A stretch of 59,125 nucleotides of DNA, counting the filler, from Catajapyx aquilonaris (lineage: Eukaryota): NCBI GenBank assembly GCA_000934665.2. It is 2 parts of 2 records of this genome, joined end to end, with 100 filler letters (N's around TTAATTAATTAA, not from the genome) between each part and the next. Parts side by side here need not be neighbours in the genome. Positions count along the whole stretch, not along the records: positions 29,640 to 59,125 come from JYFJ02004786.1; 1 more part is not named here. One strand, written 5' to 3'. How positions within the stretch are numbered: position 1 is the stretch's first letter; the number at the start of each line of letters is the position of its first letter. The notes beneath the pieces were generated by a model, which was not told the DNA's origin, made no database searches, and worked only from the letters and a program-made list of their open reading frames with translations. The position numbers and the translations under genes were made by a program. Shown in pieces: positions 1-59,125 of this stretch.

Positions 1-807
1 ATGCCACAATATGTCATACGCATTTTTTATTTTTTATTTTTTATTTTTTTACGTTACCCCGTGATAGGGCCATAGGGGAGTGGAATACCACCATTTTTCC
101 TGCAATTTTCTGCTTTTTCTTCTAACTCCGGTGCAAGGATGAAAGGACATGAGGTAAGGATAGGGATTTTGTCATACGCATTTGTGAATGCCACAATATC
201 TCATATCCATTTATTGGATGTCACATTTTCATGTCTGACGCATTTTTTGTATGTTACAATATCATATTATTGTAACATACCGTACAAAAAATGCATATGA
301 CATGAGAATGTGACATCCAAAAAATGGGTATGGAATATTGAGGTATTCAAAAATGCGCATGACATATTGTAGCATACAAAAATGCGCATGACATATTGTG
401 GCATACAAAAATGCGTATGGCATGAGAATGTGACATTTGCGGTACACCCTGTATCGCGGGTGCTTGGAAATGTCATTCTCCCACCATGAAAACATGTTGC
501 ATACTCTGGAGTAAATCCATCGGTTTTGCTGCCTTTCCCCCTGTTGGGTTGGTATGTTGTACCTAACCAAGCTTTGAACCGCTCCGAACCCGATCCGGAA
601 CACGCTCCGAACCCCGCTCCTGAACCGGGTTCAACTCCGAACCCGTTCGCTCCGAACCAGCTCCGACCTTCACTCCACTCTTCTCCCGAACCGGCTTGAA
701 CCCGAACCCCGTTCCGGCGCTTGCTCCGAACCCGACTCTACTGCTCCGGATCGGGTTCGCTGTTATCGGGTTCACGGAGCAAGGGTTCGGTTCGGTTCAC
801 AACCCTG
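1..807 (-). mobile_element. Non-autonomous hAT-like DNA element (truncated by window start) with internal palindrome and GAACC subterminal repeats
   Basis: Terminus reads CAGGGTTGTGAACCGAACCG on the minus strand at 807. Many (C)GAACC(C) subterminal repeats at 575-800. A diverged copy lies in opposite orientation at 33453-34317. Confidence 0.7.
26..169 (-). mobile_element. 5'-truncated SINE/retroposon 3' end inserted in the hAT-like element
   Basis: Minus-strand tail GGGGTAACGTAAAAAA(ATAAAA)n resembles the 3' ends of the SINEs at 12464-12774 and 23863-24200. Flanked by the direct repeat TGTCATACGCATTT (12-25 and 170-183). Confidence 0.6.
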
Positions 808-884
808 GGTAGAACTGTAGTGGATCGAGTAGTAAAAGTACGTGCCACTAGATGGCATTGGAGTCAGCCTACAGCCATCACAAG

Positions 885-1491
885 ATGGCGGCGACACTTA
901 CGAAGTGCACCAAAGAAGAACAGCGGGCCGTCGTGAGATTGTTGCGGAGTGAAGGGATTAAGTCGATCGAAATCCACCGCATGATGGCCCTGAAATACGG
1001 GGACGTGTGCATGTCGCAGGGGCGAGTGTACGCGTGGTGCAAAAAATTCGCAACAAGACCCGTATACTGGGCCCGTATACTGGCCGGGCGCATCGTGCAG
1101 TGACACCAGAGTCCATAGCAGCAGTGGACGGACTGATTCAAGAAAACCGCCGTGTCACACTGGAAGAAGTGGCGTCTGAAGTGTCTGCCACATCCCCCGT
1201 ACTCGCCCGACTTAGCACCATCTGATTACCACATCTTTGGTCCACTGAAAGCAGACTTAGGAGGAAATAAGTTCCAGTCCAATGATGAAGTGGAAGCGGC
1301 GGTGCACAACTGGCTGCGAGCTCAATCGAAAGAATTTTTTTCCCGCGGTATGGAGGTGCTTCCTACCAGGTGGCGCACTTGCATTGAACGCCAAGGGGAC
1401 TATGTGGAAAAATAGTGTAGTTGTCACAATCATTATTATAGTAGAACAATTGTAAAAAAAATAATTATCGTTTTCATTTGATTCCCCCTCG
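885..1491 (+). mobile_element. Internally deleted mariner element (transposase pseudogene 885-1415)
   Basis: N-terminal HTH (EQRAVVRLL...EIHRMM...YGD...W.KKF) fused to the C-terminal HPPYSPDLAPSDYHIF...GDYVEK. The catalytic middle is missing. 3' TIR ...GATTCCCCCTCG followed by TA at 1492-1493. Confidence 0.9.
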
Positions 1492-1509
1492 TACTTCTGT
1501 GATGAAATA

Positions 1510-2218
1510 CAGGGCCATCAAAAAATAATGCCCTAATTTGAAAACCGTATAACTCTGGAAACTTGTAGACATCTGAATTATTTAAGTTTGAAATACAAAG
1601 ACCATCTAAGGTTTTAGTCTCACCTTAGTTTGTTTCGATTAGAGCATCATGTGTCGCTTGGCAGATTGAAAAGGCAGTAATTGGTGTTGTGCCAAACCCT
1701 ATCAAACACATCTGCAGTTACCGTTGCAATCCTATCCCGTAGGTACTGGATATCTTGGCTCTTTACACCACACACATTGTTCTTGATCATTCACATAAAA
1801 AGTTGCCTCATCCATGAAACAAACCTGCCGTAGGAAAGTTTAATTTGTTCAGCCTCCCAGTGTGCCAAGTTTTGAATGAGAAGTTTCGCCATGCCTAGCC
1901 CCTCCAGAAGCCCACATCTTACCCGTTTGGACTTTTTTGTGGAGAGACATGTATGGTGAAAAGATCCGGCATCACCAGCACCTACGGGATAAGATTGCAA
2001 TGGTAACGCCAGACATGCCTGAGCGGGTTTGGCACGACACCGATTACTGTATTTAAAAAATTTCAAGTGACAAATGGAGCTCATATCGAAACAAATTATG
2101 GTAAAGCCAAAACTTTACACACTTCTGAGTATTTCAAAACTTAAATCATTAAGATATGTCTACAAGTTTTCGAGTTATAGAGTTTTCAAATTGGGACATT
2201 CTTTTTTTGATGACTCTG
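1510..2218 (-). mobile_element. Deleted Tc1/mariner-superfamily element
   Basis: Imperfect TIRs of about 110 bp (1510-1624 vs about 2100-2218) with TA on both sides. Minus-strand remnants FMDEATFYVN and KNNV...QDIQYLRDRIATVTADVFDRVW. Confidence 0.75.
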
Positions 2219-2715
2219 TATATCAGTTGTTACATTTTCCTGCTAGGCATATCTATAATATTAAAATCCTTGCGGTGTTTGAGTGAGCCCTTGATTGGTC
2301 CACCCCATATTGTTACCACCACCTCCCCATTGGCCCGCGTTCTAATCATGTCCCATGGGGTGTATACAACTCCTCTGTTGGGTTGTCGGGGAAACTGTCC
2401 ATTACTTCTATGTATTGTTGCACAGTTGGCACTACTGTGAAGTTGTTTACAGAGTCAGTTTCCTTTATGGAACGACAGATACAGGACAGACATGTTCTCA
2501 CCTCTCACTAATCGGGCCGTTCGAAGACTGCTGGAGGGCTTAAGTTACACCCTCCCCCAGCGATATGGTGCGCCGAATAGGTACCCCAGGCAGCAGGCCT
2601 AGAAAAGAGCGAGCGTAGCGAGTGGTTTTCTAGGCCTGCGCCCTAGGAAAATGCAAGTGGAGCGAGGGTTTTCCTAGATACAATTTTAAAATGGCATTTA
2701 CCACTGGTTCCTTAA

Positions 2716-3141
2716 CCCTAATAAGACGGGCGTCACATATGCTGTGACAGTGGCTTTAAAAAATTCTGCTGGCGAAACTATAGCGTTTTTCCCCTATGTA
2801 ATGTGGTTTCTGTGTGGCTTTTTAAATTTTCTGTCGCGTAAAAAATCGCGAGTTTTGGACTACACAATCGTTCATAAATAAACCGGATTAACCAAATTAA
2901 CTTGAATGAAATCATCTTTTTGCTGCCGCTGGAAAAAAAAAAAACCTTGACCGGCAAATTTTTGGCATACATAGTTGCCCGCAAACCTCCTCAAGAGATT
3001 CCACCCTAAAATTAGTGCAAAAGATGATTCAATAGTTTTAAAATAAATAAATAATGTTCGTAAATGTCAATTACCAGTTGCCGGGAGTCTGCGCACTTCA
3101 ACGCCGGCCTTCGTGTGGCTGTAGGGAGAATGTGTCCCGTG

Positions 3142-3207
<66 letters not shown>

Positions 3208-3577
3208 CCCCCCCCTGAATAGCTGTTGCTGATGGATGTGTATACTCTTGAGTGTTTATCAACACAGCTGGCTTGACAGGGCTGTGACGTAATTCAAGCT
3301 ATGTATTTATGTATGGCGTTGTTCAGAGGTGCCAAGGCTACATACCGATAATTTTTTGTCAATCAAGCAGAGTGACAAAAAATTGGAGTAGGCGCGAAAC
3401 AAACCCATCTGCGTCACCTCGTTTTGCATTTGGGAGTTTCCACTGGCATCAGGATCAAGCCTGGACACTATAGATCTTATTCACCAGTGTTGTCAAGTCT
3501 CGTCCCCCAAGTCCCAAAGAAAGCGAATTTTTTGCAGAAACTTGCAAAAACGCGAAAAACCACCCGTCTTATTAGGG
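2716..3577. mobile_element. piggyBac-type MITE, copy 1, containing a (CT)n microsatellite at about 3145-3205
   Basis: TTAA at 2712-2715 and 3578-3581. Perfect 15-bp TIR CCCTAATAAGACGGG. Second copy at 8997-9827. Confidence 0.9.
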
Positions 3578-3740
3578 TTAAATATCAAATGCAAGCACAA
3601 AGGGTGCCAAAAATCAAGATGTGGAAATCACTGCCCTTCTCTACCCCAACTCCCCTAAACTGGCATTAGAAAAAGGCATGCAAATTGATAGGTAGGTGCT
3701 AAAATCTTTAAAATAATTTTAAAATAAATGGACACATACA

Positions 3741-3837
3741 CAGGGTTGGCATGATTATAATCAATTGATTATAATCATTGATTATAATCATGATTATAAT
3801 CAACTGATTAATAATGAAAAATCTTGATTATAATCAC

Positions 3838-3891
<54 letters not shown>

Positions 3892-4614
3892 TAATAATAA
3901 TATACATTTATCCTACCAATAATCACAAACTCACCAGTCAAAAAGTTAAAACTTAAAACTCTTGACTCTTGACTTATTCTATATGTAGTAAACTACAGTT
4001 TAATTATCATAATCAGTACATGAGAACATGACAGAGCCACAGAGGTAGTACATCAGGCACTGCTTTCTGTGTAATACCAAGAGCAGCTCTTGGTAATACA
4101 GTAGTGTACAATAATACTGTAAGTGTTACAGACTTACAGGTATGTATCAAGAGTTCAAAAAGAATTGTCCCTGAGCGTCGAGCGGGCAGCCACGCGTCAG
4201 GATGAAAGGAACCAGTCAACTGGTTCCTTTCATCCTGACGGGTGGCTGCGACGCGACGGGACAATTCTTTTTGAACTGTTGATACACAGGTACACTACTG
4301 AATAGTGTAGTCGGCTAGCTGCTCCCAAGTAAGTGGAATCCGTGTTAAACGAGGATTGACTGTATATTGTACTTTCCTTGGAATGTAACATGTTTGACAA
4401 TATTGACATACATTTCTTGATTTTCTTCAAATAGCAGGTGGGGTTTTTATCAGGAAAATGAAATAAAGTGCTGTACTATAGTACAGCACTTTATTATCAA
4501 AATAATCCGATTATAATCAAAATAATCCGATTATAATCAAAATAATCCGATTATAATCAAAATAATCCGATTATTTGATTATTTTAAAATAATCATTGAT
4601 TATTGCCAACCCTG
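3741..4614. mobile_element. hAT-type MITE with (TAA)n, an internal hairpin and a 20-bp tandem repeat
   Basis: TIR CAGGGTTGGCA/TGCCAACCCTG. 8-bp TSD CACATACA (3733-3740 and 4615-4622). GATTATAATC subterminal motifs. About 4 copies of TTATAATCAAAATAATCCGA at 4491-4570. Confidence 0.9.
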
Positions 4615-4650
4615 CACATACATGTAGCAAGTAGAACAAACAAATCTTAC

Positions 4651-4874
4651 CGCCGGTCCACTTTGGGCTGCAATGTCCTTTAGCTTGTCAAAGACAGTCT
4701 TAATTTTCAGGGGCTGAGAAGGCCTTAGTGTGGATTGCATGCTGCGGCTGTTTTCCGCAACAATGCCAGCATCTCCTGCTTTGCTTACATCTGCTTTTAC
4801 CGAAGCATGGACACGCCCTGACACTTGGGCAATTGCTTTGATTACCATCGTTTCTGCTATTCCCGTTTCAATGC
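4651..4874 (-). CDS. LIG1: DNA ligase I exon (DNA-binding domain); the gene continues beyond the window start
   Basis: cag|...|gtaag, phase 1 to 0, 224 nt. Translates GIETGIAETMVIKAIAQVSGR...GDAGIVAENSRSMQ...PLKIKTVFDKLKDIA, matching the LIG1 DBD pattern. Confidence 0.92.
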
Positions 4875-5518
4875 CTGCCAAGAAATGAAAAAAAGAGAAA
4901 TAAAAGAAAATAATATGCCCATAAATCCTGCCTTGTTCAAACTTTTTTACAAGAAGCAGCCCTTTCCACATGCAATTGAAGAGGTTACCCTAGGACTGGG
5001 TTTCCAAATGCGTGTATATACACTAGGTCAACATTCGGTAAAGGTAATGAAAGTTGTTATATTCCAACCATAATTGATTTTCTACATTCTTTATTGACTA
5101 CGTGAATTAATTTAAATCCTGTCCCCTCCTCTTGGTCGGATATTTTTCCACTTTTCACCCGACAGAGCAGACATGCACTCCCTGCTCTGGCCAGGGGCAC
5201 AAGAAAAGGCATGTATTTTAAGAGGGTCCAAAATTACTAGAAACTACCCACGAGGGCCCTTCCTTGGGAACCTCCCCCTCCCCGCACACCTGTGGACCAG
5301 GGCGTTACAATATGTGATATACTGAATGTACTGTATAACAAAAATTAAGGTCTGTAATATGCCATAGGTCCGCACTACCCAAATTATTATTACTACATGT
5401 ATTAATACTCTGTAATGTCATCACAATTCACCAGAGACTTTCCAAGATAAATCTGTCATTACCAATACAACAAATTTGTAAAAATTTGCATGTGTTACAA
5501 TTTTACTTTTTAATTATA

Positions 5519-5960
5519 CAGGGTGAAGGGAAACTTGTGCCCAATCGCCAGGTAGACTGATAGTACTCGCAAAACTAATATAGGGATGGGCAATTAGTTT
5601 TTGGCTCCGTTGCGTAGTTAATGCGTACGGCGTCCTTAAAGTGTAGAGGGCCAGATGGTGGAACATGAGGCAAAAATGACAAAGTGCATGGGTGTCGTAC
5701 ACGGATTCTTACTTTGACGGGATTTGATCGCCTTTTGCACATGGACGATGTGTTAGGGAACCAAGGCAAGGGAGCGGAGACCCTCCAGCTGACTTTTGCT
5801 TCGTAGAAGCTGGCAGAACGGATGTGACGTCACGAAACTTTGACGGCGCTGTACGCATTCACTACGCAACGGAGCCCAAAACTAATTTCACATCCCTATA
5901 TTAGTTTTGTGAGTACTATTAGTCTACCTGGCGATTGGGCGCGAGTTTCCCTTCACCCTG
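5519..5960. mobile_element. Tc1/mariner-type MITE in a LIG1 intron
   Basis: TA|CAGGGTGAAGGGAAACT...AGTTTCCCTTCACCCTG|TA, with imperfect TIRs of about 115 bp. Confidence 0.88.
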
Positions 5961-6400
5961 TATAACTGTTATAAGCATCCTTCACACACTTTCACAATGT
6001 GGAATTAAAATTCCCATCTTCATAATTTTACAGACATGCAAGTACAGTATCAAGAGTTTTGAGAAAACTGTGCCACTAGAATAATTGTCATTATTGCAAC
6101 AAATGGGTAATTATCATTACACTGCACCATTACAACAATAGAATAACATTATATTTATACATGTGTGACACCAAAGTGATGCCAAATGGGATATGAGACT
6201 ATTTCATGGGACTTTCACAACTCTTTCTGGTATGGTGTTGAAAGAATCCAGAAACCACACGAAAGATACATTAGACTTTGGTCTGAGAAGCTTTGAATAA
6301 TTTTTAGCTATGTCTGGTACCAGTCAGAATTATTAGTGATTTAATGAATAATGAAATATTACCTCAACATCTTACACTGAAGAAAGGCAACATAACTTAC

Positions 6401-6573
6401 CTGTATATGAAGGGGCTATGCAATTAAGGCAGAGGTAGACACTTCGCATTAAATCCTCGGGGTGTAGGATTATCACAGATCGAAAGTAGTTGGCCAATAT
6501 ATCAACTATCTTCAGCCGTGCAGTGGTTTTTTCAATCACTGCCAGTGTCTTAGCCAATGCCAGGTAAGGCACC
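6401..6573 (-). CDS. LIG1: DNA ligase I exon (start of DBD)
   Basis: tag|...|gtaag, phase 2 to 1, 173 nt. VPYLALAKTLAVIEKTTARLKIVDILANYFRSVI.LHPEDL..SVYLCLN.IAP.Y is the canonical LIG1 motif. Confidence 0.95.
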
Positions 6574-6640
6574 CTATTGAAAATTTATTATCAAGTACCA
6601 CATGTATTTAAAGCTCACATTTTTCCACAGTTTAACTCAC

Positions 6641-6962
6641 GGTTCTCCTTTCTTCCAAAAGGCATCTGAAATGGGATGATATTTCTTTTTGCCAGGGTTG
6701 TAGTCCAGCTCCTTGTTAATTTCATCACCGTGAGGAGTAACTGGACCTCCTTTTTCATTTTTGGGACTGGGGTCAGCTTCATCAGTTGGCTTAGTTGGCA
6801 CAGGTGCATCTGCATTAGTTGGTTTAGTTTCAACTGCATTAGTTGGCACAGGTACATCTGCATCAGTTGGTTTAGTTTCAACAATATCAGTTGGCTTAGG
6901 TTCGGCTGGATCGCTTGTCATAGATGACACATCAGGTTCTGCATTCGTCTTAGGTGCATCTT
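6641..6962 (-). CDS. LIG1: DNA ligase I exon (disordered Pro/Thr repeat region plus YNPGKKKYHPISDAFW)
   Basis: cag|...|gtgag, phase 1 to 2, 322 nt. Ends in the LIG1-typical YxP...YHP..DA.W..GE motif. Confidence 0.9.
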
Positions 6963-7239
6963 CTGAAATGGTGAAATAGGATTACCACTGGCAGTCCAAC
7001 TGAATTACATGGTGACTTTATTTATTCCTATAAAGTGGAAATAATAGGGTTCTATCCTGTCTGGAATGTCTCGTTTTTCTATATACAGGGTGTTTCAGAG
7101 TCACTGGTCAAGAGCGCCCGAGGGGGTGGGGAAAAATCGTAGGTGGCGACTACCCAGGTCGGTTTTATAAAACAATTAGAAATACGGCAGTAACCACTTC
7201 ATACGGCAGTAATCAATTTATCAATTTCACATGTCATAC

Positions 7240-7395
7240 CTTGAGTTTCCTCAGGCTTGGGTGATATGGTTGTTGTTTTCGGACCAGCCTTTTCATTATC
7301 TTCCTTCTCACACATCTTTTGTTTGTTGTGCAATTCCACTAATTCCTTGTACATGTGCTTGCATTTCTCCATGGTTGTTATTGCAGGTTTTCTAG
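7240..7395 (-). CDS. LIG1: DNA ligase I N-terminal exon (ARKPAIT...EETQ)
   Basis: cag|...|gtatg, phase 1 to 1, 156 nt, open frame; phase-compatible with both neighbours. Confidence 0.8.
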
Positions 7396-7451
7396 CTGCA
7401 ATATTATAAATGTCACCATTTGCTCTGTTACTGTACATAAGCCATTGTTAC

Positions 7452-7567
7452 CTGTCTTTCGTAATGGTGGCTTTGACACTTCACTCTGACTTGAGCTATC
7501 AACTGAACTTGGAGCACTTCCCGGCAAAGAGGCAGTCTCTGGAGGTTTCTCATCATCTTCCTTTGGC
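7452..7567 (-). CDS. LIG1: DNA ligase I N-terminal exon (PKEDDEKPP...KPPLRKT)
   Basis: tag|...|gtaac, phase 2 to 1, 116 nt, flanked by 66-nt and 56-nt introns. Confidence 0.8.
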
Positions 7568-7633
7568 CTAAATTTACACGAGAACAAATAAAAACCATGT
7601 TGCTTCCGAAGCTCCCATTCATAACATACTTAC

Positions 7634-7768
7634 TTTTTTTTTGCTTCCACATCTAACTCCTCTTCCTCATCACTTTCTATGATTGCTTGCTTTTTTCCTT
7701 TCTTGGAAGCCTTCGAGCTGCCTCCTCCATCATCTTTCTTAGCCACTTGGTCCTTGTCTGCTCCATCC
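7634..7768 (-). CDS. LIG1: LIG1 duplicated exon, copy A
   Basis: cag|...|gtaag, phase 2-2, 135 nt: DGADKDQVAKKDDGGGSSKASKKGKKQAIIESDEEEELDVEAKK. Confidence 0.8.
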
Positions 7769-8389
7769 CTGAATTGAAAAGACCTCAAGCTGTCACTTCC
7801 ACTTCACTTCCAAATAAATAACAGAATTGCAAAATCGCACTTTTTCCATCATCACTAAATGAGCTGACAAGTGAAAAAGTGATTGCATGTACATGCGACT
7901 AAAAATTTGCATACAGAAGGCTGGCCTGCCTAAGGAAGGCAAACTAGTCCTTTGTGTCCGAATCGCCTACATAGTGCTGGCCTTGCAGAAGGTCAGTCAA
8001 ACAGATGGCTCAGCTAAGACAAAATCATGCTGATTGGAGGCCTTACTCACAAAGCATGCCCTGTGCAGAGGGAAGGTAGGAGGGAGGTTGTGGGGTTGGG
8101 ATCATTGGGGCAGGGAGCTGAGGGAAGTGGCAGGAGCAGGGGGATGGTTCAGAGAGATGACTGGCAAGGCAGCCAAAATGCTGGTGAACCTGATTCGGAA
8201 GGGCATGCAGGTCATGGTTCATCTCATAGCCTTCGTCTTCACAGTATGGCCTAGGAGACCCCTTGTATCAACCCCATGTAAGAAGTGGCCAAAATGGCCT
8301 TATTACTGCTCGCCTGCTGTAGGTGGAAAAGTTTTGTCCCTTGTACATGCAGTCAATGTCTCAAAATGTCCCATTCATAACATGCTTAC

Positions 8390-8533
8390 TTCTTTTTTTT
8401 TGCTTCCATATCTAACTCCTCTTCCTCATCACTTTCTATGATTGACTGCTTTTTTCGTTTCTTGGAGGCCTTTGAGTTGCCTACTCTACCACTGACTCCT
8501 TTCTTAGGAACTTGGTGCTTGTCTGCTCCCTTC
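8390..8533 (-). CDS. LIG1: LIG1 duplicated exon, copy B
   Basis: cag|...|gtaag, phase 2-2, 144 nt: KGADKHQVPKKGVSGRVGNSKASKKRKKQSIIESDEEEELDMEAKKK. Confidence 0.75.
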
Positions 8534-8755
8534 CTGAAATAAAAAAAAACTCCAAGCGGTCATTTCCCCTTCCAAACAGAGAACAGCATTGCAAAACAGC
8601 ACTTTTACCATTGACACTAATAAGATGACAAGTGAAAGAGTGACTACATGGGACTAAATATTGGGCTACAAAAGGTTTGCCTGTCTAACAAGGACTGTTT
8701 AGTCCCTTTTGCAAGCAGGCAATGTCTCAAAATGTCCCATTCATATCATGCTTAC

Positions 8756-8905
8756 CTTTTTGCTTCTACATCTAACTCTTCTTCCTCATCGCTTTCCATG
8801 ACAGCTCTCTGTTTTCGTTTCTTGGAGGCAGTTGAGCTGCCTCCTCTAGCATCAGCTCTTACTGACCATTCATTCTCAGCCTCTTGGCCTTTGTCCGCTC
8901 CATCC
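8756..8905 (-). CDS. LIG1: LIG1 duplicated exon, copy C
   Basis: cag|...|gtaag, phase 2-2, 150 nt: DGADKGQEAENEWSVRADARGGSSTASKKRKQRAVMESDEEEELDVEAK. Confidence 0.75.
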
Positions 8906-8996
8906 CTGAAATGGAAATACTCCAAGCTGTCACTTCCACTTCCAAAGAAAGCATGGAATTGCAAAGCAGCACTTTTTTTCCAGAGACACTAATTAA

Positions 8997-9827
8997 CCCT
9001 AATAAGACGGCGTATCATATGCTGATACGGTGGCTTTAAAAAATTCTGCTGGCAAAACTATAGCCTTTTCCCACTATGTAACGTGGTTTATGTGGCTTTT
9101 TAAATTTTCTCTCGCGTAAAAAATCGCGAGTTTAGGACTAAAAATGTTGCATAAATAAACCAGATTAACCAGATTAACTTGAATGAAATCATCTTTTGGC
9201 GGCCACTGAAAAAAAAACCTCAAAAAAGAAAAAAATCCGACCTTGGCCGGCAAATTTTTGGCATACAGAGTTGCCCCCAAACCTCCTCAAGAGATTCCAC
9301 CCTAAAATTAGTGCAAAAGATAATTCAATAGCTTTAAAATAAATAAATAATGTTCGTAAATGCCAATTAGCTGCTGGCGGGCCCCTGCGCAACTCCTGGC
9401 CGGCCTCCGTCAGGATGGAGGGGCGCATGCCCCGTGGGGTTTTTGAACAGCTGTGGAACGAGGGAGGTTTCCACTTGGTTGAGGGGTGAATGTTTGTCTC
9501 TGTTGCTGGCATGCCTGTCCTGTGACGTAATTCATGCCATGTGCTTATGTACTGCTTTGTTTAGCGGTGCCAAGGCTACATACCCATATACTTTTTGTCA
9601 AGCAAGCAGAGTGACAAAAAATTTGAGAAGGCGCGAAACATACCCCCCTGCGGCACCTTGTTGCGCATTCAGAATTTACATCTCCGTATGGTATGCGAGG
9701 AGGGTCACATAGATGGTCTCAGGATCAAGCCTGGACACTAGTCAATCTTATTCACTAGTGACAAAGCAAGCGATTTTTTTGCAGATCCTTGCAAAAGCGC
9801 GAGAAAAACCACCCCGTCTGATTAGGG
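8997..9827. mobile_element. piggyBac-type MITE, copy 2
   Basis: TTAA at 8993-8996 and 9828-9831. TIR CCCTAATAAGACGG/CCGTCTGATTAGGG. Collinear with 2716-3577. Confidence 0.9.
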
Positions 9828-10045
9828 TTAACTGACAATTGAAAGAATGTCTGCGTGTACTATCAGCACAATATGATGTCTGCACGTACTATCAGCACAA
9901 TATGATTCTGGATACTTTCACATGCTTTTCTTATGGGAGAGTGCCTGAGAAAGGTTGGGAACCACTGCACTAGTTGAATAGCCATGGTATAATATACTGA
10001 TGTTGACATCAACACCTCAGAATGTCCCATTCATAACATGCTTAC

Positions 10046-10192
10046 CTTTTTACTTCCTCATCTAACTCCTCTTCCTCATCACTTTCTATGATTGTTGCTC
10101 GCTTTTTTCCTTTCTTAGAAGCCTTTGAGCTACTTCCTCTACCATTGAGTCCACCTGCTCTCTTAGCCACTTGGCCCTTGTCCTCTCCATCC
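10046..10192 (-). CDS. LIG1: LIG1 duplicated exon, copy D
   Basis: cag|...|gtaag, phase 2-2, 147 nt: DGEDKGQVAKRAGGLNGRGSSSKASKKGKKRATIIESDEEEELDEEVK. Confidence 0.75.
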
Positions 10193-11070
10193 CTGAAATG
10201 AAAAGACTTAGCTGTCACTTCCACTTCAGAGAGCACATAATTGCAACATATAACACTTTTTCCAATGACACTAATAAACTGAAAAGCTAAATAATGCCTT
10301 CCTGCTGTGACACCTGCTCTCAGGTGATTAATGAAATGCCATGCTTTGGTCATATTGCTAAGTTGGAAGTATAAGGCATATCTTGCCATCTCAAATAGCA
10401 ATTCCAGACATTATTTCAAGGCCTAAAACAAAATGAAGTCCGCACTTACAAACAAAGCAAGGAATCCTAGCATATAAGGCAGGGAATGAACATGACACCT
10501 TTTACTTGTGGAACAAATATTTTTGGTGTAAAAGTTGTACAACACTAAATGAGATAAGTGAGAACTAGAATTTCAACAGGGGTACAAACTGAGATGTAGG
10601 GATTAAAATAATGTGTATTAATATTCTGTTTACAAATAACCGCAGAGTGACTAGAATGTGGAAGAATTATTTTGATATTTGTAGCAATGGATGATGAGAG
10701 TAGCACTGTAAATGAGTCCATACTATTCAATAAAACTGGCATGAAAGGAAAATTGCACCATACAGGCTGGTATTATAACTAGAGGTTGGATAGTTATGCT
10801 TAATCACTGAATATTTATATTGAATACTGGAACTTCTGGACATGTACTGGACATTCCTGAACATTTGTCTGTTACTAGAAAGTGTCCTGTCATGTGCCCA
10901 AAGCATACAGTATAATGCCTAGTGTAAGCAGGCACTGATAATTATTCTAAGTTGACGTGGCAAACTTGCACCATGGTTAGGCTTGTCTGAGGCCAGTTTA
11001 TATCTAATAGTTTGTTGCCAATATCCTCCAGTGTACCTATGTATGCTTCCCTGACTAGACAAAGACTTAC

Positions 11071-11124
11071 CTCCGAGCAGACTCCTCATCAGCAGATTTT
11101 TTAACGTGGAGCGTAAAGAACGAC
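11071..11124 (-). CDS. LIG1: LIG1 54-nt exon carrying the SFF half of the N-terminal PIP box
   Basis: ttgcag|G TCG TTC TTT ... CGG AG|gtaagt, phase 2-2: xSFFTLHVKKSADEESAR. LIG1 proteins begin QxxIxSFF. The upstream start exon was not identified. Confidence 0.7.
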
Positions 11125-11733
11125 CTGCAAATAGATTGAAATTGCATGATTTACATTTTTTCCTCCAAAAAAGATACATTTAGAGACCAAATGGTAGCAA
11201 CTATAGCCAAGTATGGAAAAAAGTGAGTATTCTCTGGTTTGAAATTGTATCATTCCAACTCTCATTTTACACATGATTTTTTTTACTTCTTTGTATAACA
11301 TCCTCACCAGTAGAGTTGGTTTTGGTGTAAAGGCACACCCCCTCACCACCTTATCTGAATCCCACCCACTCTGGATATCCCACCAAGATTACTCAGGGGC
11401 TAGAAGGCACTGGAAGACACAGGTTGCATATGTCACAAACACACACACACCCCATTCATGTGATAATTTCTGAAGTATTACAGCTGTATTAAAAAGGTTA
11501 TCCTCATATAGACGCAGAATACCCCATATGTCATCCTGTGATATGTGCCGGAGAGCATGCAAGGCAGCAGACATTATGTCAACGGTGTCTGCCATGTCCA
11601 GAAACAGTACGTTCTTTAGCACAATGATCTGTGAATCTGTGTCACCTGTAATGCCCTGTCCAGAAGCCCTTTTCTTGTATGGAGCAGTTATTTTGGGTCA
11701 CATACAAGGACACAAAAGATGCACCAGGGAGCC

Positions 11734-12412
11734 AATGGGGAAGTAGCCTTGGTCTGGGATTTGGGATTTTTGTTCCTAACTAGCTAGCCCATGCCTGTAA
11801 ACATACATTCCATCACTCTGTTGCATCAAAATGACATTACTGGATAAATTACGGCACATTTAAAAGTGCCTTCAAAATTGGCGGGAAAAATGCCCCCGCC
11901 GGGTGGTGCCAATCGAAAGGGTACACTGAAATGCCTGGTTGACTGCGAGATATGAGGAATTTGACTTTGAATTAACCGCGGACACGACGGAAAGCATTCG
12001 GAAGGCGGCTGTAGGCCATCGAGGTGGAGAAGGGGGGCCTTCATGTGCCGAATTCGGGTGACAGATAATTCCGACCTGGTGGCATCACTGCCATGTACAA
12101 AGCGGCTTGAGCAACCTGGAATAAATACGCGCCCCGGCCGTTATCTTGCTCACGGAATGGGCGGTTGCTAACAACAGCGAAGCATTTTACAACAATGACG
12201 GGGCGCTTTCTATAACACCATTTTTGCGTTCATTTCACTTCGCGTGACGTCAACATTTTCTAGGCTAACAGTGACGTCACCATTAGCCTACATAAAAACC
12301 CCAATTACTCCGGAACTGAAACTGATATCTTAAAACGGAATATGCCAAAAAAATCCAAAAAATATGGGCGAATTTATTATGTAGTTTCCAAAATGAAGGC
12401 TACTTCCCCATT
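11734..12412. mobile_element. MITE with 17-bp TIR AATGGGGAAGTAGCCTT (superfamily unassigned)
   Basis: TIRs at both ends. Reverse-orientation copy at 37146-38091 and an end fragment at 29640-29683. Confidence 0.8.
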
Positions 12413-12463
12413 GCAGTCTTGTGCAAGCTGTGCATTTGCAGTTACATAAATGTAGTAATTAGG

Positions 12464-12774
12464 TGTTGTTTTTTTACTGCACCCCATTATCAGGCCCTGG
12501 GCACTTGTTAGGGGAGTGGGATACCACCATTTGTTGGAACCATATACTGGATATGTCTAGTTGTTCCAAGGGTAAGTAGGAGGGGATGTGCAAAGTGCAA
12601 GTGCAATGTCGTTGATTGGTCATTTTGTGAACTCCCCCAGGTGGATTAGTCTAGCGGAAATTTCCACCCGAGACGAAGCCAGAGATGGCCCAACTCTGCA
12701 CGAGATGAAGGGGGGAACCCCGGGACCGTAACATCCATGGGCGCGTGCGTTACCGCAGCACCACTCCGCCTCCC
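12464..12774 (-). mobile_element. tRNA-derived SINE
   Basis: Head GGGAGGCGGAGTGGTGCTGCGGTAA (A-box-like), A-rich tail, 11-bp TSD TAGTAATTAGG (12453-12463 and 12775-12785). Core shared with 29287-29539. Confidence 0.75.
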
Positions 12775-12911
12775 TAGTAATTAGGAAATTATCACATATA
12801 TTAAAATTCTGGCATGTTTCTAGAACCCTCTGTGGCCATTTTAAATGAGACAAAATTGTAAACTCTCAATTTCCAAGAGCAGATTTTCACAAGTCACAGT
12901 AGATATTAGCG

Positions 12912-13664
12912 TATCCGGAAAGTAAGGTCCGTTATTTATTTTAAAAACCCCAATGCTCCTCCCACAAAAATTCTATTTATACACCTGAAATAGACAACTG
13001 TGTACTTTTTTTTTCAAAATAGTTTCCAAACAAATCGAGGCATTTTTCATTGAGTTACACAGGATTTTGTGGGCCTATGTCATAAGAGTCTGCCTCCAGC
13101 CATTTCCGCTATCTCTGGACGCTGGATTGCAACTCCTTGTAATTGGCAACCTTCTGCTATGCGAGCCATTTCGTCCTGTCCATGGACAGGTGGTAATCGC
13201 TAGGCTCTAAATCCCGGGTGATCGAACAATTCACACTTCAATTGTCGTGGCAGGGTATACCAGTACGCAAGCACAGGCAGTAGGCAGGCGGGCATTGTCG
13301 TGCAAGAAAAACTCCAGGAACTCAACATGCCGCTACACAATAATTCAAGTGCGAATTGTTCGACCACCAGGGATATAGCGCCTAGCGATTACCACCTGTC
13401 CATGGACAGGAGGAAGAAATCGCCTGCAATGCAGACTGTTGACGATCCAGCGTTCAGGGATAGTGGAAATAGCTGGCAGCAGTCTCTATGACATAGGCTC
13501 ACAAAATCTTGTGTAACTCAATGAAAAATGTCTTGATTTGTTTGAAAACTTTTGAAAAAAAACAACAAAAAAAGTAGACAGTTGTCGATTTCAGATCTGT
13601 AAATAAAATTTTTGGGGGCGCATAGTGTCTTGTAAAATAAATAACAGGCCTTACTTTCCGGATA
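12912..13664. mobile_element. Mariner-derived palindromic element made of two inverted 3' ends
   Basis: TATCCGGAAAGTAAGG...CCTTACTTTCCGGATA ends, with imperfect arms of about 280 bp. The right arm region still encodes IAPSDYHL, and its inverted counterpart is at about 13185-13205. Confidence 0.7.
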
Positions 13665-16600
13665 TTTCAAATCTGAGTCTCACTTTTTCATGTAATTTTA
13701 TTCGGCACAATTTCTACAAAAATGTGTCGTGGTTCACAATAAATATATTCCTGGCCAGCCTCCCTCATTGGTCAGGTTTTTTATACAAATACTCAAAAGA
13801 ATTTGACTTCACTAATGTCAATAGGTGCATTTACACTACAGGGGCTGCATGGGTGATTAAAAACATGTTCTCAACCAAGTTTCTGCTGCATCAGGTGCAC
13901 CAATTTGCCACCACCTAAGCAGTGCCCTATTCCCAGGTGAGATTAGTTCCAATACAGAGAATTTATAAAAGTCCTAGGTGATGAATATGCCCATGTTCAT
14001 AAAACACCTGGCACAGTGTAGTGATTATAGCCACCACCATCCACCTGAGGTCCTGCATTAATTTTGATCCCTGGGCCAGACAGCAGATTTCCTCACATGG
14101 TACAAGTTTCAATGGGTTCTGCGCTCACATAGGTTATCTCATGGCACCCAGGTTTCCTCCTCCTCCTCTCAAAAATCCATCAGCAGACTATGGTTATGAG
14201 GTCACAAGACTATCGCTTGGTGATAAAATGTGTGGTACATTGTCCAGTCACATAGCACCCAAACCTTCGCCCAAACCATTTCCACTGATTTCCACAGTGC
14301 CCCTCCTGATCGATCTCATCTAAACCCCCTGGCACGAGTGGCACCCCAATTTCTCCTTGGCTCCAGAAGACAAAGACCGCAATTGGCGGGAAAAAGTAGA
14401 TAAGCACAGGCACCCGGGAATACCCCCAAAACTCCGTCCCCTTCCACCTGCAAACATGCCCATACGCTGTAACATGTCTCGCTATGCCCGTCCCTGAACT
14501 GGCATGCCACAAGGAGGCTCTAGGGCTACTGGCTACGCACGTTAACCGGGTCTGCGCCATTTCTAGCGGCCGCTCCACTCTTCCGTCCTCTCTGCTCCTC
14601 CCGCTCCGCCACAATCTAGGAGGACAGCAAGATCCAATATGGCCAACGGTTCATGACGGTTCATGCAATAGGGTCAATTGAATGAGATTTAAGCGTTTTA
14701 TATCATCTGAAACGATGCCTTGCAATTTTAAAATGTTTTTTGGTAACATAATATGTTAAAGTGTTTTGGAAAAACAGTATTAAATTTGACTTAACCAGCA
14801 TGGGTGGGCCGGATCCCGGCAGATGGCAGGAGGATAAACAAATTGGTACTGCGGTTCATGCCATCTGCTGGGAAATAGGCCAGGTGGTTGTCGAATTACG
14901 GTAGCAGCTCAGGCTCAGGCTTGATACAGTATCAGGAAACAAATATTTGTTAGTTCCTATTAGTGGTCCCTATACTTCCTAGTGATTAACCCGAATGTCA
15001 TAATGCCGGCTAACGTCGAGACAGCTTTAAAATTTTGGAATGAAAAGTTAAGATTGTTAGAATGACGACGAGTTATAAAAAGGATGGGTCGCAATATTAT
15101 AAAATGCTTCTTGGATCTACACACTGCTGTACTCCCGATTATCCTGGTGCGGATTATCCGTACATGACTAAAACAAAGACATTCCGTACACAAATATGTG
15201 CAGCTTTTTTGCTGACATGTCCTCACCTGTGCAACTCCCACCAATCAATGATAGCTTCTGCAATATTCAGCCATATAGAGACTATTATTATTGCTGTGAT
15301 TTTATTATGCAGGTTATTTCGGATTATTTACATAGTTGCACACTACTATTACTCCAGGAGGTTCCTGAGTATACTCAACTTTAATATACGTACAGCATGC
15401 AAGGAGTTTCTCTGCTCAAGATGACTATCCGATGAGTAGAGGCAGAAAATAGTAGTTGAGTTGTTGAGCAAATAAATTCCAAAACTGGCCACATATTCGG
15501 AATGAGTGATTTAAAAAAATATATTTTTGAGTCCAAACTCATAAAATGCACACATCAGGCATGGCTGAATTCGGAATCGTAGCAAAAAATGAAAAAGTGA
15601 ATATTCAGTATAACTAAAAAGTTCAAAATAATTGACATTTGGCAATGCGGGGCCTGGCAGTAATTAGTGGGGGAAATCCCACAGATGATCAAGGGTGCCT
15701 CGCTTCTCTTATCGAAGCCGAAGTGCCTAAACAAAGGGCCCTGGGAATTTCCTTCTACTAGTTGTGCCATTAGCTCTTGGTTGTGCATATGCAGCTTCTT
15801 AAAAATAACCAAAGTAGGCCTTCGTGTGTGTTAAGTTTCAAAAATCTTGCATTATGACGCAAGAATGATTTCTTAAGTGGGACAATGAAGGAATCACATG
15901 TGCATTGAGTGAACCATGCATAGTTCACTCAAGTCTCCGTGGTCATCTGCCCCGTCCGGATTTCGCTGCATATGTTAAAAGTATAGCCTATTCTGGGTCA
16001 TGATCGGGGGAGGGGGAAGGTCCCTTATTGGGTCTAGGGGTCATCTGGGCCCTTAACTTCCGCTAGATAGGTACCGGTGCATATTCGGCTAAAGCAGCTG
16101 ACAACAGGGGGAAAAATATTTGATATATTTAAAAAAATATTCTTGTTGCGATTGGTGGGGGGCCCCTGGAGCAAGTGCACCATTGTACCACGGTAAATCC
16201 TGCTTTCAACATGCCACATATGACGGCGAGGTTTTCATTCCAGAAACAGATATGCCAATATTAGTATTTATTGCACTTTTTTTTACATCACAGCAATGAC
16301 GAGCAATGGTGCTGATTTTGATTAACAAATCAAATATTTTCAAGTCAATTTATTGACAGTTGTTAACACAGGTGACTGCAAGTGCCTTTACATGAGCAAT
16401 TCCCAATTACAATAAAGCAGCAAATGTGACTGATAAGCAGAAAGGCAATGAAAATAGAGCGCTCAACTTCCTCTTCCTTTCCTTCCAATCAGAAACATTT
16501 GTTCAATGCTCCAACCCTTCCCTCCACAGAGTTGTCTACGTATATTTAACAGGCACTGCAGAATTGTTATGATTCTGGTATACATATCCAGCAACGTATG

Positions 16601-19600
16601 GTGGAAATCGCGGCGTCGCGTCGTAGAGTCACTACTGGAGAACCACCATCTGAAAATGCAAATGTGTGAGTAACCATTCATCAATTGTACTAGTTATTTA
16701 CCTCTTATGAAGCCAGGCTCACTGCTTTGTGCCTACGTGCTGTATTTTTGAGAATTGTAGCCAGATACGATCAAACGGGATACGGAGCTTTCAGTTGCTG
16801 CACCACCGACCTCATTAATGATGAATTCCATCATTTATTGCAGTTTCTGAAAGTGAATCGACATTAGCAGAAATAATCGTATACACAAGATTATCACTTA
16901 CCATGCTAGTCATCTTGCTGAGATGATTGTCCTGTTGGGAGGTCAGTTTTATGGACTCCCTGTAGTAAAGTCCGGCACATTTTTTTTTAGCTCATATCCG
17001 GAATTTCTGCACTGAAGATATCCTGCAAAAAAATTGAGAAAAATTATACACAAGTCGGCAAAACGAGTTGCAAATAAAAAGGATACATTACGTAAGCTAC
17101 GTCCAACTGTAGTAGGACCAGCTTCACCTGAAAAATTCAACTAGCAAATTAGCACATTTTCAAATGACGTAATCAAAATAAATTGCTGCAACTATCGTTA
17201 CAGGGGCTCTTTTTTGTCACATTTCCGTGTTGCAGTTTGGCTAATCGAGGCGAATATATGGCCTACCCTAACACCTAACACGTACGCAACACGAATATTC
17301 GTCTCGTTCAACCATAACTTCAACCGCAATCTGAAGAAAAAAAGCCCCTTTTGGCCATTCAATAATTGCAATAGAATTCACTGACACATCAGGCCGTGAA
17401 TCCCATTTCCAATTAGGCTGGCCGACAGTAACTAGCAATCTCACAAAGGTCTCTTCGTACTGGATTTGCAACAATGGGACGTCAGGCACAGGTTTTTGGG
17501 ACAACCAGTATTCTGGAAAGACAGGAAACCAAATTGGAAAAAATGCATTTTTTAAACAAATTGACCCCCCACCCATCCAACCCCCCACCCCTAGTCTGCC
17601 TTACATGACATTACTTCCGGCATTTGATGACAAATGCAATAATTCCCAACAATGGCCAGACTGCTCAAATCACGCGTCCCTCCCCCCTGAATTTATTAGA
17701 AAGGCTCCACTCATAGCTAGCATCTCACCCTGGAAAGGCTTCTGATCTGATCAGAGGAGACCAAAACAGCTCCTCTGACCTTTTGACCCCAAGTGCTTTC
17801 CAGAGGGAAGTGTTGCGTTTCCTCAGCCGCCTCTTCAGCCGCCGTCTGATTGACCTTGACCTGAATTGACCTGCCTTGAACACTAAACCCATCCAAAAAT
17901 GACGGCAGCCAGACGACCTCCACGCTATACACTTCCTCCCCACATCACGTACACACTCAGCCAAACATGCCACCGCATGCCACGGACAATATTGTTCGTA
18001 GCCTACCTATCAACCAATAATTGTCCGCAATATTTGGCCGATTGGTGTACGATAACCAGAAGTGTGTAATTAATATTGACACATCAAGTCTGCAAGAGAC
18101 ACGTTTGGAGCAGCGGTCCAACCCACCGATGCCATATTACCAAACCTCTCACAAGACGAGTGTGTGGGAACCTGGAAGTGTCTTGTGTTGGACCATTGTT
18201 GGGTCCTAGTGGAGCCTTTCTCTATGCAAGTCACCTTACACTCCAACGGTGGTTGACATCAAATGGGGTCCGATGGGGCAGGCAGGCAGATGATAAGTCT
18301 CATGTAGGATGGCACTCTATAGGGAGGAAAGAGTAGATGAAAATGATTGACATCGTGATACTATACTGATACACCATGTACACACTCACAACTGACTGGA
18401 TGGGTGGAAAGTATCTCCGCTGATGATTCCAATCCTGTTCCAATCACTCCGACAATAATCTGACGAATGAACAGAGGTGGCTCTGAACGGCCTATTTTTA
18501 TGCCTTCATGAGGGAGATAAGACCAAGCAAGGATCGAGTCACTTGACATGCAGAGGCTCATGGGAACTGTTTTTTTGCTTCTCTTTTTCTGTAGGCAGGA
18601 TTACCTGGGAACTGGCCTGCTCGATCGTGATACATTTTATATACTCTAAGAAGGATAGTTGCTAAACATTTCATCCCAATTTGATTAGTATATTTTTCAA
18701 AGGACGCAAATACAGCCTAAAATCGATCTTGAACTAACTTGACCCATTAGTTTCTTCGCAATTTAAAACAATTTGCTTAGAAGGCAATTTGCGGATCCAA
18801 ATCCTCAGTTCAAAAGGGATGACGACTGGAGAAAAATACGCCGAAAAAAATGGCCAAGTTGTCCCAGTGGAGGCAAAAATATTTCAAACTTAACCTATAT
18901 AAATATAATTATGTATGCGTTGTCTATGCCAATTAAAATGGCAGTGGTGAGGTGACCTGAATCGCAAAAATTCCATCTACGCGGGTGTGAGCTAAATTCT
19001 GAAACACGTTTGAGTACCGGGTGACCTTAAAAAAGTTACCACACAAAAATGGACATTTGATTTCATTCATCATCGAACAAGACATATTACTGGTCACACA
19101 TGATAATCTTCCTGTCGTCATTTGCATCACCCCAAAATCTGTCATAAAAAACTGTCAAAAACTATTAGCGTCCATGTGCGGTCCATTCCAATTTAGTGCA
19201 GGTACAGGTTGACTGTCAGGTCAGAGGTCACCCGAGCACGATCACCTCCGGGTCAGGGGGCAGCACGATCGGCTTGTATTCAGGTGGTTTGGGCTTCATG
19301 TAGCTAAGGAACTGGTCAGGTATCTCCTGTAGTCACCTCTTTGGCCAGACCACGCCTGACCGCTTGACCTTCGTAGCTACGGGTAAACAAGCCACATGAC
19401 GCCCCATGAGTCAACCAAGTGTCACATATATTTTTGTGTATGTGACACTTCCGGAACGTAGATGTCAATTTACCGAATGACGATTAGATTGAGGAATTGC
19501 AGCTTTGAAAAGGTAGTTGTACTACATCACGTCCGAGGGCACTCCAGGGGCTTCCAGGACAAGGTAACCAACCTGGGAGGTATTTAGCCATATGAGAGGG

Positions 19601-20611
19601 TGTCAGGAGCACTGTATGACCCAAAGTTTGTCCAAAATGTGGTCCCAATTTTCTCCAAAATATGTCCGAATTTCCTCTCAAATGTGGTCCGAACTTTGAT
19701 CTTGGCACACTTCCTCCCACATCCGCAGCAGCATGGCAACATTCTTTTAGGACATAGCCTACCTACAGGTGCAGCGTGCAGAAATGGAGAGGTGTGAACC
19801 TTGCACCCACAGATTGGGGATGGAGAAGTGAAAATGGCCATCTCGTCCCAGTGACAAGCCTCCCTGGCCGCAAAAAGAATACAACAATGAAACCTACACC
19901 ACTGAAAGGTTATGAATAGGGGATTACTTCAAAAATGTTCTGAAATTTCAAGTCTATTAGGCTCGTGTCAAGGGTCACGAACTTTGACTTGCCAACATGA
20001 CACGTAATTTTAATCTGATATTTTTGGTCTGTTATCACCGAATTATGCGTACCGGTTAGAATAATTGAAAGCCACCTTTTTCGTGTATGTGGGATGCACA
20101 GTTACTGAAATAATCGGGTTATTGTAAGCATCAAAATGGAAGAGTCCTCATTTTTGACCTCGTCCTTGCTCGTGACCTATGGACTGGTTTAAAAAAAAAT
20201 CCAAATTCGACAATATGTTCCAAATTTCGGTTTTCTAGAAACATGTTGGGTGAACATATGAATTTTGGTTGTATCATCTCACATGGACTGCAGCGACCCT
20301 CTTGCAACTTCGTGGCGCCCCCTTATGGCCATATGGCACTTATTGCCACTGCAACCTTTTTAGAATATTTATTACCTCCAACAAAGTTTTTCCACTAATT
20401 CGCCGTTTAATTTGTGCTGAGAACGAGGCCCAACGGAAAGTTGGTAACCTTCTGTTTGAATGTAGTCATCCATCAATATGGGGTCGCCTATGTGAACCTC
20501 ACACTTTGACACTTATCGATGGCCAGATTTTTTTGTGCAAAGGGTGATCACGTTCACGTGGAATTGCCCAGTAGCGGACCAAATTTATTTGGAACTATTT
20601 CTAGATATATT

Positions 20612-20775
20612 AAGGTGTGTTCCCAAGCTCGTAAAAATTGGTATTAGCAACATCGCAAGAGAGAGTGAGAATATTGTTCTCTAACCCCATTTTGGTTCAT
20701 TGATTTCTCATTCACTCTAAAAAGTCTCAAATTCTCTCTAAAACTCTCGTTCTCGCAAGTTTAGGAACACACCTT
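20612..20775. mobile_element. Small MITE
   Basis: TIR AAGGTGTGTTCC/GGAACACACCTT with partial internal inverted symmetry. Confidence 0.55.
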
Positions 20776-23333
20776 CATAATCACGCTGTGTATATTTATT
20801 AGGATTATGTTGTAAATCCAATCAAAAAAGAAACAATTCCACTGAACAAATAAGTGAAAAAGTTCTGTATTGCAATACAATAAAAATTATACGCATGATC
20901 CAATATGTATGTACTCTGCAGAATACTAAATATGTTTCAGATGAGCATGGACAAAAATATTTCGGAAGAGGAACTCTGGATACAAGCCTATAACCTCTTG
21001 GTTAACATGGGGCACGATTTTTATATTCATGCCTTGAGGACAATGTCTTACATAGGCTGCAAAGCCATTCGACGAGTATTTGGAAGCATACAGTTTAATC
21101 TTAGTGGACTGAAGCACGTGAGTATAAATAATCTGACCTAACTCAAATTTTTCACACACTAAATAACTGTAATTATGCTTTTATTTAGGCAGCTGAATTT
21201 ATGAAGCAGAACCCTGTCATACTAATTCCTACACATCGAAGTTATTTGGATTTCATCTTTAAACGGGGTATGAATTATTATTATTATTATTATTTTTATC
21301 CAGGAATTTATTTAGTACCGTACAGTACCCTGCAGGAAGTATTGTCAGTCACGCGTCATGTTATGGCGAAAATGCAATGATGCCGAGTCGCAGAATAGCG
21401 CAATAGCTGTAGCGGCTGCTGAGTAGCAGCTACACAGCTCTGACCCCCCCCCCCCCCTCGGGGTCACCGTAGCAGTCCAAGTAGTCGTCCTGGACTTTGA
21501 AGAGGTGGCCAATCTTCAAAAGGACGTCCTTCACCTCGGAGTGACTTTCCTTATCAGACATGCCGGCCTGTGACCACAACAACCAAAAGGAGAGGATGGG
21601 ATAGGACACTATAAGATGCTACCATACACCCAACATGTCCGGAGGGAGAGGGTGGCACACCATTGTTGGCTCGGATGACTCACCATGATCAAGGCTAGTC
21701 TGGCTGGACCGTAGAAGCAATAGTTCGAGGTCTTGTATTTGACTATTGTTGCGTATCTGGTATCTCTCTTCAGTGAAGAAGTTGAGCCTCATAATGAAAT
21801 ATATCCGATGAAGGTATGCATTATTTTTCACATTTTACTTTTCCATGCAAAATTGTAACCGATTTGAAAATAGTTCAGTAAAAAATGATCAGTTCGTCTT
21901 TATTATTTTGTTCTTTTATTCTTTATTTCACACATCAGTGTGGAAACCTAAAGTGGAGAGTTTCAGTAGGTTCTCTCCATGTTCATGGGGGCTTTCTTAG
22001 GGTTCTCTCATTTCCTCCCACAATCAACATCCATCAGAAGTACTGTTCCAGCATGCATTTTCTTGAAACCATATTGTACTAAATGTAAGCCACGCATCGT
22101 CGAAGTTCTACATATCTTGCACGCTTTGGCCACGATACATTCTGGGACATTTTAAATAGAAACCAGCTCGAGTTAATCCATATTGCTACTATGAGTGACA
22201 TTTTGTACCAACCAGCAGCTGAACATATACGGTAACCTTTCGCGTGACATGAAATAGCATGTCATCTTTCTTTCACACTGCTGCAGCTTGTTATCAGATC
22301 AGACAATCAATGTTCCTAATTGGCACCTTTTATTGCTTAGTGTCGCCTGCAAGTTTTTTTGTCTTCCTAATTGGCACCTCACCATAAATAGCCTGTTAGC
22401 TCAGCATTGACGGATCTGTGATGTGGAAGAGTTTCTAACAAGCTCTCCTGGATGCTTGGTCGATCATGAAGTTAGATGCACTAATGGTTTCCCAGGTAAC
22501 AGTATCCCAGTGACGAACACTCTCCAGGCTTCGATGGTCCAGTACCCCATAGCTTATATGTGCTGGGGACTCAGCGCAGTTGAGTTGGGGCTTCGATGAG
22601 GCCAGGACGTGGGTGAAGTCAAATCCTACCAACCTCAACCTTCAACAGTTTTAGTTATTTGGCTGACGTTTGGTGACCTGGGTCAGGTAGCTGTTTTGTA
22701 AAAATGTGTATTGGTTATTCCATGCCTAATAATCGCGAGAGGTGCTTGTGAGTTTTAGATTTACAAATATTTTGCATATACAGTATTGTGATTTTAAACA
22801 TGCTACTCTGCATCCAACGCAAAATCTTTGTGCCCGAAGACTTTTAAAACTGTTTTCACGGTTTTTGAAGTGATTGTTGGCTGCTCCTTTGGAAAAATAT
22901 ATTCCCTCCAGGCTTGATAAAGAACACAATTCATACAGATCCTAAAAGACACTTTATTAGTTGACACGTCAATCATTTTTTTAACCTGAACAATGGCCAA
23001 AATGAGCCTTCTTCCAAATCTGGCCTAATTTCTCCGATTTTATTTGCTGCACAATGTTAAATAAATTATAAGACACAAATTACAGCGATATGTCTCCTAT
23101 AGGCATAATTGCAAATTCAAGTAATACCATGGCAGTAAAAATTTTTGAAACATGGCAAATTTTTTTATTACAAAAATTCAGATATTGTGGAAGCTGTATC
23201 TTATTACGTACTAGCAGAGGAGCCCGTTCTTCGCACTGCCTGTTTCCATGGTAATCACCAACAAAATGCTGTTGCCCTGGGCAAACAAAAAACAAAGAAA
23301 CTTTGCCTTACATACGTAGATTATCAAAACATG

Positions 23334-23380
<47 letters not shown>

Positions 23381-23384
23381 TAGC

Positions 23385-23720
23385 AACAAACCCGTGTGTA
23401 GTGTCTGGATGTTGAACTTGGTGTCAGTCAAAGTACACAGAAGTGATTGAAGGCGGAGGGGGATAATTGGACAGTGTTGTGAAATAATGGGTCAACCCAC
23501 AAAAATGTCGAAATTGAGTTATGCCCAGGAACATACACCCTAATAATAGTAGCCTACCGATACTTCATTCAGTTAAAATCAAGGTGGCAAAATCTGCATA
23601 CATCTGCCACAAATGACCGAAAAGTTAACTCATGAATGGTGTGCATGGACGGTGTTATGCAATGATTTGTCAACCCACAAATATGTCAAAATTGAGCCAA
23701 GCCCAGGAACATATACCTAA
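23385..23720 (+). repeat. Dispersed repeat preceded by (TTTA)n; second copy at about 36413-36708
   Basis: Collinear sequence CAAACCCGTGTGTAGTGTCT...CAACCCACAAA.ATGTCAAAA in both places. Confidence 0.75.
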
Positions 23721-23862
23721 AGCAGAGGTTCTTAACCTTTTCGGGCCTCCGCACCCCTTTGTAGACAATATACTGTATTGGTCCTTGTCGCACCCCCTAC
23801 ACCAGGGGTGATTAAGTTCATATAGCCATAACGCCCTAAGTAAAAGTAAGTGCTAAAGAATC

Positions 23863-24200
23863 GGGGAGGTGTATTGGCCGAGATGGTAACGTCTCGGCTT
23901 CCTGAGTGAAAGGTCCCAGTAGGTTCGGTCCCCGCCTGGAAGCTCCCTTTCGCCTGCGTCAGGAGGGTCTCTGACCCGAACCTTGGAGGTGTCTGGCAAC
24001 CTAACCTCCTGGAGGACTGCACATGACCCGCTTACCGACATTGCACCTGCACCCGTGTCCCCTCCCCAGAAATCCCCATCCATATACCCGATTTCCTTTT
24101 GTCCTTGCACCGGTGCTGAAGTAAAAATAAGAAAAATTATATTTACGGTGGTTCACCCCCCTAAAGGAGCTCCGTTCTCTCTAATTGGGTAACGTAAAAA
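23863..24200 (+). mobile_element. tRNA-derived SINE
   Basis: A box TGGCCGAGATGG, B box GGTTCGGTCCC, tail GGGTAACGTAAAAAAA. Degenerate TSD AAGTGCTAAAGAATC/AAGCGCACAAGAATC. A paralogous empty site lies at about 26741. Confidence 0.75.
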
Positions 24201-24223
24201 AAGCGCACAAGAATCAAGAAATA

Positions 24224-25272
24224 CAAGGTGTCCGTGAATTGACCAGTCAGACCTGTACCAGTGGCTCCATTGACACCAGAGGATCATGTTATGTAGAGGA
24301 GTCATTATGTCTGGGCAGCCTCATTACTGAGATAATTACCTTCAAACGACAAATACAAAGTATCCTGGGAGGTATGGAAACCTTCAGCCCCGAAATCGTA
24401 TCACCGGTCAAAATAGCAGTGATCCCATTTGGCGACTAGCATGTCGCATGGCACACACTGACACGCATTAGGGAGGGCCGCAGGGTGTCCTGATGACCGA
24501 CCCAGGGTAACCCAGGGGTAACCACTGACCAGACCCAATCGCTAAATCGCAAATGATCAATTATCTCACAAGGGAAGTGTAAGTGTTGTCCGTGGAGTTG
24601 CTGAATGAAACTTGGCACAATAATATAGGCATGCAAGTTATTAAACAAAATGCAAACAATTTAGGCGAATGCCCACAAGGTCAAAAGTTATGACCTCTCG
24701 AACTCACAAGGGACAGTTTCCAAGGTCACGCCGATTTTCTTGAAATTCGGTACATTGGTAGGCCACCCCAGGGGACGAAAAACGCACCTAAAGTGACCTG
24801 CTCAAAGTGACCCGGTGACCCCTTCTGGGGCTACCAATGCACCGAATTTCAAGAAAATCGGCGAGTTTTCGGCATTTAAGAGTTGACCTGTCCCCCAAAA
24901 GGGGTCACCGGGTCATTTTGAGCAGGTCACTTTAGGTGCGTTTTTCATCCCTTGGGATGGCCTACCAATGTACCGAATTTCAAGAAAATCGGCGAGACCT
25001 TGGAAATTGTCCCTTGTGAGTTCGAGAGGTCATAACTTCTGACCTTGTGGGCATTCGCCTAAATTGTTTGCATTTTATTTAATAACTTACCTGCCTATAT
25101 TATTGTGCCAAGTTTCATTCAGCAACTCCACGGATAACACTTACACTTATTCCATTGTCAGTGATGAGGCTGCCCAGTGCCCAGACATAATGAATCCTCT
25201 ATATAACATGATCTTCTGGTGTCAATTGAGCTACGGGTACAGGTCTGACTGGTCAATCCACGGACACCATGG
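24224..25272. mobile_element. Large foldback element of Tc1/mariner type (TA TSD)
   Basis: Outer arms about 24227-24330 vs 25157-25270; inner arms about 24574-24823 vs 24899-25149. TA on both sides; the empty paralogous site AAATACTTACATC is at about 26759-26771. Confidence 0.85.
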
Positions 25273-25754
25273 TATTTACATCAACGTCAAGAATAGTATC
25301 GTTTTTGAAGCTAATTGCTTTCATCGTTGGTCAAAACCGAAGAGTTCTGCTATAATATACAGGGTGATTCTCCCGAATGGAAACCCAAACATTTCTCAAT
25401 AACTTTTTAACTATGGTATGGTTCCCGCTGAGAATTGACATGTACTTACCTTGTTTGGCATGATACAAGGTAAGTACATGTCAATGTGGGCGCCACTCCG
25501 TCTCCCCATGTGTAATTACTCTGAGGCGAATACTATGTCTCCTGTATATCATAATTTTATCCTGAGACGGTTTATTCTACATATTTAAGCCAAAGGAACG
25601 ATACAATGCAAGAAGGGTGTAATTGTGAGCATTAAAAGTATTTAAATAAAATATAAATTACATGCCGATTTCGATGAAAGTGCTGTCATGTATTCATGTT
25701 GTATAATTATAATTATCTGTCATTAGGTTTAGCACAATTTCGATTTTCATAATA

Positions 25755-26662
25755 CAGGGTGATCCAACTCTATGGCACCAACAGTTATTGGAAAAATCAG
25801 CAAGCTGCTTGTTTATAAGCAGGTCGTTGCTAAGAGATCAATAAGAGATATTTTCTGGAGAATCGGGAATAGCACCTGCTGATATTAGGTCCAATGCCCA
25901 TGTAACAATTAATGAGGGAAAAAAGGGTCATCCGTGGGAAACAGGCTGTTCTGGTGTTCGCTGGAGGGTTTCACATGAGGTCACTAACTGCCAAACCAGA
26001 GGCCTAATCCGTCGGAACTGGACAGACCCGGGTGTGTCAATAAATAGGCCTTCTGGTCTGTTCATTGTTCGCCGCAGTTGGCGCAACTGAGACAGGTCAA
26101 CAGGCAGCGTTGTTTAGTTACCAGTCTTAGCACCTGCTGATATTAGGTCCAATGCCCATACATGTACCAATTAATGAGAGAATGCCCAATGCAGACTGTA
26201 CTGTAAGAACCCTAGAAGCCCTTGGGCGGCCCTCAAACAGGCGCCCTGAGTAAAGCATGTCCTGGTCCTGACTCTACAAGAACTATCTATTTACTGGTAA
26301 CTAAACAACGCTGCCTGTTGACCTGTCTCAGTTGCGCCAACTGCGGCCAACAATGAACAGACCAGAAGGCCTATTTATTGACACACCCGGGTCTGTCCAG
26401 TTCCGACGGATTAGGCCTCTGGTTTGGCAGTTAGTGACCTCATGTGAAACCCTCCAGCGAACACCAGAACAGCCTGTTTCCCACGGATGACCCTTTTTTC
26501 CCTCATTAATTGTTACATGGGCATTGGACCTAATATCAGCAGGTGCTATTCCCGATCTCCAGAAAGTATCTCTTATTGATCTCTTAGCAACGACCTGCTT
26601 ATAAACAAGCAGCTTGCTGATTTTTCCAATAACTGTTGGTGCCATAGAGTTGGATCACCCTG
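25755..26662. mobile_element. Foldback MITE of Tc1/mariner type with about 370-bp near-identical arms
   Basis: TA|CAGGGTGATCCAACTC...GAGTTGGATCACCCTG|TA. Arms 25755-26125 and 26293-26662 differ at only a few positions. Confidence 0.92.
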
Positions 26663-28011
26663 TATATTGGGCCCTTATTGAATTATGGTCTTCAATATAT
26701 TACATATGTGAGGCTTAGCCATAACGCCCTAAGTAAAAGTAAGTGCACGAGAATCAATAAATACTTACATCAACGTTACTAATAATAGTATCGTTTTTGA
26801 AGCTAACTGCTTTCATCCTTGGTCAAAACTAACATAATATCGAAATATGTGGCCGGAACTGGGCAACGTCCCATTTCAATAATTGAAATTTCATAGTCAT
26901 AAAATTAAAAATAATGGGCCGTATTCAGAGTCAACAACAAGAAGTTAGTGCAGTGCTTTAAACCACGTGACCCAGTTCACTAAGAAAAGTCGCATGCAGA
27001 GTCGCGCTTTAGGCCTAGTGCGGACTTAGTGCGATCCTGTTAAAGCGGTGCACTAAGGCAAAACTTAGTGAAGAGGGGCCCCTTCTTTTGCGTCGCACTA
27101 ACCCTTCACTAACCCCGGAGAGGCAATGGAGGCTGGTCTCTCCGCTAATCCAGCCGTACGTGAGGCAGTGCGGTCCTGGCATACATATTTATGGAACAGC
27201 ATTACCCAGCATAAAGTCCTTGAAACTCGCAGATGTTTTGAAACTCTGTAAGTATTTAACAAGTAGCGCACAGTCTCTCTATAAGTCACTAACTAAGGAC
27301 AAAACAGGGGGAGAGGAATCTGAGGGCGACAGTGACTGAGGGCATAATGTTGCTGCCTTGGTGGGAAATGATACTAATATCCCCTCTCAAAACCAAGGAC
27401 GTATGGGAGATATGTGTCATTATTCGGTAAATACCGACATGTATTCAAAAATCTTTTAAGTAGACGACTGTTTGCGTATATCAATGAGTTCATTATTTTG
27501 TGTTAATTATGTCATCATGTGGCAGAACGGCACAGATTTCCTCATCCTCCCATCATTCAGAATGAAAAGAATGTAAGTCCCGTCCCTTTAAATCGCTCGC
27601 ACGCATCTGTAATGACGCGTTTTCCACCGAACTGTGCTCAACATGATGCCGAAGGAGACTAAGATCAACATTTCCGCAAGTCCGACCACCTTGAAGAATT
27701 TACAACGCAGCATATCAGTTTTTTTTTTGCCTCTCCTGTAAAATTAGGTCTCATGGACTTATGCCCTTTCCATTTTGGGTCAATTATTTGAAATAATGCC
27801 GGGCATACCTTCTTCCCCGCCCATGACCAAAACTGCCCAATCCATCAATGTGATCTTTTTTTATCATGATGCAATTTTTGTTAGAGGGTTCATTATGTTA
27901 GCACTTGTTGATCTTGCTTGCAGATATCATATTCTAAAGAAGTGAACCGCAGGCTTCCTCACTACACATACTAAGCACTAAAACCTGTCCTTCCAAGGAA
28001 AAAGAGCGGAG

Positions 28012-28114
28012 ATGGCCAACTTATCAACACTTATGTATGCCATTGTTGCTGTTGTTACAGCTTCATCAGCCGAAATAGATTACTCGTGTGTTCCTGGAGC
28101 TACGTCTTTAGGAA
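28012..28114 (+). CDS. Cytokine receptor (Domeless-like), first coding exon, signal peptide
   Basis: MANLSTLMYAIVAVVTASSA is a hydrophobic leader. Upstream acceptor ttgcag at 27923; donor a|gtaagt, phase 1. Confidence 0.7.
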
Positions 28115-28241
28115 GTAAGTGCAACCCGGCCAATCCCATTGCCTATCTGATCATGTCAGTCTTGAACACTATTGTGGCGGAAAATACCATATGTGACATG
28201 CTTAGTAGAACTCATATCAACTGACATTTCTTTTCCCACAG

Positions 28242-28523
28242 CAACAGTCCCACATGGTACAATTGTGCTTCCTGAGGGAAGTGACCTGGAGATATTTTGT
28301 CACCTCAACCCTAACCTTGAAAGAACTAGAGGCAAAAATTCTAGCGACATGAGCTTCTATTGTAACCAGGAAGAGCTGAATTGGACGCTGGTGACCCCGA
28401 TAAATAGCACCACCATACGTTTATTTATTGCCAACGTGTCCCACTCATATGACTCCTACACCTGCAAGGTCAAGATAGGGGATTCTCCAGAGGGAGTGTG
28501 TAGAAATATGGTGAAAGTTGAAA
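28242..28523 (+). CDS. Cytokine receptor (Domeless-like), N-terminal Ig-like domain exon
   Basis: cag|...a|gtgagt, phase 1-1. P.G.IVL.EGS.LEIFC.LN...NSSD.SF...INSTTIRL.I...Y.CK...VC.N.V.V resembles arthropod type I cytokine receptor N-termini. Several N-glycosylation sequons. Confidence 0.75.
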
Positions 28524-29286
28524 GTGAGTATTTGGGTTTCCCGCTACATCTCCTTTATTATCCCTATTTGTATATCACTTGTGTTGGCACGAACACCATG
28601 TTCACAAGAAAAAGTTTAGCCAGTATACTGGACAGTTTGTCAAGAAATGTCCTCCAATTTCTCGACAAGGCATGAGGATAAAGTTTGGAACACTCATTGC
28701 TTGACTCAAAACAACTCCCAGGCAAATGACTCTCCAAAAATTTGTTATAGCCTATAATTTATAGGTAGAAGACATTTTTATATAATACTAGCAGGTTACC
28801 CGGCGTTGCCCGGGTATGTTGGGGTGCTGGTAAAGATAGGGGTACATATTTGTGATAGATTACCTGCTTGTCTTATAGCGTACAGTCGACACGGATATTC
28901 TGATTGGATGTGTAAAAGGAGGAATGCGGATGGAGTTGGCCCAGGAAAAGACTACCCTACACAGCCATGTGTTTTTTCCCCTGCATTTTTGANCACTTCA
29001 CACCCCCACCTCGTTCCATAATTATGTTTGCTCTGAAGAACTTTAGAAATGTACGTACAGATGTATGATGGGAAATTTTGTTTTCAACACGGAGTAATAT
29101 TTTGCAAGTACTATATTATTTAATTGTATTTACCTTGTCTGGAAGTCTAGTTTCAAATCCCACAAAATCCCAGAATTACCATAAGATACGATGTCACGTG
29201 AGGTGGCCAATTAGCGTAATTGGTGGAAGCGCTGAATTTACGGAGATGGTTTAATTTGCTAGGTATTGTGGCATAAGGGCATTTCC

Positions 29287-29539
29287 GAGAGGAGACAAAG
29301 TGGCGCTGCGGAAACGTCGGGTTCGAACCCAGCCCGGGGTTCCCTCCTTCATCCCGTGCAGAGTTGGGTCGTCTCAGGTGGAATCTCCTCAGACTAATCC
29401 ACCCGGGGGAGTTCACAAAATATACCGTTTGAGAATTGCACTTGCACCTTGCACATCCCCTCCCAGTCACCCTGCCCGTGGGCCCGGGCGCTACGTCAAA
29501 AAGGTTCCATCAAGACGAAATAAAGGTTCCCTCCCTGCG
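29287..29539 (+). mobile_element. tRNA-derived SINE (same family as 12464-12774), running up to the gap
   Basis: B box GGTTCGAACCC. Shared core GTGCAGAGTTGGG...GACTAATCCACC.GGGGGAGTTCACAAAAT...TTGCACATCCCCTCC. Confidence 0.7.
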
Positions 29540-29639
29540 NNNNNNNNNNNNNNNNNNNNNNNNNNNNNNNNNNNNNNNNNNNNTTAATTAATTAANNNNN
29601 NNNNNNNNNNNNNNNNNNNNNNNNNNNNNNNNNNNNNNN
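29540..29639. other. Assembly gap with artificial six-frame-stop spacer
   Basis: N-run, then TTAATTAATTAA, then N-run; 100 nt in total. Confidence 0.95.
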
Positions 29640-30570
29640 TATGAACAAAAATCCCAAATCCCAGACCAAGGCTAGTTCCCCATTAGATATCAACTGTCAC
29701 ACCTAGGGCATGTTTTTGTAAATGACACAATTTAATCAATGAGTACGTTGTTAAACGGCTGTGGCAGCGAAACAAAAGTGTAACAATAAAAGAACAATAT
29801 TACTTATTGTTTTTTATTGTCTTTTGTTTCGCTCCCTCAGCCGCTAAGTTTAACAACGCACTCAATAATTCCCCAGATCATTAAAAATTTGCATGTATGG
29901 ATCTGGTTCTGCAACTTTCGCCGACTTCATTTATTTTACTTTTTCGCACATCATGACTGCAAAAATCTACCATTGTCAGAAATGTTAAAATAAAAAGTTG
30001 GGAAGGTTCCTTGTGCATGCTGTGGCCATTTCAAATGCAAACAAATATGCAAATTCTCCATATCAAGCCCAGCGGGTGGATTCATCAAATGTTGTCAGTC
30101 TAATTTTTGTTGTAACTGGACGTAACCAGAGTTAGTTAATTATTAGTAACTCTGGTTACTACTGGTTACGATGATGAGGCTGATAATGGGGTATCAAAAT
30201 TATTATACTGGTTACGATGAAAATTTGACTTACGACATTTGATGAATCCAACTCCAGGTTTTAACAACTCAGAACATATCCGACTTTCACTTTTCATCTA
30301 TTATTATTAGGCAAGACTTCTAATAATCCATGTGAACCACTGCAGATTTGATCCTGCACATGTGCAACAAAAACAACAACAACAAAAAATCCCCAAAATG
30401 TACGAAACTGGTAATGTAAAAATGCGGCCAATTGCTAGAACCTACATCTCAGTACAGCATACTATACAATTTCAAAATTCTCCCAATACGTAAAACTCTA
30501 CTCGCACATGATCTTATGGAGCGATCCACGTATGTAAGTTGGAGACTGCCTGTGTTCATCTGCAGGCCTA

Positions 30571-31051
30571 TTTACGCCCTCACGATTCGAGCCTCAAGGC
30601 CTCTACACAAATTCGGCAGAAGGCTGAGCGGGCGGAAAACATGCGATTTGGGTGCGGAATGAGAGTGGCAATTCACAAATTTGGCGGTGGCGCTGCGGAC
30701 AGAAATTGGTGCTGTGGGAATCGCTCAAGTCCAACCAGATGGACTTGTGCGATCGCCACCGCATAGGTTCTGCGCCCCAAACCACGCCCCCAAACGCACT
30801 CTTGCCGCCTGCTCACCCTTCCGCCGAATTTGTGTAGCACCCTTCAGTCTCAAGACCAGACGCTTTGTGACTGACAAGAATGGGTACCCCTAGGTCTGGT
30901 CGGGACAACTGGAGGCATGTGACAGTTTCTATATTGGTCAGTTTGGCGGTTGCATGCCTCCAGTCATTCTGACCAGACCTAGGGTAACCCATTCTTGTCA
31001 GTCGCAAAGCGTCTGGTCATGCAACCGAGACTCGAATCGTGAGGGCATAAA
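30571..31051. mobile_element. Nested MITEs: PIF/Harbinger-like element (30597-30843) inside an older foldback
   Basis: Inner TIR CTACACAAATTCGGC with 3-bp TSD TCA (30594-30596 and 30844-30846). Outer arms GCCCTCACGATTCGAG/CTCGAATCGTGAGGGC plus a hairpin at 30853-31018. Confidence 0.7.
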
Positions 31052-32413
31052 CATGCTCTTAGGATCAACAAGCATCATCATGTTGTACACAGTTTTGCCG
31101 TCCCAAGGTAAAATACCTTAACTTCAAAACTAATTTGGGTGAAAGTCGCATTCACACCCATGCACACGACCTTCACCATTACGCATTTTGAAGTTAGGGT
31201 GTTTCACCTTGGGATGGCAGAGTTGTAAGCATCAAGATGTGGATGCGTGAATCTATTGCTGTACATGATTGTTTTACAAATGCAACGGAGTGTGCACGGC
31301 GTGCATGATGGGCATCATCAATGAGTTGGAAAGAGGGTGAACTGTGCTGCGCTTATTTCCTACTCTACACTTGGGGAGAAACAAAATGGGTCATGCTTGC
31401 AAAAGCACGAGAAGGTTCCCGCGGAGTAACCATGGAGTAACCATCATGACACTGTGACGGCAGAGTGCTTGCCTTTAGGCTCGTAGCGATTTGCCAGTAA
31501 CAGCTCATTAAAAACCGCAGCTACTGCAAGGAACAGGTGGGACCGGGGGCCGTGCGAATTCTGTCACGATCGTTACTCTGCTGTTACTCGCTCTATGCAA
31601 ACGCACTGAAATTAACTCAGAGGCACCGGTCTACGGTCCTCATGCTTGCGACTGTACCTATTATGGAACCACCAGGAAGCACAAGATTGATCAGGCTTGC
31701 TATTTGAAACCGCATTGGTGGCTGGTGCGACCGCATCATTACTTTCTGCATTACTGCCATGCTGATGTCGCATTGCCTGTTGATGACCATAGTAAGCTGT
31801 GCCGCTAACGTGCTTACTCGCCCATTGCGGCCGTGACAGGGTGGCAACCCACTCCCGGCTTACTTCCACCAGTGTTGCTGTACCGTTGCAGCAGCAAAAT
31901 CCCCAACAAAAACCCTGCATGCATTGACCGGAAAACCCAACATTCCACGGGCCAAAACTGGGCGCCACCCCTTATCCCTCCCCCCCTTGAAGAATGTTCG
32001 AGAAGGAATGACCTGCACGGGCCGCCCCCAACGGCAAAAGCCCTCGCTCACCTACCTGGACCCCCGCATTGGCCCCGAGGCGGCCCCTGGTCCGAACAGA
32101 AAGCAGCCCCCACGTACCACACCAGCGCAAACTGCGTCGTCATCGCTCACCGGCGAGGCTGTAGTGCTGTAGAGAGGGTGTCAGCGCCCGACGCCTCATG
32201 CGGCCAGAACCCGCACTTACCAGTTAGACTACCCGTGTGCAGATGGCGGGGCAGTCACATCGAAATATCAGGAATCGAAGTTGCGCCAAGGTTGCGCCTC
32301 GAAGCAGCGAGCCGCCATGTTTGTCCCCATTCAGTTTGCACTGACCAAAGATGGCGGGGTCCACACCGGTTGACGCAACCTCCATATGCGATGAGGTTCT
32401 GCTCCTTCCCGCT

Positions 32414-32863
32414 CAGTGTTACCAGATGTACCATAATTATGGTATTCATACCATATTTTCGGGTTCCGTACCATGTACCATAATGGTACGCAAAAAGTAC
32501 CTTATTTTGTCATGTCCAATGTTACTCTGTAATTCCACTTCCATGAAAAAAGTGATACCAATTTAACCACATATACACCTATTCAGATCTCCCAGTAGGT
32601 TACATTCACCAAAACTTGTGTGACCTTGAACCTAAAAAAAAATCGCCTGCGGCGCGCTTTTCCCTCCCCGCCAGTACTTTACTACTTTCCCCGGTTTCGA
32701 CTACTTTATCATGTTTAACTTTTTAATTACGGCTATTTAAATTTAAATTGTCTTTAATTAACATTAATTACACCATTTTTGAAATGTACCATCTTTTCCG
32801 GAAAAGTACCATTAATTTCGAGGGTTGGTACCATTTACTCGATCTCACGATCTGGCAACTCTG
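32414..32863. mobile_element. hAT-type MITE
   Basis: TIR CAGTGTTACCAGAT/ATCTGGCAACTCTG. 8-bp TSD TTCCCGCT (32406-32413 and 32864-32871). GTACCAT subterminal repeats. Confidence 0.85.
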
Positions 32864-33452
32864 TTCCCGCTGCAGTAAGCGTGTGGCGCTGTCTACTTTC
32901 CCTTTCGTTCTCTACTCGCCCCTGGCAAGATGCAGCTTGTTCCGTCGGCTGGTCTGCCCTTCCACCGGGGCCTGCCCCTCCTCTGCCCCTGGGTATTGGG
33001 TCTGCGGCTTGGGCTTGCACCGAACCTAGCTCCTTCATCGACACCGGAAGGACAAGGAATGGCGGGCTGACCACACGCTGAGTCTGCAGGCTTACTCCCC
33101 GGGCCTGCCCCTGATGCCGCCCCTCCGTCGCCCCTGGGCCACCCGCCGTGTCTGCAGCCCCCAGCTGGACAGTGGAGAACCCCAGGTGAGCATCCAAGGG
33201 CCATGAATTTAGAGGGGGGGAGTAGCCGCAAATGGTGTTTAGCTGTGTTGTTGATCCCTCTGACGTAGGCTAGGGTGGGATTTGGAAGCCAAAATGTTTT
33301 CCCCGATAGAAGCAGGTTGGGGGAGGTAGGAATTACTGGTTTATTTTTAGTATAAAAAAAATAATTTGCACTTAAAATCTTGTAATAAGGCCACGTTTAC
33401 ATGTGGTCGATGTGATCATTGATGTGCAGCAATGTACTGTGGCAGCCAAATG

Positions 33453-34317
33453 TAGGGTTGTGAACCGAACCGTGAACCCGATAACATTGAACCCGCTCCA
33501 GAGCAGTAGAGTCGGGTTCAGAGCGAGCGTCGGAACGGGTTCAGGTTCAAGCCCGTTCAGGGAGAGAGTGGACCCAAGGTCGGAACGGGTTCGGTTCAAG
33601 CCAACGGGTTCTGGAGCGGGTTCGGAGCGTGTTCGGAGCGTGTTCGGAGCAGTTCAAAGCTTGGTTAGGTACAACACACCAACCCAACAGGGGAAAAGGC
33701 AGTAATACCGCTGGATTTACTCCAGAGTATGCATCATGTTTTCATGGTGGGAGAATGGCATTTTCAAGCACCCGCACAACAGGGTGTACCTCAAATGTCA
33801 CATTTTGATGCCCTACACATTTTTGTATGCCACAATATGTCAGACGCACTTTTGTATGCCACAATATGTCAGAGGCCTACCCATTTTTTGGATGTCACAT
33901 TTTCATGTCATGCGCATTTTTTGTATGTTACAATATTGTAACATACAAAAAATGCATATGACATAAAAATGTGACATCCAAAAATGGGTAGGACAAATTG
34001 TGACATACTAAAATGCGTATGACATATTGTAACGTTCATTTAAAAAATGCCTATGACATGAAAATGTGACATACAACAAATGCGCATGACATGAGAATGT
34101 GACATCCAAAAATATGGGTAGGCCTCTGACATGTTGTGGCATACAAAAGTGCGTATGACATATTGCGGCATACAAAAATCCATATGACATATATTATTGT
34201 AATGTATAAAAATGGTTATGGCATCAATATGTGACATTTGCGGTACACCCTGCATCGCGGGTGCTTGGAAATGTCATTCTCCCACCATGAAAACACGATG
34301 GTTTTACTGCCTTTCCT
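33453..34317 (+). mobile_element. hAT-like palindromic element (family of 1-807), right end truncated
   Basis: Starts TAGGGTTGTGAACCGAACCG. Inverted arms around ...ATGTTACAATATTGTAACAT... (centre about 33934), built from ATGCCACAATATGTCA-type subrepeats. Confidence 0.75.
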
Positions 34318-34631
34318 CGATCTGGCCCAGGTCGATCGATATGCAACAATTCGATGCAACACCGTTGCTATGCATTGTGGGTTCTTGTTGACATTCACCG
34401 CGCGCATCTGTTGGTGCCTTGTGCGTGCGTCTTCGATCTATTCCAGGTAGATCCTACGCGCAAACACATTCCACAAGTACGACCGGTACCCAATCACAGG
34501 CCCCGTGGTCGGTCACGTGGGATCCCCCTGCATGCCACGCCCACTGTCCTCTTCTTTTGGCACCCCTGCCAATTGACCACTTAAAAGTTTCCCGCATGTA
34601 TAGAGGCGAAATCTGGCGTGCTGTCAAAGAG

Positions 34632-35566
34632 CGCCTTGTGGCGATTGCGGCTCACTTTGCGCCGTCACTGTGAGGCGCCTATTGGGACTAATAATATGCA
34701 ATGCATACGAAATGAAAGCCCCACTCAAGCCTCGTCTCATGCCGTATATCTCCATCGGAGAGGTTGAGCAGGGAATCGGTTACACGAGGACATACAAAAC
34801 CCTACCCTTTGTCATTGCTTCTCGCCGCAAGTGCAGTTTATGTTACTATACATCACTCACACAACCACATAAAAATGTTCCAAATTTTAATGTTGTCAAG
34901 ACAATCTTCCTTTGCAAATTACACCAACTCGGGGCGGATTATCGAGGTTGATTTAATTATTCGAAAATAAAAAAGTGAGCACGAGTGATATCATATCACA
35001 GCAGCTTGAGTTAGGTACAGTTCTGGTCATATATCGAGGCAACCGCCAGCGACATTTTCCGAAGCGACAGAAGAAGGAATGATGCTCGCCCATGCTTGAA
35101 GTAAGCTTATCTTCGATTCCTTCTTCTGCCGCTTCGGAAAATGTCGCTGGCGGTTGCCTCGATATATGACCAGAACTGTACCTAACTCAAGCTGCTGTGA
35201 TATGATATCACTCGTGCTCACTTTTTTATTTTCGAATAATTAAATCAACCTCGATAATCCGCCCCGAGTTGGTGTAATTTGCAGAGGAAGATTGTCTTGA
35301 CAACATATCAAAATTTGGAACATTTTTATGTGGTTGTGTGAGTGATGTATAGTAACACAAACTGCACTTGCGGGGAGAAGCAATGACAAAGGGTAGGGTT
35401 TTGTATGTCCTCGTGTAACCGATTCCCTGCTCAACCTCTCCGATGGAGATATACGGCATGAGACGGGGCATGAGTGGGGCTTTTATTTCGTATGCATTGC
35501 GTATTTTTAGTCCCAATAGGCGCCTCACAGTGACAACGCAAAGCGAGCCGCAATCGCAATAAGGCG
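34632..35566. repeat. Near-perfect inverted repeat: arms of about 450 bp with a 35-nt loop
   Basis: 34632-35080 is the reverse complement of 35116-35566. The ORF track shows the same peptides on both strands (34670+ vs 35528-). Confidence 0.92.
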
Positions 35567-37145
35567 AGAGAGGGCGGCGAAAAAAGTGGCTTCCAGCGGA
35601 CTTGAACGCAGAGACTTTGGATCACGAGGTGGACGCGCTACGGACTGAGCCGCGAAGGCTGTTTATAATTTCTTCCGCCGAATGCCCCCATTGTCACCGT
35701 GCAGATTTGCCGGGCACGTATAGTCGCCCATATCTCGAAAACGCTTGGCTAATGCCACTAATTACTTTCACCAATGAATTTCTGGCCTGCGATTTACCTG
35801 TAGTGTCATTTTCAGGCCGATTGGCCGATACCTTTACAGACACTTCCCTTGGAACTTTTTGGCTATTCATTTTTTATTAGGTTATTTTTAAAACGTTTGG
35901 TTCATTTGTAATGACACCATGTAACATTTTTATTCTCCATGGGAATATTTCGTCGCCATTTCCTTAGGTCCTCTGGCCCTCAATAACTCATAAGGACAGT
36001 TCATTCTGCCAGGATTTTGACGGTTTTTGACCTTTAGCCTACAAAATTCATCGAAATATAGGGGTCATTCAGAATCTAGGGGGACTGAAATGTTGCTCGA
36101 CCATCTTGGATGTTCCTTGAAAAATATCACAGCCATGTACTATCACCAGCAAAAAGAATGGCATACCTTCTTTTGTTTTTCTGTGTTTATGTGTTGGCTA
36201 TCCTGGCGCTGCCAGGTAACCGTGGTTGATTATTTTGCGATATTTCGGAATCCACAACACCGTGATCACGGGTCACGGTCCCATGGCCGCACGGTCCGGG
36301 TCTCGGGAGGCTATAGTCGCAATAGGCAGGTAGTAGCCTGTATGGTGATGAGCAGGCTGCCGCAGGGCCAATTAACCTCAGGCATCAGGCGTGGAATTAG
36401 CCTAATTTATAGTAGCAAACCCGTGTGTAGTGTCTGTACATATGTTGAACTTGGTGTCAGTCAACGTACACGGAAGTGATCGAAAGCGGAGGGATAATGG
36501 ACAGTGTTATGCAATAACCAACAAAAATGTCAAAATTGAATTATGTCCAGGAACATACACCCAAAGGATAGTACCAGTACTTCATTCAGTTAAAATCAAG
36601 GTGGCGAAATCTCCATACTTCTGCCACAAATGACCGAAAAGTTAACTCACGAATGGTGTGCATGGACGGTGTTATGCAATGATTTGTCAACCCACAAAAA
36701 TGTCAAAACGTTTTCTGTGACTTCTTTCTCGAGTGTCCGCAAAATAAATGGAACTGTCAAAATGAGCGTGATAGTACCCGATCCGAAATTAGGAAATTAG
36801 GTAGCCGAAATTAGGAACATGACAACTTTCTACTATGGCTGCTGGTGCGCATCGACAAGTTGCAGCATGATTTCGATACTTTAAAACATGCAGATAAACA
36901 GTGTAAGCAACATCATGGGCTAAAATAAATTATCGAATAGCATAGCTTAATTTCTGGGAACTGATGGCCAATAATAGCATGCTCTGCAGTCCACCATGCG
37001 ATTAGAAACAAACTGGTGTCAAAGGTTGCACAACGCATGGAGGTTCGTGTCAGTGCTGCGAGCTCACCAATTCTGTCTTTGTGACATTTTGCGACTGTCA
37101 CCGGCAATTTTCAACACGTTGCCACGGAGATAACATGATGGGCGG

Positions 37146-38091
37146 AATGGGGAACTAGCCTTCATTTTGGAAACTATATAATAAATTCGCCCATATTTTT
37201 TGGGATTTTTTTTTGGCATATTTCGTTTTAAGAAATCAGTTTCAATTCCGGAGTAATTCGGGTTTTTTCGAAGGGAAATGGTGACGTCACTGTTTCCCTC
37301 GAAAATGTTGCCGTCACGCAAAGTGAAATGAACGCAAAAATGATGTTATAGAACGCGCCCCGGCAGGGTCGTAAATTTGTTCGTTGTACCGTGGTTGTAC
37401 GGTTGTACTGTGCTGGACATTTTAGCAGTCCAAGTGTTGACTTAGTTGCCAGGTAACAGGCGAGTTCTTACTCTAAAGGCCGCTTCACAAACTCGGCGTT
37501 GCGTAAGCGGGGCGTGTGGGCCTCCGCTCATCGTACGCAGAAAGTCCACCCGGTTGGACGCCAGTGCAACGCCCGCGCTCGGTCATCGCACGCAGCATTT
37601 GTGAATAGCCCTTCGCAAATTTTCCACGCTCAACATGCCCCGCTGGCGCAAATCCGAGTTTGTAAAACGGGCATTTCGCCCCGCTTTCGCAACGCCGAGT
37701 TTGTGAAGCGGCCATAAGCCGCTCAAACCGCTTCGTGCGTGGCAGTGATGCCAGCAGCTCCGAATTATCTGTCTCCCGAATTAAGCACATAAAGGCCCCC
37801 TTTCTCCACCTCAATGGCCTACAGCCGCCTTGCGAATGCTTTCCGTCGTGTCCGCGGTTAATTCAAAGTCAAATTTCTCATATCTCGCAGTCAACCAGGC
37901 ATTTCAGTGTACCCTTTCGATTGGCACCACCCGGCTGCCCCGTTTTTCCCGCCAATTTTGAAGGCACTTTTAAATATGCCGTAATTTATCCAGTAATGTC
38001 ATTTTGATGCAATACTATGTGTGTTTACAGGCATGGGCTAGCTTGTTATGAACAAAAATCCCAGATCCCAGACCAAGGCTAGTTCCCCATT
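37146..38091. mobile_element. MITE (family of 11734-12412) carrying a nested GGCC-ended MITE at 37478-37713
   Basis: TIR AATGGGGAACTAGCCTT. The nested element has TIR GGCCGCTTCACAAACTCGGCGTTGCG and is absent from the copy at 11734. Confidence 0.8.
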
Positions 38092-38409
38092 AGGTGTATG
38101 GTCGAAATATGGACCCTTTCCCCTATAGGCGCATGAATATTTGGATAGGTGAATACAGCTGCATTTACATATGCGAGTGAGCAATGAATCCAATTGTTCG
38201 AGCGATTGTAACAATCGTGGTAACAAATAAATTTTTCTCTCCAAACAATTGCATTCATCGCTCAGTGATAACATCGCTGATCAAATCACTCACATGTAAA
38301 TGCAGCTGAAAATTTCGATGCAGGTTCATAAAAAATATGTTCCCCTGAGTAAGGCTGCATTGACAAGTGAGTGATTTGCTCACCAATCCATTTTTGCCCC
38401 CAAACAATT

Positions 38410-38658
38410 GAGTGGGTCAGAATAATAATGGCATATCCCAATCACAAATGTTTTTGAGATATTCGAGGTTTAAATGTGTGCAGAATAATACTTTTTAATG
38501 TAGTCATATCAATGTAAATGTGGATTTAATAGAAATGTATGGCTCCAAACTGGCTCCAACTTATGGACCTGATTCATTGATGTATCTTGCAATCACAGCC
38601 ACCAAAAACTCAAATTCGACCCTTGGGTGGGATATGCCATTATTATTCTGACCCACTC
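38410..38658. mobile_element. MITE with GAG...CTC ends and AATT flanks (Sola-like)
   Basis: AATT|GAGTGGGTCAGAATAATAATGGCATATCCCA ... TGGGATATGCCATTATTATTCTGACCCACTC|AATT. Confidence 0.7.
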
Positions 38659-38683
38659 AATTGGTTTCATTGCTGAGCGAATG

Positions 38684-38946
38684 CCCCCCGATGGTATCTC
38701 CACCTTATCGTGGTGGTGGGGTTTGCGTTTCTCCCGTGATCCCAAGAGCTATGCCGGCGGTAGCTTCGTCTACTGATAGGGCCTCCCAAGCCGGACAGGT
38801 CTTTGGGATAGGAGACAGACTAAGAGAGATGCCAGTCTTTCCTCTCTTCTTTTTCCTCTTCGTTTCTCCCTCCGTCTGTCCCACCTTTGCTTCTTCTTAC
38901 AGCCAGATAGCCACAGTTGCTTTGGCTTCTTCCAAATAAACCAAAC
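38684..38946 (+). mobile_element. Short retroposon with an RTE-like 5' head and (ACCAA)n tail
   Basis: 16-bp TSD CATTGCTGAGCGAATG (38668-38683 and 38947-38962). The head CCTT.TCGTGGTG..GGG.TTGCGT...GAGCTATGCC...CCCAAG.CGGACAGGTC resembles RTE/BovB 5' UTRs. An inverted 3' fragment lies at about 40706-40822. Confidence 0.7.
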
Positions 38947-39879
38947 CATTGCTGAGCGAATGGCTCACATGTAAATGCAGCAAAAATGTATTTTATGGCA
39001 AAACAACTTATGAATGTTGTAAAATTACCTAAAAGCCCAAAAATTCGGGCTGGATTCTAAGCCAGTTTCCAAAGTTATGAATTTTAATATTTGTATGGTA
39101 CTCGAAGGTGTAAGGATATTACTAATTGACAAATTAAATTTCAGGACAGTGGACTTTGTCAGCAGACTTCGCTCCCTGGATGATTCTCCGGCTAGTTTGC
39201 CCTGGGTCCAGACCACCAGGCATGGAAGAGCAGAGCCCACTCACAATGCTCACTCGACTCACAAATCGCCCAAGCAGCAACCCAAGTAGCATCCACGGAG
39301 CCCATTCACTTCAGGCACCTGGGAAGGGAAGGGCAGGTCCATCCGAACTTTTAAAAAATTAGTAAATAAATAAATAAATAAATAATAATTCAGGATGATC
39401 TGCTCTAGGGCCAGACCACCAGACAATAACTACCCGAGCCCATCCACAATGGGCAGATGATGATTACGTGTGATGGTGAAAGGTTGTAATAATTTGAATC
39501 AAAATTGGTATGCCCATTCCGGGGCACCATTCAATGGTATACGCAGAGTGACTGAATCAAATGAGGTGCAGGTCAATTATTCACTGAAAGGGTATGCAAA
39601 TGCATGTAAAAATGTTTTTGAGATGTTTACGTTAGATCACATCTTGCTTGCCTTCTTGTACCCAAGTGCCTTAGTATATCCTCTTCCAACCCGAACTCAT
39701 TATGCAACATAAAAATGAAAAATAACGCCATTTTTGGGAGAAGTTCATCATCCTTGACGAGGTTAAATGAAGGGGGGAAAAAATGATGATAGTTTTTGAG
39801 TTACATCATGTCCCCATATGTGGACGTGCGGCTGATAGCCCAACACTTCAAGTCTTTATTTATGCCTCTCAAAAAAACA

Positions 39880-40545
39880 ATTTCTTTGGGCAGTTAAACA
39901 ATAGTACATCTTGCACTGGTTACAAAATACCCTTGATTTTCCTTTACATTTGTTCCACCTCACCTGCAACGACTTGCATTTCGATCACTTGTCATGATGG
40001 GTAAGTGTTGGTTCTTTAAGACTGCCTTGTAGGATGAAGGTACTACAGGCCTTCGCCTCTTCGTGGCTCTTGGCATCTCAGCATCATCATGGTCATCATC
40101 AGTTTCAGTACAGGTATCCTCTTCCTCTTCATTCATCAACATGAGTGCTTCTGCTACTGCAAATCGAAACTGTAAGAAGGACATAATGTCTTTCTTTCGC
40201 GTGCCCTGCATCTTGTTGTCCTGCCGATACAACAGCCATGCGTTGGCTAGGGATAAGTCGACAAAATGCATGATTACCCTCAGCGTCCACTTGCGTGTCT
40301 TATTCTTAATACGATAATAACTAATAAGCCTATCCACAAAATCAACCCCCCCCATCAGGCAATTGTATTTGTTGATGACATAACGGCCGTGGCACATTTA
40401 GGTGCTTTTTTTCCTTCTTGCTCCATCTCTTGCAAACGTCAGTTGGCTGCAATCCATACTCAGTAGAAGCTACAACAATAGCCCTATTGTCATGCCATTT
40501 AACTACAGACACTTCCCCATCATCCCTCACCACTTGTTCCATAGA
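39880..40545 (-). pseudogene. piggyBac (PGBD3-like) transposase C-terminal fragment
   Basis: VVKWHDNRAIVVAST...KRWSKKEKKHLNVPRP, then after a frameshift INKYNCLMGGVDFVDRLISYYRI...KW..RVIMHFVDLSLANAWLLY, then a decayed Cys-rich tail. Confidence 0.9.
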
Positions 40546-43298
40546 ACCTCGGCCCTTGGTATCACATCATTATGTGACAAGCAAAAACTTTGTATGACAA
40601 GTTACTCTGTTCAGAGAAGTGGCATGGTGCAAGCAAAATCCCTGTAAGTTGAGATACAATAGTACTTCAGTTTCATCACATATGTTTAAAAAATGATGAG
40701 GGGAGGTTGGTTTGGTTTGGTTTATTTGGAAGTAGCCAAAGCAACTACGGCAATCTGGCTATATGAAGAAGCAAAGGTGGGACAGATGGAGAGAGAAACG
40801 AAGAGGGAAAAGAAGGAGGAGGAGTTTGTGAAATATATTATTGAAGCAACATAACCAACCTTGCCTAATGAATCACATGTGACTTAAGGACAAAACCAAC
40901 ATCCTGCCCTTGACTTGTATGGAAGGACTTGATGGACGGCATGAAGAGGAGGCCTGTGGGAAGGAGGGAAGGGAAGGGCTTCAATCCCCCAACCATCAAG
41001 AGATCCCTTGCGGGGTACTGGCAGGGACGACGTGAGGGTAGCAGTTGGGAAGAAGACCCATGGGCCTGGTTGCCGCCATCATTTGAGATGACTAGTTGTC
41101 CTCGTTCCTGCCTCTGATAGTACAAATTGCTCGAAGAACAAGTCACATGTGTGAAATTATCAAGGGCTGGTTGGTTGTGTTGTTTCCTTTGCATAGGTGT
41201 CAATTCCTGTCTGGAGGTGCCAAGGTTGTTCAAAGGCCCCAGGCAGGAGTTCCAAGTTTTATTCAGTGCAATAGTCATTTCTCGAGGCAGAAGTCAATCC
41301 TGTTTGTATTTAAATTTGCCTCACATGTGACGGCCTACTGCTGGGTGATCAGGCAGTCTGAATAAACTGGATTTGTATTGCTGGGAGGGAGTAAAGAGTG
41401 ATGGGGGCAGCCTAGCAGCTTGAGCTTGCATCAGACTCTTCGACAGTATTACCGTCTAGTTGCATTCTCCCACTGCATCAAATTGGGAGCCTGTTTCTTT
41501 TTCACCAAGATGTTTCCAAAAGCAGTGTGGATGGCCACCATATTTTTATCTTGGTATAGTCTTGTTGACTAGTATTTACTCCAACAAGACGTTCCTTTCT
41601 GTGACTCTGCACTGGTTCACACCAGATGGGCAATTTCAGTGTAAAATACAGGTGGTTGCCCAGGTTTCTAGCATGGGAGGGACATTGCAGTACCAATACA
41701 TACACCAGTAGTTTGAAAACAAAATCAAGGACTCACCCAATTCTGACTTGCCAGCATGTGCGTGTTAGTCCATTGAACCGTGTTACATTGCACCAGCAAT
41801 GACCTGGTACAAAGAATTCCCACTTTTGCACAACACATGACTGTCTGACTATCTACAATAATATCACTTAGATAGTCTCAGGTGCAAACTTACTGTATGT
41901 CTCATTCAGGAGAATTAGCTTGTTTGAAAAGTAGTGCCCCTTAGTTGGTACTTTTGGCATAATGAGAGCTTTCTGTGTGCGAACTGTAATGAGGACATGC
42001 TCTGGATTTCACTGCATCTTCTTTTTCGAGACATCCAGCTAGGTGTCCCAATTGCTTAATGGGCTGGCCTTTGTCCTGTGGGGAAGTTTGATTGATTGAG
42101 AAGTTACTCCTCAGTGTACCATGCAGTCTCCAAGCAGGATTATTTGTCAAGTACAGTTACCAACTTCCTACGGCTCGGGACTGGATCAAGGAAGCCCAAC
42201 TCCTGGAAGAAGCTCCAGCTTGTGGTTTCGTAGCCAACGCTGCTGCTGCCACTTCCCCTCTTCTCCTTCTCCCGCATCAGCCTCATATATCTTTCCCGGG
42301 TGGCCTTCCTTACCCGAAAAGTGAAGGGTACATGGTGGTGAATCCACAATCCTACCTATTTGTTAAGGTTTTATGCCATTTTTGCAGGCAAAAGGTTTGC
42401 ACATGTTTCAAGCATGAAAAAAATTTTCTGTCATTCTTGACTAAAGTCGCAATGGCAGATGTCATGTCGTCATTCTCCATTGCCCTGAATCGTGCTTTGC
42501 CATGGATCCGCAGCAGGGCTCCTTTTTAGTGAAAATGTCACAAGTAAGTGCTTGGAAAGGTGTGGGGTAAGAATGGCACAGGTAAAACGTGGAAAAATAT
42601 ATTTAAATGGCACAATGGCTAGAAGCAGCTGGTTTATTGGAGAAATGGTTTGGTTACTCTGGTTGGCGTTGAACCTGTAATCAGAAGATATGGGGTTTCT
42701 GTTGCTTATGAATGACCTTGTTTGCATGTCATTTGTCGCTTCCTCATCTCATTATCCAAGTAATGCCTGAAGTTCTTGAAATTATCAATGCCCTTGTCAA
42801 TCATGTGGAGCACTTCACATTTGTTTGTTGGTCAGATGGGACTTTTTGTTCCTATGCCCATGGCATGGCATGAGCCATGATGGCGTGCCTAGTGAACGTG
42901 TTGGACAACTTCTGGAAGGGACACAATATGCGTTGTGGAACTTCCACTCGTAATCTCCCAGGCGATGCAATACTTACTAAACTTGGAGGAACGACATCTT
43001 TTGTGGGTAACCCGAGACAGGGAAAATGTCGTGCAAACTGAGTCTTGCCTTATTCCCGACTCCACTACTACCCACGAGGATGTGTATGAATACACAGCGT
43101 AAGTTTCAAGGGGTACATGCGTCATGCACTGCTGGATCAAGCAGATGCATGGTCATGCTGGCAGAATTCCACGTTTCCTCTCGCATAAGCTCGATATGGC
43201 ACTCAAATGTTTCTTTTCTAGGTTTTGATTATATGCATTTTTATTGATGAATGTTAATAATTGAAAAGGTTACAAAAATCAAATAACCCACGCACAAG

Positions 43299-44013
43299 TC
43301 ATCGACTTTCAAGGTAGTGGTCGACTTGGGCACCCGCTGAGTCAACACAGGCTTGCAGACGCAAAGCAACATTTTCACACGCCTTCCTGCACATGTCAAC
43401 CGGAACGTTGTTGAATTCCTGAACAATCACCTGACGCAAACGTTGCTCACTGTCAATGGGATTATAGTACACCTTATCCTTCAGGTAACCCCAAAGGAAA
43501 AAGTGTGGTGGGGTGAGGTCGAGTGAACGTACTGGCCACTCCATAGGCCCTCGACGGCCTCATCTCTCAACACAATGTTCCAGATAAGGTCAGGGTTGTC
43601 TTGAAACTTGGTCGGCATCAACTCGGCACACTCAAGTCGCCTGTCGAAGTCGTCCTCGTTAAGAGCATGAATAAGCCCTGGATGGTATGGCGTCAGTTTC
43701 ATGTCGCTCAAAACTCTCCGCAGACTTGTTCTGGAAATGCCCATCAGGGCCGACAAACAGCAGGTAGACTTGGATTTATCAGGAGAGGGTGCCAGTTCCG
43801 CAGCAACACGTGCTTGTGTGTGTGCAGTTCGGACAGTTCTCGGTTGACCGGGATGCTTGGGATACACAGCACTGGCACTTGCATCAAACTGCTTGTTGAT
43901 TCGGATGATTGTGTCCCTGTGGACTGCAGGCGGTCCAAATTCTGCCAGCATCCTGCGCTAGACTTCTGATAACGTTGTAAGTAACTGAGAAGAGGCGCAC
44001 ACACCTCACGCAC
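43299..44013 (-). pseudogene. Tc1/mariner-superfamily transposase relic
   Basis: G.PRTVRT..., GISRTSLRRVL..MKL.PYH..L.HALNEDDFDRRL, RDEA, then EWPVRSLDLTPPHFFLWGYLKDKVYY...RLQACVDSAG. Internally deleted and frameshifted. Confidence 0.88.
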
Positions 44014-44129
44014 TGCTCAATCGACAACCTTCTTCCTGCCGTGATGTTTTCTCTATCGACAACAAAGGGTAGGCTACTTCGGCCCTGTACCTTTGGATGA
44101 ATTGGTTATTTATTTGTTAATGATCAAAA

Positions 44130-44600
44130 ACTGCCTAATTGAGTCTGGCCCACAAAATTAGCAATGGCAGAAGGACCATAAAAAATTTGCAGGCGTATCC
44201 CACAAGTGTTGCAAAAAAGGAAATCTTGAGATTCCAAACAGCTGGAGCACACCTGTTCTGAAACTACCATATTCACCCCATGCAACCACGTGTTCTCGAC
44301 TGGTGGTGGTCCTGTGTGGTCTCCATATCAAAGAAAATATAGAGAAAGCTACAGTTATTGTTGTTACTTCCCCTTCCTCTCGGGCTGCCCACACCACGGT
44401 GTCAGCAGATGCTCAGGCACATACTTCTCCAGTGTGTGCAGCTCGGGTGTTGTATACTTCTGGATGTAACAAAGGTGACCTCCCATCACCATGGTCTTAC
44501 ATGCCTTGCAGTACCTCTCCCCACAACGGTGTAAAAAGCCTTGTTTTCTCTTCCACATATCCACTAGCATTGAACATTTTTTACACATAAATAGGGTTTC
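44130..44600 (-). pseudogene. Polinton/Maverick protein-primed DNA polymerase B fragment
   Basis: CKKC...HRCGERYCKAC...HLCYIQ Cys/His cluster, followed after a frameshift by YIFFDMETTQD (ExoI-like) and a degenerate AIANFVG (ExoII-like). Confidence 0.65.
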
Positions 44601-45799
44601 GCAAAGGGAGAGACTGGTTATACCGACTATTACTACCACTAGTATTAACCTAAGGTAAACAGGAAGTCAAATCCTATATCTTAAAATGCTCCACATACAT
44701 ACGCTCACTCCGGGATAGCAATGAAAACAGGATGATTATGCGTTCGATTCATTATATCATAGCCCTTTCGAGAATAATGTTAGTTTTTGCTACCTCTCTC
44801 AGTTCACTTAGACAGTTACAACAATGCAATATCTCAACATTAGTTGGTTGTTGTAGTTGTGTGATAGACTCCCACACATTGTGTTTGTTACTGGAATCTA
44901 TTCAGTTCAATGTTATTTCACATATTGGAAACAATTATTGCGACGAAAGTATAAGGCAGCTTGGGGTACATGGTACGGGAAGTGGAATATTGTAGGAGAT
45001 AAGGAACGGTGTGACATGGTGCGGAAATCAAGATCTCGAAGCGAGGCATGCGAGATGAGGCAGGCAGTAGTAAAGCAGCATTCTTTTCCTCTACTTGCTA
45101 CAATTTTTTTTCATCTTTCTCGCTCGTCCTCGCTGATTGGTAGAATGTATGTCCACAGAGAGTGCTTTGCTTTCGTAATAGACCTTGTCTTCACTAACAA
45201 CCTGAGCATGAACACTTGAAGCTCGCGGCACTCCTCCCACCAGTCGGCGTGTCCTCCTTCATTGGTAGCCCGCTCCAGCAAACTCCAAAGCTTCTTCATT
45301 ATTCCCCTTTCTAATAGCCATTTTCGATAACCTAACCTGAAGGCTTTCAATTATTGGGTAAGGACCACTTCTGCCAACTTCTCTGACGGCGCGATGCGAC
45401 CTCCATATATGTATGTTTATATGCCTTGCATGCTGAAAATGTCATCTCCCGGGTGTTGCTGGCTTCACTGGACGTGTCCTGAATCATAGCACGGCACTTG
45501 CTGCGGGCAAGGCATTTCCTAGCGAAGGGTGATCGGCAATAAGGTTGGAATTGCCATAAGTGTAACTTTACAGGAGACATGTTTATTTCCTTTGTCCAAA
45601 TACATGTAACAGAAAGGCCATGGCAAAATTCCGAGGAACACTGTCAGGCGTTCCAGGTAGGTGTGCACAAGTCCGAGTATGTAAAACGGCTAGTTACCAG
45701 ACAAAAAAAAAAAAAAAACCAAAGTTACCTGTACGCAATAACGTTGGAAGTGCCACATACCATTTTATGCAACAACGTGGCAAGTGCTATTTTATACAG

Positions 45800-46290
45800 G
45801 AACAGCGTTTCGGTCTGGGACAAGAGGGTATTGGACCAGGTCTTCAAAATATGGAATGGCCTCACCAGGAAGGTACCCCAACCACTTGCGGAAGTCCTTC
45901 TTCTTTGGCTCTGGCAGTGCTTGTGTCTTTTGGATCCGTCGCAAGTCTGCATCAGCGAAGGTCTGGACTGTCACTCCCTGTTTGAGGATTGTCACTTCAG
46001 TCCATTCCATAGCTTCATCCAGACATGTCTTGTAACTGACAGTCCCAAAGTTCGCAGTGTTAGCTTCAGAGTTGCAGCTGACTGGATTTTCAGGTTGACT
46101 GTGGCGAGATTTCCACGTGCGAGGTTCCCAAAAGCGATGAAATCCTCTTTTATTGTTGCTAGAAAAGGATGGGATGGCCGTGCTTGAAGTATGACATTCA
46201 CGAAATCCTTTGGTGTGAACATCTTGGACACCTTCCTTTTCTCCACGAGGGCAAAGTGGCGGTCGCAAGCTAGGTAGGAGTTCATTCCAC
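45800..46290 (-). pseudogene. Sola1-like DDE transposase C-terminal fragment
   Basis: SYLACDRHFALVEK.K...FTPKDFVNVILQAR..PF (compare GHSYLPCDRDF..IEK) and the terminal KKKDFRKWL.YLP.EA..YFEDL. Confidence 0.6.
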
Positions 46291-46492
46291 CTCTTCACAG
46301 CTCTTGATAGCGACCAGTGCCGCTCACTAAACTATGATCATAGGCTTTTGCACTAGTCCCATAGTCACACACTATAGCGCCGAAGCACTTTCACTTTTTC
46401 TTCATGTACAATTACATTAGCAGACGTATCTAAACTGTTCAACAAAAACTTATATCAGCTATTGCAGAGACTGCAGAATTGGAGCAAGAACG

Positions 46493-46708
46493 ATGCATAA
46501 TCAAAGACGTCAAAAATGTCAGGACTACAGAATCAAAGTGACAACGCCCAAACTTCAAGAGCGACTAGTTTTAGAATTAAATCAAGCATTTGCAAGGTTA
46601 AGAGAAAGGGAACCAAAATGCCCCACTTCTTTAAAAAGGTGTACGTACCCACCCATGGTAAAGACGTTGATAAAAGTATTAAATTATTATGATGATATTA
46701 TTAAGTAG
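46493..46708 (+). other. Short ORF with an HLH-like pattern
   Basis: ERLVLELNQAFARLREREP...VKTLIKVLNYY resembles bHLH helix 1 (LN.AF..LR...P) and helix 2 (TL..A..Y). The basic region is poor. Confidence 0.35.
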
Positions 46709-47411
46709 ACTTATAGTATTGTAGTTAAGTAAGATAAAGTGAGCCACCCCCAGTCGGCCCAAAGACTTACTCCGGGGAAAGCATTATAAAGTTAAAAATT
46801 ATATGTGAGGAGGGCCACCCCAGTCGGCTCAAGGACTTACTCCAGGGTGAACCAACCTCTAGCATTAAGGAGGAAACCTTGTATCATGAGGTGAACAACT
46901 GTTATCGTGTGCAGTGGTGGGACAACAGGGGAGGACCCAGGAAAGAAGGTGCGAGCACGTGTAGTCAAAAACGGGGGGATAGCTAGGACAGGGTCCATGA
47001 GCAAAACCAACAACAGGCAGAAAGCCTCAAAAATTTAAAACAGAACACCAACACAATTACACAAGGGCCAGTCTACACGCCTAGAGCAGAGGAGAGTAAT
47101 CGTGCTAGCAACGACACTATTCTACCACTCCAACAGCATGTAAAACTTGACAACCAAAAATTTAAAGGAGCTCAACAAACTACATTAGTTGGCACAGCAC
47201 CAAAATAACCACACAAACAACCTGCTCGGAAACCACTGATACTCAAATCACAACAATGCTTCAAGATTATCAACTGCTTTTCTTTAACCCTACGCTTACC
47301 CATTCAATCAGTACTAACAGTAAGCAAAGCCTGTTTCATGGCTGACTTGACATATCTCTAATCAAGACCCTATCAACACAAACATACATCTACCTTGGGA
47401 TACGTGCTACA

Positions 47412-47690
47412 TTAAAACTTGCTCGGACTGTACCTATCTGGTGCTTTGTGTGTACGTTCACTACGCCTGGGATTTTGATGATAGTCAACTGCGTCCAACT
47501 GTACCAAATCATAGGCAACTCGAGGTTCATTTGCCTGAGGGGCTGGTGTGGCAGGAACCACATTAGGTCGTACTGCTTCAAAAGCTCTGGCCGGAGGTGG
47601 CCCAGCAAATCCTCTCACAATACTGCACTCATCTGGATCAAAGTACATATTTTCTGCCACAGAATGCCTACTAACCGACCTTGCCTTTTC
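47412..47690 (-). mobile_element. Gypsy-type pol C-terminal tail fragment
   Basis: Ends PRRSERTHKAPDRYSP-stop, the RRSxRxxKxPxRY tail common in Ty3/Gypsy integrases. Confidence 0.5.
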
Positions 47691-47847
47691 TGCTCTACGT
47701 GGCCCAGCCGGAGTGACCTGAGGGGTCACCACCTGATCACTACCCTTGTTATAACTTGTTATAATTATATATATAATTATAACAAGTAGGTTGCTCTTCC
47801 CGGCGTTAAATTGCCCAATCCTTAGGTCCGATTGGATTTCAGACATT

Positions 47848-48200
47848 TTAAAGCTTTACCCGTATCTGCTCCCGCCGTCGCGTCCAAGCCGGGCAACCGC
47901 TAGCCCATACTGGATGATCCGTCTCGGGGAGTCCCATGGCCTTGCACAGCACGCAGGTGGGCACCCCACCCTTGTACTGGCACTGCCAGGACCCGTGCGC
48001 CCCGGCACAAAAGCCACACCGAGGTGCGGCTCGGCACGGGCGGCCCCTGTTGGACTGGGCCGAGTGCTCGAAGGCACTGCAACGGAAACATCGGTCTGGG
48101 ATCGCCTCTACCCGGCAGGAGATCAGGTCGACGACCAGACTCCCTTCGGAAGTTAGCGACAGGTACAGTGTCGGGGACAGCTCCAACCGCCAATTCACTC
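47848..48200 (-). mobile_element. Non-LTR retrotransposon ORF1 (gag-like) zinc-knuckle fragment
   Basis: Three knuckles in the I/Jockey/R1 ORF1 arrangement: RCFRC..FEH, CGFCAGAH....C, and CVLC.......DH......CP. Confidence 0.75.
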
Positions 48201-48429
48201 TCGCTCCCTTCTGGCACGGCCGCGACGACACCGCCGGCAGGTGGTTCGTCAGCGGCAAGAAGTCGGCAAAGAGGCCCTATGGTGTTTTGAAACAATGACA
48301 GCATTTCAAGCGGCCTAGCCTTAACCTTCTCTGCGTCCACAACAGGAGACACCTGAGGCGAGGGGGTGTCCGGAGTTTTGATCATCGTTTCCTGCCTATA
48401 GTTGACCGGTGTGTTGACCCTTCTATCCC

Positions 48430-49901
48430 TTAATTCCCGGTTGAACAAGGAGGGTGATACTCGTTTCCCGAGCTAGGCACCATTGCTAGTTCTTGTCCAG
48501 GAGGACACTGGCCACTATACATAGGATTTCCCCCAGGTGCAAAACTAATCTGAGGCACATATTCATACCAGTAGCTCTCGCCTCTGCCTTGAGCGGACAC
48601 ATCACTAATTTCAGTCATGCTCCCTGGCGGTCCAGAAGAGTACACTTGCCTACCTGGTACCTGCATTGCATACCCCTTTTCCTGATTCTGAGGGCAATGA
48701 GCCTTCCAATGCTTCCCTCCACAATTTGGACAAGGGTAGGGTGGGTCCCTAACCTGGCCTTTCATTGGACACCTGTTGATAAAGTGGTCTGTACTTCCAC
48801 ACCTAAAGCAAGCACCCGTTGCCTTCTTGGGCACCTGAGGACATTGCGGAAGCAAATGCTGATCTGAATTACATCTATAGCAACGTGGCTTGTTCCTATT
48901 TGCTTTCGGTCTAACCCCACTTTTTCCTAACTCATCCTTGACCTGGAGAGGAGCAACCACCGCCTGTTTGGCTTCCTCCCACTTCTTTGTTGCCTCCAAC
49001 CACTTCTTTGTTGCCTCCAACTGATACTCCTCCAGTTGATTGTAAGCATTGCCACCTTGTCTGTCAACTGGCCTACAACATCTATATCATCATTCTCACA
49101 AGCCAACAATACCCTATTTCTCGGCTTGGTTCCTATCAAACCGCTCTTCTCATTGGCCTCACACTCTAATGCTATCCTAATAGCTCCTGAGAAATTGGCT
49201 GGCTTCAGAATTTGCAATGTGTGCCGTGTCCTTTCTAACTGCAATCCTGACCTGAATTGTGACAGTACTAACAGCTCTACAGTCACTATATCCTTGGGAG
49301 CATCCCTACACCCCTGTAATTCCAGTTGCATCTTTCGAAACTCAGTCACAAATTCATTAACACTCTGGGCCACTTCTTGCCTTATGCCCTTAACATCCCC
49401 AATGAGTTCCGAGAACCTACGGCTAGGACTAAACCTCTCCAAAAACAAAGCCTTGAATTTATCCCCGTCTCTTGCTGTTTGCACTTCTGGAGTAAACATG
49501 GCAAAGTCAGCAGCAATGCCTCCCAGCTTCAATTTCACACATCTGATTTTGTCCTCGCCTGACCACAACGACATGTCTCCTGCCAATTAAATCTGCTCCA
49601 AAAATCCCCTGGCAGATTCAGACGGCATGCCTTCAAAGCCACGAATCGACATCATCATACTTGTGTTAATCTTACTATGCGCCTGATGGTCCCTATCATT
49701 CAGCTCTTGGTTTCCCAAATTCGGCTGCCGGAGCTCCCTACCATTATGCTCATTGTTGCCATTGTTGGTCCCATTCCCAACCGTCTCCTCCTCAGTTGCA
49801 GCCGGGAACTGCCATAATTCCAAACTCTCTAAGTCAAGCAAATTAACACCCCTCTGAGAACCTGCCATTTTGAAGCTAACTTTCCTCCCGTCACTACACA
49901 A
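48430..49901 (-). pseudogene. Ty3/Gypsy gag, disrupted by one in-frame stop (49587-49589) and one frameshift (about 49020)
   Basis: Capsid-like FEG...ARGFL / F.ALFLERF / QSVNEF..E / F.SGL, and CCHC knuckles CYRCNSDQHLLPQC, CFRCGSTDHFINRC and CPNCGGKHWKAHC. Confidence 0.85.
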
Positions 49902-50186
49902 AATTATCTCTTGCAGTTGCAGTACTGCCTAGCCTCTGCCTATCCCTACCCTGAGGAAAAATGGTGCATTAATCCTGAGGAAGAAAATCCATTAGCTCAC
50001 CTCTGTGGTTGAGAAAATTCACTAACTCGAACAATTTAACACTTGACTCATTACGAGTTGAACCACACCCTCCAAATCTGCATCACCTCACCACAACGCA
50101 TAAAATGACCAAAACACATATCCTGGTCACGGCACAAATTGTGGTAGGCAAGGGACAAACAACCAAACTCACTACTGTTGAGAGTC

Positions 50187-50215
50187 CCCAGTGGCCTCCT
50201 ACCAAAGTTGTGACA
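50187..50215 (-). promoter_or_regulatory. Putative LTR 3' edge and primer-binding site of the Gypsy element
   Basis: The minus strand reads ...TGTCACA actt TGGTAGGAGGCCACTGGG about 300 nt upstream of gag: a CA end followed by a TGG-starting PBS. Confidence 0.45.
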
Positions 50216-50689
50216 AGAGTGATGCAGGGTTGGAAGAAATGTAGTCGACAAGTTTTGCTCTTTTCGAAACCAAATTATTATGCCAATAAATTTCCAACAC
50301 AATTACATCAATTTAAAAATCAGTGAAGTTTACACATGAGAACTTCTCAACAACCACAGCTTACACACAATACGCTGGTTTCCCGACGGCCAGAAATCCG
50401 TCTGGTGTAGCCCGCTTCAGCAGGAAGCCTTCCTGCATACAACTTGGACCTCAGTCGGCTCGGGATGGTCCCTCATGGTAGCGTGGTTTCCTCCCTCCTT
50501 TCTTCCGCCATCTTGGAAGTCTTTCCGCCATCTTGTGTCAGGGGCGACCATCTTGGTATCTTCTCACGAGACGCGTAATTTGTGGAGGGAAGGGTTTACA
50601 AAAGATTCTCCCGGGGTGACTGGACCACCCAAACCTATTCAAGCCACATCGGCACCCAATAGTTTTTGCAACCTACGACCACTCCTTTT

Positions 50690-50910
50690 GTAAAAAAATA
50701 ACTCGACTCAGTTCGAAAGTAAACACCTGACTGCTCTTGAAATTCTGTGCAGGAACGAATTCATCAGGGTCATTTTTGTAAGATGCAACATAGCGGGCAA
50801 GAGCACTTTTAGATAATCCGAGATCGGCAGCAACAACTCTCACGGATTTTCCATTTTGCACAACTTCCTGTACTGCACGGCGAATTTCTGCCTTCCAGTT
50901 AGACGCTTAT
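50690..50910 (-). pseudogene. pogo/Tigger-like transposase N-terminal HTH (psq-type) fragment
   Basis: NWKAEIRRAVQEVVQNGKSVRVVAADLGLSKSALARYV...QVFT.E. Confidence 0.65.
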
Positions 50911-52445
50911 ACACACGGCCCATCACGTAGGCTACAAAAATGCAAACAGTATTGTAAGAAATTGGCCAGCCATCTAATGAATAACCTAATAAAACGAGCA
51001 GAACTTAATTCGTCATGATGTCGGGAGGAATGGGACGTCCCATACCTCACTGCCCTGCTTTGTCCCATTCCTCCCGAATAGCTCAAAATTGTAAAAATGG
51101 CTGGCTTGCTTTTACAGAAGGAAGCATGGCAGACTATCATATCCAGCTTTATCTCAGGAAACATACACCATCCCACAGCCCCTTGTTCGACAAGTCTATC
51201 TGCATTATATGTACTTCAAACTGCATTCAAACATTATAACAAAAACTTGCTTCTTAATGGCCAAATCACTTATTTTATACCAGGCTGAAAACCTCTTCCA
51301 CTAACTCACAAGCTCAGACTGGAGTTGATGCCTAGTGACACCTACCAGCCACCAAGTGCGAACTTGCTAGCACAAGAAAGCTGAAGGTGTCCCATACCTC
51401 CCCCGTCCCATACCTCCCGACTCTCCCCTATTGTTCCAAAGCTCCGACTAGGATGAGTGCGGGCACGAAGCCCCCCCTCCTTAAATACGTACATCACGCC
51501 ACTAGGCGGCACCACAGACGAGGTCGCGGGGGATGAATGCCGAAACCACACACTTGGTCCCGCCCCCACTTAAAAAAAAACTTGAAGCGACACCGCTCCA
51601 ACGCACCTTAAAACAATTTCAAAGAGCACAAGGACACTGCCTAAACAAGTTCAATCCGTGCACTATCAGGCACAAAAAGTTCAATCCGACGGCAGCACAC
51701 ACAGCAGCGCTGCACCACCTTACTCCTGCATGACCCGTTCTTCATCCGACGTAGAAACGTCGTCTGGCCGGCCATCCCCAGCGACGTTGTCACCAACCAG
51801 ATTCCACCCCGGAATAGGCGGAGGCACCGCAGACGAGGTCGCGGGGGATGAATGCCGAAACCACACGCGTGGTCCCGACAATACCGAGCAATGGCGCTTG
51901 GAGGTGTGGCTTGAAATTCTGGTGTCTGGTGCGGGCCACTCCATTGTTAGGGGTTTTCCAGGAAGTGGTTCATTCTGCATGATTCCCTCCGCAGTGGCAT
52001 AGCATTCGACACGCTTTGCTGACATATTTACGAAGTGCTTCCTGAGATCACGGTCTCGCGAAACATTTCTCTGCTGGAAGGCATACTCGCATGGCAGCTT
52101 GTGCTGATCCCAGAGTAGACTGGCAACAGTGTGCGTCCATCGTCTTTGTGGCAGAACATGCACCCCCCTTGCGCTTTTGGAACGGTCACCACACTTGTAG
52201 GTTGATTCAGTCAGTCGAAGTTCCTCCCATATATGCGGGGTGATGTCACAATGAAGGTCTTCGTCGGCCTTACTGCAGTCTGTCCAGAGTCACTGCTGTC
52301 ACTGTACTTTTGCACATCTTCAGACTCCGAGTCGCTGACGAGGGTGACGGTGTCTGCTTGTATCCCCAGAAGTGCCTGAAACTCCGTCCTTACATCCCAC
52401 CGGTCCTGTCCTCATTCACGCAGACCCTAGCATACTTGGGTGTCA

Positions 52446-53005
52446 TCAAACCATCCAGGAGTTCACTAATATCATGTAGTTAGCCGGGGGAACTGGACTG
52501 CCATCACTCTGTAGGATACCCTGGACCTCATGAAGAACGCTCAGAAACTTGTCCGCCGTCGAGGTCAATTGTGGATTTGCTGCAGCTTGGAGGTCTTGGG
52601 CTGTCTCGGCCCCCGAAGTACTGGCAGTAACGGCAGCAGGTAAATCGGAGGTGGTTGCACCCCCTAACGATTCCTGCGCAGTGCTCACAAGTGCTTCCAG
52701 CTGCCCGACTCCCTCTTGGAAAGTAAGAACGAGCGTCGGAATTGCGTTCGCAAAGTTCTCCAGGCCCTGGGCAGCTGATCCTATCGTCGCAGCTGTCTGG
52801 CTCGTGATCTCGGTTAACGATGCAGTCGAGATGATGGAAGAGGCTGTCGTCGCAGTTACAATCCTTGTCGCTTGATTCACTGCTCTGGCGACGCTGGCGC
52901 TTTTCTTTGCCGCTGTTGTTATCGACGCCGCCCACTTGTCCAACGTCGACTGGCCGCTTAGCGGAGGTGGCTCGAACCGGGGTTTCTTGGCTGGTGGTCC
53001 ATCCG
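52446..53005 (-). CDS. Parvoviral NP/NS2-like ORF overlapping the NS1 3' end (predicted second exon)
   Basis: Open alternative frame DGPPAKKPRF...LDKWAAS...WMV-stop with no ATG near its 5' end, preceded by acceptor tttcaatag at 53006-53014. Confidence 0.6.
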
Positions 53006-54405
53006 CTATTGAAAGTATACAGATACATGCGATTCCTAAGTGGTTGCTCCTGGGCCGTACAATAATGCCAGGGATAATGATTACAGGTTATGATAATAGG
53101 AGTTCTAGGAAGGGTTTGGGACCCCTTGTTCTTGATGGCAATGGACGCGGGCATGCCTTCAAAGATGAGTTTGCACGTTTCGGCCGTCTGGATGTTAATG
53201 AGAGGCTCTTCCCAGAATGCAATGTCCGAGTCCAGGGCGTTCGCGAAGCTAAAGTGATTTTCGTTCAGGAGCTCTCCGACTTTAAATAATCCCGTGAGGC
53301 CCCGTATGAAGGCGGATTTGCCGGTATTACTTGGACCGTATAGACAGATGACATTTTGTTTGGTATCGTCTTTCTGAATCCACCGCGCAAAGTCAAAATC
53401 GAAGTCGTCTGTATTAATGTCCTGGTGCTCCAGAACCGCGTGGATGGTACTTGGATCCGCCGAGTATTTATCGAGGATATGTTTTACCGATCGCCCGGTA
53501 TGTTCCTGACGCAGGTATCGACGGCAATTGTCTACTACACCATGCTGATTTGGATAGGCCACGTATTGCATCGCGAATGCGGGATCTACTTTGCATATGG
53601 TGTCAAAATCGTGTGCTCGATGTTCTCGCATGATGCTAATAACTTTGGTAACAAGCGGATTAGTTTTCTTTTCGGTCGGATCCCATAATGCTTTTCCCGA
53701 TCCCGCGCCGCTAGCCATGTATGCCATGTCTATGAGCTGTTCGCTGGTTGTAAGCACCTGTATAGGCTGTTTCACGATGTATTTGAATATTCCCTGGAAG
53801 CTATTGACCCGCTGCTGTTTGATCGCTCCTATTATGCCGCAAGCCGATGCCTTGCCCCAAATGCGACGATGCCATGCGTCCGTGCGCATGGCCGTTTTGA
53901 CAAGGGCGTGACAGTGGTATTTACCGCGGTCGTTCACCTCTGTTACCATAATGTATGTTTCCAGATGGGGGCCGTGATTACCCATGAGGGTTAAAATAGT
54001 CTCGAAATCCAGTATGTCATCTATGTTATCGTATTCCATAACAACGCTAAGCCAGTCTTTGGAATTGTATTCCTGGAATGCCTCGTCCATATTTATGTTC
54101 CACTCGCCCGCCCAATCAACGCGTTCCAGGCCCGTCCCTAATCGTCCATTGTCATCAAGAATGTGGCAGCGATGGAGCCAGGGTGACCCGAGCAAATCCT
54201 GCTCAAGAGTGGGTAATTTTCCTCGGACGGGATTTCGAACAATCGGTACCACTGGAGCCCTTGGATTCCCAACCCCGATATCAGCCCCCTCAGCGTCGCC
54301 GTCTTGTATTGAGTCGGCAGATGAACGAGCAGCAGCTCCGGCGCTAGTGGGACTACCTTCGCTCCAACCAAGAACCTTAGAACGCCCTCGATGTCTTCCA
54401 GGCAT
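52528..54405 (-). CDS. NS1: Endogenous parvovirus NS1 replicase (Hamaparvovirinae, chaphamaparvovirus-like), intact 625-aa ORF from the first ATG
   Basis: HUH endonuclease (GKYHCHALV; FKYIVK) and SF3 helicase (Walker A GPSNTGKS, Walker B FWEEP, motif C IIITCN, plus FEGM...K.K...LPRTP and YPW.YCT..E..LRNRM). Confidence 0.93.
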   Translation of the reverse strand: MPGRHRGRSKVLGWSEGSPTSAGAAARSSADSIQDGDAEGADIGVGNPRAPVVPIVRNPVRGKLPTLEQDLLGSPWLHRCHILDDNGRLGTGLERVDWAGEWNINMDEAFQEYNSKDWLSVVMEYDNIDDILDFETILTLMGNHGPHLETYIMVTEVNDRGKYHCHALVKTAMRTDAWHRRIWGKASACGIIGAIKQQRVNSFQGIFKYIVKQPIQVLTTSEQLIDMAYMASGAGSGKALWDPTEKKTNPLVTKVISIMREHRAHDFDTICKVDPAFAMQYVAYPNQHGVVDNCRRYLRQEHTGRSVKHILDKYSADPSTIHAVLEHQDINTDDFDFDFARWIQKDDTKQNVICLYGPSNTGKSAFIRGLTGLFKVGELLNENHFSFANALDSDIAFWEEPLINIQTAETCKLIFEGMPASIAIKNKGSQTLPRTPIIITCNHYPWHYCTAQEQPLRNRMYLYTFNSGWTTSQETPVRATSAKRPVDVGQVGGVDNNSGKEKRQRRQSSESSDKDCNCDDSLFHHLDCIVNRDHEPDSCDDRISCPGPGELCERNSDARSYFPRGSRAAGSTCEHCAGIVRGCNHLRFTCCRYCQYFGGRDSPRPPSCSKSTIDLDGGQVSERSS

Positions 54406-54512
54406 TCGGACAGTTTCTTGGATGACCCGGTGCACTGGACAAGAGAAAGAATGATAGTGCACGTAGATTGGGGTTCGCTAGACATGGAGGCCATGCGTTT
54501 TTTAGCGGCCAT
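54138..54512 (-). CDS. Small 124-aa parvoviral ORF overlapping the NS1 5' end (p15-like position)
   Basis: ATG-initiated and stop-free. Size and position match the small ORF overlapping the NS1 start in chaphamaparvoviruses. Homology not verified. Confidence 0.55.
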   Translation of the reverse strand: MAAKKRMASMSSEPQSTCTIILSLVQCTGSSKKLSECLEDIEGVLRFLVGAKVVPLAPELLLVHLPTQYKTATLRGLISGLGIQGLQWYRLFEIPSEENYPLLSRICSGHPGSIAATFLMTMDD

Positions 54513-54820
54513 GAGTACTCACTGTCTTTAGGCTTTGAGGTTGTTGACCTCGCGGGCAACTCCCGATTGGGATTATTGTGACGCCACAGAAGATATGTGC
54601 GGATGTTTCCCAGTTGCTGCGCCGCCCACTGCGTTTCTACAGTCCAGGTTCGCAGAGGCTCCGGGCTGTCCAATATATCCTGCCACACACGTAACTGTTC
54701 TTGAAAACCCAAATCCGGATTGAAACTGTCTGCTAAATCCGGTAAGTATTGTAGATGCCGATACCCGACGTTGACGTAATAATCTCTTATAGCTCCGGAC
54801 TGTTTGGGGTTTCGAGCCAT
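54377..54820 (-). CDS. First parvoviral ORF (147 aa unspliced; 54523-54820 is the predicted first exon of NS2/NP)
   Basis: ATG directly after the CAGT initiator; internal donor GACA|GTGAGT at 54522. Confidence 0.55.
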   Translation of the reverse strand: MARNPKQSGAIRDYYVNVGYRHLQYLPDLADSFNPDLGFQEQLRVWQDILDSPEPLRTWTVETQWAAQQLGNIRTYLLWRHNNPNRELPARSTTSKPKDSEYSWPLKNAWPPCLANPNLRALSFFLLSSAPGHPRNCPNAWKTSRAF

Positions 54821-54854
54821 ACTGGCCGTGTAATCTATGTACTCCCTTATATAG
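54821..54854 (-). promoter_or_regulatory. Viral core promoter (TATA plus Inr)
   Basis: Minus-strand TATATAAG at 54853-54846. CCAGT initiator with its A at 54823, 30 nt downstream, abutting the ATG at 54820. Confidence 0.65.
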
Positions 54855-55072
54855 CCTTTATCGTGTGTGGTGCCGTGCTAGCCGCGGGTTGCCCGTCTAC
54901 TAGGGGTCGGTATCTACAATACTACACATACACACAGGCACGCCGAAGGAGGGGACCAGAGAGGGCCTCCGGTCGTACACTGAAAGCGAGATGTAAGAGG
55001 GGCTCTGGCAAGGGTTTTTAGACAAGGGGGTGGTAGCGGTGAGGGAGCGGACAGGGATTGGAACGAGTTCAA

Positions 55073-55384
55073 TCAAGGGTCTGCGGGGGAGGGGAGGGGG
55101 GAGGACCAGGCGGAGCTTGGCGGGGAGGAAAGGTGGAGGAGGAGGAAGGGGCCTGCTGCTGGGTGGTGGGCGGCGGCCTGGCGAACCAGTTCTTGATGCC
55201 AACGCTTGGCAGCCTCCAGTCGGATGACCGCTCGGAGTGCCACCTGGTTGGAGTACTCCCGGTCAATGGCTTCCTGGGCAGCGTCGGCGGCGATCTGGTC
55301 GGAGTTTTGCTGCCGCTTCTTAGCCCGGGTCTGTTGGCCGCCCCGGCAGCCCCGCTTTGTCTTGTTGGTCTCTCCTTTTGGCAT
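55073..55384 (-). other. Basic 103-aa ORF of unknown function
   Basis: ATG start, KRGCRGG basic N-terminus and helical-looking middle. No family recognised. Confidence 0.3.
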
Positions 55385-55978
55385 GGGTGAGGGGGCCTTA
55401 GCAGCCCGAAGGCGCTTAGGTGGGTGTGTGTGGTTCGGTGGTTCCCAGCTGCCCGAAGGCGCTTAGGTGGGTGGGAGAGGAGGCTGAACGTGGAAGATCA
55501 AAACAAAGGCGAAACAACACCTTCTTTTCTCCTCTTAACTTCGGCTCTGGCTTCTACTACTGCTATCAGACTCTTGCCTGAGCCTGGCCCAACTAGCTCT
55601 CTGAAAAGGGGTTCTATCTGCAAGGATAGATCCAGAAATTCAGGACCACAATGTATTTTCACTCAGTCCAATACAATAAGGACCGGCTCCCACCGAGCCC
55701 GGCCCCCAACTGCCCTTTTTCCCTCACTCCAGAGTATAGAACAACTCCCGGTGGGAGGAACATCAGGATGGGGGGGAACACCGGCGCGCGCAGCCACACC
55801 ACCGCGGCACCCCCACACAGTCACATACTTGGCTAACCCCCATCCTGATAATTCCCCCCGCCAATACAAGTGCGAAAGCACACATGGACATGCATACAAA
55901 AGCAACACCCAGCACACACTGGCAACTGCACGTCCCTGTGTCCTTTTTTTTCTTCTTCTTCTTCAACACCGGCCCCCG

Positions 55979-56626
55979 CTACTCCTGATCGCGGAGAATG
56001 GCCTCCTCCTGATCCTCCATCTCCTCTACGTTCCCGCCGTCCTCGTCCAGGAACCGGCCCGGGGTCGGTGGTGGCTGCTTCCTCCCCTCCGCCAACTCCC
56101 GCAGCCGATGCACCTCCATACGATACTGCAGAGCGATGCTGGTAACCTGGCCGACCAGCATCTCAGGAGATACCGCAGGTCCTCCTGGCGAGATGCCGAG
56201 TAATGCGAGGGACGCCCTTTGCTCTTCCTGTTGCGCCAGGCGCCTCTCCTCCTCCAGCCTCTTTCTCGCTGCAAACATCTGGGTCTTCCTCCACTTGAGG
56301 TAGGCCCCCGGTGCCAAGTTATGCACCAGGGGCTCCTCCGGCTCCACCAGGACCAGAACCGGACCAGGTCCATCGTCGGCCTCCTCCTCCTCTTCTGCAG
56401 TCCGGTAACTGGTCCCCGCTGGCGCCGTGCCCTCCCTCGGGTGTGAGCAGGGCAGGTCCTTGGCGATCTCACGGGCCACCGCCATCCTGGAGAACAGAAA
56501 GTCCCGCTCCACAAAAGTGTGGCCCACCAACACAGAGCCGCCCATTTTTCCTCTGCTTCCCTCCACGGCTCCGGGAATGAGCCCGCTCCCGGGAGGAAGA
56601 TGGCCCTCTCTTGCCACCACCCCCAC
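55979..56626 (-). other. Charged, coiled-coil-like ORF of unknown function downstream of the integrase
   Basis: 215-codon open frame with ARKRLEEERRLAQQEEQR and acidic tracts. No family recognised. Confidence 0.3.
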
Positions 56627-57441
56627 GCTGCCCCTTGGCGGCCCCGCTGTAAGTCTTCTTGGAACCAGAAATTTCTCCAGTCATGGTGCCAGCCATCCTG
56701 CTCAGTAGCAACTTTGCAAGTGAGAAAAAGGATGCTGAGAACCGAGCTATATCAACCCACTCCTCCGTGGTGACCAAGCTCGCCCCGCCCCCGTTCTTCT
56801 CATTCGTCAATAAGCAAATAAAGAAAAAAAAGGGGGTGACAAGTGGTCCAGAAACGACTTCTGAATCATCGAGTCACCCTCCGACATGTATCCGGAGGAC
56901 ACCTGCAGTTCTCAACGGCTTCTTCTCCCCCTTCCTTCCACAAGTCACACAGGTCAACCACCCTTTTTCAACTTCTGGAAGCGGGGGTGTGGATAGGAAG
57001 TCCACCTGACACCCTACCCTCCCTTCTGATACGACCCCGCCCTACCCAGAAGGGTCCCCTTTCTCGTTCCGTGAACGGGTTTTGGGGTAATCGCGGGTCA
57101 AGGGCCTCGACCCTTGTTCCCACCATCATATGCCGCAGGACTTTTCTTTTCGTAAACGAAAAGTAGTGGGGCATGGCCCTCATCACCAACCCCCCCTTTC
57201 CGATAAGTCGCGTTAAGCCTTCAACCCTTCCTCGGCTTATCAACATCCTGTAACCAGGAGTGTGGCCGGGTCGCCCCCAAACCATCCCCCTCGTTTCCTG
57301 GTAGGCTTCCCCTACCCAAAAACAAGTTGCCTCTATTTTCGACCCGAAAACAGAAACTTGTCATTCAAGGACGCCAACCCTTGCTCCAACAGCCAAAATG
57401 CGTGTGAACCCACATTCTTACCCCCCTCTTTTTTTTCTTTT

Positions 57442-58899
57442 TCAGATGGGGTCTTTTTTTTCTTCCGCCCAACCGGGAGGAAAAAAAAAAATGCGAGTAA
57501 CTCCACGGTATGCACCGCGCATTACTTTCTCNTACTTTCTCACAACGGCACCCCGCGGGGGCACATATTTCTTTAAGTCCGAAATATGAATTGGTCCGAA
57601 AACCTTTTTCGTGACCGGGTTATGCAACATGTATGAAACATCATGCACACGTTTAACCACGTCGTATGGACCATCATACTTATGCGCGAGAGCTCGTGTG
57701 AACCCTTGCGCCGCGTTTGATAGCGCGTGACATTTACGCAGTACCAAATCACCAACATTAAAAATGCCATGTCGTCTTTTGCGATCATAATATTTTTTCT
57801 GTTTTTTCCGTTCCGCAATAATGCGGGCACGTGCAAATGCAATTGATTTCGCCATACGGAGTTTTAGACCGTCTGCATAATCCCGCACCTGCTCCTCTGA
57901 TGCATTATCTACTGCCTTAAGATATTGCGACTCAAACGGGAGGAGGAACTGCCTCCCTGTTGCTAATTCAGCGGGGGAGTAGCCACTCACAATGGATGGT
58001 GATGAACGCCATGCGTACATTACCGACCCCAATGTCTTACACCAATCATGATGCTCATGAGTGTAAGCGATTAACAGCCGTTTAATTTGGCTATTTACCG
58101 TTTCTGTCATGTTTTGCCATGGGCTGTATACGTTCGAAAACGATGCTTTTATGCCCAACGCCGCACATGTTGACATGAATATTTTCCCGCGGTAATACTT
58201 TGCATTATCACCAATTAATCTTTTCGCGTAACCATGATGCGTACAGAAGTCTACCAAACACTCAGTAACCTGAGTCCGAGCGCATACTCTCGTTAAAGGG
58301 TATGCCTCAAACCATTTTGACAGCTTACATACGATCACCAGTATGTATTTCTTGCCCCCTTTGCTGCGCACCAGGGGGCCGATGACGTCAGTGGCAATGT
58401 CGGCAAATGCTTGGACAGGTGGCTCGCTTGGTTGCAACAACCCCGGAGGCTTACACCTATCCACCGTTGTCCTCTGGCAAAGGTCGTATCGCTTCGTGAA
58501 GTTCATTACATCTTTTTTCTGGCCGATCCAAGAAAACAGGTGCCTCATGCGTTTGATCGTACGGTACGATCCCCAGTGTCCAACCTTATTGTCGGAATGA
58601 TAAGCATGCATGACCTTGTCCCTCATTGCCCGAGGAACAATGACCTTGAACGGGTTATAATCTGGCGAATTACCAGCTTTTTCACCCCCGGGGATATACT
58701 CAGCAATGAGCCCGGAATTATTGATCAGGTACATGTGCTGGTCCGTCTTAAGTCTCGCAATGGCACCTGCGTCCATTTCCACGCCGCGGGCTCCTTGTAG
58801 GTGCTCCCGCAGCGCTTTTAAATCTGCGTCAACTTTTTGACATTCCAGCAATTCCTTGAGATCAATGCCCCCAGTCCCCTCGTCACGGAGTGGAGACAA
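57442..58899 (-). mobile_element. Ty3/Gypsy integrase region (pol 3' part)
   Basis: Zinc-binding YH...GHWG...YDLCQ (first Cys replaced by Tyr). Catalytic DIATDV / GDNA / MTE. C-terminal KYDGPY.V...HISDLKKY. Confidence 0.92.
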
Positions 58900-59125
58900 G
58901 ATGGCGTCGGAGCAAGATCAGCTCTAACGGTCGCTCTTCCGGCAGTCTTGGCGACAGGAGACGAGGGACTTGTTTGGTCCTCGTGTCTGTGCTGGTGGCA
59001 CTCCGGTGGCCCCGACGTCCTTTTGGAGATCCGTCCCGCCTCGGGGCGCGAGGGGACGGGGTTTTTGTGCCCCTTTTTGGGCCTGGGCCTAGTGTGTTTT
59101 GTTGTTGTTGTGGCAGGGGGAGAGA

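What the first reader, a model, noticed from the sequence alone, without database searches (positions are those of the whole stretch)
39880..59125. Co-oriented graveyard of unrelated transposons and viruses: candidate uni-strand piRNA cluster
The piggyBac, Tc1/mariner, Polinton pPolB, Sola1-like, Gypsy tail, LINE ORF1, Gypsy gag, pogo, parvovirus and Gypsy integrase fragments are all on the minus strand. They are truncated and closely spaced, with no host exons seen and few of the MITEs that fill the left 39 kb. Established: flamenco-type clusters accumulate antisense TE and EVE fragments. Inference: a plus-strand precursor would yield antisense piRNAs, including against NS1. Caveat: weak plus-strand remnants exist at 41.4-43.1 kb and 46.5 kb.
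Basis: inference. Interest (0 to 1): 0.75.

Follow-up and report, generated by a model that had tools for sequence, protein, structure and literature searches.

The report
Same-strand transposon and virus graveyard
A 19-kb stretch of an arthropod-type genome holds remains of several unrelated jumping genes and one parvovirus gene that all point the same way, as in loci that make silencing small RNAs, but it could equally be a long intron and no RNA data could be brought to bear.

Summary
The co-orientation is real but rests on fewer fragments than claimed. Seven independent coding remnants in 39.9-59.1 kb have E-value support, all on the minus strand: piggyBac end, internally deleted Tc1/mariner, an unnamed repeat ORF, Gypsy-type gag, a transposase-type HTH, a chapparvovirus-like NS1 (plus part of NP) and a Gypsy-type integrase. 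A LINE-ORF1-like zinc-knuckle ORF is a lead. 'Polinton pPolB', 'Sola1' and 'Gypsy tail' found no support. No plus-strand coding remnant was found anywhere in the window. Two-sided binomial p is 0.016 (7 of 7), modest given how many windows were scanned. MITE-like hairpins stop at the boundary (0 against 20). NS1 and the integrase are long open frames with undepleted CpG, so the block holds young as well as old insertions. A plus-strand Ig-like exon with clean splice sites lies 11 kb upstream, so the block may lie in an intron or readthrough path of a host gene, which predicts the same orientation. This scan had already flagged at least eight similar loci elsewhere in the same genome. Verdict: plausible uni-strand piRNA source (about 0.4), not shown.

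The parts
39963..40566 (-). piggyBac transposase remnant (C-terminal part only)
   Evidence: Pfam DDE_Tnp_1_7 E 7.2e-6, profile 300-349 of 349, on ORF 39963-40397. The stretch up to about 40566 in another minus frame was read by eye only (printout).
43302..44057 (-). Tc1/mariner (DDE_3 type) transposase gene with internal deletion of the catalytic middle
   Evidence: 24 relatives, best E 2.4e-36, carrying DDE_3, DUF4817 or HTH_Tnp_Tc3_2; tblastn covers residues about 2-162 and 272-357 of 360. Sleeping Beauty SB100X, E 0.05.
45801..46294 (-).
   Evidence: 3 short relatives, E 1.5e-5 to 7.7e-4; tblastn E 9e-37, 7e-11 and 3e-10, in two minus frames. No family name from any tool.
47851..48276 (-). 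LINE-ORF1-like zinc-knuckle ORF (lead only)
   Evidence: Atlas: arthropod clusters at 0.92-0.93, zf-CCHC on 11-23% of members, an X-element nucleic-acid-binding protein cluster at 0.88. No Pfam hit and no PDB hit.
48433..49928 (-). Gypsy-type gag (capsid, then zinc knuckles), with no pol behind it
   Evidence: Retrotrans_gag E 5.1e-5, Ty3_capsid 5.5e-4 and zf-CCHC 9.3e-4 on adjacent minus ORFs in the canonical order. The N-terminal ORF 49590-49928 was read by eye only.
50676..50906 (-).
   Evidence: HTH_Tnp_1 E 1.1e-5, 25.9 bits against cut-off 24.1. One search finds it again. The PDB hit 8vd6 is a designed five-repeat HTH protein whose score sums weak repeats.
52449..54477 (-). Endogenous chapparvovirus-like element: open NS1 frame (first Met at 54405) with an overlapping NP-like frame; no VP found
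   Evidence: Parvo_NS1 E 1.1e-18; 17 relatives, best a chapparvovirus NS1, E 5.3e-58, 33% identity; nuclease and helicase motif columns kept, conserved C-terminal tail absent. PDB NS1 and Rep helicases, about 1e-10. NP matches 52700-52551, E 1e-6 and 5e-7; VP has no match.
57445..58917 (-). Ty3/Gypsy-type integrase, 491 open codons, close to the window end
   Evidence: Integrase_H2C2 E 3.5e-12, rve 3.1e-10, SH3_Tf2-1 5.3e-7. CpG observed/expected 1.03.
28242..28523 (+). Ig-like host exon upstream of the block (282 nt, AG acceptor, GTGAGT donor, phase 1-1)
   Evidence: Lep_receptor_Ig E 2.3e-4, Ig_2 5.2e-4, ig 0.024, all below cut-offs. Splice sites read.
39880..59125 (+). Putative plus-strand transcription unit (inferred, not observed) antisense to all remnants
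   Evidence: Inference from orientation only. No RNA evidence.

Best explanation
The block from about 39.9 kb to at least the window end is a trap-like zone. Insertions of unrelated transposons and one parvovirus have been kept over a long time only when they lie antisense to plus-strand transcription. That transcript enters from the left, either from its own promoter or as part of, or readthrough from, the plus-strand Ig-like gene. It most likely serves as a uni-strand piRNA precursor, giving small RNAs antisense to the elements, including the NS1 gene. Shown here: the co-orientation, the sharp change in repeat type at the boundary, and the mix of old and young insertions. Inferred: the transcription, its direction and the processing into piRNAs.
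For: All 7 independent remnants with E-value support are on the minus strand, and so is the LINE-ORF1-like lead. No plus-strand Pfam hit of E <= 0.01 appeared in 39-59 kb among the 86 plus ORFs or in the read-through frames. The two weak plus hits among the 71 plus ORFs (E 0.02 and 0.043) are at chance level. The two-sided binomial gives 0.016 for 7 of 7 and 0.008 for 8 of 8. The remnants come from at least six unrelated groups. The Gypsy gag lies downstream of the Gypsy integrase on the minus strand, so the two cannot be one element (coordinates). ORFs of 150 aa or more number 12 minus against 5 plus. MITE-like local inverted repeats stop at the boundary, 0 against 20. Ages differ: CpG observed/expected is 0.47-0.72 in most blocks but 1.02 in NS1/NP and 1.03 in the integrase, the two long open frames. 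This suggests repeated capture in the same orientation over time. The literature read gives the pattern. [quoted passage not shown] A flamenco-like cluster in Aedes has TE-EVE hybrids on one coding strand (PMC7161354, passages). Mosquito core clusters carry antisense EVEs and are driven by readthrough from upstream genes (10.1101/2022.08.22.504762, abstract). Earlier notes of this scan report at least eight other co-oriented graveyards in the same genome (unchecked AI notes).
Against: No RNA evidence of any kind was obtained. Only 7 or 8 fragments carry the test. About 1245 windows of this genome were read, so some 7-of-7 runs are expected by chance. The content is mixed, with DNA transposons, a LINE-like lead, gag, integrase and an EVE. 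It is not dominated by Gypsy/ERV elements as in flam-like clusters (PMC10643416). Poly(A) hexamers show no strand asymmetry: 9 on plus, 8 on minus. Only 19 kb is visible. A plus-strand exon upstream gives a simpler cause for the same orientation. No promoter was identified.
Confidence: 0.4

Rival explanations
1. Ordinary long intron, or 3' readthrough region, of the plus-strand Ig-like gene. Sense-oriented insertions were purged because they disturb splicing or termination, leaving antisense ones, and the locus has no special small-RNA role.
For: The exon at 28242-28523 (+) has a pyrimidine tract and AG acceptor, a GTGAGT donor, 282 nt and phase 1-1. It has three Ig-family Pfam hits, E 2.3e-4 to 0.024. 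An internal exon needs a downstream partner. None was found by Pfam in the 30.6 kb to the window end, so the next exon may lie beyond the block. Antisense bias of LINE and LTR elements in introns is established in mammals (PMC3088655, passages; PMC3517506 and PMC1794541, abstract starts only).
Against: The Ig hits are below the Pfam cut-offs. The fold model was useless (pLDDT 40.7) and PDB gave nothing. No downstream exon is known. The reported intron bias is partial, not all-or-none, and that paper excluded DNA transposons from its orientation analysis. With an assumed 65% antisense share, 7 of 7 has probability 0.049 (the 65% is my assumption, not a measured value). The intron model does not explain why MITE-like hairpins stop at 39.9 kb. 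This rival is compatible with piRNA production from an intron.
Confidence: 0.3
2. Chance co-orientation of a handful of independent insertions in ordinary TE-rich intergenic DNA, picked out because very many windows were read.
For: Only 7 supported fragments, giving p = 0.016. About 1245 windows of this genome alone were read. Three claimed fragments are not supported. Poly(A) hexamers are symmetric.
Against: No plus-strand coding remnant was found anywhere in the 59-kb window. The long-ORF asymmetry points the same way. Old and young insertions share the orientation. Other notes from the same genome describe loci with 20 or more co-oriented fragments (unchecked), which chance cannot give.
Confidence: 0.2
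3. The fragments did not arrive independently. A pre-assembled mosaic, such as a segmental duplication, a large composite element or a capture product, was copied here as one unit, so the orientation counts as one event. A misassembly would have the same effect.
For: No genome is held, so copy number could not be checked. Junctions between fragments carry no recognised target-site duplications, but I did not look for them systematically.
Against: CpG depletion differs strongly between blocks, 0.47 to 1.03, as expected for insertions of different ages. The block has almost no internal repeats: 1 direct family and 0 local inverted pairs. There is no assembly gap inside the block apart from a single N at 57532.
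Confidence: 0.07

Closest known systems
flamenco and flam-like uni-strand piRNA clusters of Drosophila (PMC10643416, passages read)
   Same: Remnants of unrelated elements held in one orientation. The region has no genes inside it and begins downstream of a genic region. Sense insertions are thought to be selected against.
   Different: Flam-like loci are defined by enrichment of Gypsy/ERV elements, spans of tens to hundreds of kb, one-strand piRNAs and a mapped promoter. Here only 2 of 8 remnants are Gypsy-type and DNA transposons and a parvoviral gene are mixed in. Only 19 kb is visible and no RNA or promoter data exist.
Aedes aegypti flamenco-like 'EVE cluster 38' (PMC7161354, passages read) and mosquito core clusters driven by readthrough (10.1101/2022.08.22.504762, abstract read)
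   Same: TE and EVE pieces lie on the same coding strand. The expected transcript is antisense to them. It could be driven by an upstream gene on the transcribed strand, here the plus-strand Ig-like exon.
   Different: The mosquito EVEs are mostly from RNA viruses, and those clusters were defined from small-RNA and chromatin data. Here the EVE is a DNA-virus gene that is still an open frame, and nothing is known about expression.
Chapparvovirus-derived endogenous parvoviral elements of arthropods (PMC6631224, passages read)
   Same: An NS1 gene nearest to chapparvovirus NS1 (33% identity), with the overlapping NP frame typical of that lineage, embedded in host DNA. That paper lists some elements with no stops or frameshifts.
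   Different: Most described elements are degraded. This one keeps 649 open codons and the conserved nuclease and helicase columns, and it lacks VP. The passages I read do not mention placement of such an element in a co-oriented TE block.
Antisense bias of transposable elements in introns (PMC3088655, passages read)
   Same: Elements lie antisense to a host transcription unit. A plus-strand exon lies upstream.
   Different: That bias is statistical and was described for mammalian LINE and LTR elements. No downstream exon is known here.

Membership tests
Uni-strand (flamenco-type) piRNA cluster | TE and virus remnants overwhelmingly in one orientation | tested here: met
   7 of 7 supported remnants plus 1 lead are on the minus strand and 0 on plus. 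p = 0.016.
Uni-strand (flamenco-type) piRNA cluster | 24-32 nt, 1U-biased small RNAs mapping to one strand only | not testable with these tools
Uni-strand (flamenco-type) piRNA cluster | One long precursor transcript from a defined Pol II promoter at the 5' end | not testable with these tools
   There are no RNA data, and the promoter scan on offer is bacterial. The only candidate source is the plus-strand Ig-like gene upstream.
Uni-strand (flamenco-type) piRNA cluster | Length of tens to hundreds of kb | tested here: inconclusive
   At least 19.2 kb. The block runs off the right end of the window, and no genome is held.
flam-like cluster in the strict sense (van Lopik et al., PMC10643416) | Enrichment of Gypsy/ERV elements that carry the strand bias | tested here: not met
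   Only gag and integrase, 2 of 8 remnants, are Gypsy-type. The rest are piggyBac, Tc1/mariner, an HTH, a LINE-like lead, an unknown repeat and an EVE. No env was seen.
Endogenous parvoviral element, chapparvovirus lineage | NS1 with HUH nuclease and SF3 helicase homologous to chapparvovirus NS1 | tested here: met
Endogenous parvoviral element, chapparvovirus lineage | NP frame overlapping the 3' part of NS1 | tested here: met
   tblastn of NP from two IMG/VR genomes matches 52700-52551, E 1e-6 and 5e-7, inside the 213-codon overlapping frame 52449-53087.
Endogenous parvoviral element, chapparvovirus lineage | VP gene downstream | tested here: not met
   No VP match better than E 0.2. The element stops near 52.45 kb.
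Endogenous parvoviral element, chapparvovirus lineage | Flanked by host DNA, so it is integrated rather than a contaminant | tested here: met
   It lies in one 59-kb stretch with DNA ligase exons and TE remnants on both sides.
Polinton/Maverick protein-primed polymerase B | Match to DNA_pol_B_2 or to pPolB proteins | tested here: not met
   No Pfam hit. No relative among longer proteins. Atlas best 0.83 with no family. Nothing in viral contigs.
Tc1/mariner transposon | DDE_3-type transposase homology | tested here: met
   The central part of the catalytic domain is missing, so the gene is defective.
piggyBac transposon | DDE_Tnp_1_7 domain | tested here: met
   above the curated cut-off. Only the last 50 of 349 profile positions match.
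Intron of a plus-strand host gene | Upstream exon with a donor site on the same strand | tested here: met
   Exon 28242-28523 with a GTGAGT donor and Ig-family hits below cut-off.
Intron of a plus-strand host gene | Downstream exon beyond the block | tested here: inconclusive
   No further plus-strand exon was recognised up to 59125. The sequence beyond is not available.

The most novel reading that the evidence does not exclude
The block is an active trap that recently captured a chapparvovirus-like NS1/NP segment in antisense orientation. It would then supply heritable piRNA-based immunity against a circulating hamaparvovirus. Because NS1 is still an open frame with its catalytic columns, the same insertion might also be expressed as a protein from the minus strand. 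One locus would then give both an antisense small-RNA source and a possibly co-opted viral replication protein.
Probability: 0.1. Interest if true: 0.6.

Novelty: new member of a known kind. Interest (0 to 1): 0.3.

Why it matters
If the block makes plus-strand piRNAs, it would be one more uni-strand cluster outside flies and mosquitoes. It would be built largely from DNA transposons and would hold a young, still open parvoviral NS1 gene. That makes it a concrete place to test whether DNA-virus insertions give heritable small-RNA immunity in arthropods. The scan has flagged several such loci in this genome, so a single small-RNA data set would settle them all at once. If it is only an intron, it is an ordinary result of selection against sense insertions.

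Tried and rejected
RNA evidence: the look-up of sequencing runs on window:42000-51999, kind rna, gave 'no RNA holder listed'. Notes of other agents speak of transcript evidence elsewhere in this genome, so a shorter query might have listed runs.

Whole genome: none is held, so copy number and flanks could not be examined.

Smaller batches added nothing beyond the ORF scans. The stretch 54.4-57.4 kb was scanned only as ORFs.

pPolB: no support from Pfam, a search among longer proteins, the Atlas or viral contigs. My own by-eye impression of a zinc-rich pPolB N-terminus is therefore dropped.

'Sola1': the full HMMER scan gave only 3 short unnamed relatives.

'pogo': only a generic transposase-type HTH is shown. 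The PDB hit 8vd6 (E 3e-11) is a designed five-repeat protein and the score is a sum of weak repeats.

Inverted 103-nt arms at 38846-38948 and 40713-40815 flank the piggyBac remnant. They do not look like piggyBac ends (my recollection of such ends, not a test). I treat them as two copies of a short repeat.

Ig-like exon: the AlphaFold model had pLDDT 40.7 and was not used. PDB gave nothing. Earlier findings by sequence gave nothing.

GC-rich stretch 54.5-57.4 kb: no Pfam hit and no PDB hit for its 233-codon minus ORF. It remains unexplained.

Poly(A) hexamer asymmetry as a proxy for plus-strand transcription: none, 9 against 8.

Rfam and tRNA scans of the window found nothing. Tandem repeats: one trivial array.

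Short ORFs of 38-61 aa (144): 6 hits at E 0.013-0.043, about what 144 queries give by chance.

Full report
WHAT WAS CHECKED. The window is 59,125 nt with four runs of N. No whole genome is held for it. I scanned stop-to-stop ORFs against Pfam in several sets:
- Right part, ORFs of 62 aa or more: 150 of 152. The two dropped lie left of 39.3 kb.
- Right part, ORFs of 38-61 aa: 144.
- Read-through frames with X at stops for 40.4-46.2, 46.0-49.0 and 49.6-52.6 kb.
- Left part, ORFs of 68 aa or more: 150 of 152, the last two by position left out.
- Plus-strand ORFs of 36-67 aa in 24-39.9 kb: 92.

THE OBSERVATION. In one search, 8 of the 150 ORFs had a Pfam hit at E <= 0.01. All 8 are among the 64 minus-strand ORFs and none among the 86 plus-strand ones. 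Placing 8 hits at random gives that split with probability 8e-4. With the 6 credible hits it is 5e-3. ORFs of one element are not independent.

The credible hits are:
- a piggyBac C-end (39963-40397);
- a Gypsy-type gag with zinc knuckles (48433-49586);
- a transposase-type HTH (50676-50906);
- parvovirus NS1 (52531-54477);
- a Ty3/Gypsy integrase (57445-58917).

DUF7044 and DUF2564, at E about 0.009, are probably noise.

Pfam missed the Tc1/mariner remnant. Its 86-codon ORF (43302-43559) found 24 relatives (E down to 2.4e-36, up to 78% identity) that carry DDE_3, DUF4817 or HTH_Tnp_Tc3_2. Local tblastn places residues about 2-162 and 272-357 of a 360-residue relative at 44057 to 43302 on the minus strand. 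It is an internally deleted gene, not an end-truncated one.

These align at protein level on the minus strand. It is therefore a coding remnant of unknown family.

The zinc-knuckle ORF at 47851-48276 resembles arthropod clusters, including an X-element ORF1 cluster, in the Atlas. It has no Pfam or PDB support, so it is a lead only.

'Polinton pPolB' failed every test. 'Gypsy tail' (47415-47855) has no hit. The 'weak plus-strand remnants' were not detected by anything.

HOW STRONG IS THE BIAS. Seven independent remnants with E-value support are all on the minus strand, giving a two-sided binomial p of 0.016. With the LINE-like lead it is 0.008. The remnants belong to unrelated groups. On the minus strand the Gypsy integrase lies upstream of the Gypsy gag, so these two are separate insertions. 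ORFs of 150 aa or more are 12 minus against 5 plus in the block.

The caveat is the look-elsewhere effect. About 1245 windows of this genome had been read. A 7-of-7 run will therefore turn up by chance in some TE-rich windows.

Against pure chance, earlier notes of this scan describe at least eight other co-oriented graveyards in the same genome, some with 20 or more fragments. These are unchecked AI notes.

THE BOUNDARY. The left 39 kb differs in kind from the block.
- It holds DNA-ligase exons on the minus strand (DNA_ligase_A_N, E 9.4e-15 and 1.8e-9).
- It holds many MITE-like hairpins. There are 20 local inverted-repeat pairs of 40 nt or more within 1.5 kb in 10500-39879 (one is an N artefact), against 0 in 39880-59125.

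OLD AND YOUNG TOGETHER. CpG observed/expected is 0.47-0.72 in most blocks and 0.68 in the left part. It is 1.02 in the NS1/NP block and 1.03 in the integrase block. These two blocks are also the long open frames, of 649 and 491 codons. I infer that these two insertions are young and the others old. This rests on the usual reading of CpG decay, which I did not test. If so, the same orientation was kept across insertions of different ages.

'Graveyard of truncated fragments' is thus only partly apt. The integrase frame ends 208 nt from the window end, so its element may continue beyond it.

THE VIRAL PIECE. NS1 is nearest to chapparvovirus (Hamaparvovirinae) NS1 proteins: 17 relatives, best E 5.3e-58, 33% identity. 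It matches solved NS1 and Rep helicases at about 1e-10.

In the alignment the conserved nuclease and helicase columns are kept. The first Met (54405) aligns with the starts of relatives. The conserved C-terminal tail is absent.

Two chapparvovirus-like genomes from IMG/VR have NS1, an overlapping NP and then VP. Their NP matches 52700-52551 in the overlapping minus frame (E 1e-6 and 5e-7). Their VP finds nothing. The element is therefore NS1 plus part of NP, without VP.

Chapparvovirus-derived elements are known from arachnids, myriapods and hexapods, and a few have no stops or frameshifts (PMC6631224, passages).

THE RIVAL RAISED BY THE FLANK. At 28242-28523 on the plus strand lies a 282-nt exon with a pyrimidine tract and AG, a GTGAGT donor and phase 1-1. 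It has three Ig-family Pfam hits below cut-off, at E 2.3e-4, 5.2e-4 and 0.024. That phase 1-1 is typical of Ig-domain exons is recalled knowledge, not a call.

An internal exon needs a downstream partner. None was recognised in the remaining 30.6 kb. The block may therefore sit in an intron, or in the readthrough path, of a plus-strand gene.

Selection against sense insertions in introns gives antisense bias (PMC3088655, passages). In mosquitoes, readthrough from upstream genes drives piRNA clusters rich in antisense EVEs (10.1101/2022.08.22.504762, abstract).

The intron and cluster readings predict the same orientation and are not exclusive. Only RNA data can separate them. With illustrative shares that I assumed, 7 of 7 has probability 0.049 at 65% antisense and 0.48 at 90%.

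WHAT COULD NOT BE DONE. Poly(A) hexamers are symmetric, 9 plus and 8 minus. Rfam, tRNA and tandem-repeat scans were empty or trivial.

COMPARISON AND VERDICT. The layout matches uni-strand clusters such as flamenco and flam-like loci (PMC10643416) and the Aedes flamenco-like EVE cluster (PMC7161354). EVEs, with Parvoviridae prominent among them, are enriched in arthropod piRNA clusters (10.1101/396382).

Of the defining features only the orientation was tested and met. The Gypsy/ERV dominance of strict flam-like loci is not met. Small RNAs, precursor, promoter and size are untested or open.

My estimates are:
- plus-strand piRNA source, about 0.4;
- plain intron or readthrough region without a small-RNA role, about 0.3;
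- chance, about 0.2;
- a mosaic copied as one unit, or an artefact, under 0.1.

If real, it is a new member of a known kind. The same scan has already reported the same kind of locus elsewhere in this genome, so interest is modest.

Noticed in passing
window 52449-54477 (-): The chapparvovirus-like NS1 is a 649-codon open frame with the conserved nuclease and helicase columns kept and CpG observed/expected 1.02. Most of the window is CpG-depleted. This points to recent integration or selection on the protein.
   Followed up: partly
window 28242-28523 (+): A clean 282-nt phase 1-1 exon with Ig-like (Lep_receptor_Ig, Ig_2) signals below Pfam cut-offs. No partner exons were recognised in the window.
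   Followed up: partly
window 4603-4989 and 6375-6584 (-), 7633-10304: These are DNA ligase N-terminal exons on the minus strand. Upstream of them are four diverged copies of a unit of about 170-270 nt (families D2, D4, D5, D15) that may be repeated acidic or lysine-rich exons or a local tandem duplication.
   Followed up: no
window 25752-26665: A near-perfect long hairpin. Arms 25862-26125 and 26293-26556 are 100% complementary over 264 nt and are extended by 110-nt arms at 99%. It is a very young foldback or MITE, or a possible hairpin-RNA source.
   Followed up: no
window 54478-57444: A GC-rich stretch (57% GC) between NS1 and the integrase, with long ORFs on both strands (233 and 241 codons minus, 270 plus). 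No Pfam or PDB match was found and its identity is unknown.
   Followed up: partly
window 51505-51562 and 51820-51877: The only direct repeat inside the block: two 58-nt copies, 93% alike, 315 nt apart. Nature unknown; there is no tRNA or Rfam match.
   Followed up: no
window 43302-44057 (-): The mariner remnant is 77-78% identical at protein level to a predicted termite protein (Cryptotermes secundus). This is high for a dead copy and hints at a widely shared or horizontally spread family.
   Followed up: no
window 29540-29639: Two 44-N runs flank TTAATTAATTAA. This is an assembly gap or masked stretch that the repeat finder reports as a palindrome.
   Followed up: no

Follow-up and report, generated by a model that had tools for sequence, protein, structure and literature searches.

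A minus-strand segment of the Catajapyx aquilonaris assembly is, with a probability of roughly 85%, a germline-integrated, young, 3′-truncated left part (about half) of an undescribed arthropod chapparvovirus-like genome, most likely neutral and functionless. Within the window, that is, the whole stretch of DNA that was analysed (59,125 nucleotides), it runs from 54853 down to 52446 and contains a TATA box, two small ORFs (147 and 124 amino acids, aa), an NS1 of 625 aa uninterrupted by stops, and a 3′ ORF that overlaps NS1. The insert would have kept a putative promoter region, the two orphan 5′ ORFs, the NS1 nuclease and helicase domains in full, and the beginning of the NP ORF, and would have lost the NS1 C-terminal region, the C-terminal part of NP, and all detectable capsid sequence. 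The element cannot be a replicating virus. The evidence supports its being the non-structural part of a chapparvovirus-like genome without a detectable capsid gene, residing in host DNA at single-copy depth. The chapparvovirus-type lineage to which it is compared throughout was formerly named Hamaparvovirinae and is now Hamavirinae.

The original prediction had described an intact non-structural half of such a genome. Its viral identity is borne out by the Pfam family Parvo_NS1, the best matches of NS1, and the homology of NP. The word "intact" holds only in part, as the virus-derived sequence stops at ~52552 and thereby cuts into both the tail of NS1 and the core of NP.

Layout of the element and its 5′ ORFs

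The principal features are listed below by position in the window, strand, and identity.

54846–54853 (starting at 54853), minus: TATA box TATATAAG, read directly from the sequence
54819–54825, minus: initiator-like CCAGT with its A at 54823, read from the sequence, putative in function
54377–54820, minus: 147-aa orphan ORF in the position of chapparvovirus ORF1
54138–54512, minus: 124-aa orphan ORF overlapping the NS1 start
52528–54405, minus: NS1/Rep ORF, 625 aa, virus-derived to ~52554, with the last 7 codons and the stop in host repeat
53701–54093, minus: HUH endonuclease (origin-binding) domain of NS1, residues ~105–235 (motifs, alignment, model)
53916–53899, minus: HUH motif HCHALV, NS1 residues 164–169
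53781–53767, minus: catalytic Tyr motif YIVKQ, NS1 residues 209–213
52996–53508, minus: SF3 helicase domain of NS1, residues ~300–470 (Pfam, PDB matches, Foldseek)
53337–53314, minus: Walker A GPSNTGKS, NS1 residues 357–364
53217–53203, minus: Walker B FWEEP, NS1 residues 397–401
NS1 residues 415–418, minus: FEGM
53097–53077, minus: motif C IIITCNH, NS1 residues 437–443
52446–53087, minus: NP-homologous ORF, in the +1 frame over the 3′ part of NS1 (tblastn, blastp, HMM, alignment)
52551–52673, minus: conserved NP core GAT..DLPA...TAQDL.AA..PQL...D (blastp, alignment)
52552–52554, no strand: 3′ breakpoint between virus-derived DNA and host repeat (homology end, paralogous read contigs)
51887–52553, no strand: host repeat family, ~3–7x single-copy depth, paralogues 3–7% divergent, CpG-depleted
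54938–54981, no strand: 44-nt stretch common to other loci, ~4–5x depth

The TATA box and the initiator are both present where they had been predicted on the minus strand, as read directly from the sequence, and the two small ORFs, the stop-free NS1, and the overlapping 3′ ORF were likewise recovered. The initiator-like A at 54823 follows the start of the TATA box by 30 nt and precedes the first ATG by 3 nt, and the three 5′ ORFs occupy distinct frames. A splice donor at 54523|54522 and an acceptor at 54138|54137 are predicted.

Neither small ORF has a detectable homologue. For the 147-aa ORF none was found by hhalign against the 5′ ORFs of relatives or in a search of 5.8 billion proteins, and all its scores in the Atlas were below 0.9; the 124-aa ORF was equally without a match by hhalign against the same 5′ ORFs or by database search. 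In a tblastn comparison with 154 N-terminal pieces, the best upstream match had an E value of 0.002 and was out of frame. The chapparvovirus-like character of the two ORFs is thus positional only. Of the small-ORF/NS1/NP layout that had been called typical of these viruses, the NP portion stands by sequence homology, and the 147-aa and 124-aa ORFs are chapparvovirus-like in place alone.

NS1, NP, and their relatives

The NS1 frame, closed by the stop at 52528, can be opened at the ATG at 54405 (625 aa) or at a GTG at 54462 (644 aa). The full set of HUH and SF3 motifs claimed for it was located, with Walker A, B, B′, and C all found, and these motifs agree with the consensus derived from 70 chapparvovirus-type NS1 sequences, across which H164, H166, Y209, and K212 are invariant. 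Pfam assigns the protein to PF01057 (Parvo_NS1; 1.1e-18) and PF00519 (2.6e-9), and the helicase matches Rep40/68 and B19V NS1 in the PDB by sequence at 1e-10. An AlphaFold2 model, with pLDDT mostly 85–98 across residues ~105–470, retrieves AAV2 Rep68 in Foldseek (E 7.8e-18, 445 columns), as well as Rep40 with a TM score of 0.67–0.69 normalised to the target. On sequence and modelling evidence, NS1 is a parvovirus Rep with a predicted two-domain fold that joins a HUH/Tyr nuclease to an SF3 helicase, an identification that, by sequence comparison, lies far beyond chance (Pfam 1.1e-18; best homologue 4.2e-63). The NS1 proteins of relatives extend ~125 residues further and include a conserved C-terminal P...DW..YL.YL motif that is absent here.

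The best homologue among 1.84 billion representatives shares 34% identity (4.2e-63). All ten named matches among the 17 listed are chapparvovirus-type NS1 or Hamaparvovirinae, and the best named matches share about 33–37% identity; over the matched core, most full-length matches are 32–37% identical. The named relatives are Army ant associated chapparvovirus 1 and 3, a Nephila pilipes genomic protein, amniote chaphamaparvoviruses, and an ichthamaparvovirus. Short fragments aside, no NS1 relative among ~15 billion public proteins exceeds ~37% identity over the matched core, in keeping with the predicted undescribed lineage. Over the whole protein in a multiple alignment, identity to relatives is 22–28%. 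A scan of IMG/VR with the single NS1 protein gave no match, and a scan with an alignment gave 6 loci.

The phylogeny that had been called for places NS1 within the chapparvovirus-type clade: in an IQ-TREE LG+C20 tree of 45 rows, it falls inside a clade of 39 such rows with SH-aLRT 98, apart from 6 outgroup rows, which are unnamed or bat-faeces parvoviruses. Because this tree is without named sequences of Penbrevirinae, Hepanvirinae, or Densovirinae, exclusion from those subfamilies rests on the best matches and on NP. Placement within a named genus did not follow, since no supported grouping with Chaphamaparvovirus or Ichthamaparvovirus was obtained. FastTree joins NS1 to the army-ant viruses (support 96); the mixture-model tree sets it on a polytomy, on a long branch of 1.64, and does not recover that grouping. 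The genus threshold under the ICTV criterion is an NS1 identity of ~35–40% with high coverage, and the sequence, at 22–28% over the whole protein and 32–37% over the matched core in most full-length matches, is not assigned to either genus.

The 3′ ORF is, by sequence, homologous to the chapparvovirus NP ORF. It consists of 213 codons from stop to stop, of which 53087–52551 is virus-derived and the last 34 codons and the stop are host repeat. There is no ATG near its 5′ end, and its Met codons are confined to the 34 host-derived codons. It begins at NS1 residue ~440, past motif C, the same position as in relatives. Tblastn with the NP ORFs of three IMG/VR relatives (L002, L003, and L004) gave matches from 52700, 52673, and 52676, respectively, to 52551 (E 1e-6, 5e-7, and 9e-6); blastp of the NP core gave 22/41 identical residues (E 8e-9), and an NP HMM matched at E 1.2e-7. 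Only about the first 60% of NP is present, ~100 C-terminal residues being missing relative to its homologues. The case for NP rests on homology because the openness of its frame is weakly significant, with 89/2000 synonymous-codon shuffles reaching the observed 185 codons. The NP ORF has been described as a lineage-specific trait (Pénzes et al., 2019, PMC6631224), and an NP ORF overlapping rep in another frame, ~220 aa in the chapparvovirus-type lineage (Hamavirinae), is found here. That the NP core is kept between an arthropod element and amniote viruses, while the NS1 tail it overlaps is not, supports NP as an ancestral constrained gene.

The element shares with amniote chaphamaparvoviruses and ichthamaparvoviruses (IMG/VR L001–L005, and mouse kidney parvovirus and Syngnathus scovelli chapparvovirus as described in PMC6631224) the order of small 5′ ORFs, NS1, and NP ORF, monosense coding, and an NP ORF that begins just past helicase motif C in the +1 frame. 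Over ~41 residues, the NP core is 50–54% identical to L003 and L004; against L002, identity is 30% over 80 residues. NS1 is 28–31% identical to that of L001–L005 and the 5′ ORFs are non-homologous. In contrast to those viruses, VP and the C-termini of NS1 and NP are missing here. The lack of a canonical NP start codon is a further likeness to some members (PMC6631224).

Thirteen arthropod chapparvovirus-derived elements, in arachnids, chilopods, and hexapods, have already been published (Pénzes et al., 2019, Viruses 11:525, PMC6631224). The present element resembles them as a Rep-dominated chapparvovirus-like fragment, each of the published ones stemming from its own integration event, and in its NP ORF overlapping rep (PMC6631224). 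Most of the 13 are reported to carry nonsense mutations, unlike this one, with zero in 1.9 kb. The same account describes ChPV.2-LatHes with an apparently complete 690-aa NS in an intact frame and, in a dipluran, an element that combines NP with a rep whose frame is intact but which is cut short at its C-terminus (PMC6631224). It also differs from the published elements in that its NS1 is at most ~34–37% identical to anything in the searched collections. The best NS1 matches are Army ant associated chapparvovirus 1/3 and the 3.4–4.2 kb metagenome contigs P0001, P0053, P0018, and P0020, at 2e-58 to 4e-63 and 32–36% identity over residues ~105–490; the N-terminal 100 residues and the tail do not align to them. 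These are described as free viral genomes without an assigned host, recovered from a predator-based metagenome (bioRxiv 10.1101/2022.12.13.520061).

Junctions, read depth, and age of the insertion

The change of sequence character, formerly placed at ~52440, lies at ~52552–52553, where the end of homology and the repeat boundary coincide. NP homology extends to 52551, and from 52553 the sequence belongs to a host repeat present in many copies, so the NS1 C-terminal part and ~100 NP residues are absent. Paralogous read contigs follow the window up to 52553 and then diverge into dissimilar sequence. In one read run, the repeat has a depth of 127–189 against 27 for the element; its paralogue contigs show 12/172 and 7/220 differences, its CpG observed/expected (o/e) ratio is 0.60–0.63, and no Pfam family matches it. 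Simple insertion of the virus into a repeat copy was considered and rejected: an 18-nt motif from the continuation of the paralogues is absent from the whole window at up to 3 mismatches, which means that the remainder of the repeat does not resume beyond the insert. As other copies of the repeat are without virus at the 3′ break that adjoins this one, non-homologous end joining, in a region rich in transposons, most likely linked the viral fragment to host DNA.

The claim that no VP-like ORF follows downstream was upheld by every search: tblastn with 5 VPs of relatives reached at best E 0.79, a VP HMM over 1562 six-frame pieces E 1.8, and hhalign a probability of 0.3%; Pfam has no family for the VP of these relatives. 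The short, PLA2-less VP downstream of NS1 that marks chapparvovirus-type genomes was accordingly not seen. Absence of VP is expected for a truncated insert and has no bearing on ancestry. A weak VP-like motif was noted at 52190–52110 on the expected strand (HMM E 5.8).

A read contig of 2472 nt equals 52496–54967 with 0 differences in each of 3 runs and crosses the 3′ junction, so that its last 57 nt belong to the host repeat. The contig has a depth of 27.4, 16.3, and 34.7 in the three runs, against 24.2–27.9, 11.2–13.4, and 22.8–41.5 for unique flank contigs; the three read sets come from one sample, probably that of the assembly, and are not independent of the window. A second, independent sample of 32 million letters yielded no contig over the window and is too small to carry weight. 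In the window the element is flanked by host DNA on both sides, over 52 kb and 4 kb. Depth and contig point to a single-copy integrated element, not free virus; copy number and paralogues were judged from read contigs. The expectation that reads would span the host–virus junctions held at the 3′ side, where the contig crosses in 3 runs, and did not hold at the 5′ side, where no contig bridges exactly and the sole contig over ~55016–55101 carries an indel and several substitutions relative to the window. Single-copy depth, host flanks, and virus–host read joining are thus all found, the exact bridge being at the 3′ junction only. The 5′ limit of virus-derived DNA falls between ~54860 and 54981. 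No terminal palindrome was found, and a search for a terminal hairpin in 54855–55110 gave a fold no better than shuffles (z 0.45).

Recent integration, as originally inferred, is probable. NS1 keeps 49/52 highly conserved columns, where 15 relatives keep 43–52 of 52–55, and the CpG o/e ratio of the element is 1.04 versus 0.66 in the rest of the window. Under simulated neutral substitution, the share of trials with all four frames still open was 8.5% at 2% divergence, falling to 2.6% at 3% and 0.3% at 5%. Open frames, conserved residues, and undepleted CpG argue for a young insertion which, if neutral, has drifted by less than ~2–3%.

Alternative readings and implications

An open Rep ORF without a capsid gene in a host genome raises the question of co-option, and in this respect the element resembles those of degus and elephants, in which a Rep ORF remains open although no functional capsid gene accompanies it (Campbell et al., 2022, PMC9707805). 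A domesticated gene, in which selection preserves either the truncated Rep or both Rep and NP with their host-encoded tails, and which might keep related viruses from replicating or take part in a host DNA transaction, would account for the four open overlapping frames, the 49/52 conserved NS1 positions, and the retained TATA box and initiator-like site, and the intact, expressed Rep elements of degus and elephants are precedents (PMC9707805). We nevertheless consider it unlikely, as youth by itself accounts for the intact frames and the undepleted CpG, the NS1 tail conserved in relatives is missing, and no AATAAA or ATTAAA occurs on the coding strand from 52700 to 51000. The degu and elephant elements are described as old, orthologous across species, and expressed (PMC9707805). 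If the present element is transcribed, its products may be truncated forms of Rep and NP that end in short host-encoded tails, or else antisense and small RNAs. The bolder version, for which the odds are long, is a working host gene whose promoter-bearing truncated Rep and shortened NP, ending in host-repeat codons, act against a circulating parent virus; this would operate, for example, as a dominant-negative helicase/nickase or a small-RNA source, and if true would be a young arthropod case of parvovirus Rep domestication.

Two further readings were weighed. The stretch below 52553 could itself be old, decayed chapparvovirus DNA (the end of NP and the start of VP) from an older insertion family, which the young block adjoins or has recombined with. 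A 189-codon frame at 52289–51723 contains G.H..P...W.H......W, which aligns to the most conserved N-terminal VP motif on the right strand and about as far away as expected (E 5.8, ranking second among 1562 pieces), and several independent insertions close together are reported in some arthropods (Pénzes et al., 2019, PMC6631224). This remains quite improbable: the VP-like match is not significant (hhalign probability 0.3%), tblastn with the VPs of 5 relatives is negative, the paralogues continue above 52553 in sequence unlike the virus, and the NS1 and NP stops come in the opposite order to that in relatives. Exogenous virus DNA misassembled into a host contig, by contamination or chimera, is less credible still, even though chapparvovirus sequences in animal assemblies are sometimes contaminating virus, as described for pipefish (PMC6631224), and the 5′ junction has no exact bridging contig. 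Depth equals that of single-copy host flanks in 3/3 runs, a read contig enters the host repeat for 57 nt with zero mismatches, a genome cut within NS1 and NP and devoid of VP could not propagate, and the terminal hairpin was not found in 54855–55110.

Under the preferred reading of a young, neutral, truncated insert, viral fossils of this kind are already known from arthropods, and what is new is a lineage without a close known relative. A single truncated insert leaves our knowledge of endogenous parvoviral elements unchanged; it does contribute a deep branch to a group in which knowledge of the invertebrate members comes mostly from fossils and faecal metagenomes. Given the apparent youth of the insert, the host may to this day have the parent virus in circulation. 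As a separate observation, the intact frames and the retained TATA box are compatible with selection as much as with youth.

A Parvovirus Rep and an Overlapping NP Frame

On re-reading of the minus strand, the coordinates and ORF sizes originally predicted for the viral block were all found to be correct.

Features of the viral block, its NS1, and the host flanks
54853 (start), minus: TATA box (TATATAAG), read from the sequence
54823 (the A), minus: initiator-like CCAGT, with the TATA box 30 nt upstream and the first ATG 3 nt further on
54820–54377, minus: ORF of 147 aa
54512–54138, minus: ORF of 124 aa
54405–52528, minus: NS1 ORF of 625 aa (644 aa if an upstream GTG is used)
53087–52446, minus: 3′ ORF of 213 codons, stop to stop
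NS1 residues 164–169: HUH motif
NS1 residues 209–213: catalytic Tyr motif
NS1 residues 357–364: Walker A
NS1 residues 397–401: Walker B
NS1 residues 415–418: FEGM
NS1 residues 437–443: motif C
52289–51723, minus: 189-codon ORF framing a VP-like pattern
57445–58917, minus: Ty3/gypsy-type integrase ORF of 491 codons (Integrase_H2C2, rve, SH3_Tf2-1)
48433–49586, minus: Ty3/gypsy-type gag with zinc knuckle

The NS1 is a parvovirus Rep. In Pfam it matches Parvo_NS1 (1.1e-18) as well as the E1 helicase family of papillomaviruses (2.6e-9), and among PDB sequences B19V NS1 and AAV Rep40/68 (~1e-10); all six of its motifs fall in columns that are invariant, or nearly so, across 70 aligned sequences. 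The AlphaFold2 model derived from this alignment is confident over residues ~105–470 and disordered over 1–76 and 474–625; its top Foldseek match is full-length AAV2 Rep68 (7.8e-18; 445 columns covering nuclease and helicase), followed by Rep40, B19V NS1, and papillomavirus E1 helicases.

The five chapparvovirus genomes taken from IMG/VR as relatives (L001–L005; 4.0–4.4 kb) carry small 5′ ORFs, an NS1 of 654–807 aa, and a VP of 364–496 aa. Three of them (L002–L004) additionally possess a 213–249-aa ORF in the +1 frame, beginning right after helicase motif C, the ORF called NP in Pénzes et al. (2019). That paper describes NP as a ~220-aa ORF that overlaps rep, occurs in arthropod inserts as well as in nearly every chapparvovirus, and in some viruses starts without a canonical codon (PMC6631224). 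In tblastn these three NP ORFs align to the window at 52700–52551, 52673–52551, and 52676–52551 (E = 1e-6, 5e-7, and 9e-6, respectively) in the frame of the 3′ ORF; blastp of NP against the latter gives 22 identical residues in 41 (E = 8e-9), and an NP HMM scores it at 1.2e-7, with every other window piece at E of at least 1. These matches make the 3′ ORF an NP homologue. No ATG stands close to its 5′ end, Met codons occurring only within the last, host-derived 34 codons, and its openness, reached by 89 of 2,000 synonymous-codon shuffles, is weakly unusual on its own.

The anticipated small-ORF/NS1/NP layout is borne out in part, by sequence homology for NP and by position only for the 5′ ORFs. 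Where the relatives have ORFs of 77–91 and 130–136 aa, the element has ORFs of 147 and 124 aa, which display no homology to them and find no match in the protein collection or the Atlas, nor among the N-termini of 154 NS1 relatives. NS1 residues 1–100 are likewise without match and predicted to be disordered. From sequence alone, a consensus-like GTGAGT donor is predicted within the 147-aa ORF (54522), with an AG acceptor upstream of the NS1 core (54139–54138); splicing between them would bring codon 100 of that ORF into frame with NS1, yielding an NS1 whose N-terminus is the ORF's first 99 residues, a junction whose phase has one-in-three odds by accident. Two inverted repeats, both exceeding by a rough estimate the length expected by chance in 4.1 kb, also lie here: 53129–53147/54143–54161 (19-nt arms, 95% complementary, 995 nt apart) joins the end of the 124-aa ORF with the helicase region, and 54745–54761/54907–54923 (17-nt arms, 94% complementary, 145 nt apart) flanks the TATA box and first ATG.

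Placement of the NS1 Lineage

A search of 5.8 billion clusters with NS1 passed 17 proteins, and all 10 that are named are chapparvovirus, chaphamaparvovirus, or Hamaparvovirinae NS1 proteins (28–38% identity over 23–61% of the query); that subfamily is now named Hamavirinae and comprises four vertebrate genera (PMC13426907). An exhaustive representative search gave 979 matches (top 4.2e-63, 34% identity), always covering residues ~105–490 only. Named neighbors include Army ant associated chapparvovirus 1 and 3, amniote chaphamaparvoviruses, "Luscinia cyane Ichthamaparvovirus," and a "hypothetical protein" from the Nephila pilipes genome, encoded on a contig of 56.9 kb and presumably itself an insert.

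In a FastTree phylogeny of 137 rows (the query and 136 proteins of at least 450 aa each), NS1 joins the army-ant viruses with support of 96. Under LG+C20 in IQ-TREE, with 45 chosen rows (the query, the NS1 of L001, and 43 proteins from the FastTree set), it instead emerges on a long branch (1.64) from a basal polytomy of the chapparvovirus-type clade (39 rows). In agreement with the original prediction, this clade is separated with an SH-aLRT of 98 from the six outgroup rows, which are unnamed sequences or bat-faeces parvoviruses, none of them a named reference of Penbrevirinae, Hepanvirinae, Densovirinae, or Parvovirinae. By these sequence comparisons the chapparvovirus-type lineage of the element is clear, and its sister group is left in the polytomy.

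Truncation and Integration

The non-structural half had been considered intact, a view that does not survive; sequence and read contigs together indicate an element truncated at its 3′ end. NP homology stops at 52551, past the conserved core, whereas in relatives NP runs ~100 residues further to a conserved WWCWGKP...W.G.WAP end; the conserved C-terminal P...DW..YL.YL motif to which their NS1 extends is absent from the window. Independently, 51887–52553 belongs to a repeat family (depth 127–189 vs. 27 in X1, one of three read sets), whose paralogous contigs, 3–7% different, agree with the window as far as 52553, beyond which they enter unrelated sequence. These two lines place the breakpoint at 52552–52554, so that host repeat supplies both stops, the final 7 codons of NS1, and the final 34 of the NP frame.

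No VP-like ORF follows, as foreseen: VP was undetectable in the whole window by tblastn with five VPs (best E = 0.79), by a VP HMM over 1,562 six-frame pieces (best E = 1.8), and by hhalign (probability 0.3%). A rival reading would see a VP-like pattern in the second-best HMM piece, 52190–52110, which follows closely after the breakpoint, on the strand where VP would be expected, and whose G.H..P...W.H......W aligns to the most conserved N-terminal VP motif. However, an E of 5.8 among 1,562 pieces is not significant, nor does the hhalign probability favor it, and the pattern appears to be chance.

Nor is a free virus favored. Three read runs from one sample, probably the assembly's own, each contain a 2,472-nt contig equal to 52496–54967 with zero differences, whose depth (27.4, 16.3, and 34.7) tracks that of unique flank contigs (24.2–27.9, 11.2–13.4, and 22.8–41.5), behavior not expected of a free virus; a genome broken off within NS1 and NP and devoid of VP could, moreover, not replicate. 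Of the host–virus junctions, the 3′ one is spanned in all three runs, the contig extending 57 nt into the host repeat, and the 5′ one is not, the contig ending within a 44-nt stretch (54938–54981) common to other loci. Across 54968–55105 no read contig equals the window; the sole contig over ~55016–55101 carries a 2-nt insertion and several substitutions (depth 17.5 vs. 27 in X1). This stretch, C-rich and next to the insert, may have been locally misassembled, or the contig may stem from a different allele or a paralogue. No hairpin was found at the 5′ side of the block.

The insert sits in DNA rich in transposon remains, among them the Ty3/gypsy-type integrase and gag. The host flank also contains a 58-nt direct repeat (51505–51562/51820–51877; 93% identical, 315 nt apart), one frame of which gives a recurring "...VWFRHSSPATSS..." peptide. 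An open plus-strand frame at 28166–28672, with weak Ig-like matches below Pfam cut-offs (Lep_receptor_Ig, 7e-4; Ig_2, 1e-3), may be a host exon.

Age and Comparison with Known Inserts

Of the 52 columns shared by 13 or more of 15 relatives, NS1 keeps 49, within the range of those relatives, mostly free viruses (43–52 of 52–55). Observed/expected CpG is 1.04 in the block and 0.66 in the rest of the window (522 equal-sized windows: mean 0.64, sd 0.16, maximum 1.07); another 2.3-kb stretch reaches 1.07. Under simulated neutral substitution without indels, the share of trials in which all four frames stayed open fell from 30% at 1% divergence to 8.5% at 2%, 2.6% at 3%, and 0.3% at 5%. Kept columns, CpG, and frame survival together suggest that the insert either has less than ~2–3% neutral divergence, below the 3–7% among flanking-repeat copies, or is under selection. 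AATAAA and ATTAAA are absent from the coding strand over 1.5 kb downstream.

Chapparvovirus-derived inserts in arthropods are described as "relatively common," with thirteen known in 2019 from arachnids, chilopods, and hexapods, mostly rep fragments, some with intact frames, and with NP present (PMC6631224). The element is a further member of this group; literature searches on endogenous chaphamaparvoviruses of crustaceans and on chapparvovirus-derived endogenous elements of invertebrates yielded no description of it, although one may exist. Distinctive are its freshness, the divergence of its NS1, and a conserved NP core that this arthropod element shares with amniote viruses.

What the first reader, a model, noticed from the sequence alone, without database searches (positions are those of the whole stretch)
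52446..54820. Predicted in-frame splice joining viral ORF1 to the NP frame (285-aa NS2/NP protein)
The donor GAC A|GTGAGT (54523/54522, phase 1) and acceptor tttcaatAG|CG GAT (53006/53005, phase 1) join 298 + 560 nt = 286 codons including the stop. This supplies a start to a frame with no 5' ATG and places an NLS-like PPAKKPRF just after the junction. A spliced NS2/NP is known in vertebrate chaphamaparvoviruses, so its retention here would suggest a conserved expression strategy. The element is unspliced and keeps its TATA box, which argues for DNA-level integration rather than retrotransposition of a spliced mRNA.
Basis: partly seen in the sequence, partly recalled or inferred. Interest (0 to 1): 0.72.

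Follow-up and report, generated by a model that had tools for sequence, protein, structure and literature searches.

The report
Spliced gene in truncated parvovirus fossil
A broken-off piece of a parvovirus lodged in an arthropod genome still carries the splice signals that related mammal viruses use to make their NS2 protein, suggesting this gene-expression trick is older and wider than amniote viruses, but the protein predicted here ends in unrelated host DNA.

Summary
The donor (54523|54522), acceptor (53006|53005), phases and 286-codon sum are as stated. The element is a single-copy, 3'-truncated chapparvovirus-like insertion (about 54937-52554, minus strand, no capsid gene) in a transposon nest of an arthropod genome. 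The splice is very probably the source virus's NS2 splice. It matches the mapped MKPV NS2 intron in layout: leader ORF, phase-1 donor just before the p15-position ATG, intron of 1517 nt (amniote viruses 1612-1685), phase-1 acceptor just after the helicase. A fish-type virus and metagenome relatives show the same layout. The NP frame is a true homologue, is under purifying selection, and has no 5' ATG. The donor is unlikely by chance (0.6-2.6%); the acceptor alone is weak (47% under a coding-aware control). Correction: the 285-aa protein is not a viral protein. Its last 35 residues and its stop lie in a host repeat, and about 100 residues of NP are missing. Extra prediction: the same donor with a stronger acceptor (54434, 88-nt intron) joins the leader to NS1. 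No RNA evidence was obtained. A known mechanism in a new host range; modest interest.

The parts
54847..54853 (-). TATA box (TATATAA), 30 nt before an initiator-like A at 54823
   Evidence: function inferred from spacing
54821..54825 (-). initiator-like CCAGT; predicted start 54823, leaving a 3-nt 5' leader
   Evidence: the arthropod initiator consensus is recalled, not from a call
54523..54820 (-). leader ORF / predicted exon 1 (99 codons + 1 nt); unspliced, the frame runs to 54377 (147 aa). Positional equivalent of MKPV p10 / NS2 exon 1; no sequence homology detected
   Evidence: a sister-virus piece differs 8 synonymous / 6 non-synonymous in this frame
54517..54522 (-). splice donor GTGAGT, phase 1, 10 nt before the p15-position ATG; best of 30 GT sites in the 500 nt after the leader ATG
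54138..54512 (-). 124-aa ORF in the p15/ORF1 position (+1 frame to NS1); first ATG after the leader ATG; homology not detected
54434..54452 (-). second predicted acceptor (13 of 15 pyrimidines, strongest in the element); an 88-nt intron from the same donor puts the leader in the NS1 frame
52528..54477 (-). NS1 frame (HUH endonuclease + SF3 helicase), open, C-terminally truncated; last 26 nt incl. stop are host repeat
53006..53023 (-). predicted NS2 acceptor (10 of 15 pyrimidines, TAG), phase 1, exon starts 32 nt after the NS1 RNRM motif start
52554..53005 (-). viral part of NP / NS2 exon 2 (about 150 codons), with KKPR motif and the conserved GATT..QDL..PQL block; broken at 52553
51881..52553 (-). 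host multi-copy repeat (coding exon of an unnamed element), entered in mid-exon
54938..54981 (-). 44-nt internal piece of another host repeat (100% to 3 loci, 95% to 4), patched into the 5' junction
54997..55564 (-). host repeat, cut short at the 5' junction (83-92% to other copies)
55564..58886 (-). 3' half of a Gypsy-type retrotransposon (integrase, extra ORF, LTR-like end about 55564-55850)

Best explanation
The stretch is the left 2.4 kb of a chapparvovirus-lineage (Hamaparvovirinae) genome, captured as DNA in an arthropod transposon nest, probably during break repair, and cut off inside NS1/NP. In the source virus one promoter made a pre-mRNA whose short leader ORF ends at a phase-1 donor. 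Splicing to 53005 gave the two-exon NS2/NP, as in MKPV transcript 3. Splicing to 54434 probably gave leader-NS1, and leaky scanning on unspliced RNA gave the p15-position protein. Shown: sites, phases, frames, NP homology, selection on NP, truncation, host origin of the tail. Inferred: use of the splices, leaky scanning, repair-type capture. In the host the copy is most likely a young, unused fossil; if it were transcribed and spliced, the product would be a 250-aa viral + 35-aa host chimera.
For: Layout table: phase-1 donor 6-34 nt before the p15-position ATG and intron 1517-1663 nt in the window and 5 of 5 viral contigs tabulated (phase computable for 4 of these 5). Introns of L055-L058 equal the published values; all 12 published amniote NS2 introns are 1612-1685 nt, drawn with the junction inside a codon. 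The best-scoring GT after the leader ATG is phase 1 in 3 of 3 non-amniote cases (window, L064, L065). NP homology: 25.7 and 35.6 bits, 0 of 1000 shuffles reaching it; homology of relatives starts at their predicted acceptors. Selection: sister-virus pieces differ 14 syn / 5 non-syn and 11 / 10 in the NP frame against 1 / 14 and 1 / 21 in the NS1 frame, yet NP has no 5' ATG. No ATG in the 305 nt between the leader and p15-position ATGs (P about 0.007). Acceptor 54434: chance 1.7% / 0.5%. 16 of 175 fetched proteins match a profile of the p10-like leader at their N-terminus. One 2472-nt contig at flank-like depth covers 52496-54967.
Against: No RNA read shows either junction. The 53005 acceptor is matched by 47% of synonymous recodings; it lies 32 nt after the RNR motif, against 59-62 in amniote viruses, 23 in L064 and 41-44 in metagenome relatives, which also hold other phase-1 YAGs nearby. 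The donor has a poor exon side (ACA). The leader and p15-position ORFs show no sequence homology to any relative, so their equivalence is positional. For L064 and L065 I picked the donors by consensus, so their top rank is circular; only the phase is a test (about 1 in 27 for three). PMC6631224 predicted that genomes with an ORF2 homologue lack the large introns. No NS2/NP peptide was found even in MKPV. No close relative (best NS1 identity 34-38% over long matches) was available for site-by-site alignment.
Confidence: 0.75

Rival explanations
1. NP is real but is reached another way: a different acceptor or donor, or a non-AUG start in 53087-53005. The named acceptor is then a by-product of NS1 codons.
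For: 47% chance rate of the acceptor; other phase-1 YAGs at 53035 and 52990 (7 and 6 of 15 pyrimidines); the NP frame is open 27 codons upstream of the acceptor; PMC6999912 leaves unspliced NP open.
Against: 53005 is the best phase-1 YAG of those listed near the motif; the donor is the best in the region and in the right place and phase; the mapped MKPV transcript uses this layout.
Confidence: 0.15
2. The host transcribes and splices the insertion and makes a chimeric NS2-repeat protein (or truncated NS1), possibly co-opted against the cognate virus.
For: All four frames are stop-free over the viral part; TATA and initiator-like site kept; the NP frame runs into the repeat's own coding frame.
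Against: Sits among same-strand transposon remains; no AATAAA/ATTAAA on the minus strand down to 49500; in-frame entry has 1 in 3 chance, and the repeat copy is frame-shifted relative to L004, as are two other copies; intact frames fit a young insertion equally well.
Confidence: 0.08
3. The insertion arose through an RNA intermediate (reverse transcription of unspliced NS mRNA by the neighbouring Gypsy or a LINE) rather than from viral DNA.
For: A Gypsy 3' half and LTR lie 0.6 kb upstream in the same orientation; a sister-virus piece on C5670 begins within 4 nt of the predicted start site.
Against: About 115 nt upstream of the predicted start, including TATA, are present and unique in the genome; no poly(A); both ends cut host repeats, with a 44-nt patch at one and a 2-3-nt overlap at the other. 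That 54937-54854 is viral is not proven.
Confidence: 0.1

Closest known systems
MKPV transcript 3 / NS2 of amniote chaphamaparvoviruses (PMC6999912)
   Same: Leader ORF, phase-1 donor a few nt before the p15 ATG (6-7 nt in three of the 12 published genomes, 10 nt here), intron about 1.5-1.7 kb over NS1, phase-1 acceptor after the helicase, NP in the +1 frame with the GATT..QDL..PQL block; an 88-nt small intron also exists in MKPV.
   Different: Arthropod host; no sequence homology in leader or p15-position ORF; KKPR motif in exon 2 rather than exon 1; acceptor about 30 nt nearer the helicase; the small intron here would remove the p15-position ATG and join leader to NS1, whereas in MKPV it ends at the p15 ATG and uses another donor; NP truncated; no VP.
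Fish-type chapparvovirus L064 (807-aa NS and 235-aa extra ORF, the sizes described for Syngnathus scovelli chapparvovirus in PMC6631224 and PMC12115719)
   Same: A|GTGAGT donor in phase 1, 6 nt before the next ATG; 1579-nt intron; phase-1 acceptor; NP without 5' ATG.
   Different: There the leader is the in-frame N-terminus of NS1, needing no small intron; NS1 only 31% identical to the window's.
Invertebrate chapparvovirus-derived endogenous elements (13 listed in PMC6631224, e.g. ChPV.3-LatHes with ORF1-Lh, ORF1, NS, NP)
   Same: Host-flanked rep/NP remnants in arthropods, with small upstream ORFs and a promoter; one hexapod element is described with a C-terminally truncated intact rep and an NP.
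   Different: The passages read give no leader-to-NP splice for them. Whether this locus is one of the 13 was not determined.

Membership tests
Parvoviridae NS1 | HUH endonuclease plus SF3 helicase | tested here: met
   Pfam Parvo_NS1 67.6 bits (cut-off 20); HxH, YxxK and GPSNTGKS aligned
Chapparvovirus lineage (Hamaparvovirinae) | NS1 closest to chapparvoviruses | tested here: met
   All named hits are chapparvo/chaphamaparvo-type viruses or a spider protein; 28-38% identity over long matches
Chapparvovirus lineage (Hamaparvovirinae) | NP ORF overlapping the NS1 3' half in the +1 frame | tested here: met
   hhalign probability 94, E 1.3e-7; 0 of 1000 shuffles
Chapparvovirus lineage (Hamaparvovirinae) | short VP without PLA2; terminal hairpins | not testable with these tools
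   Element ends before VP; no VP match in the window or in G000 with one amniote VP query; upstream 146 nt fold no better than shuffles (z -0.16)
Genus Chaphamaparvovirus | monophyly with amniote viruses | tested here: inconclusive
   Long branch (1.29), sister to a set that holds the amniote viruses at 94/89, below the starred threshold; no starred set holds it
Genus Chaphamaparvovirus | p15 homologue | tested here: not met
   ORF in the right place and frame, but -1.9 bits with 262 of 1000 shuffles as good
MKPV-type two-exon NS2 | phase-1 donor in the leader ORF just before the p15 ATG | tested here: met
MKPV-type two-exon NS2 | phase-1 acceptor after the helicase opening the NP frame | tested here: inconclusive
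   Present, but 47% expected under synonymous recoding
MKPV-type two-exon NS2 | exon 1 homologous to p10 (RQW..R motif, AKRPR) | tested here: not met
   No profile match; basic motif is in exon 2
MKPV-type two-exon NS2 | spliced transcript observed | not testable with these tools
   Only DNA contigs could be laid
Endogenous viral element | host-flanked, genome-level depth | tested here: met
   One 2472-nt contig crosses the 3' junction by 57 nt (5' junction by 30 nt); depth 32.6 against 21.7-27.7 for unique flank contigs in X1 (X1, X2, X4 are one sample, possibly the source)

The most novel reading that the evidence does not exclude
A single phase-1 donor at the end of a short leader is the ancestral expression hub of the whole chapparvovirus lineage, in arthropod and fish viruses as well as amniote ones. 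The leader is the shared first exon of NS2 and of NS1: in frame with NS1 in many non-amniote viruses, and rejoined to it by an 88-nt intron in this one. This runs against the published in-silico view that ORF2-bearing genomes lack the large intron.
Probability: 0.55. Interest if true: 0.55.

Novelty: new member of a known kind. Interest (0 to 1): 0.42.

Why it matters
NS2 splicing is mapped in MKPV and predicted for 11 other amniote viruses; for tilapia parvovirus and others the papers read say only that splicing must be needed. Finding the same donor, phase and intron size in an arthropod fossil, a fish-type virus and metagenome relatives names exact junctions to look for. It also implies that many annotated 'NP' proteins lack their first exon and that the leader is shared with NS1. 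For the host the insertion is probably unimportant. The case also shows how a truncated insertion can borrow a stop from a flanking repeat and look like a whole gene.

Tried and rejected
No RNA holder listed for the stretch; a second-sample run (X5, 32 Mb) laid nothing: neither is evidence. Single-protein scan of viral contigs found no relative; alignments did. 5 of the 9 loci (L059-L063, weak helicase-only hits) were not examined. Of the 10 metagenome loci, 5 were scored for acceptors and 2 held a leader; L069, L071, L072, L074 were not scored. NP search in 5.8 billion proteins: nothing at E <= 1. Atlas search of the leader: only phage 'hypothetical' clusters at 0.90 with low recognition, rejected. 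Leader, p15-position ORF and NS1 N-terminal extension against 175 fetched proteins: no hit. Alignment A2 had L055 in the wrong frame and was replaced. AlphaFold of the NP piece: mean pLDDT 60.7, pTM 0.33, long helices; too poor for a fold search, not pursued. No hairpin upstream of TATA. No VP found with one query: not proof of absence. Pfam did not name the downstream host repeat. The genome fragments of the sister virus cover neither splice site. No earlier scan findings near this place. No trained splice-site model was available; scores are simple consensus and pyrimidine counts.

Full report
Observation. On the minus strand the sequence reads ACA|GTGAGT at 54523/54522 and ...TTTCAATAG|CG at 53006/53005. 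The two pieces are 298 and 560 nt, both sites are phase 1, and the sum is 286 codons. The NP frame (53087-52446) has no ATG until 52475, and PPAKKPRF lies just after the acceptor. I checked frames by arithmetic on the separate exons.

What the element is. The 649-codon frame 54477-52528 is a parvoviral NS1 (Pfam Parvo_NS1 67.6 bits). Its named relatives are chapparvoviruses at 28-38% identity over long matches. In a 40-row tree it has a long branch next to a set holding the amniote viruses, at 94/89, short of firm support. The host is an arthropod: 66 matches to the cuticle motif Chitin_bind_4, none in 14 control genomes. The viral part is single-copy in G000. One 2472-nt contig covers 52496-54967 at flank-like depth in three runs of one sample.

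The correction. DNA from 52553 down to 51881 is a host repeat, 87-92% identical to copies on three other contigs, which carry their own exon start instead of viral DNA. Aligned with nine relatives, the NP frame stops right after the conserved GATT..QDL..PQL block, with about 100 residues missing. A sister-virus piece on contig C2792 matches further into amniote NP (residues 65-151) than the window does (57-106). There is no VP and no AATAAA/ATTAAA down to 49500. The 285-aa protein never existed in the virus.

Is the splice real for the virus? PMC6999912 (passages, section 8, and parts 1, 5, 6 of supplement S5) mapped MKPV transcript 3. It lists 12 amniote NS2 introns of 1612-1685 nt, each from a donor shortly before the p15 ATG. 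Four amniote viruses fetched here gave introns of 1622, 1612, 1636 and 1663 nt, equal to the published values, which validates my landmarks. The window has the same layout: donor 10 nt before the p15-position ATG, intron 1517 nt. Outside amniotes, L064 has A|GTGAGT in phase 1, 6 nt before the next ATG, a 1579-nt intron, a phase-1 acceptor and an NP with no 5' ATG. L065 has a phase-1 CAG|GT and a 1690-nt intron; L070 has CAG|GT at the same place behind a frameshifted leader. Five of five metagenome loci scored have a phase-1 YAG 41-44 nt after the helicase motif, but also others nearby.

Strength of each part. The donor is the best of 30 GT sites after the leader ATG and arises in 0.56% (GTRAGT) or 2.6% (GTRAG) of shuffles. 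The acceptor is weak alone: 8.7% of plain shuffles and 47% of synonymous recodings. For L064 and L065 I chose donors by consensus, so only their phase is a test; 3 of 3 non-amniote best donors are phase 1. The need for a splice is well supported. NP is homologous to amniote and non-amniote NP (25.7 and 35.6 bits, 0 of 1000 shuffles; hhalign probability 94). Sister-virus pieces differ mostly at silent sites in the NP frame (14 synonymous / 5 not; 11 / 10) and not in the NS1 frame (1 / 14; 1 / 21), and the leader piece gives 8 / 6. Against: neither leader nor p15-position ORF shows sequence homology to relatives, and the basic motif is in exon 1 in the four amniote viruses but exon 2 here.

A wider expression map (inferred). 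TATATAA at 54853 lies 30 nt before an initiator-like A at 54823, leaving a 3-nt leader. No ATG occurs in the 305 nt between 54820 and 54512 (P 0.006-0.008; amniote viruses have 1, 4 and 2, L064 none), which fits leaky scanning to the p15-position ORF. The strongest acceptor of the element is at 54434 (13 of 15 pyrimidines; chance 1.7% / 0.5%). With the same donor it defines an 88-nt intron that puts the leader in the NS1 frame. This fits relatives: in L064 and L065 the leader is in frame with NS1, and 16 of 175 fetched proteins start with a match to the p10-like leader profile.

How it got there. The 5' side is a patchwork: a host repeat cut at about 54995, a short filler, a 44-nt internal piece of another repeat (54981-54938), then about 115 unique nt with the TATA. 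The 3' side enters a repeat in mid-exon over 2-3 shared bases. There is no poly(A). Stop-free frames suggest a young insertion; host use is not shown.

Literature. PMC6631224 (abstract, two of seven parts, passages) lists 13 invertebrate elements, says that NP without an ATG implies splicing, and predicts that ORF2-bearing genomes lack the large introns. Its figures, which mark predicted splice sites, and its supplements were not seen and may already show some of these sites. I did not determine whether this locus is among the 13. PMC7588064 (passages) notes only that splicing is implied for tilapia parvovirus NP. Passages of PMC12115719, PMC12298888, PMC11357303 and bioRxiv 2022.12.13.520061 gave no non-amniote NS2 junction. 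Six searches of an open-access library found no paper giving one; subscription papers are not covered.

Verdict. The splice sites are real and most likely the source virus's NS2 splice (about 0.75); the 285-aa product is wrong; host expression is unlikely and untested. It is a known mechanism extended by prediction to arthropod and fish-type viruses. Interest 0.42.

Noticed in passing
G000:C5670, L007:1379-1837: Four closely spaced pieces (120, 116, 35 and 118 nt; 81-85% identical) of a sister virus in mixed orientation. It resembles the scrambled parvovirus clusters reported in shrimp (PMC9357335, search listing only); a possible piRNA source.
   Followed up: partly
G000:C2792, L008:1180-1760: Decayed NS1 mid-piece (stops, frameshifts) joined directly to an NP piece that runs past the point where the window's copy breaks off.
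   Followed up: partly
window:54434-54522: 88-nt predicted intron, same length as the small MKPV intron, but here joining the leader to the NS1 frame.
   Followed up: yes
window:45792-58917: Gypsy integrase, gag and zinc-knuckle ORFs, the viral insert and the flanking repeats all lie on the minus strand; could be a single-strand piRNA cluster.
   Followed up: no
window:52553-52470: The NP frame enters the host repeat in that repeat's own coding frame; this copy and two others lack 7 nt relative to L004, which closes the frame at 52446.
   Followed up: partly
L004:1480-2558: The downstream host repeat has a 359-codon open frame with no Pfam match; element type unknown.
   Followed up: partly
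L065:2933-5596 and L070:2920-5611: Host-flanked chapparvovirus-like elements in metagenome contigs (one beside a tubulin-like gene) with a clear p10-like leader in or near the NS1 frame.
   Followed up: partly
proteins P0037, P0061, P0058, P0079 and 12 more: Non-amniote NS1 proteins that begin with a p10-like leader motif; PMC6999912 had considered p10 limited to close MKPV relatives.
   Followed up: partly
window:51505-51562 and 51820-51877: 58-nt direct repeat (93%) just beyond the downstream host repeat.
   Followed up: no
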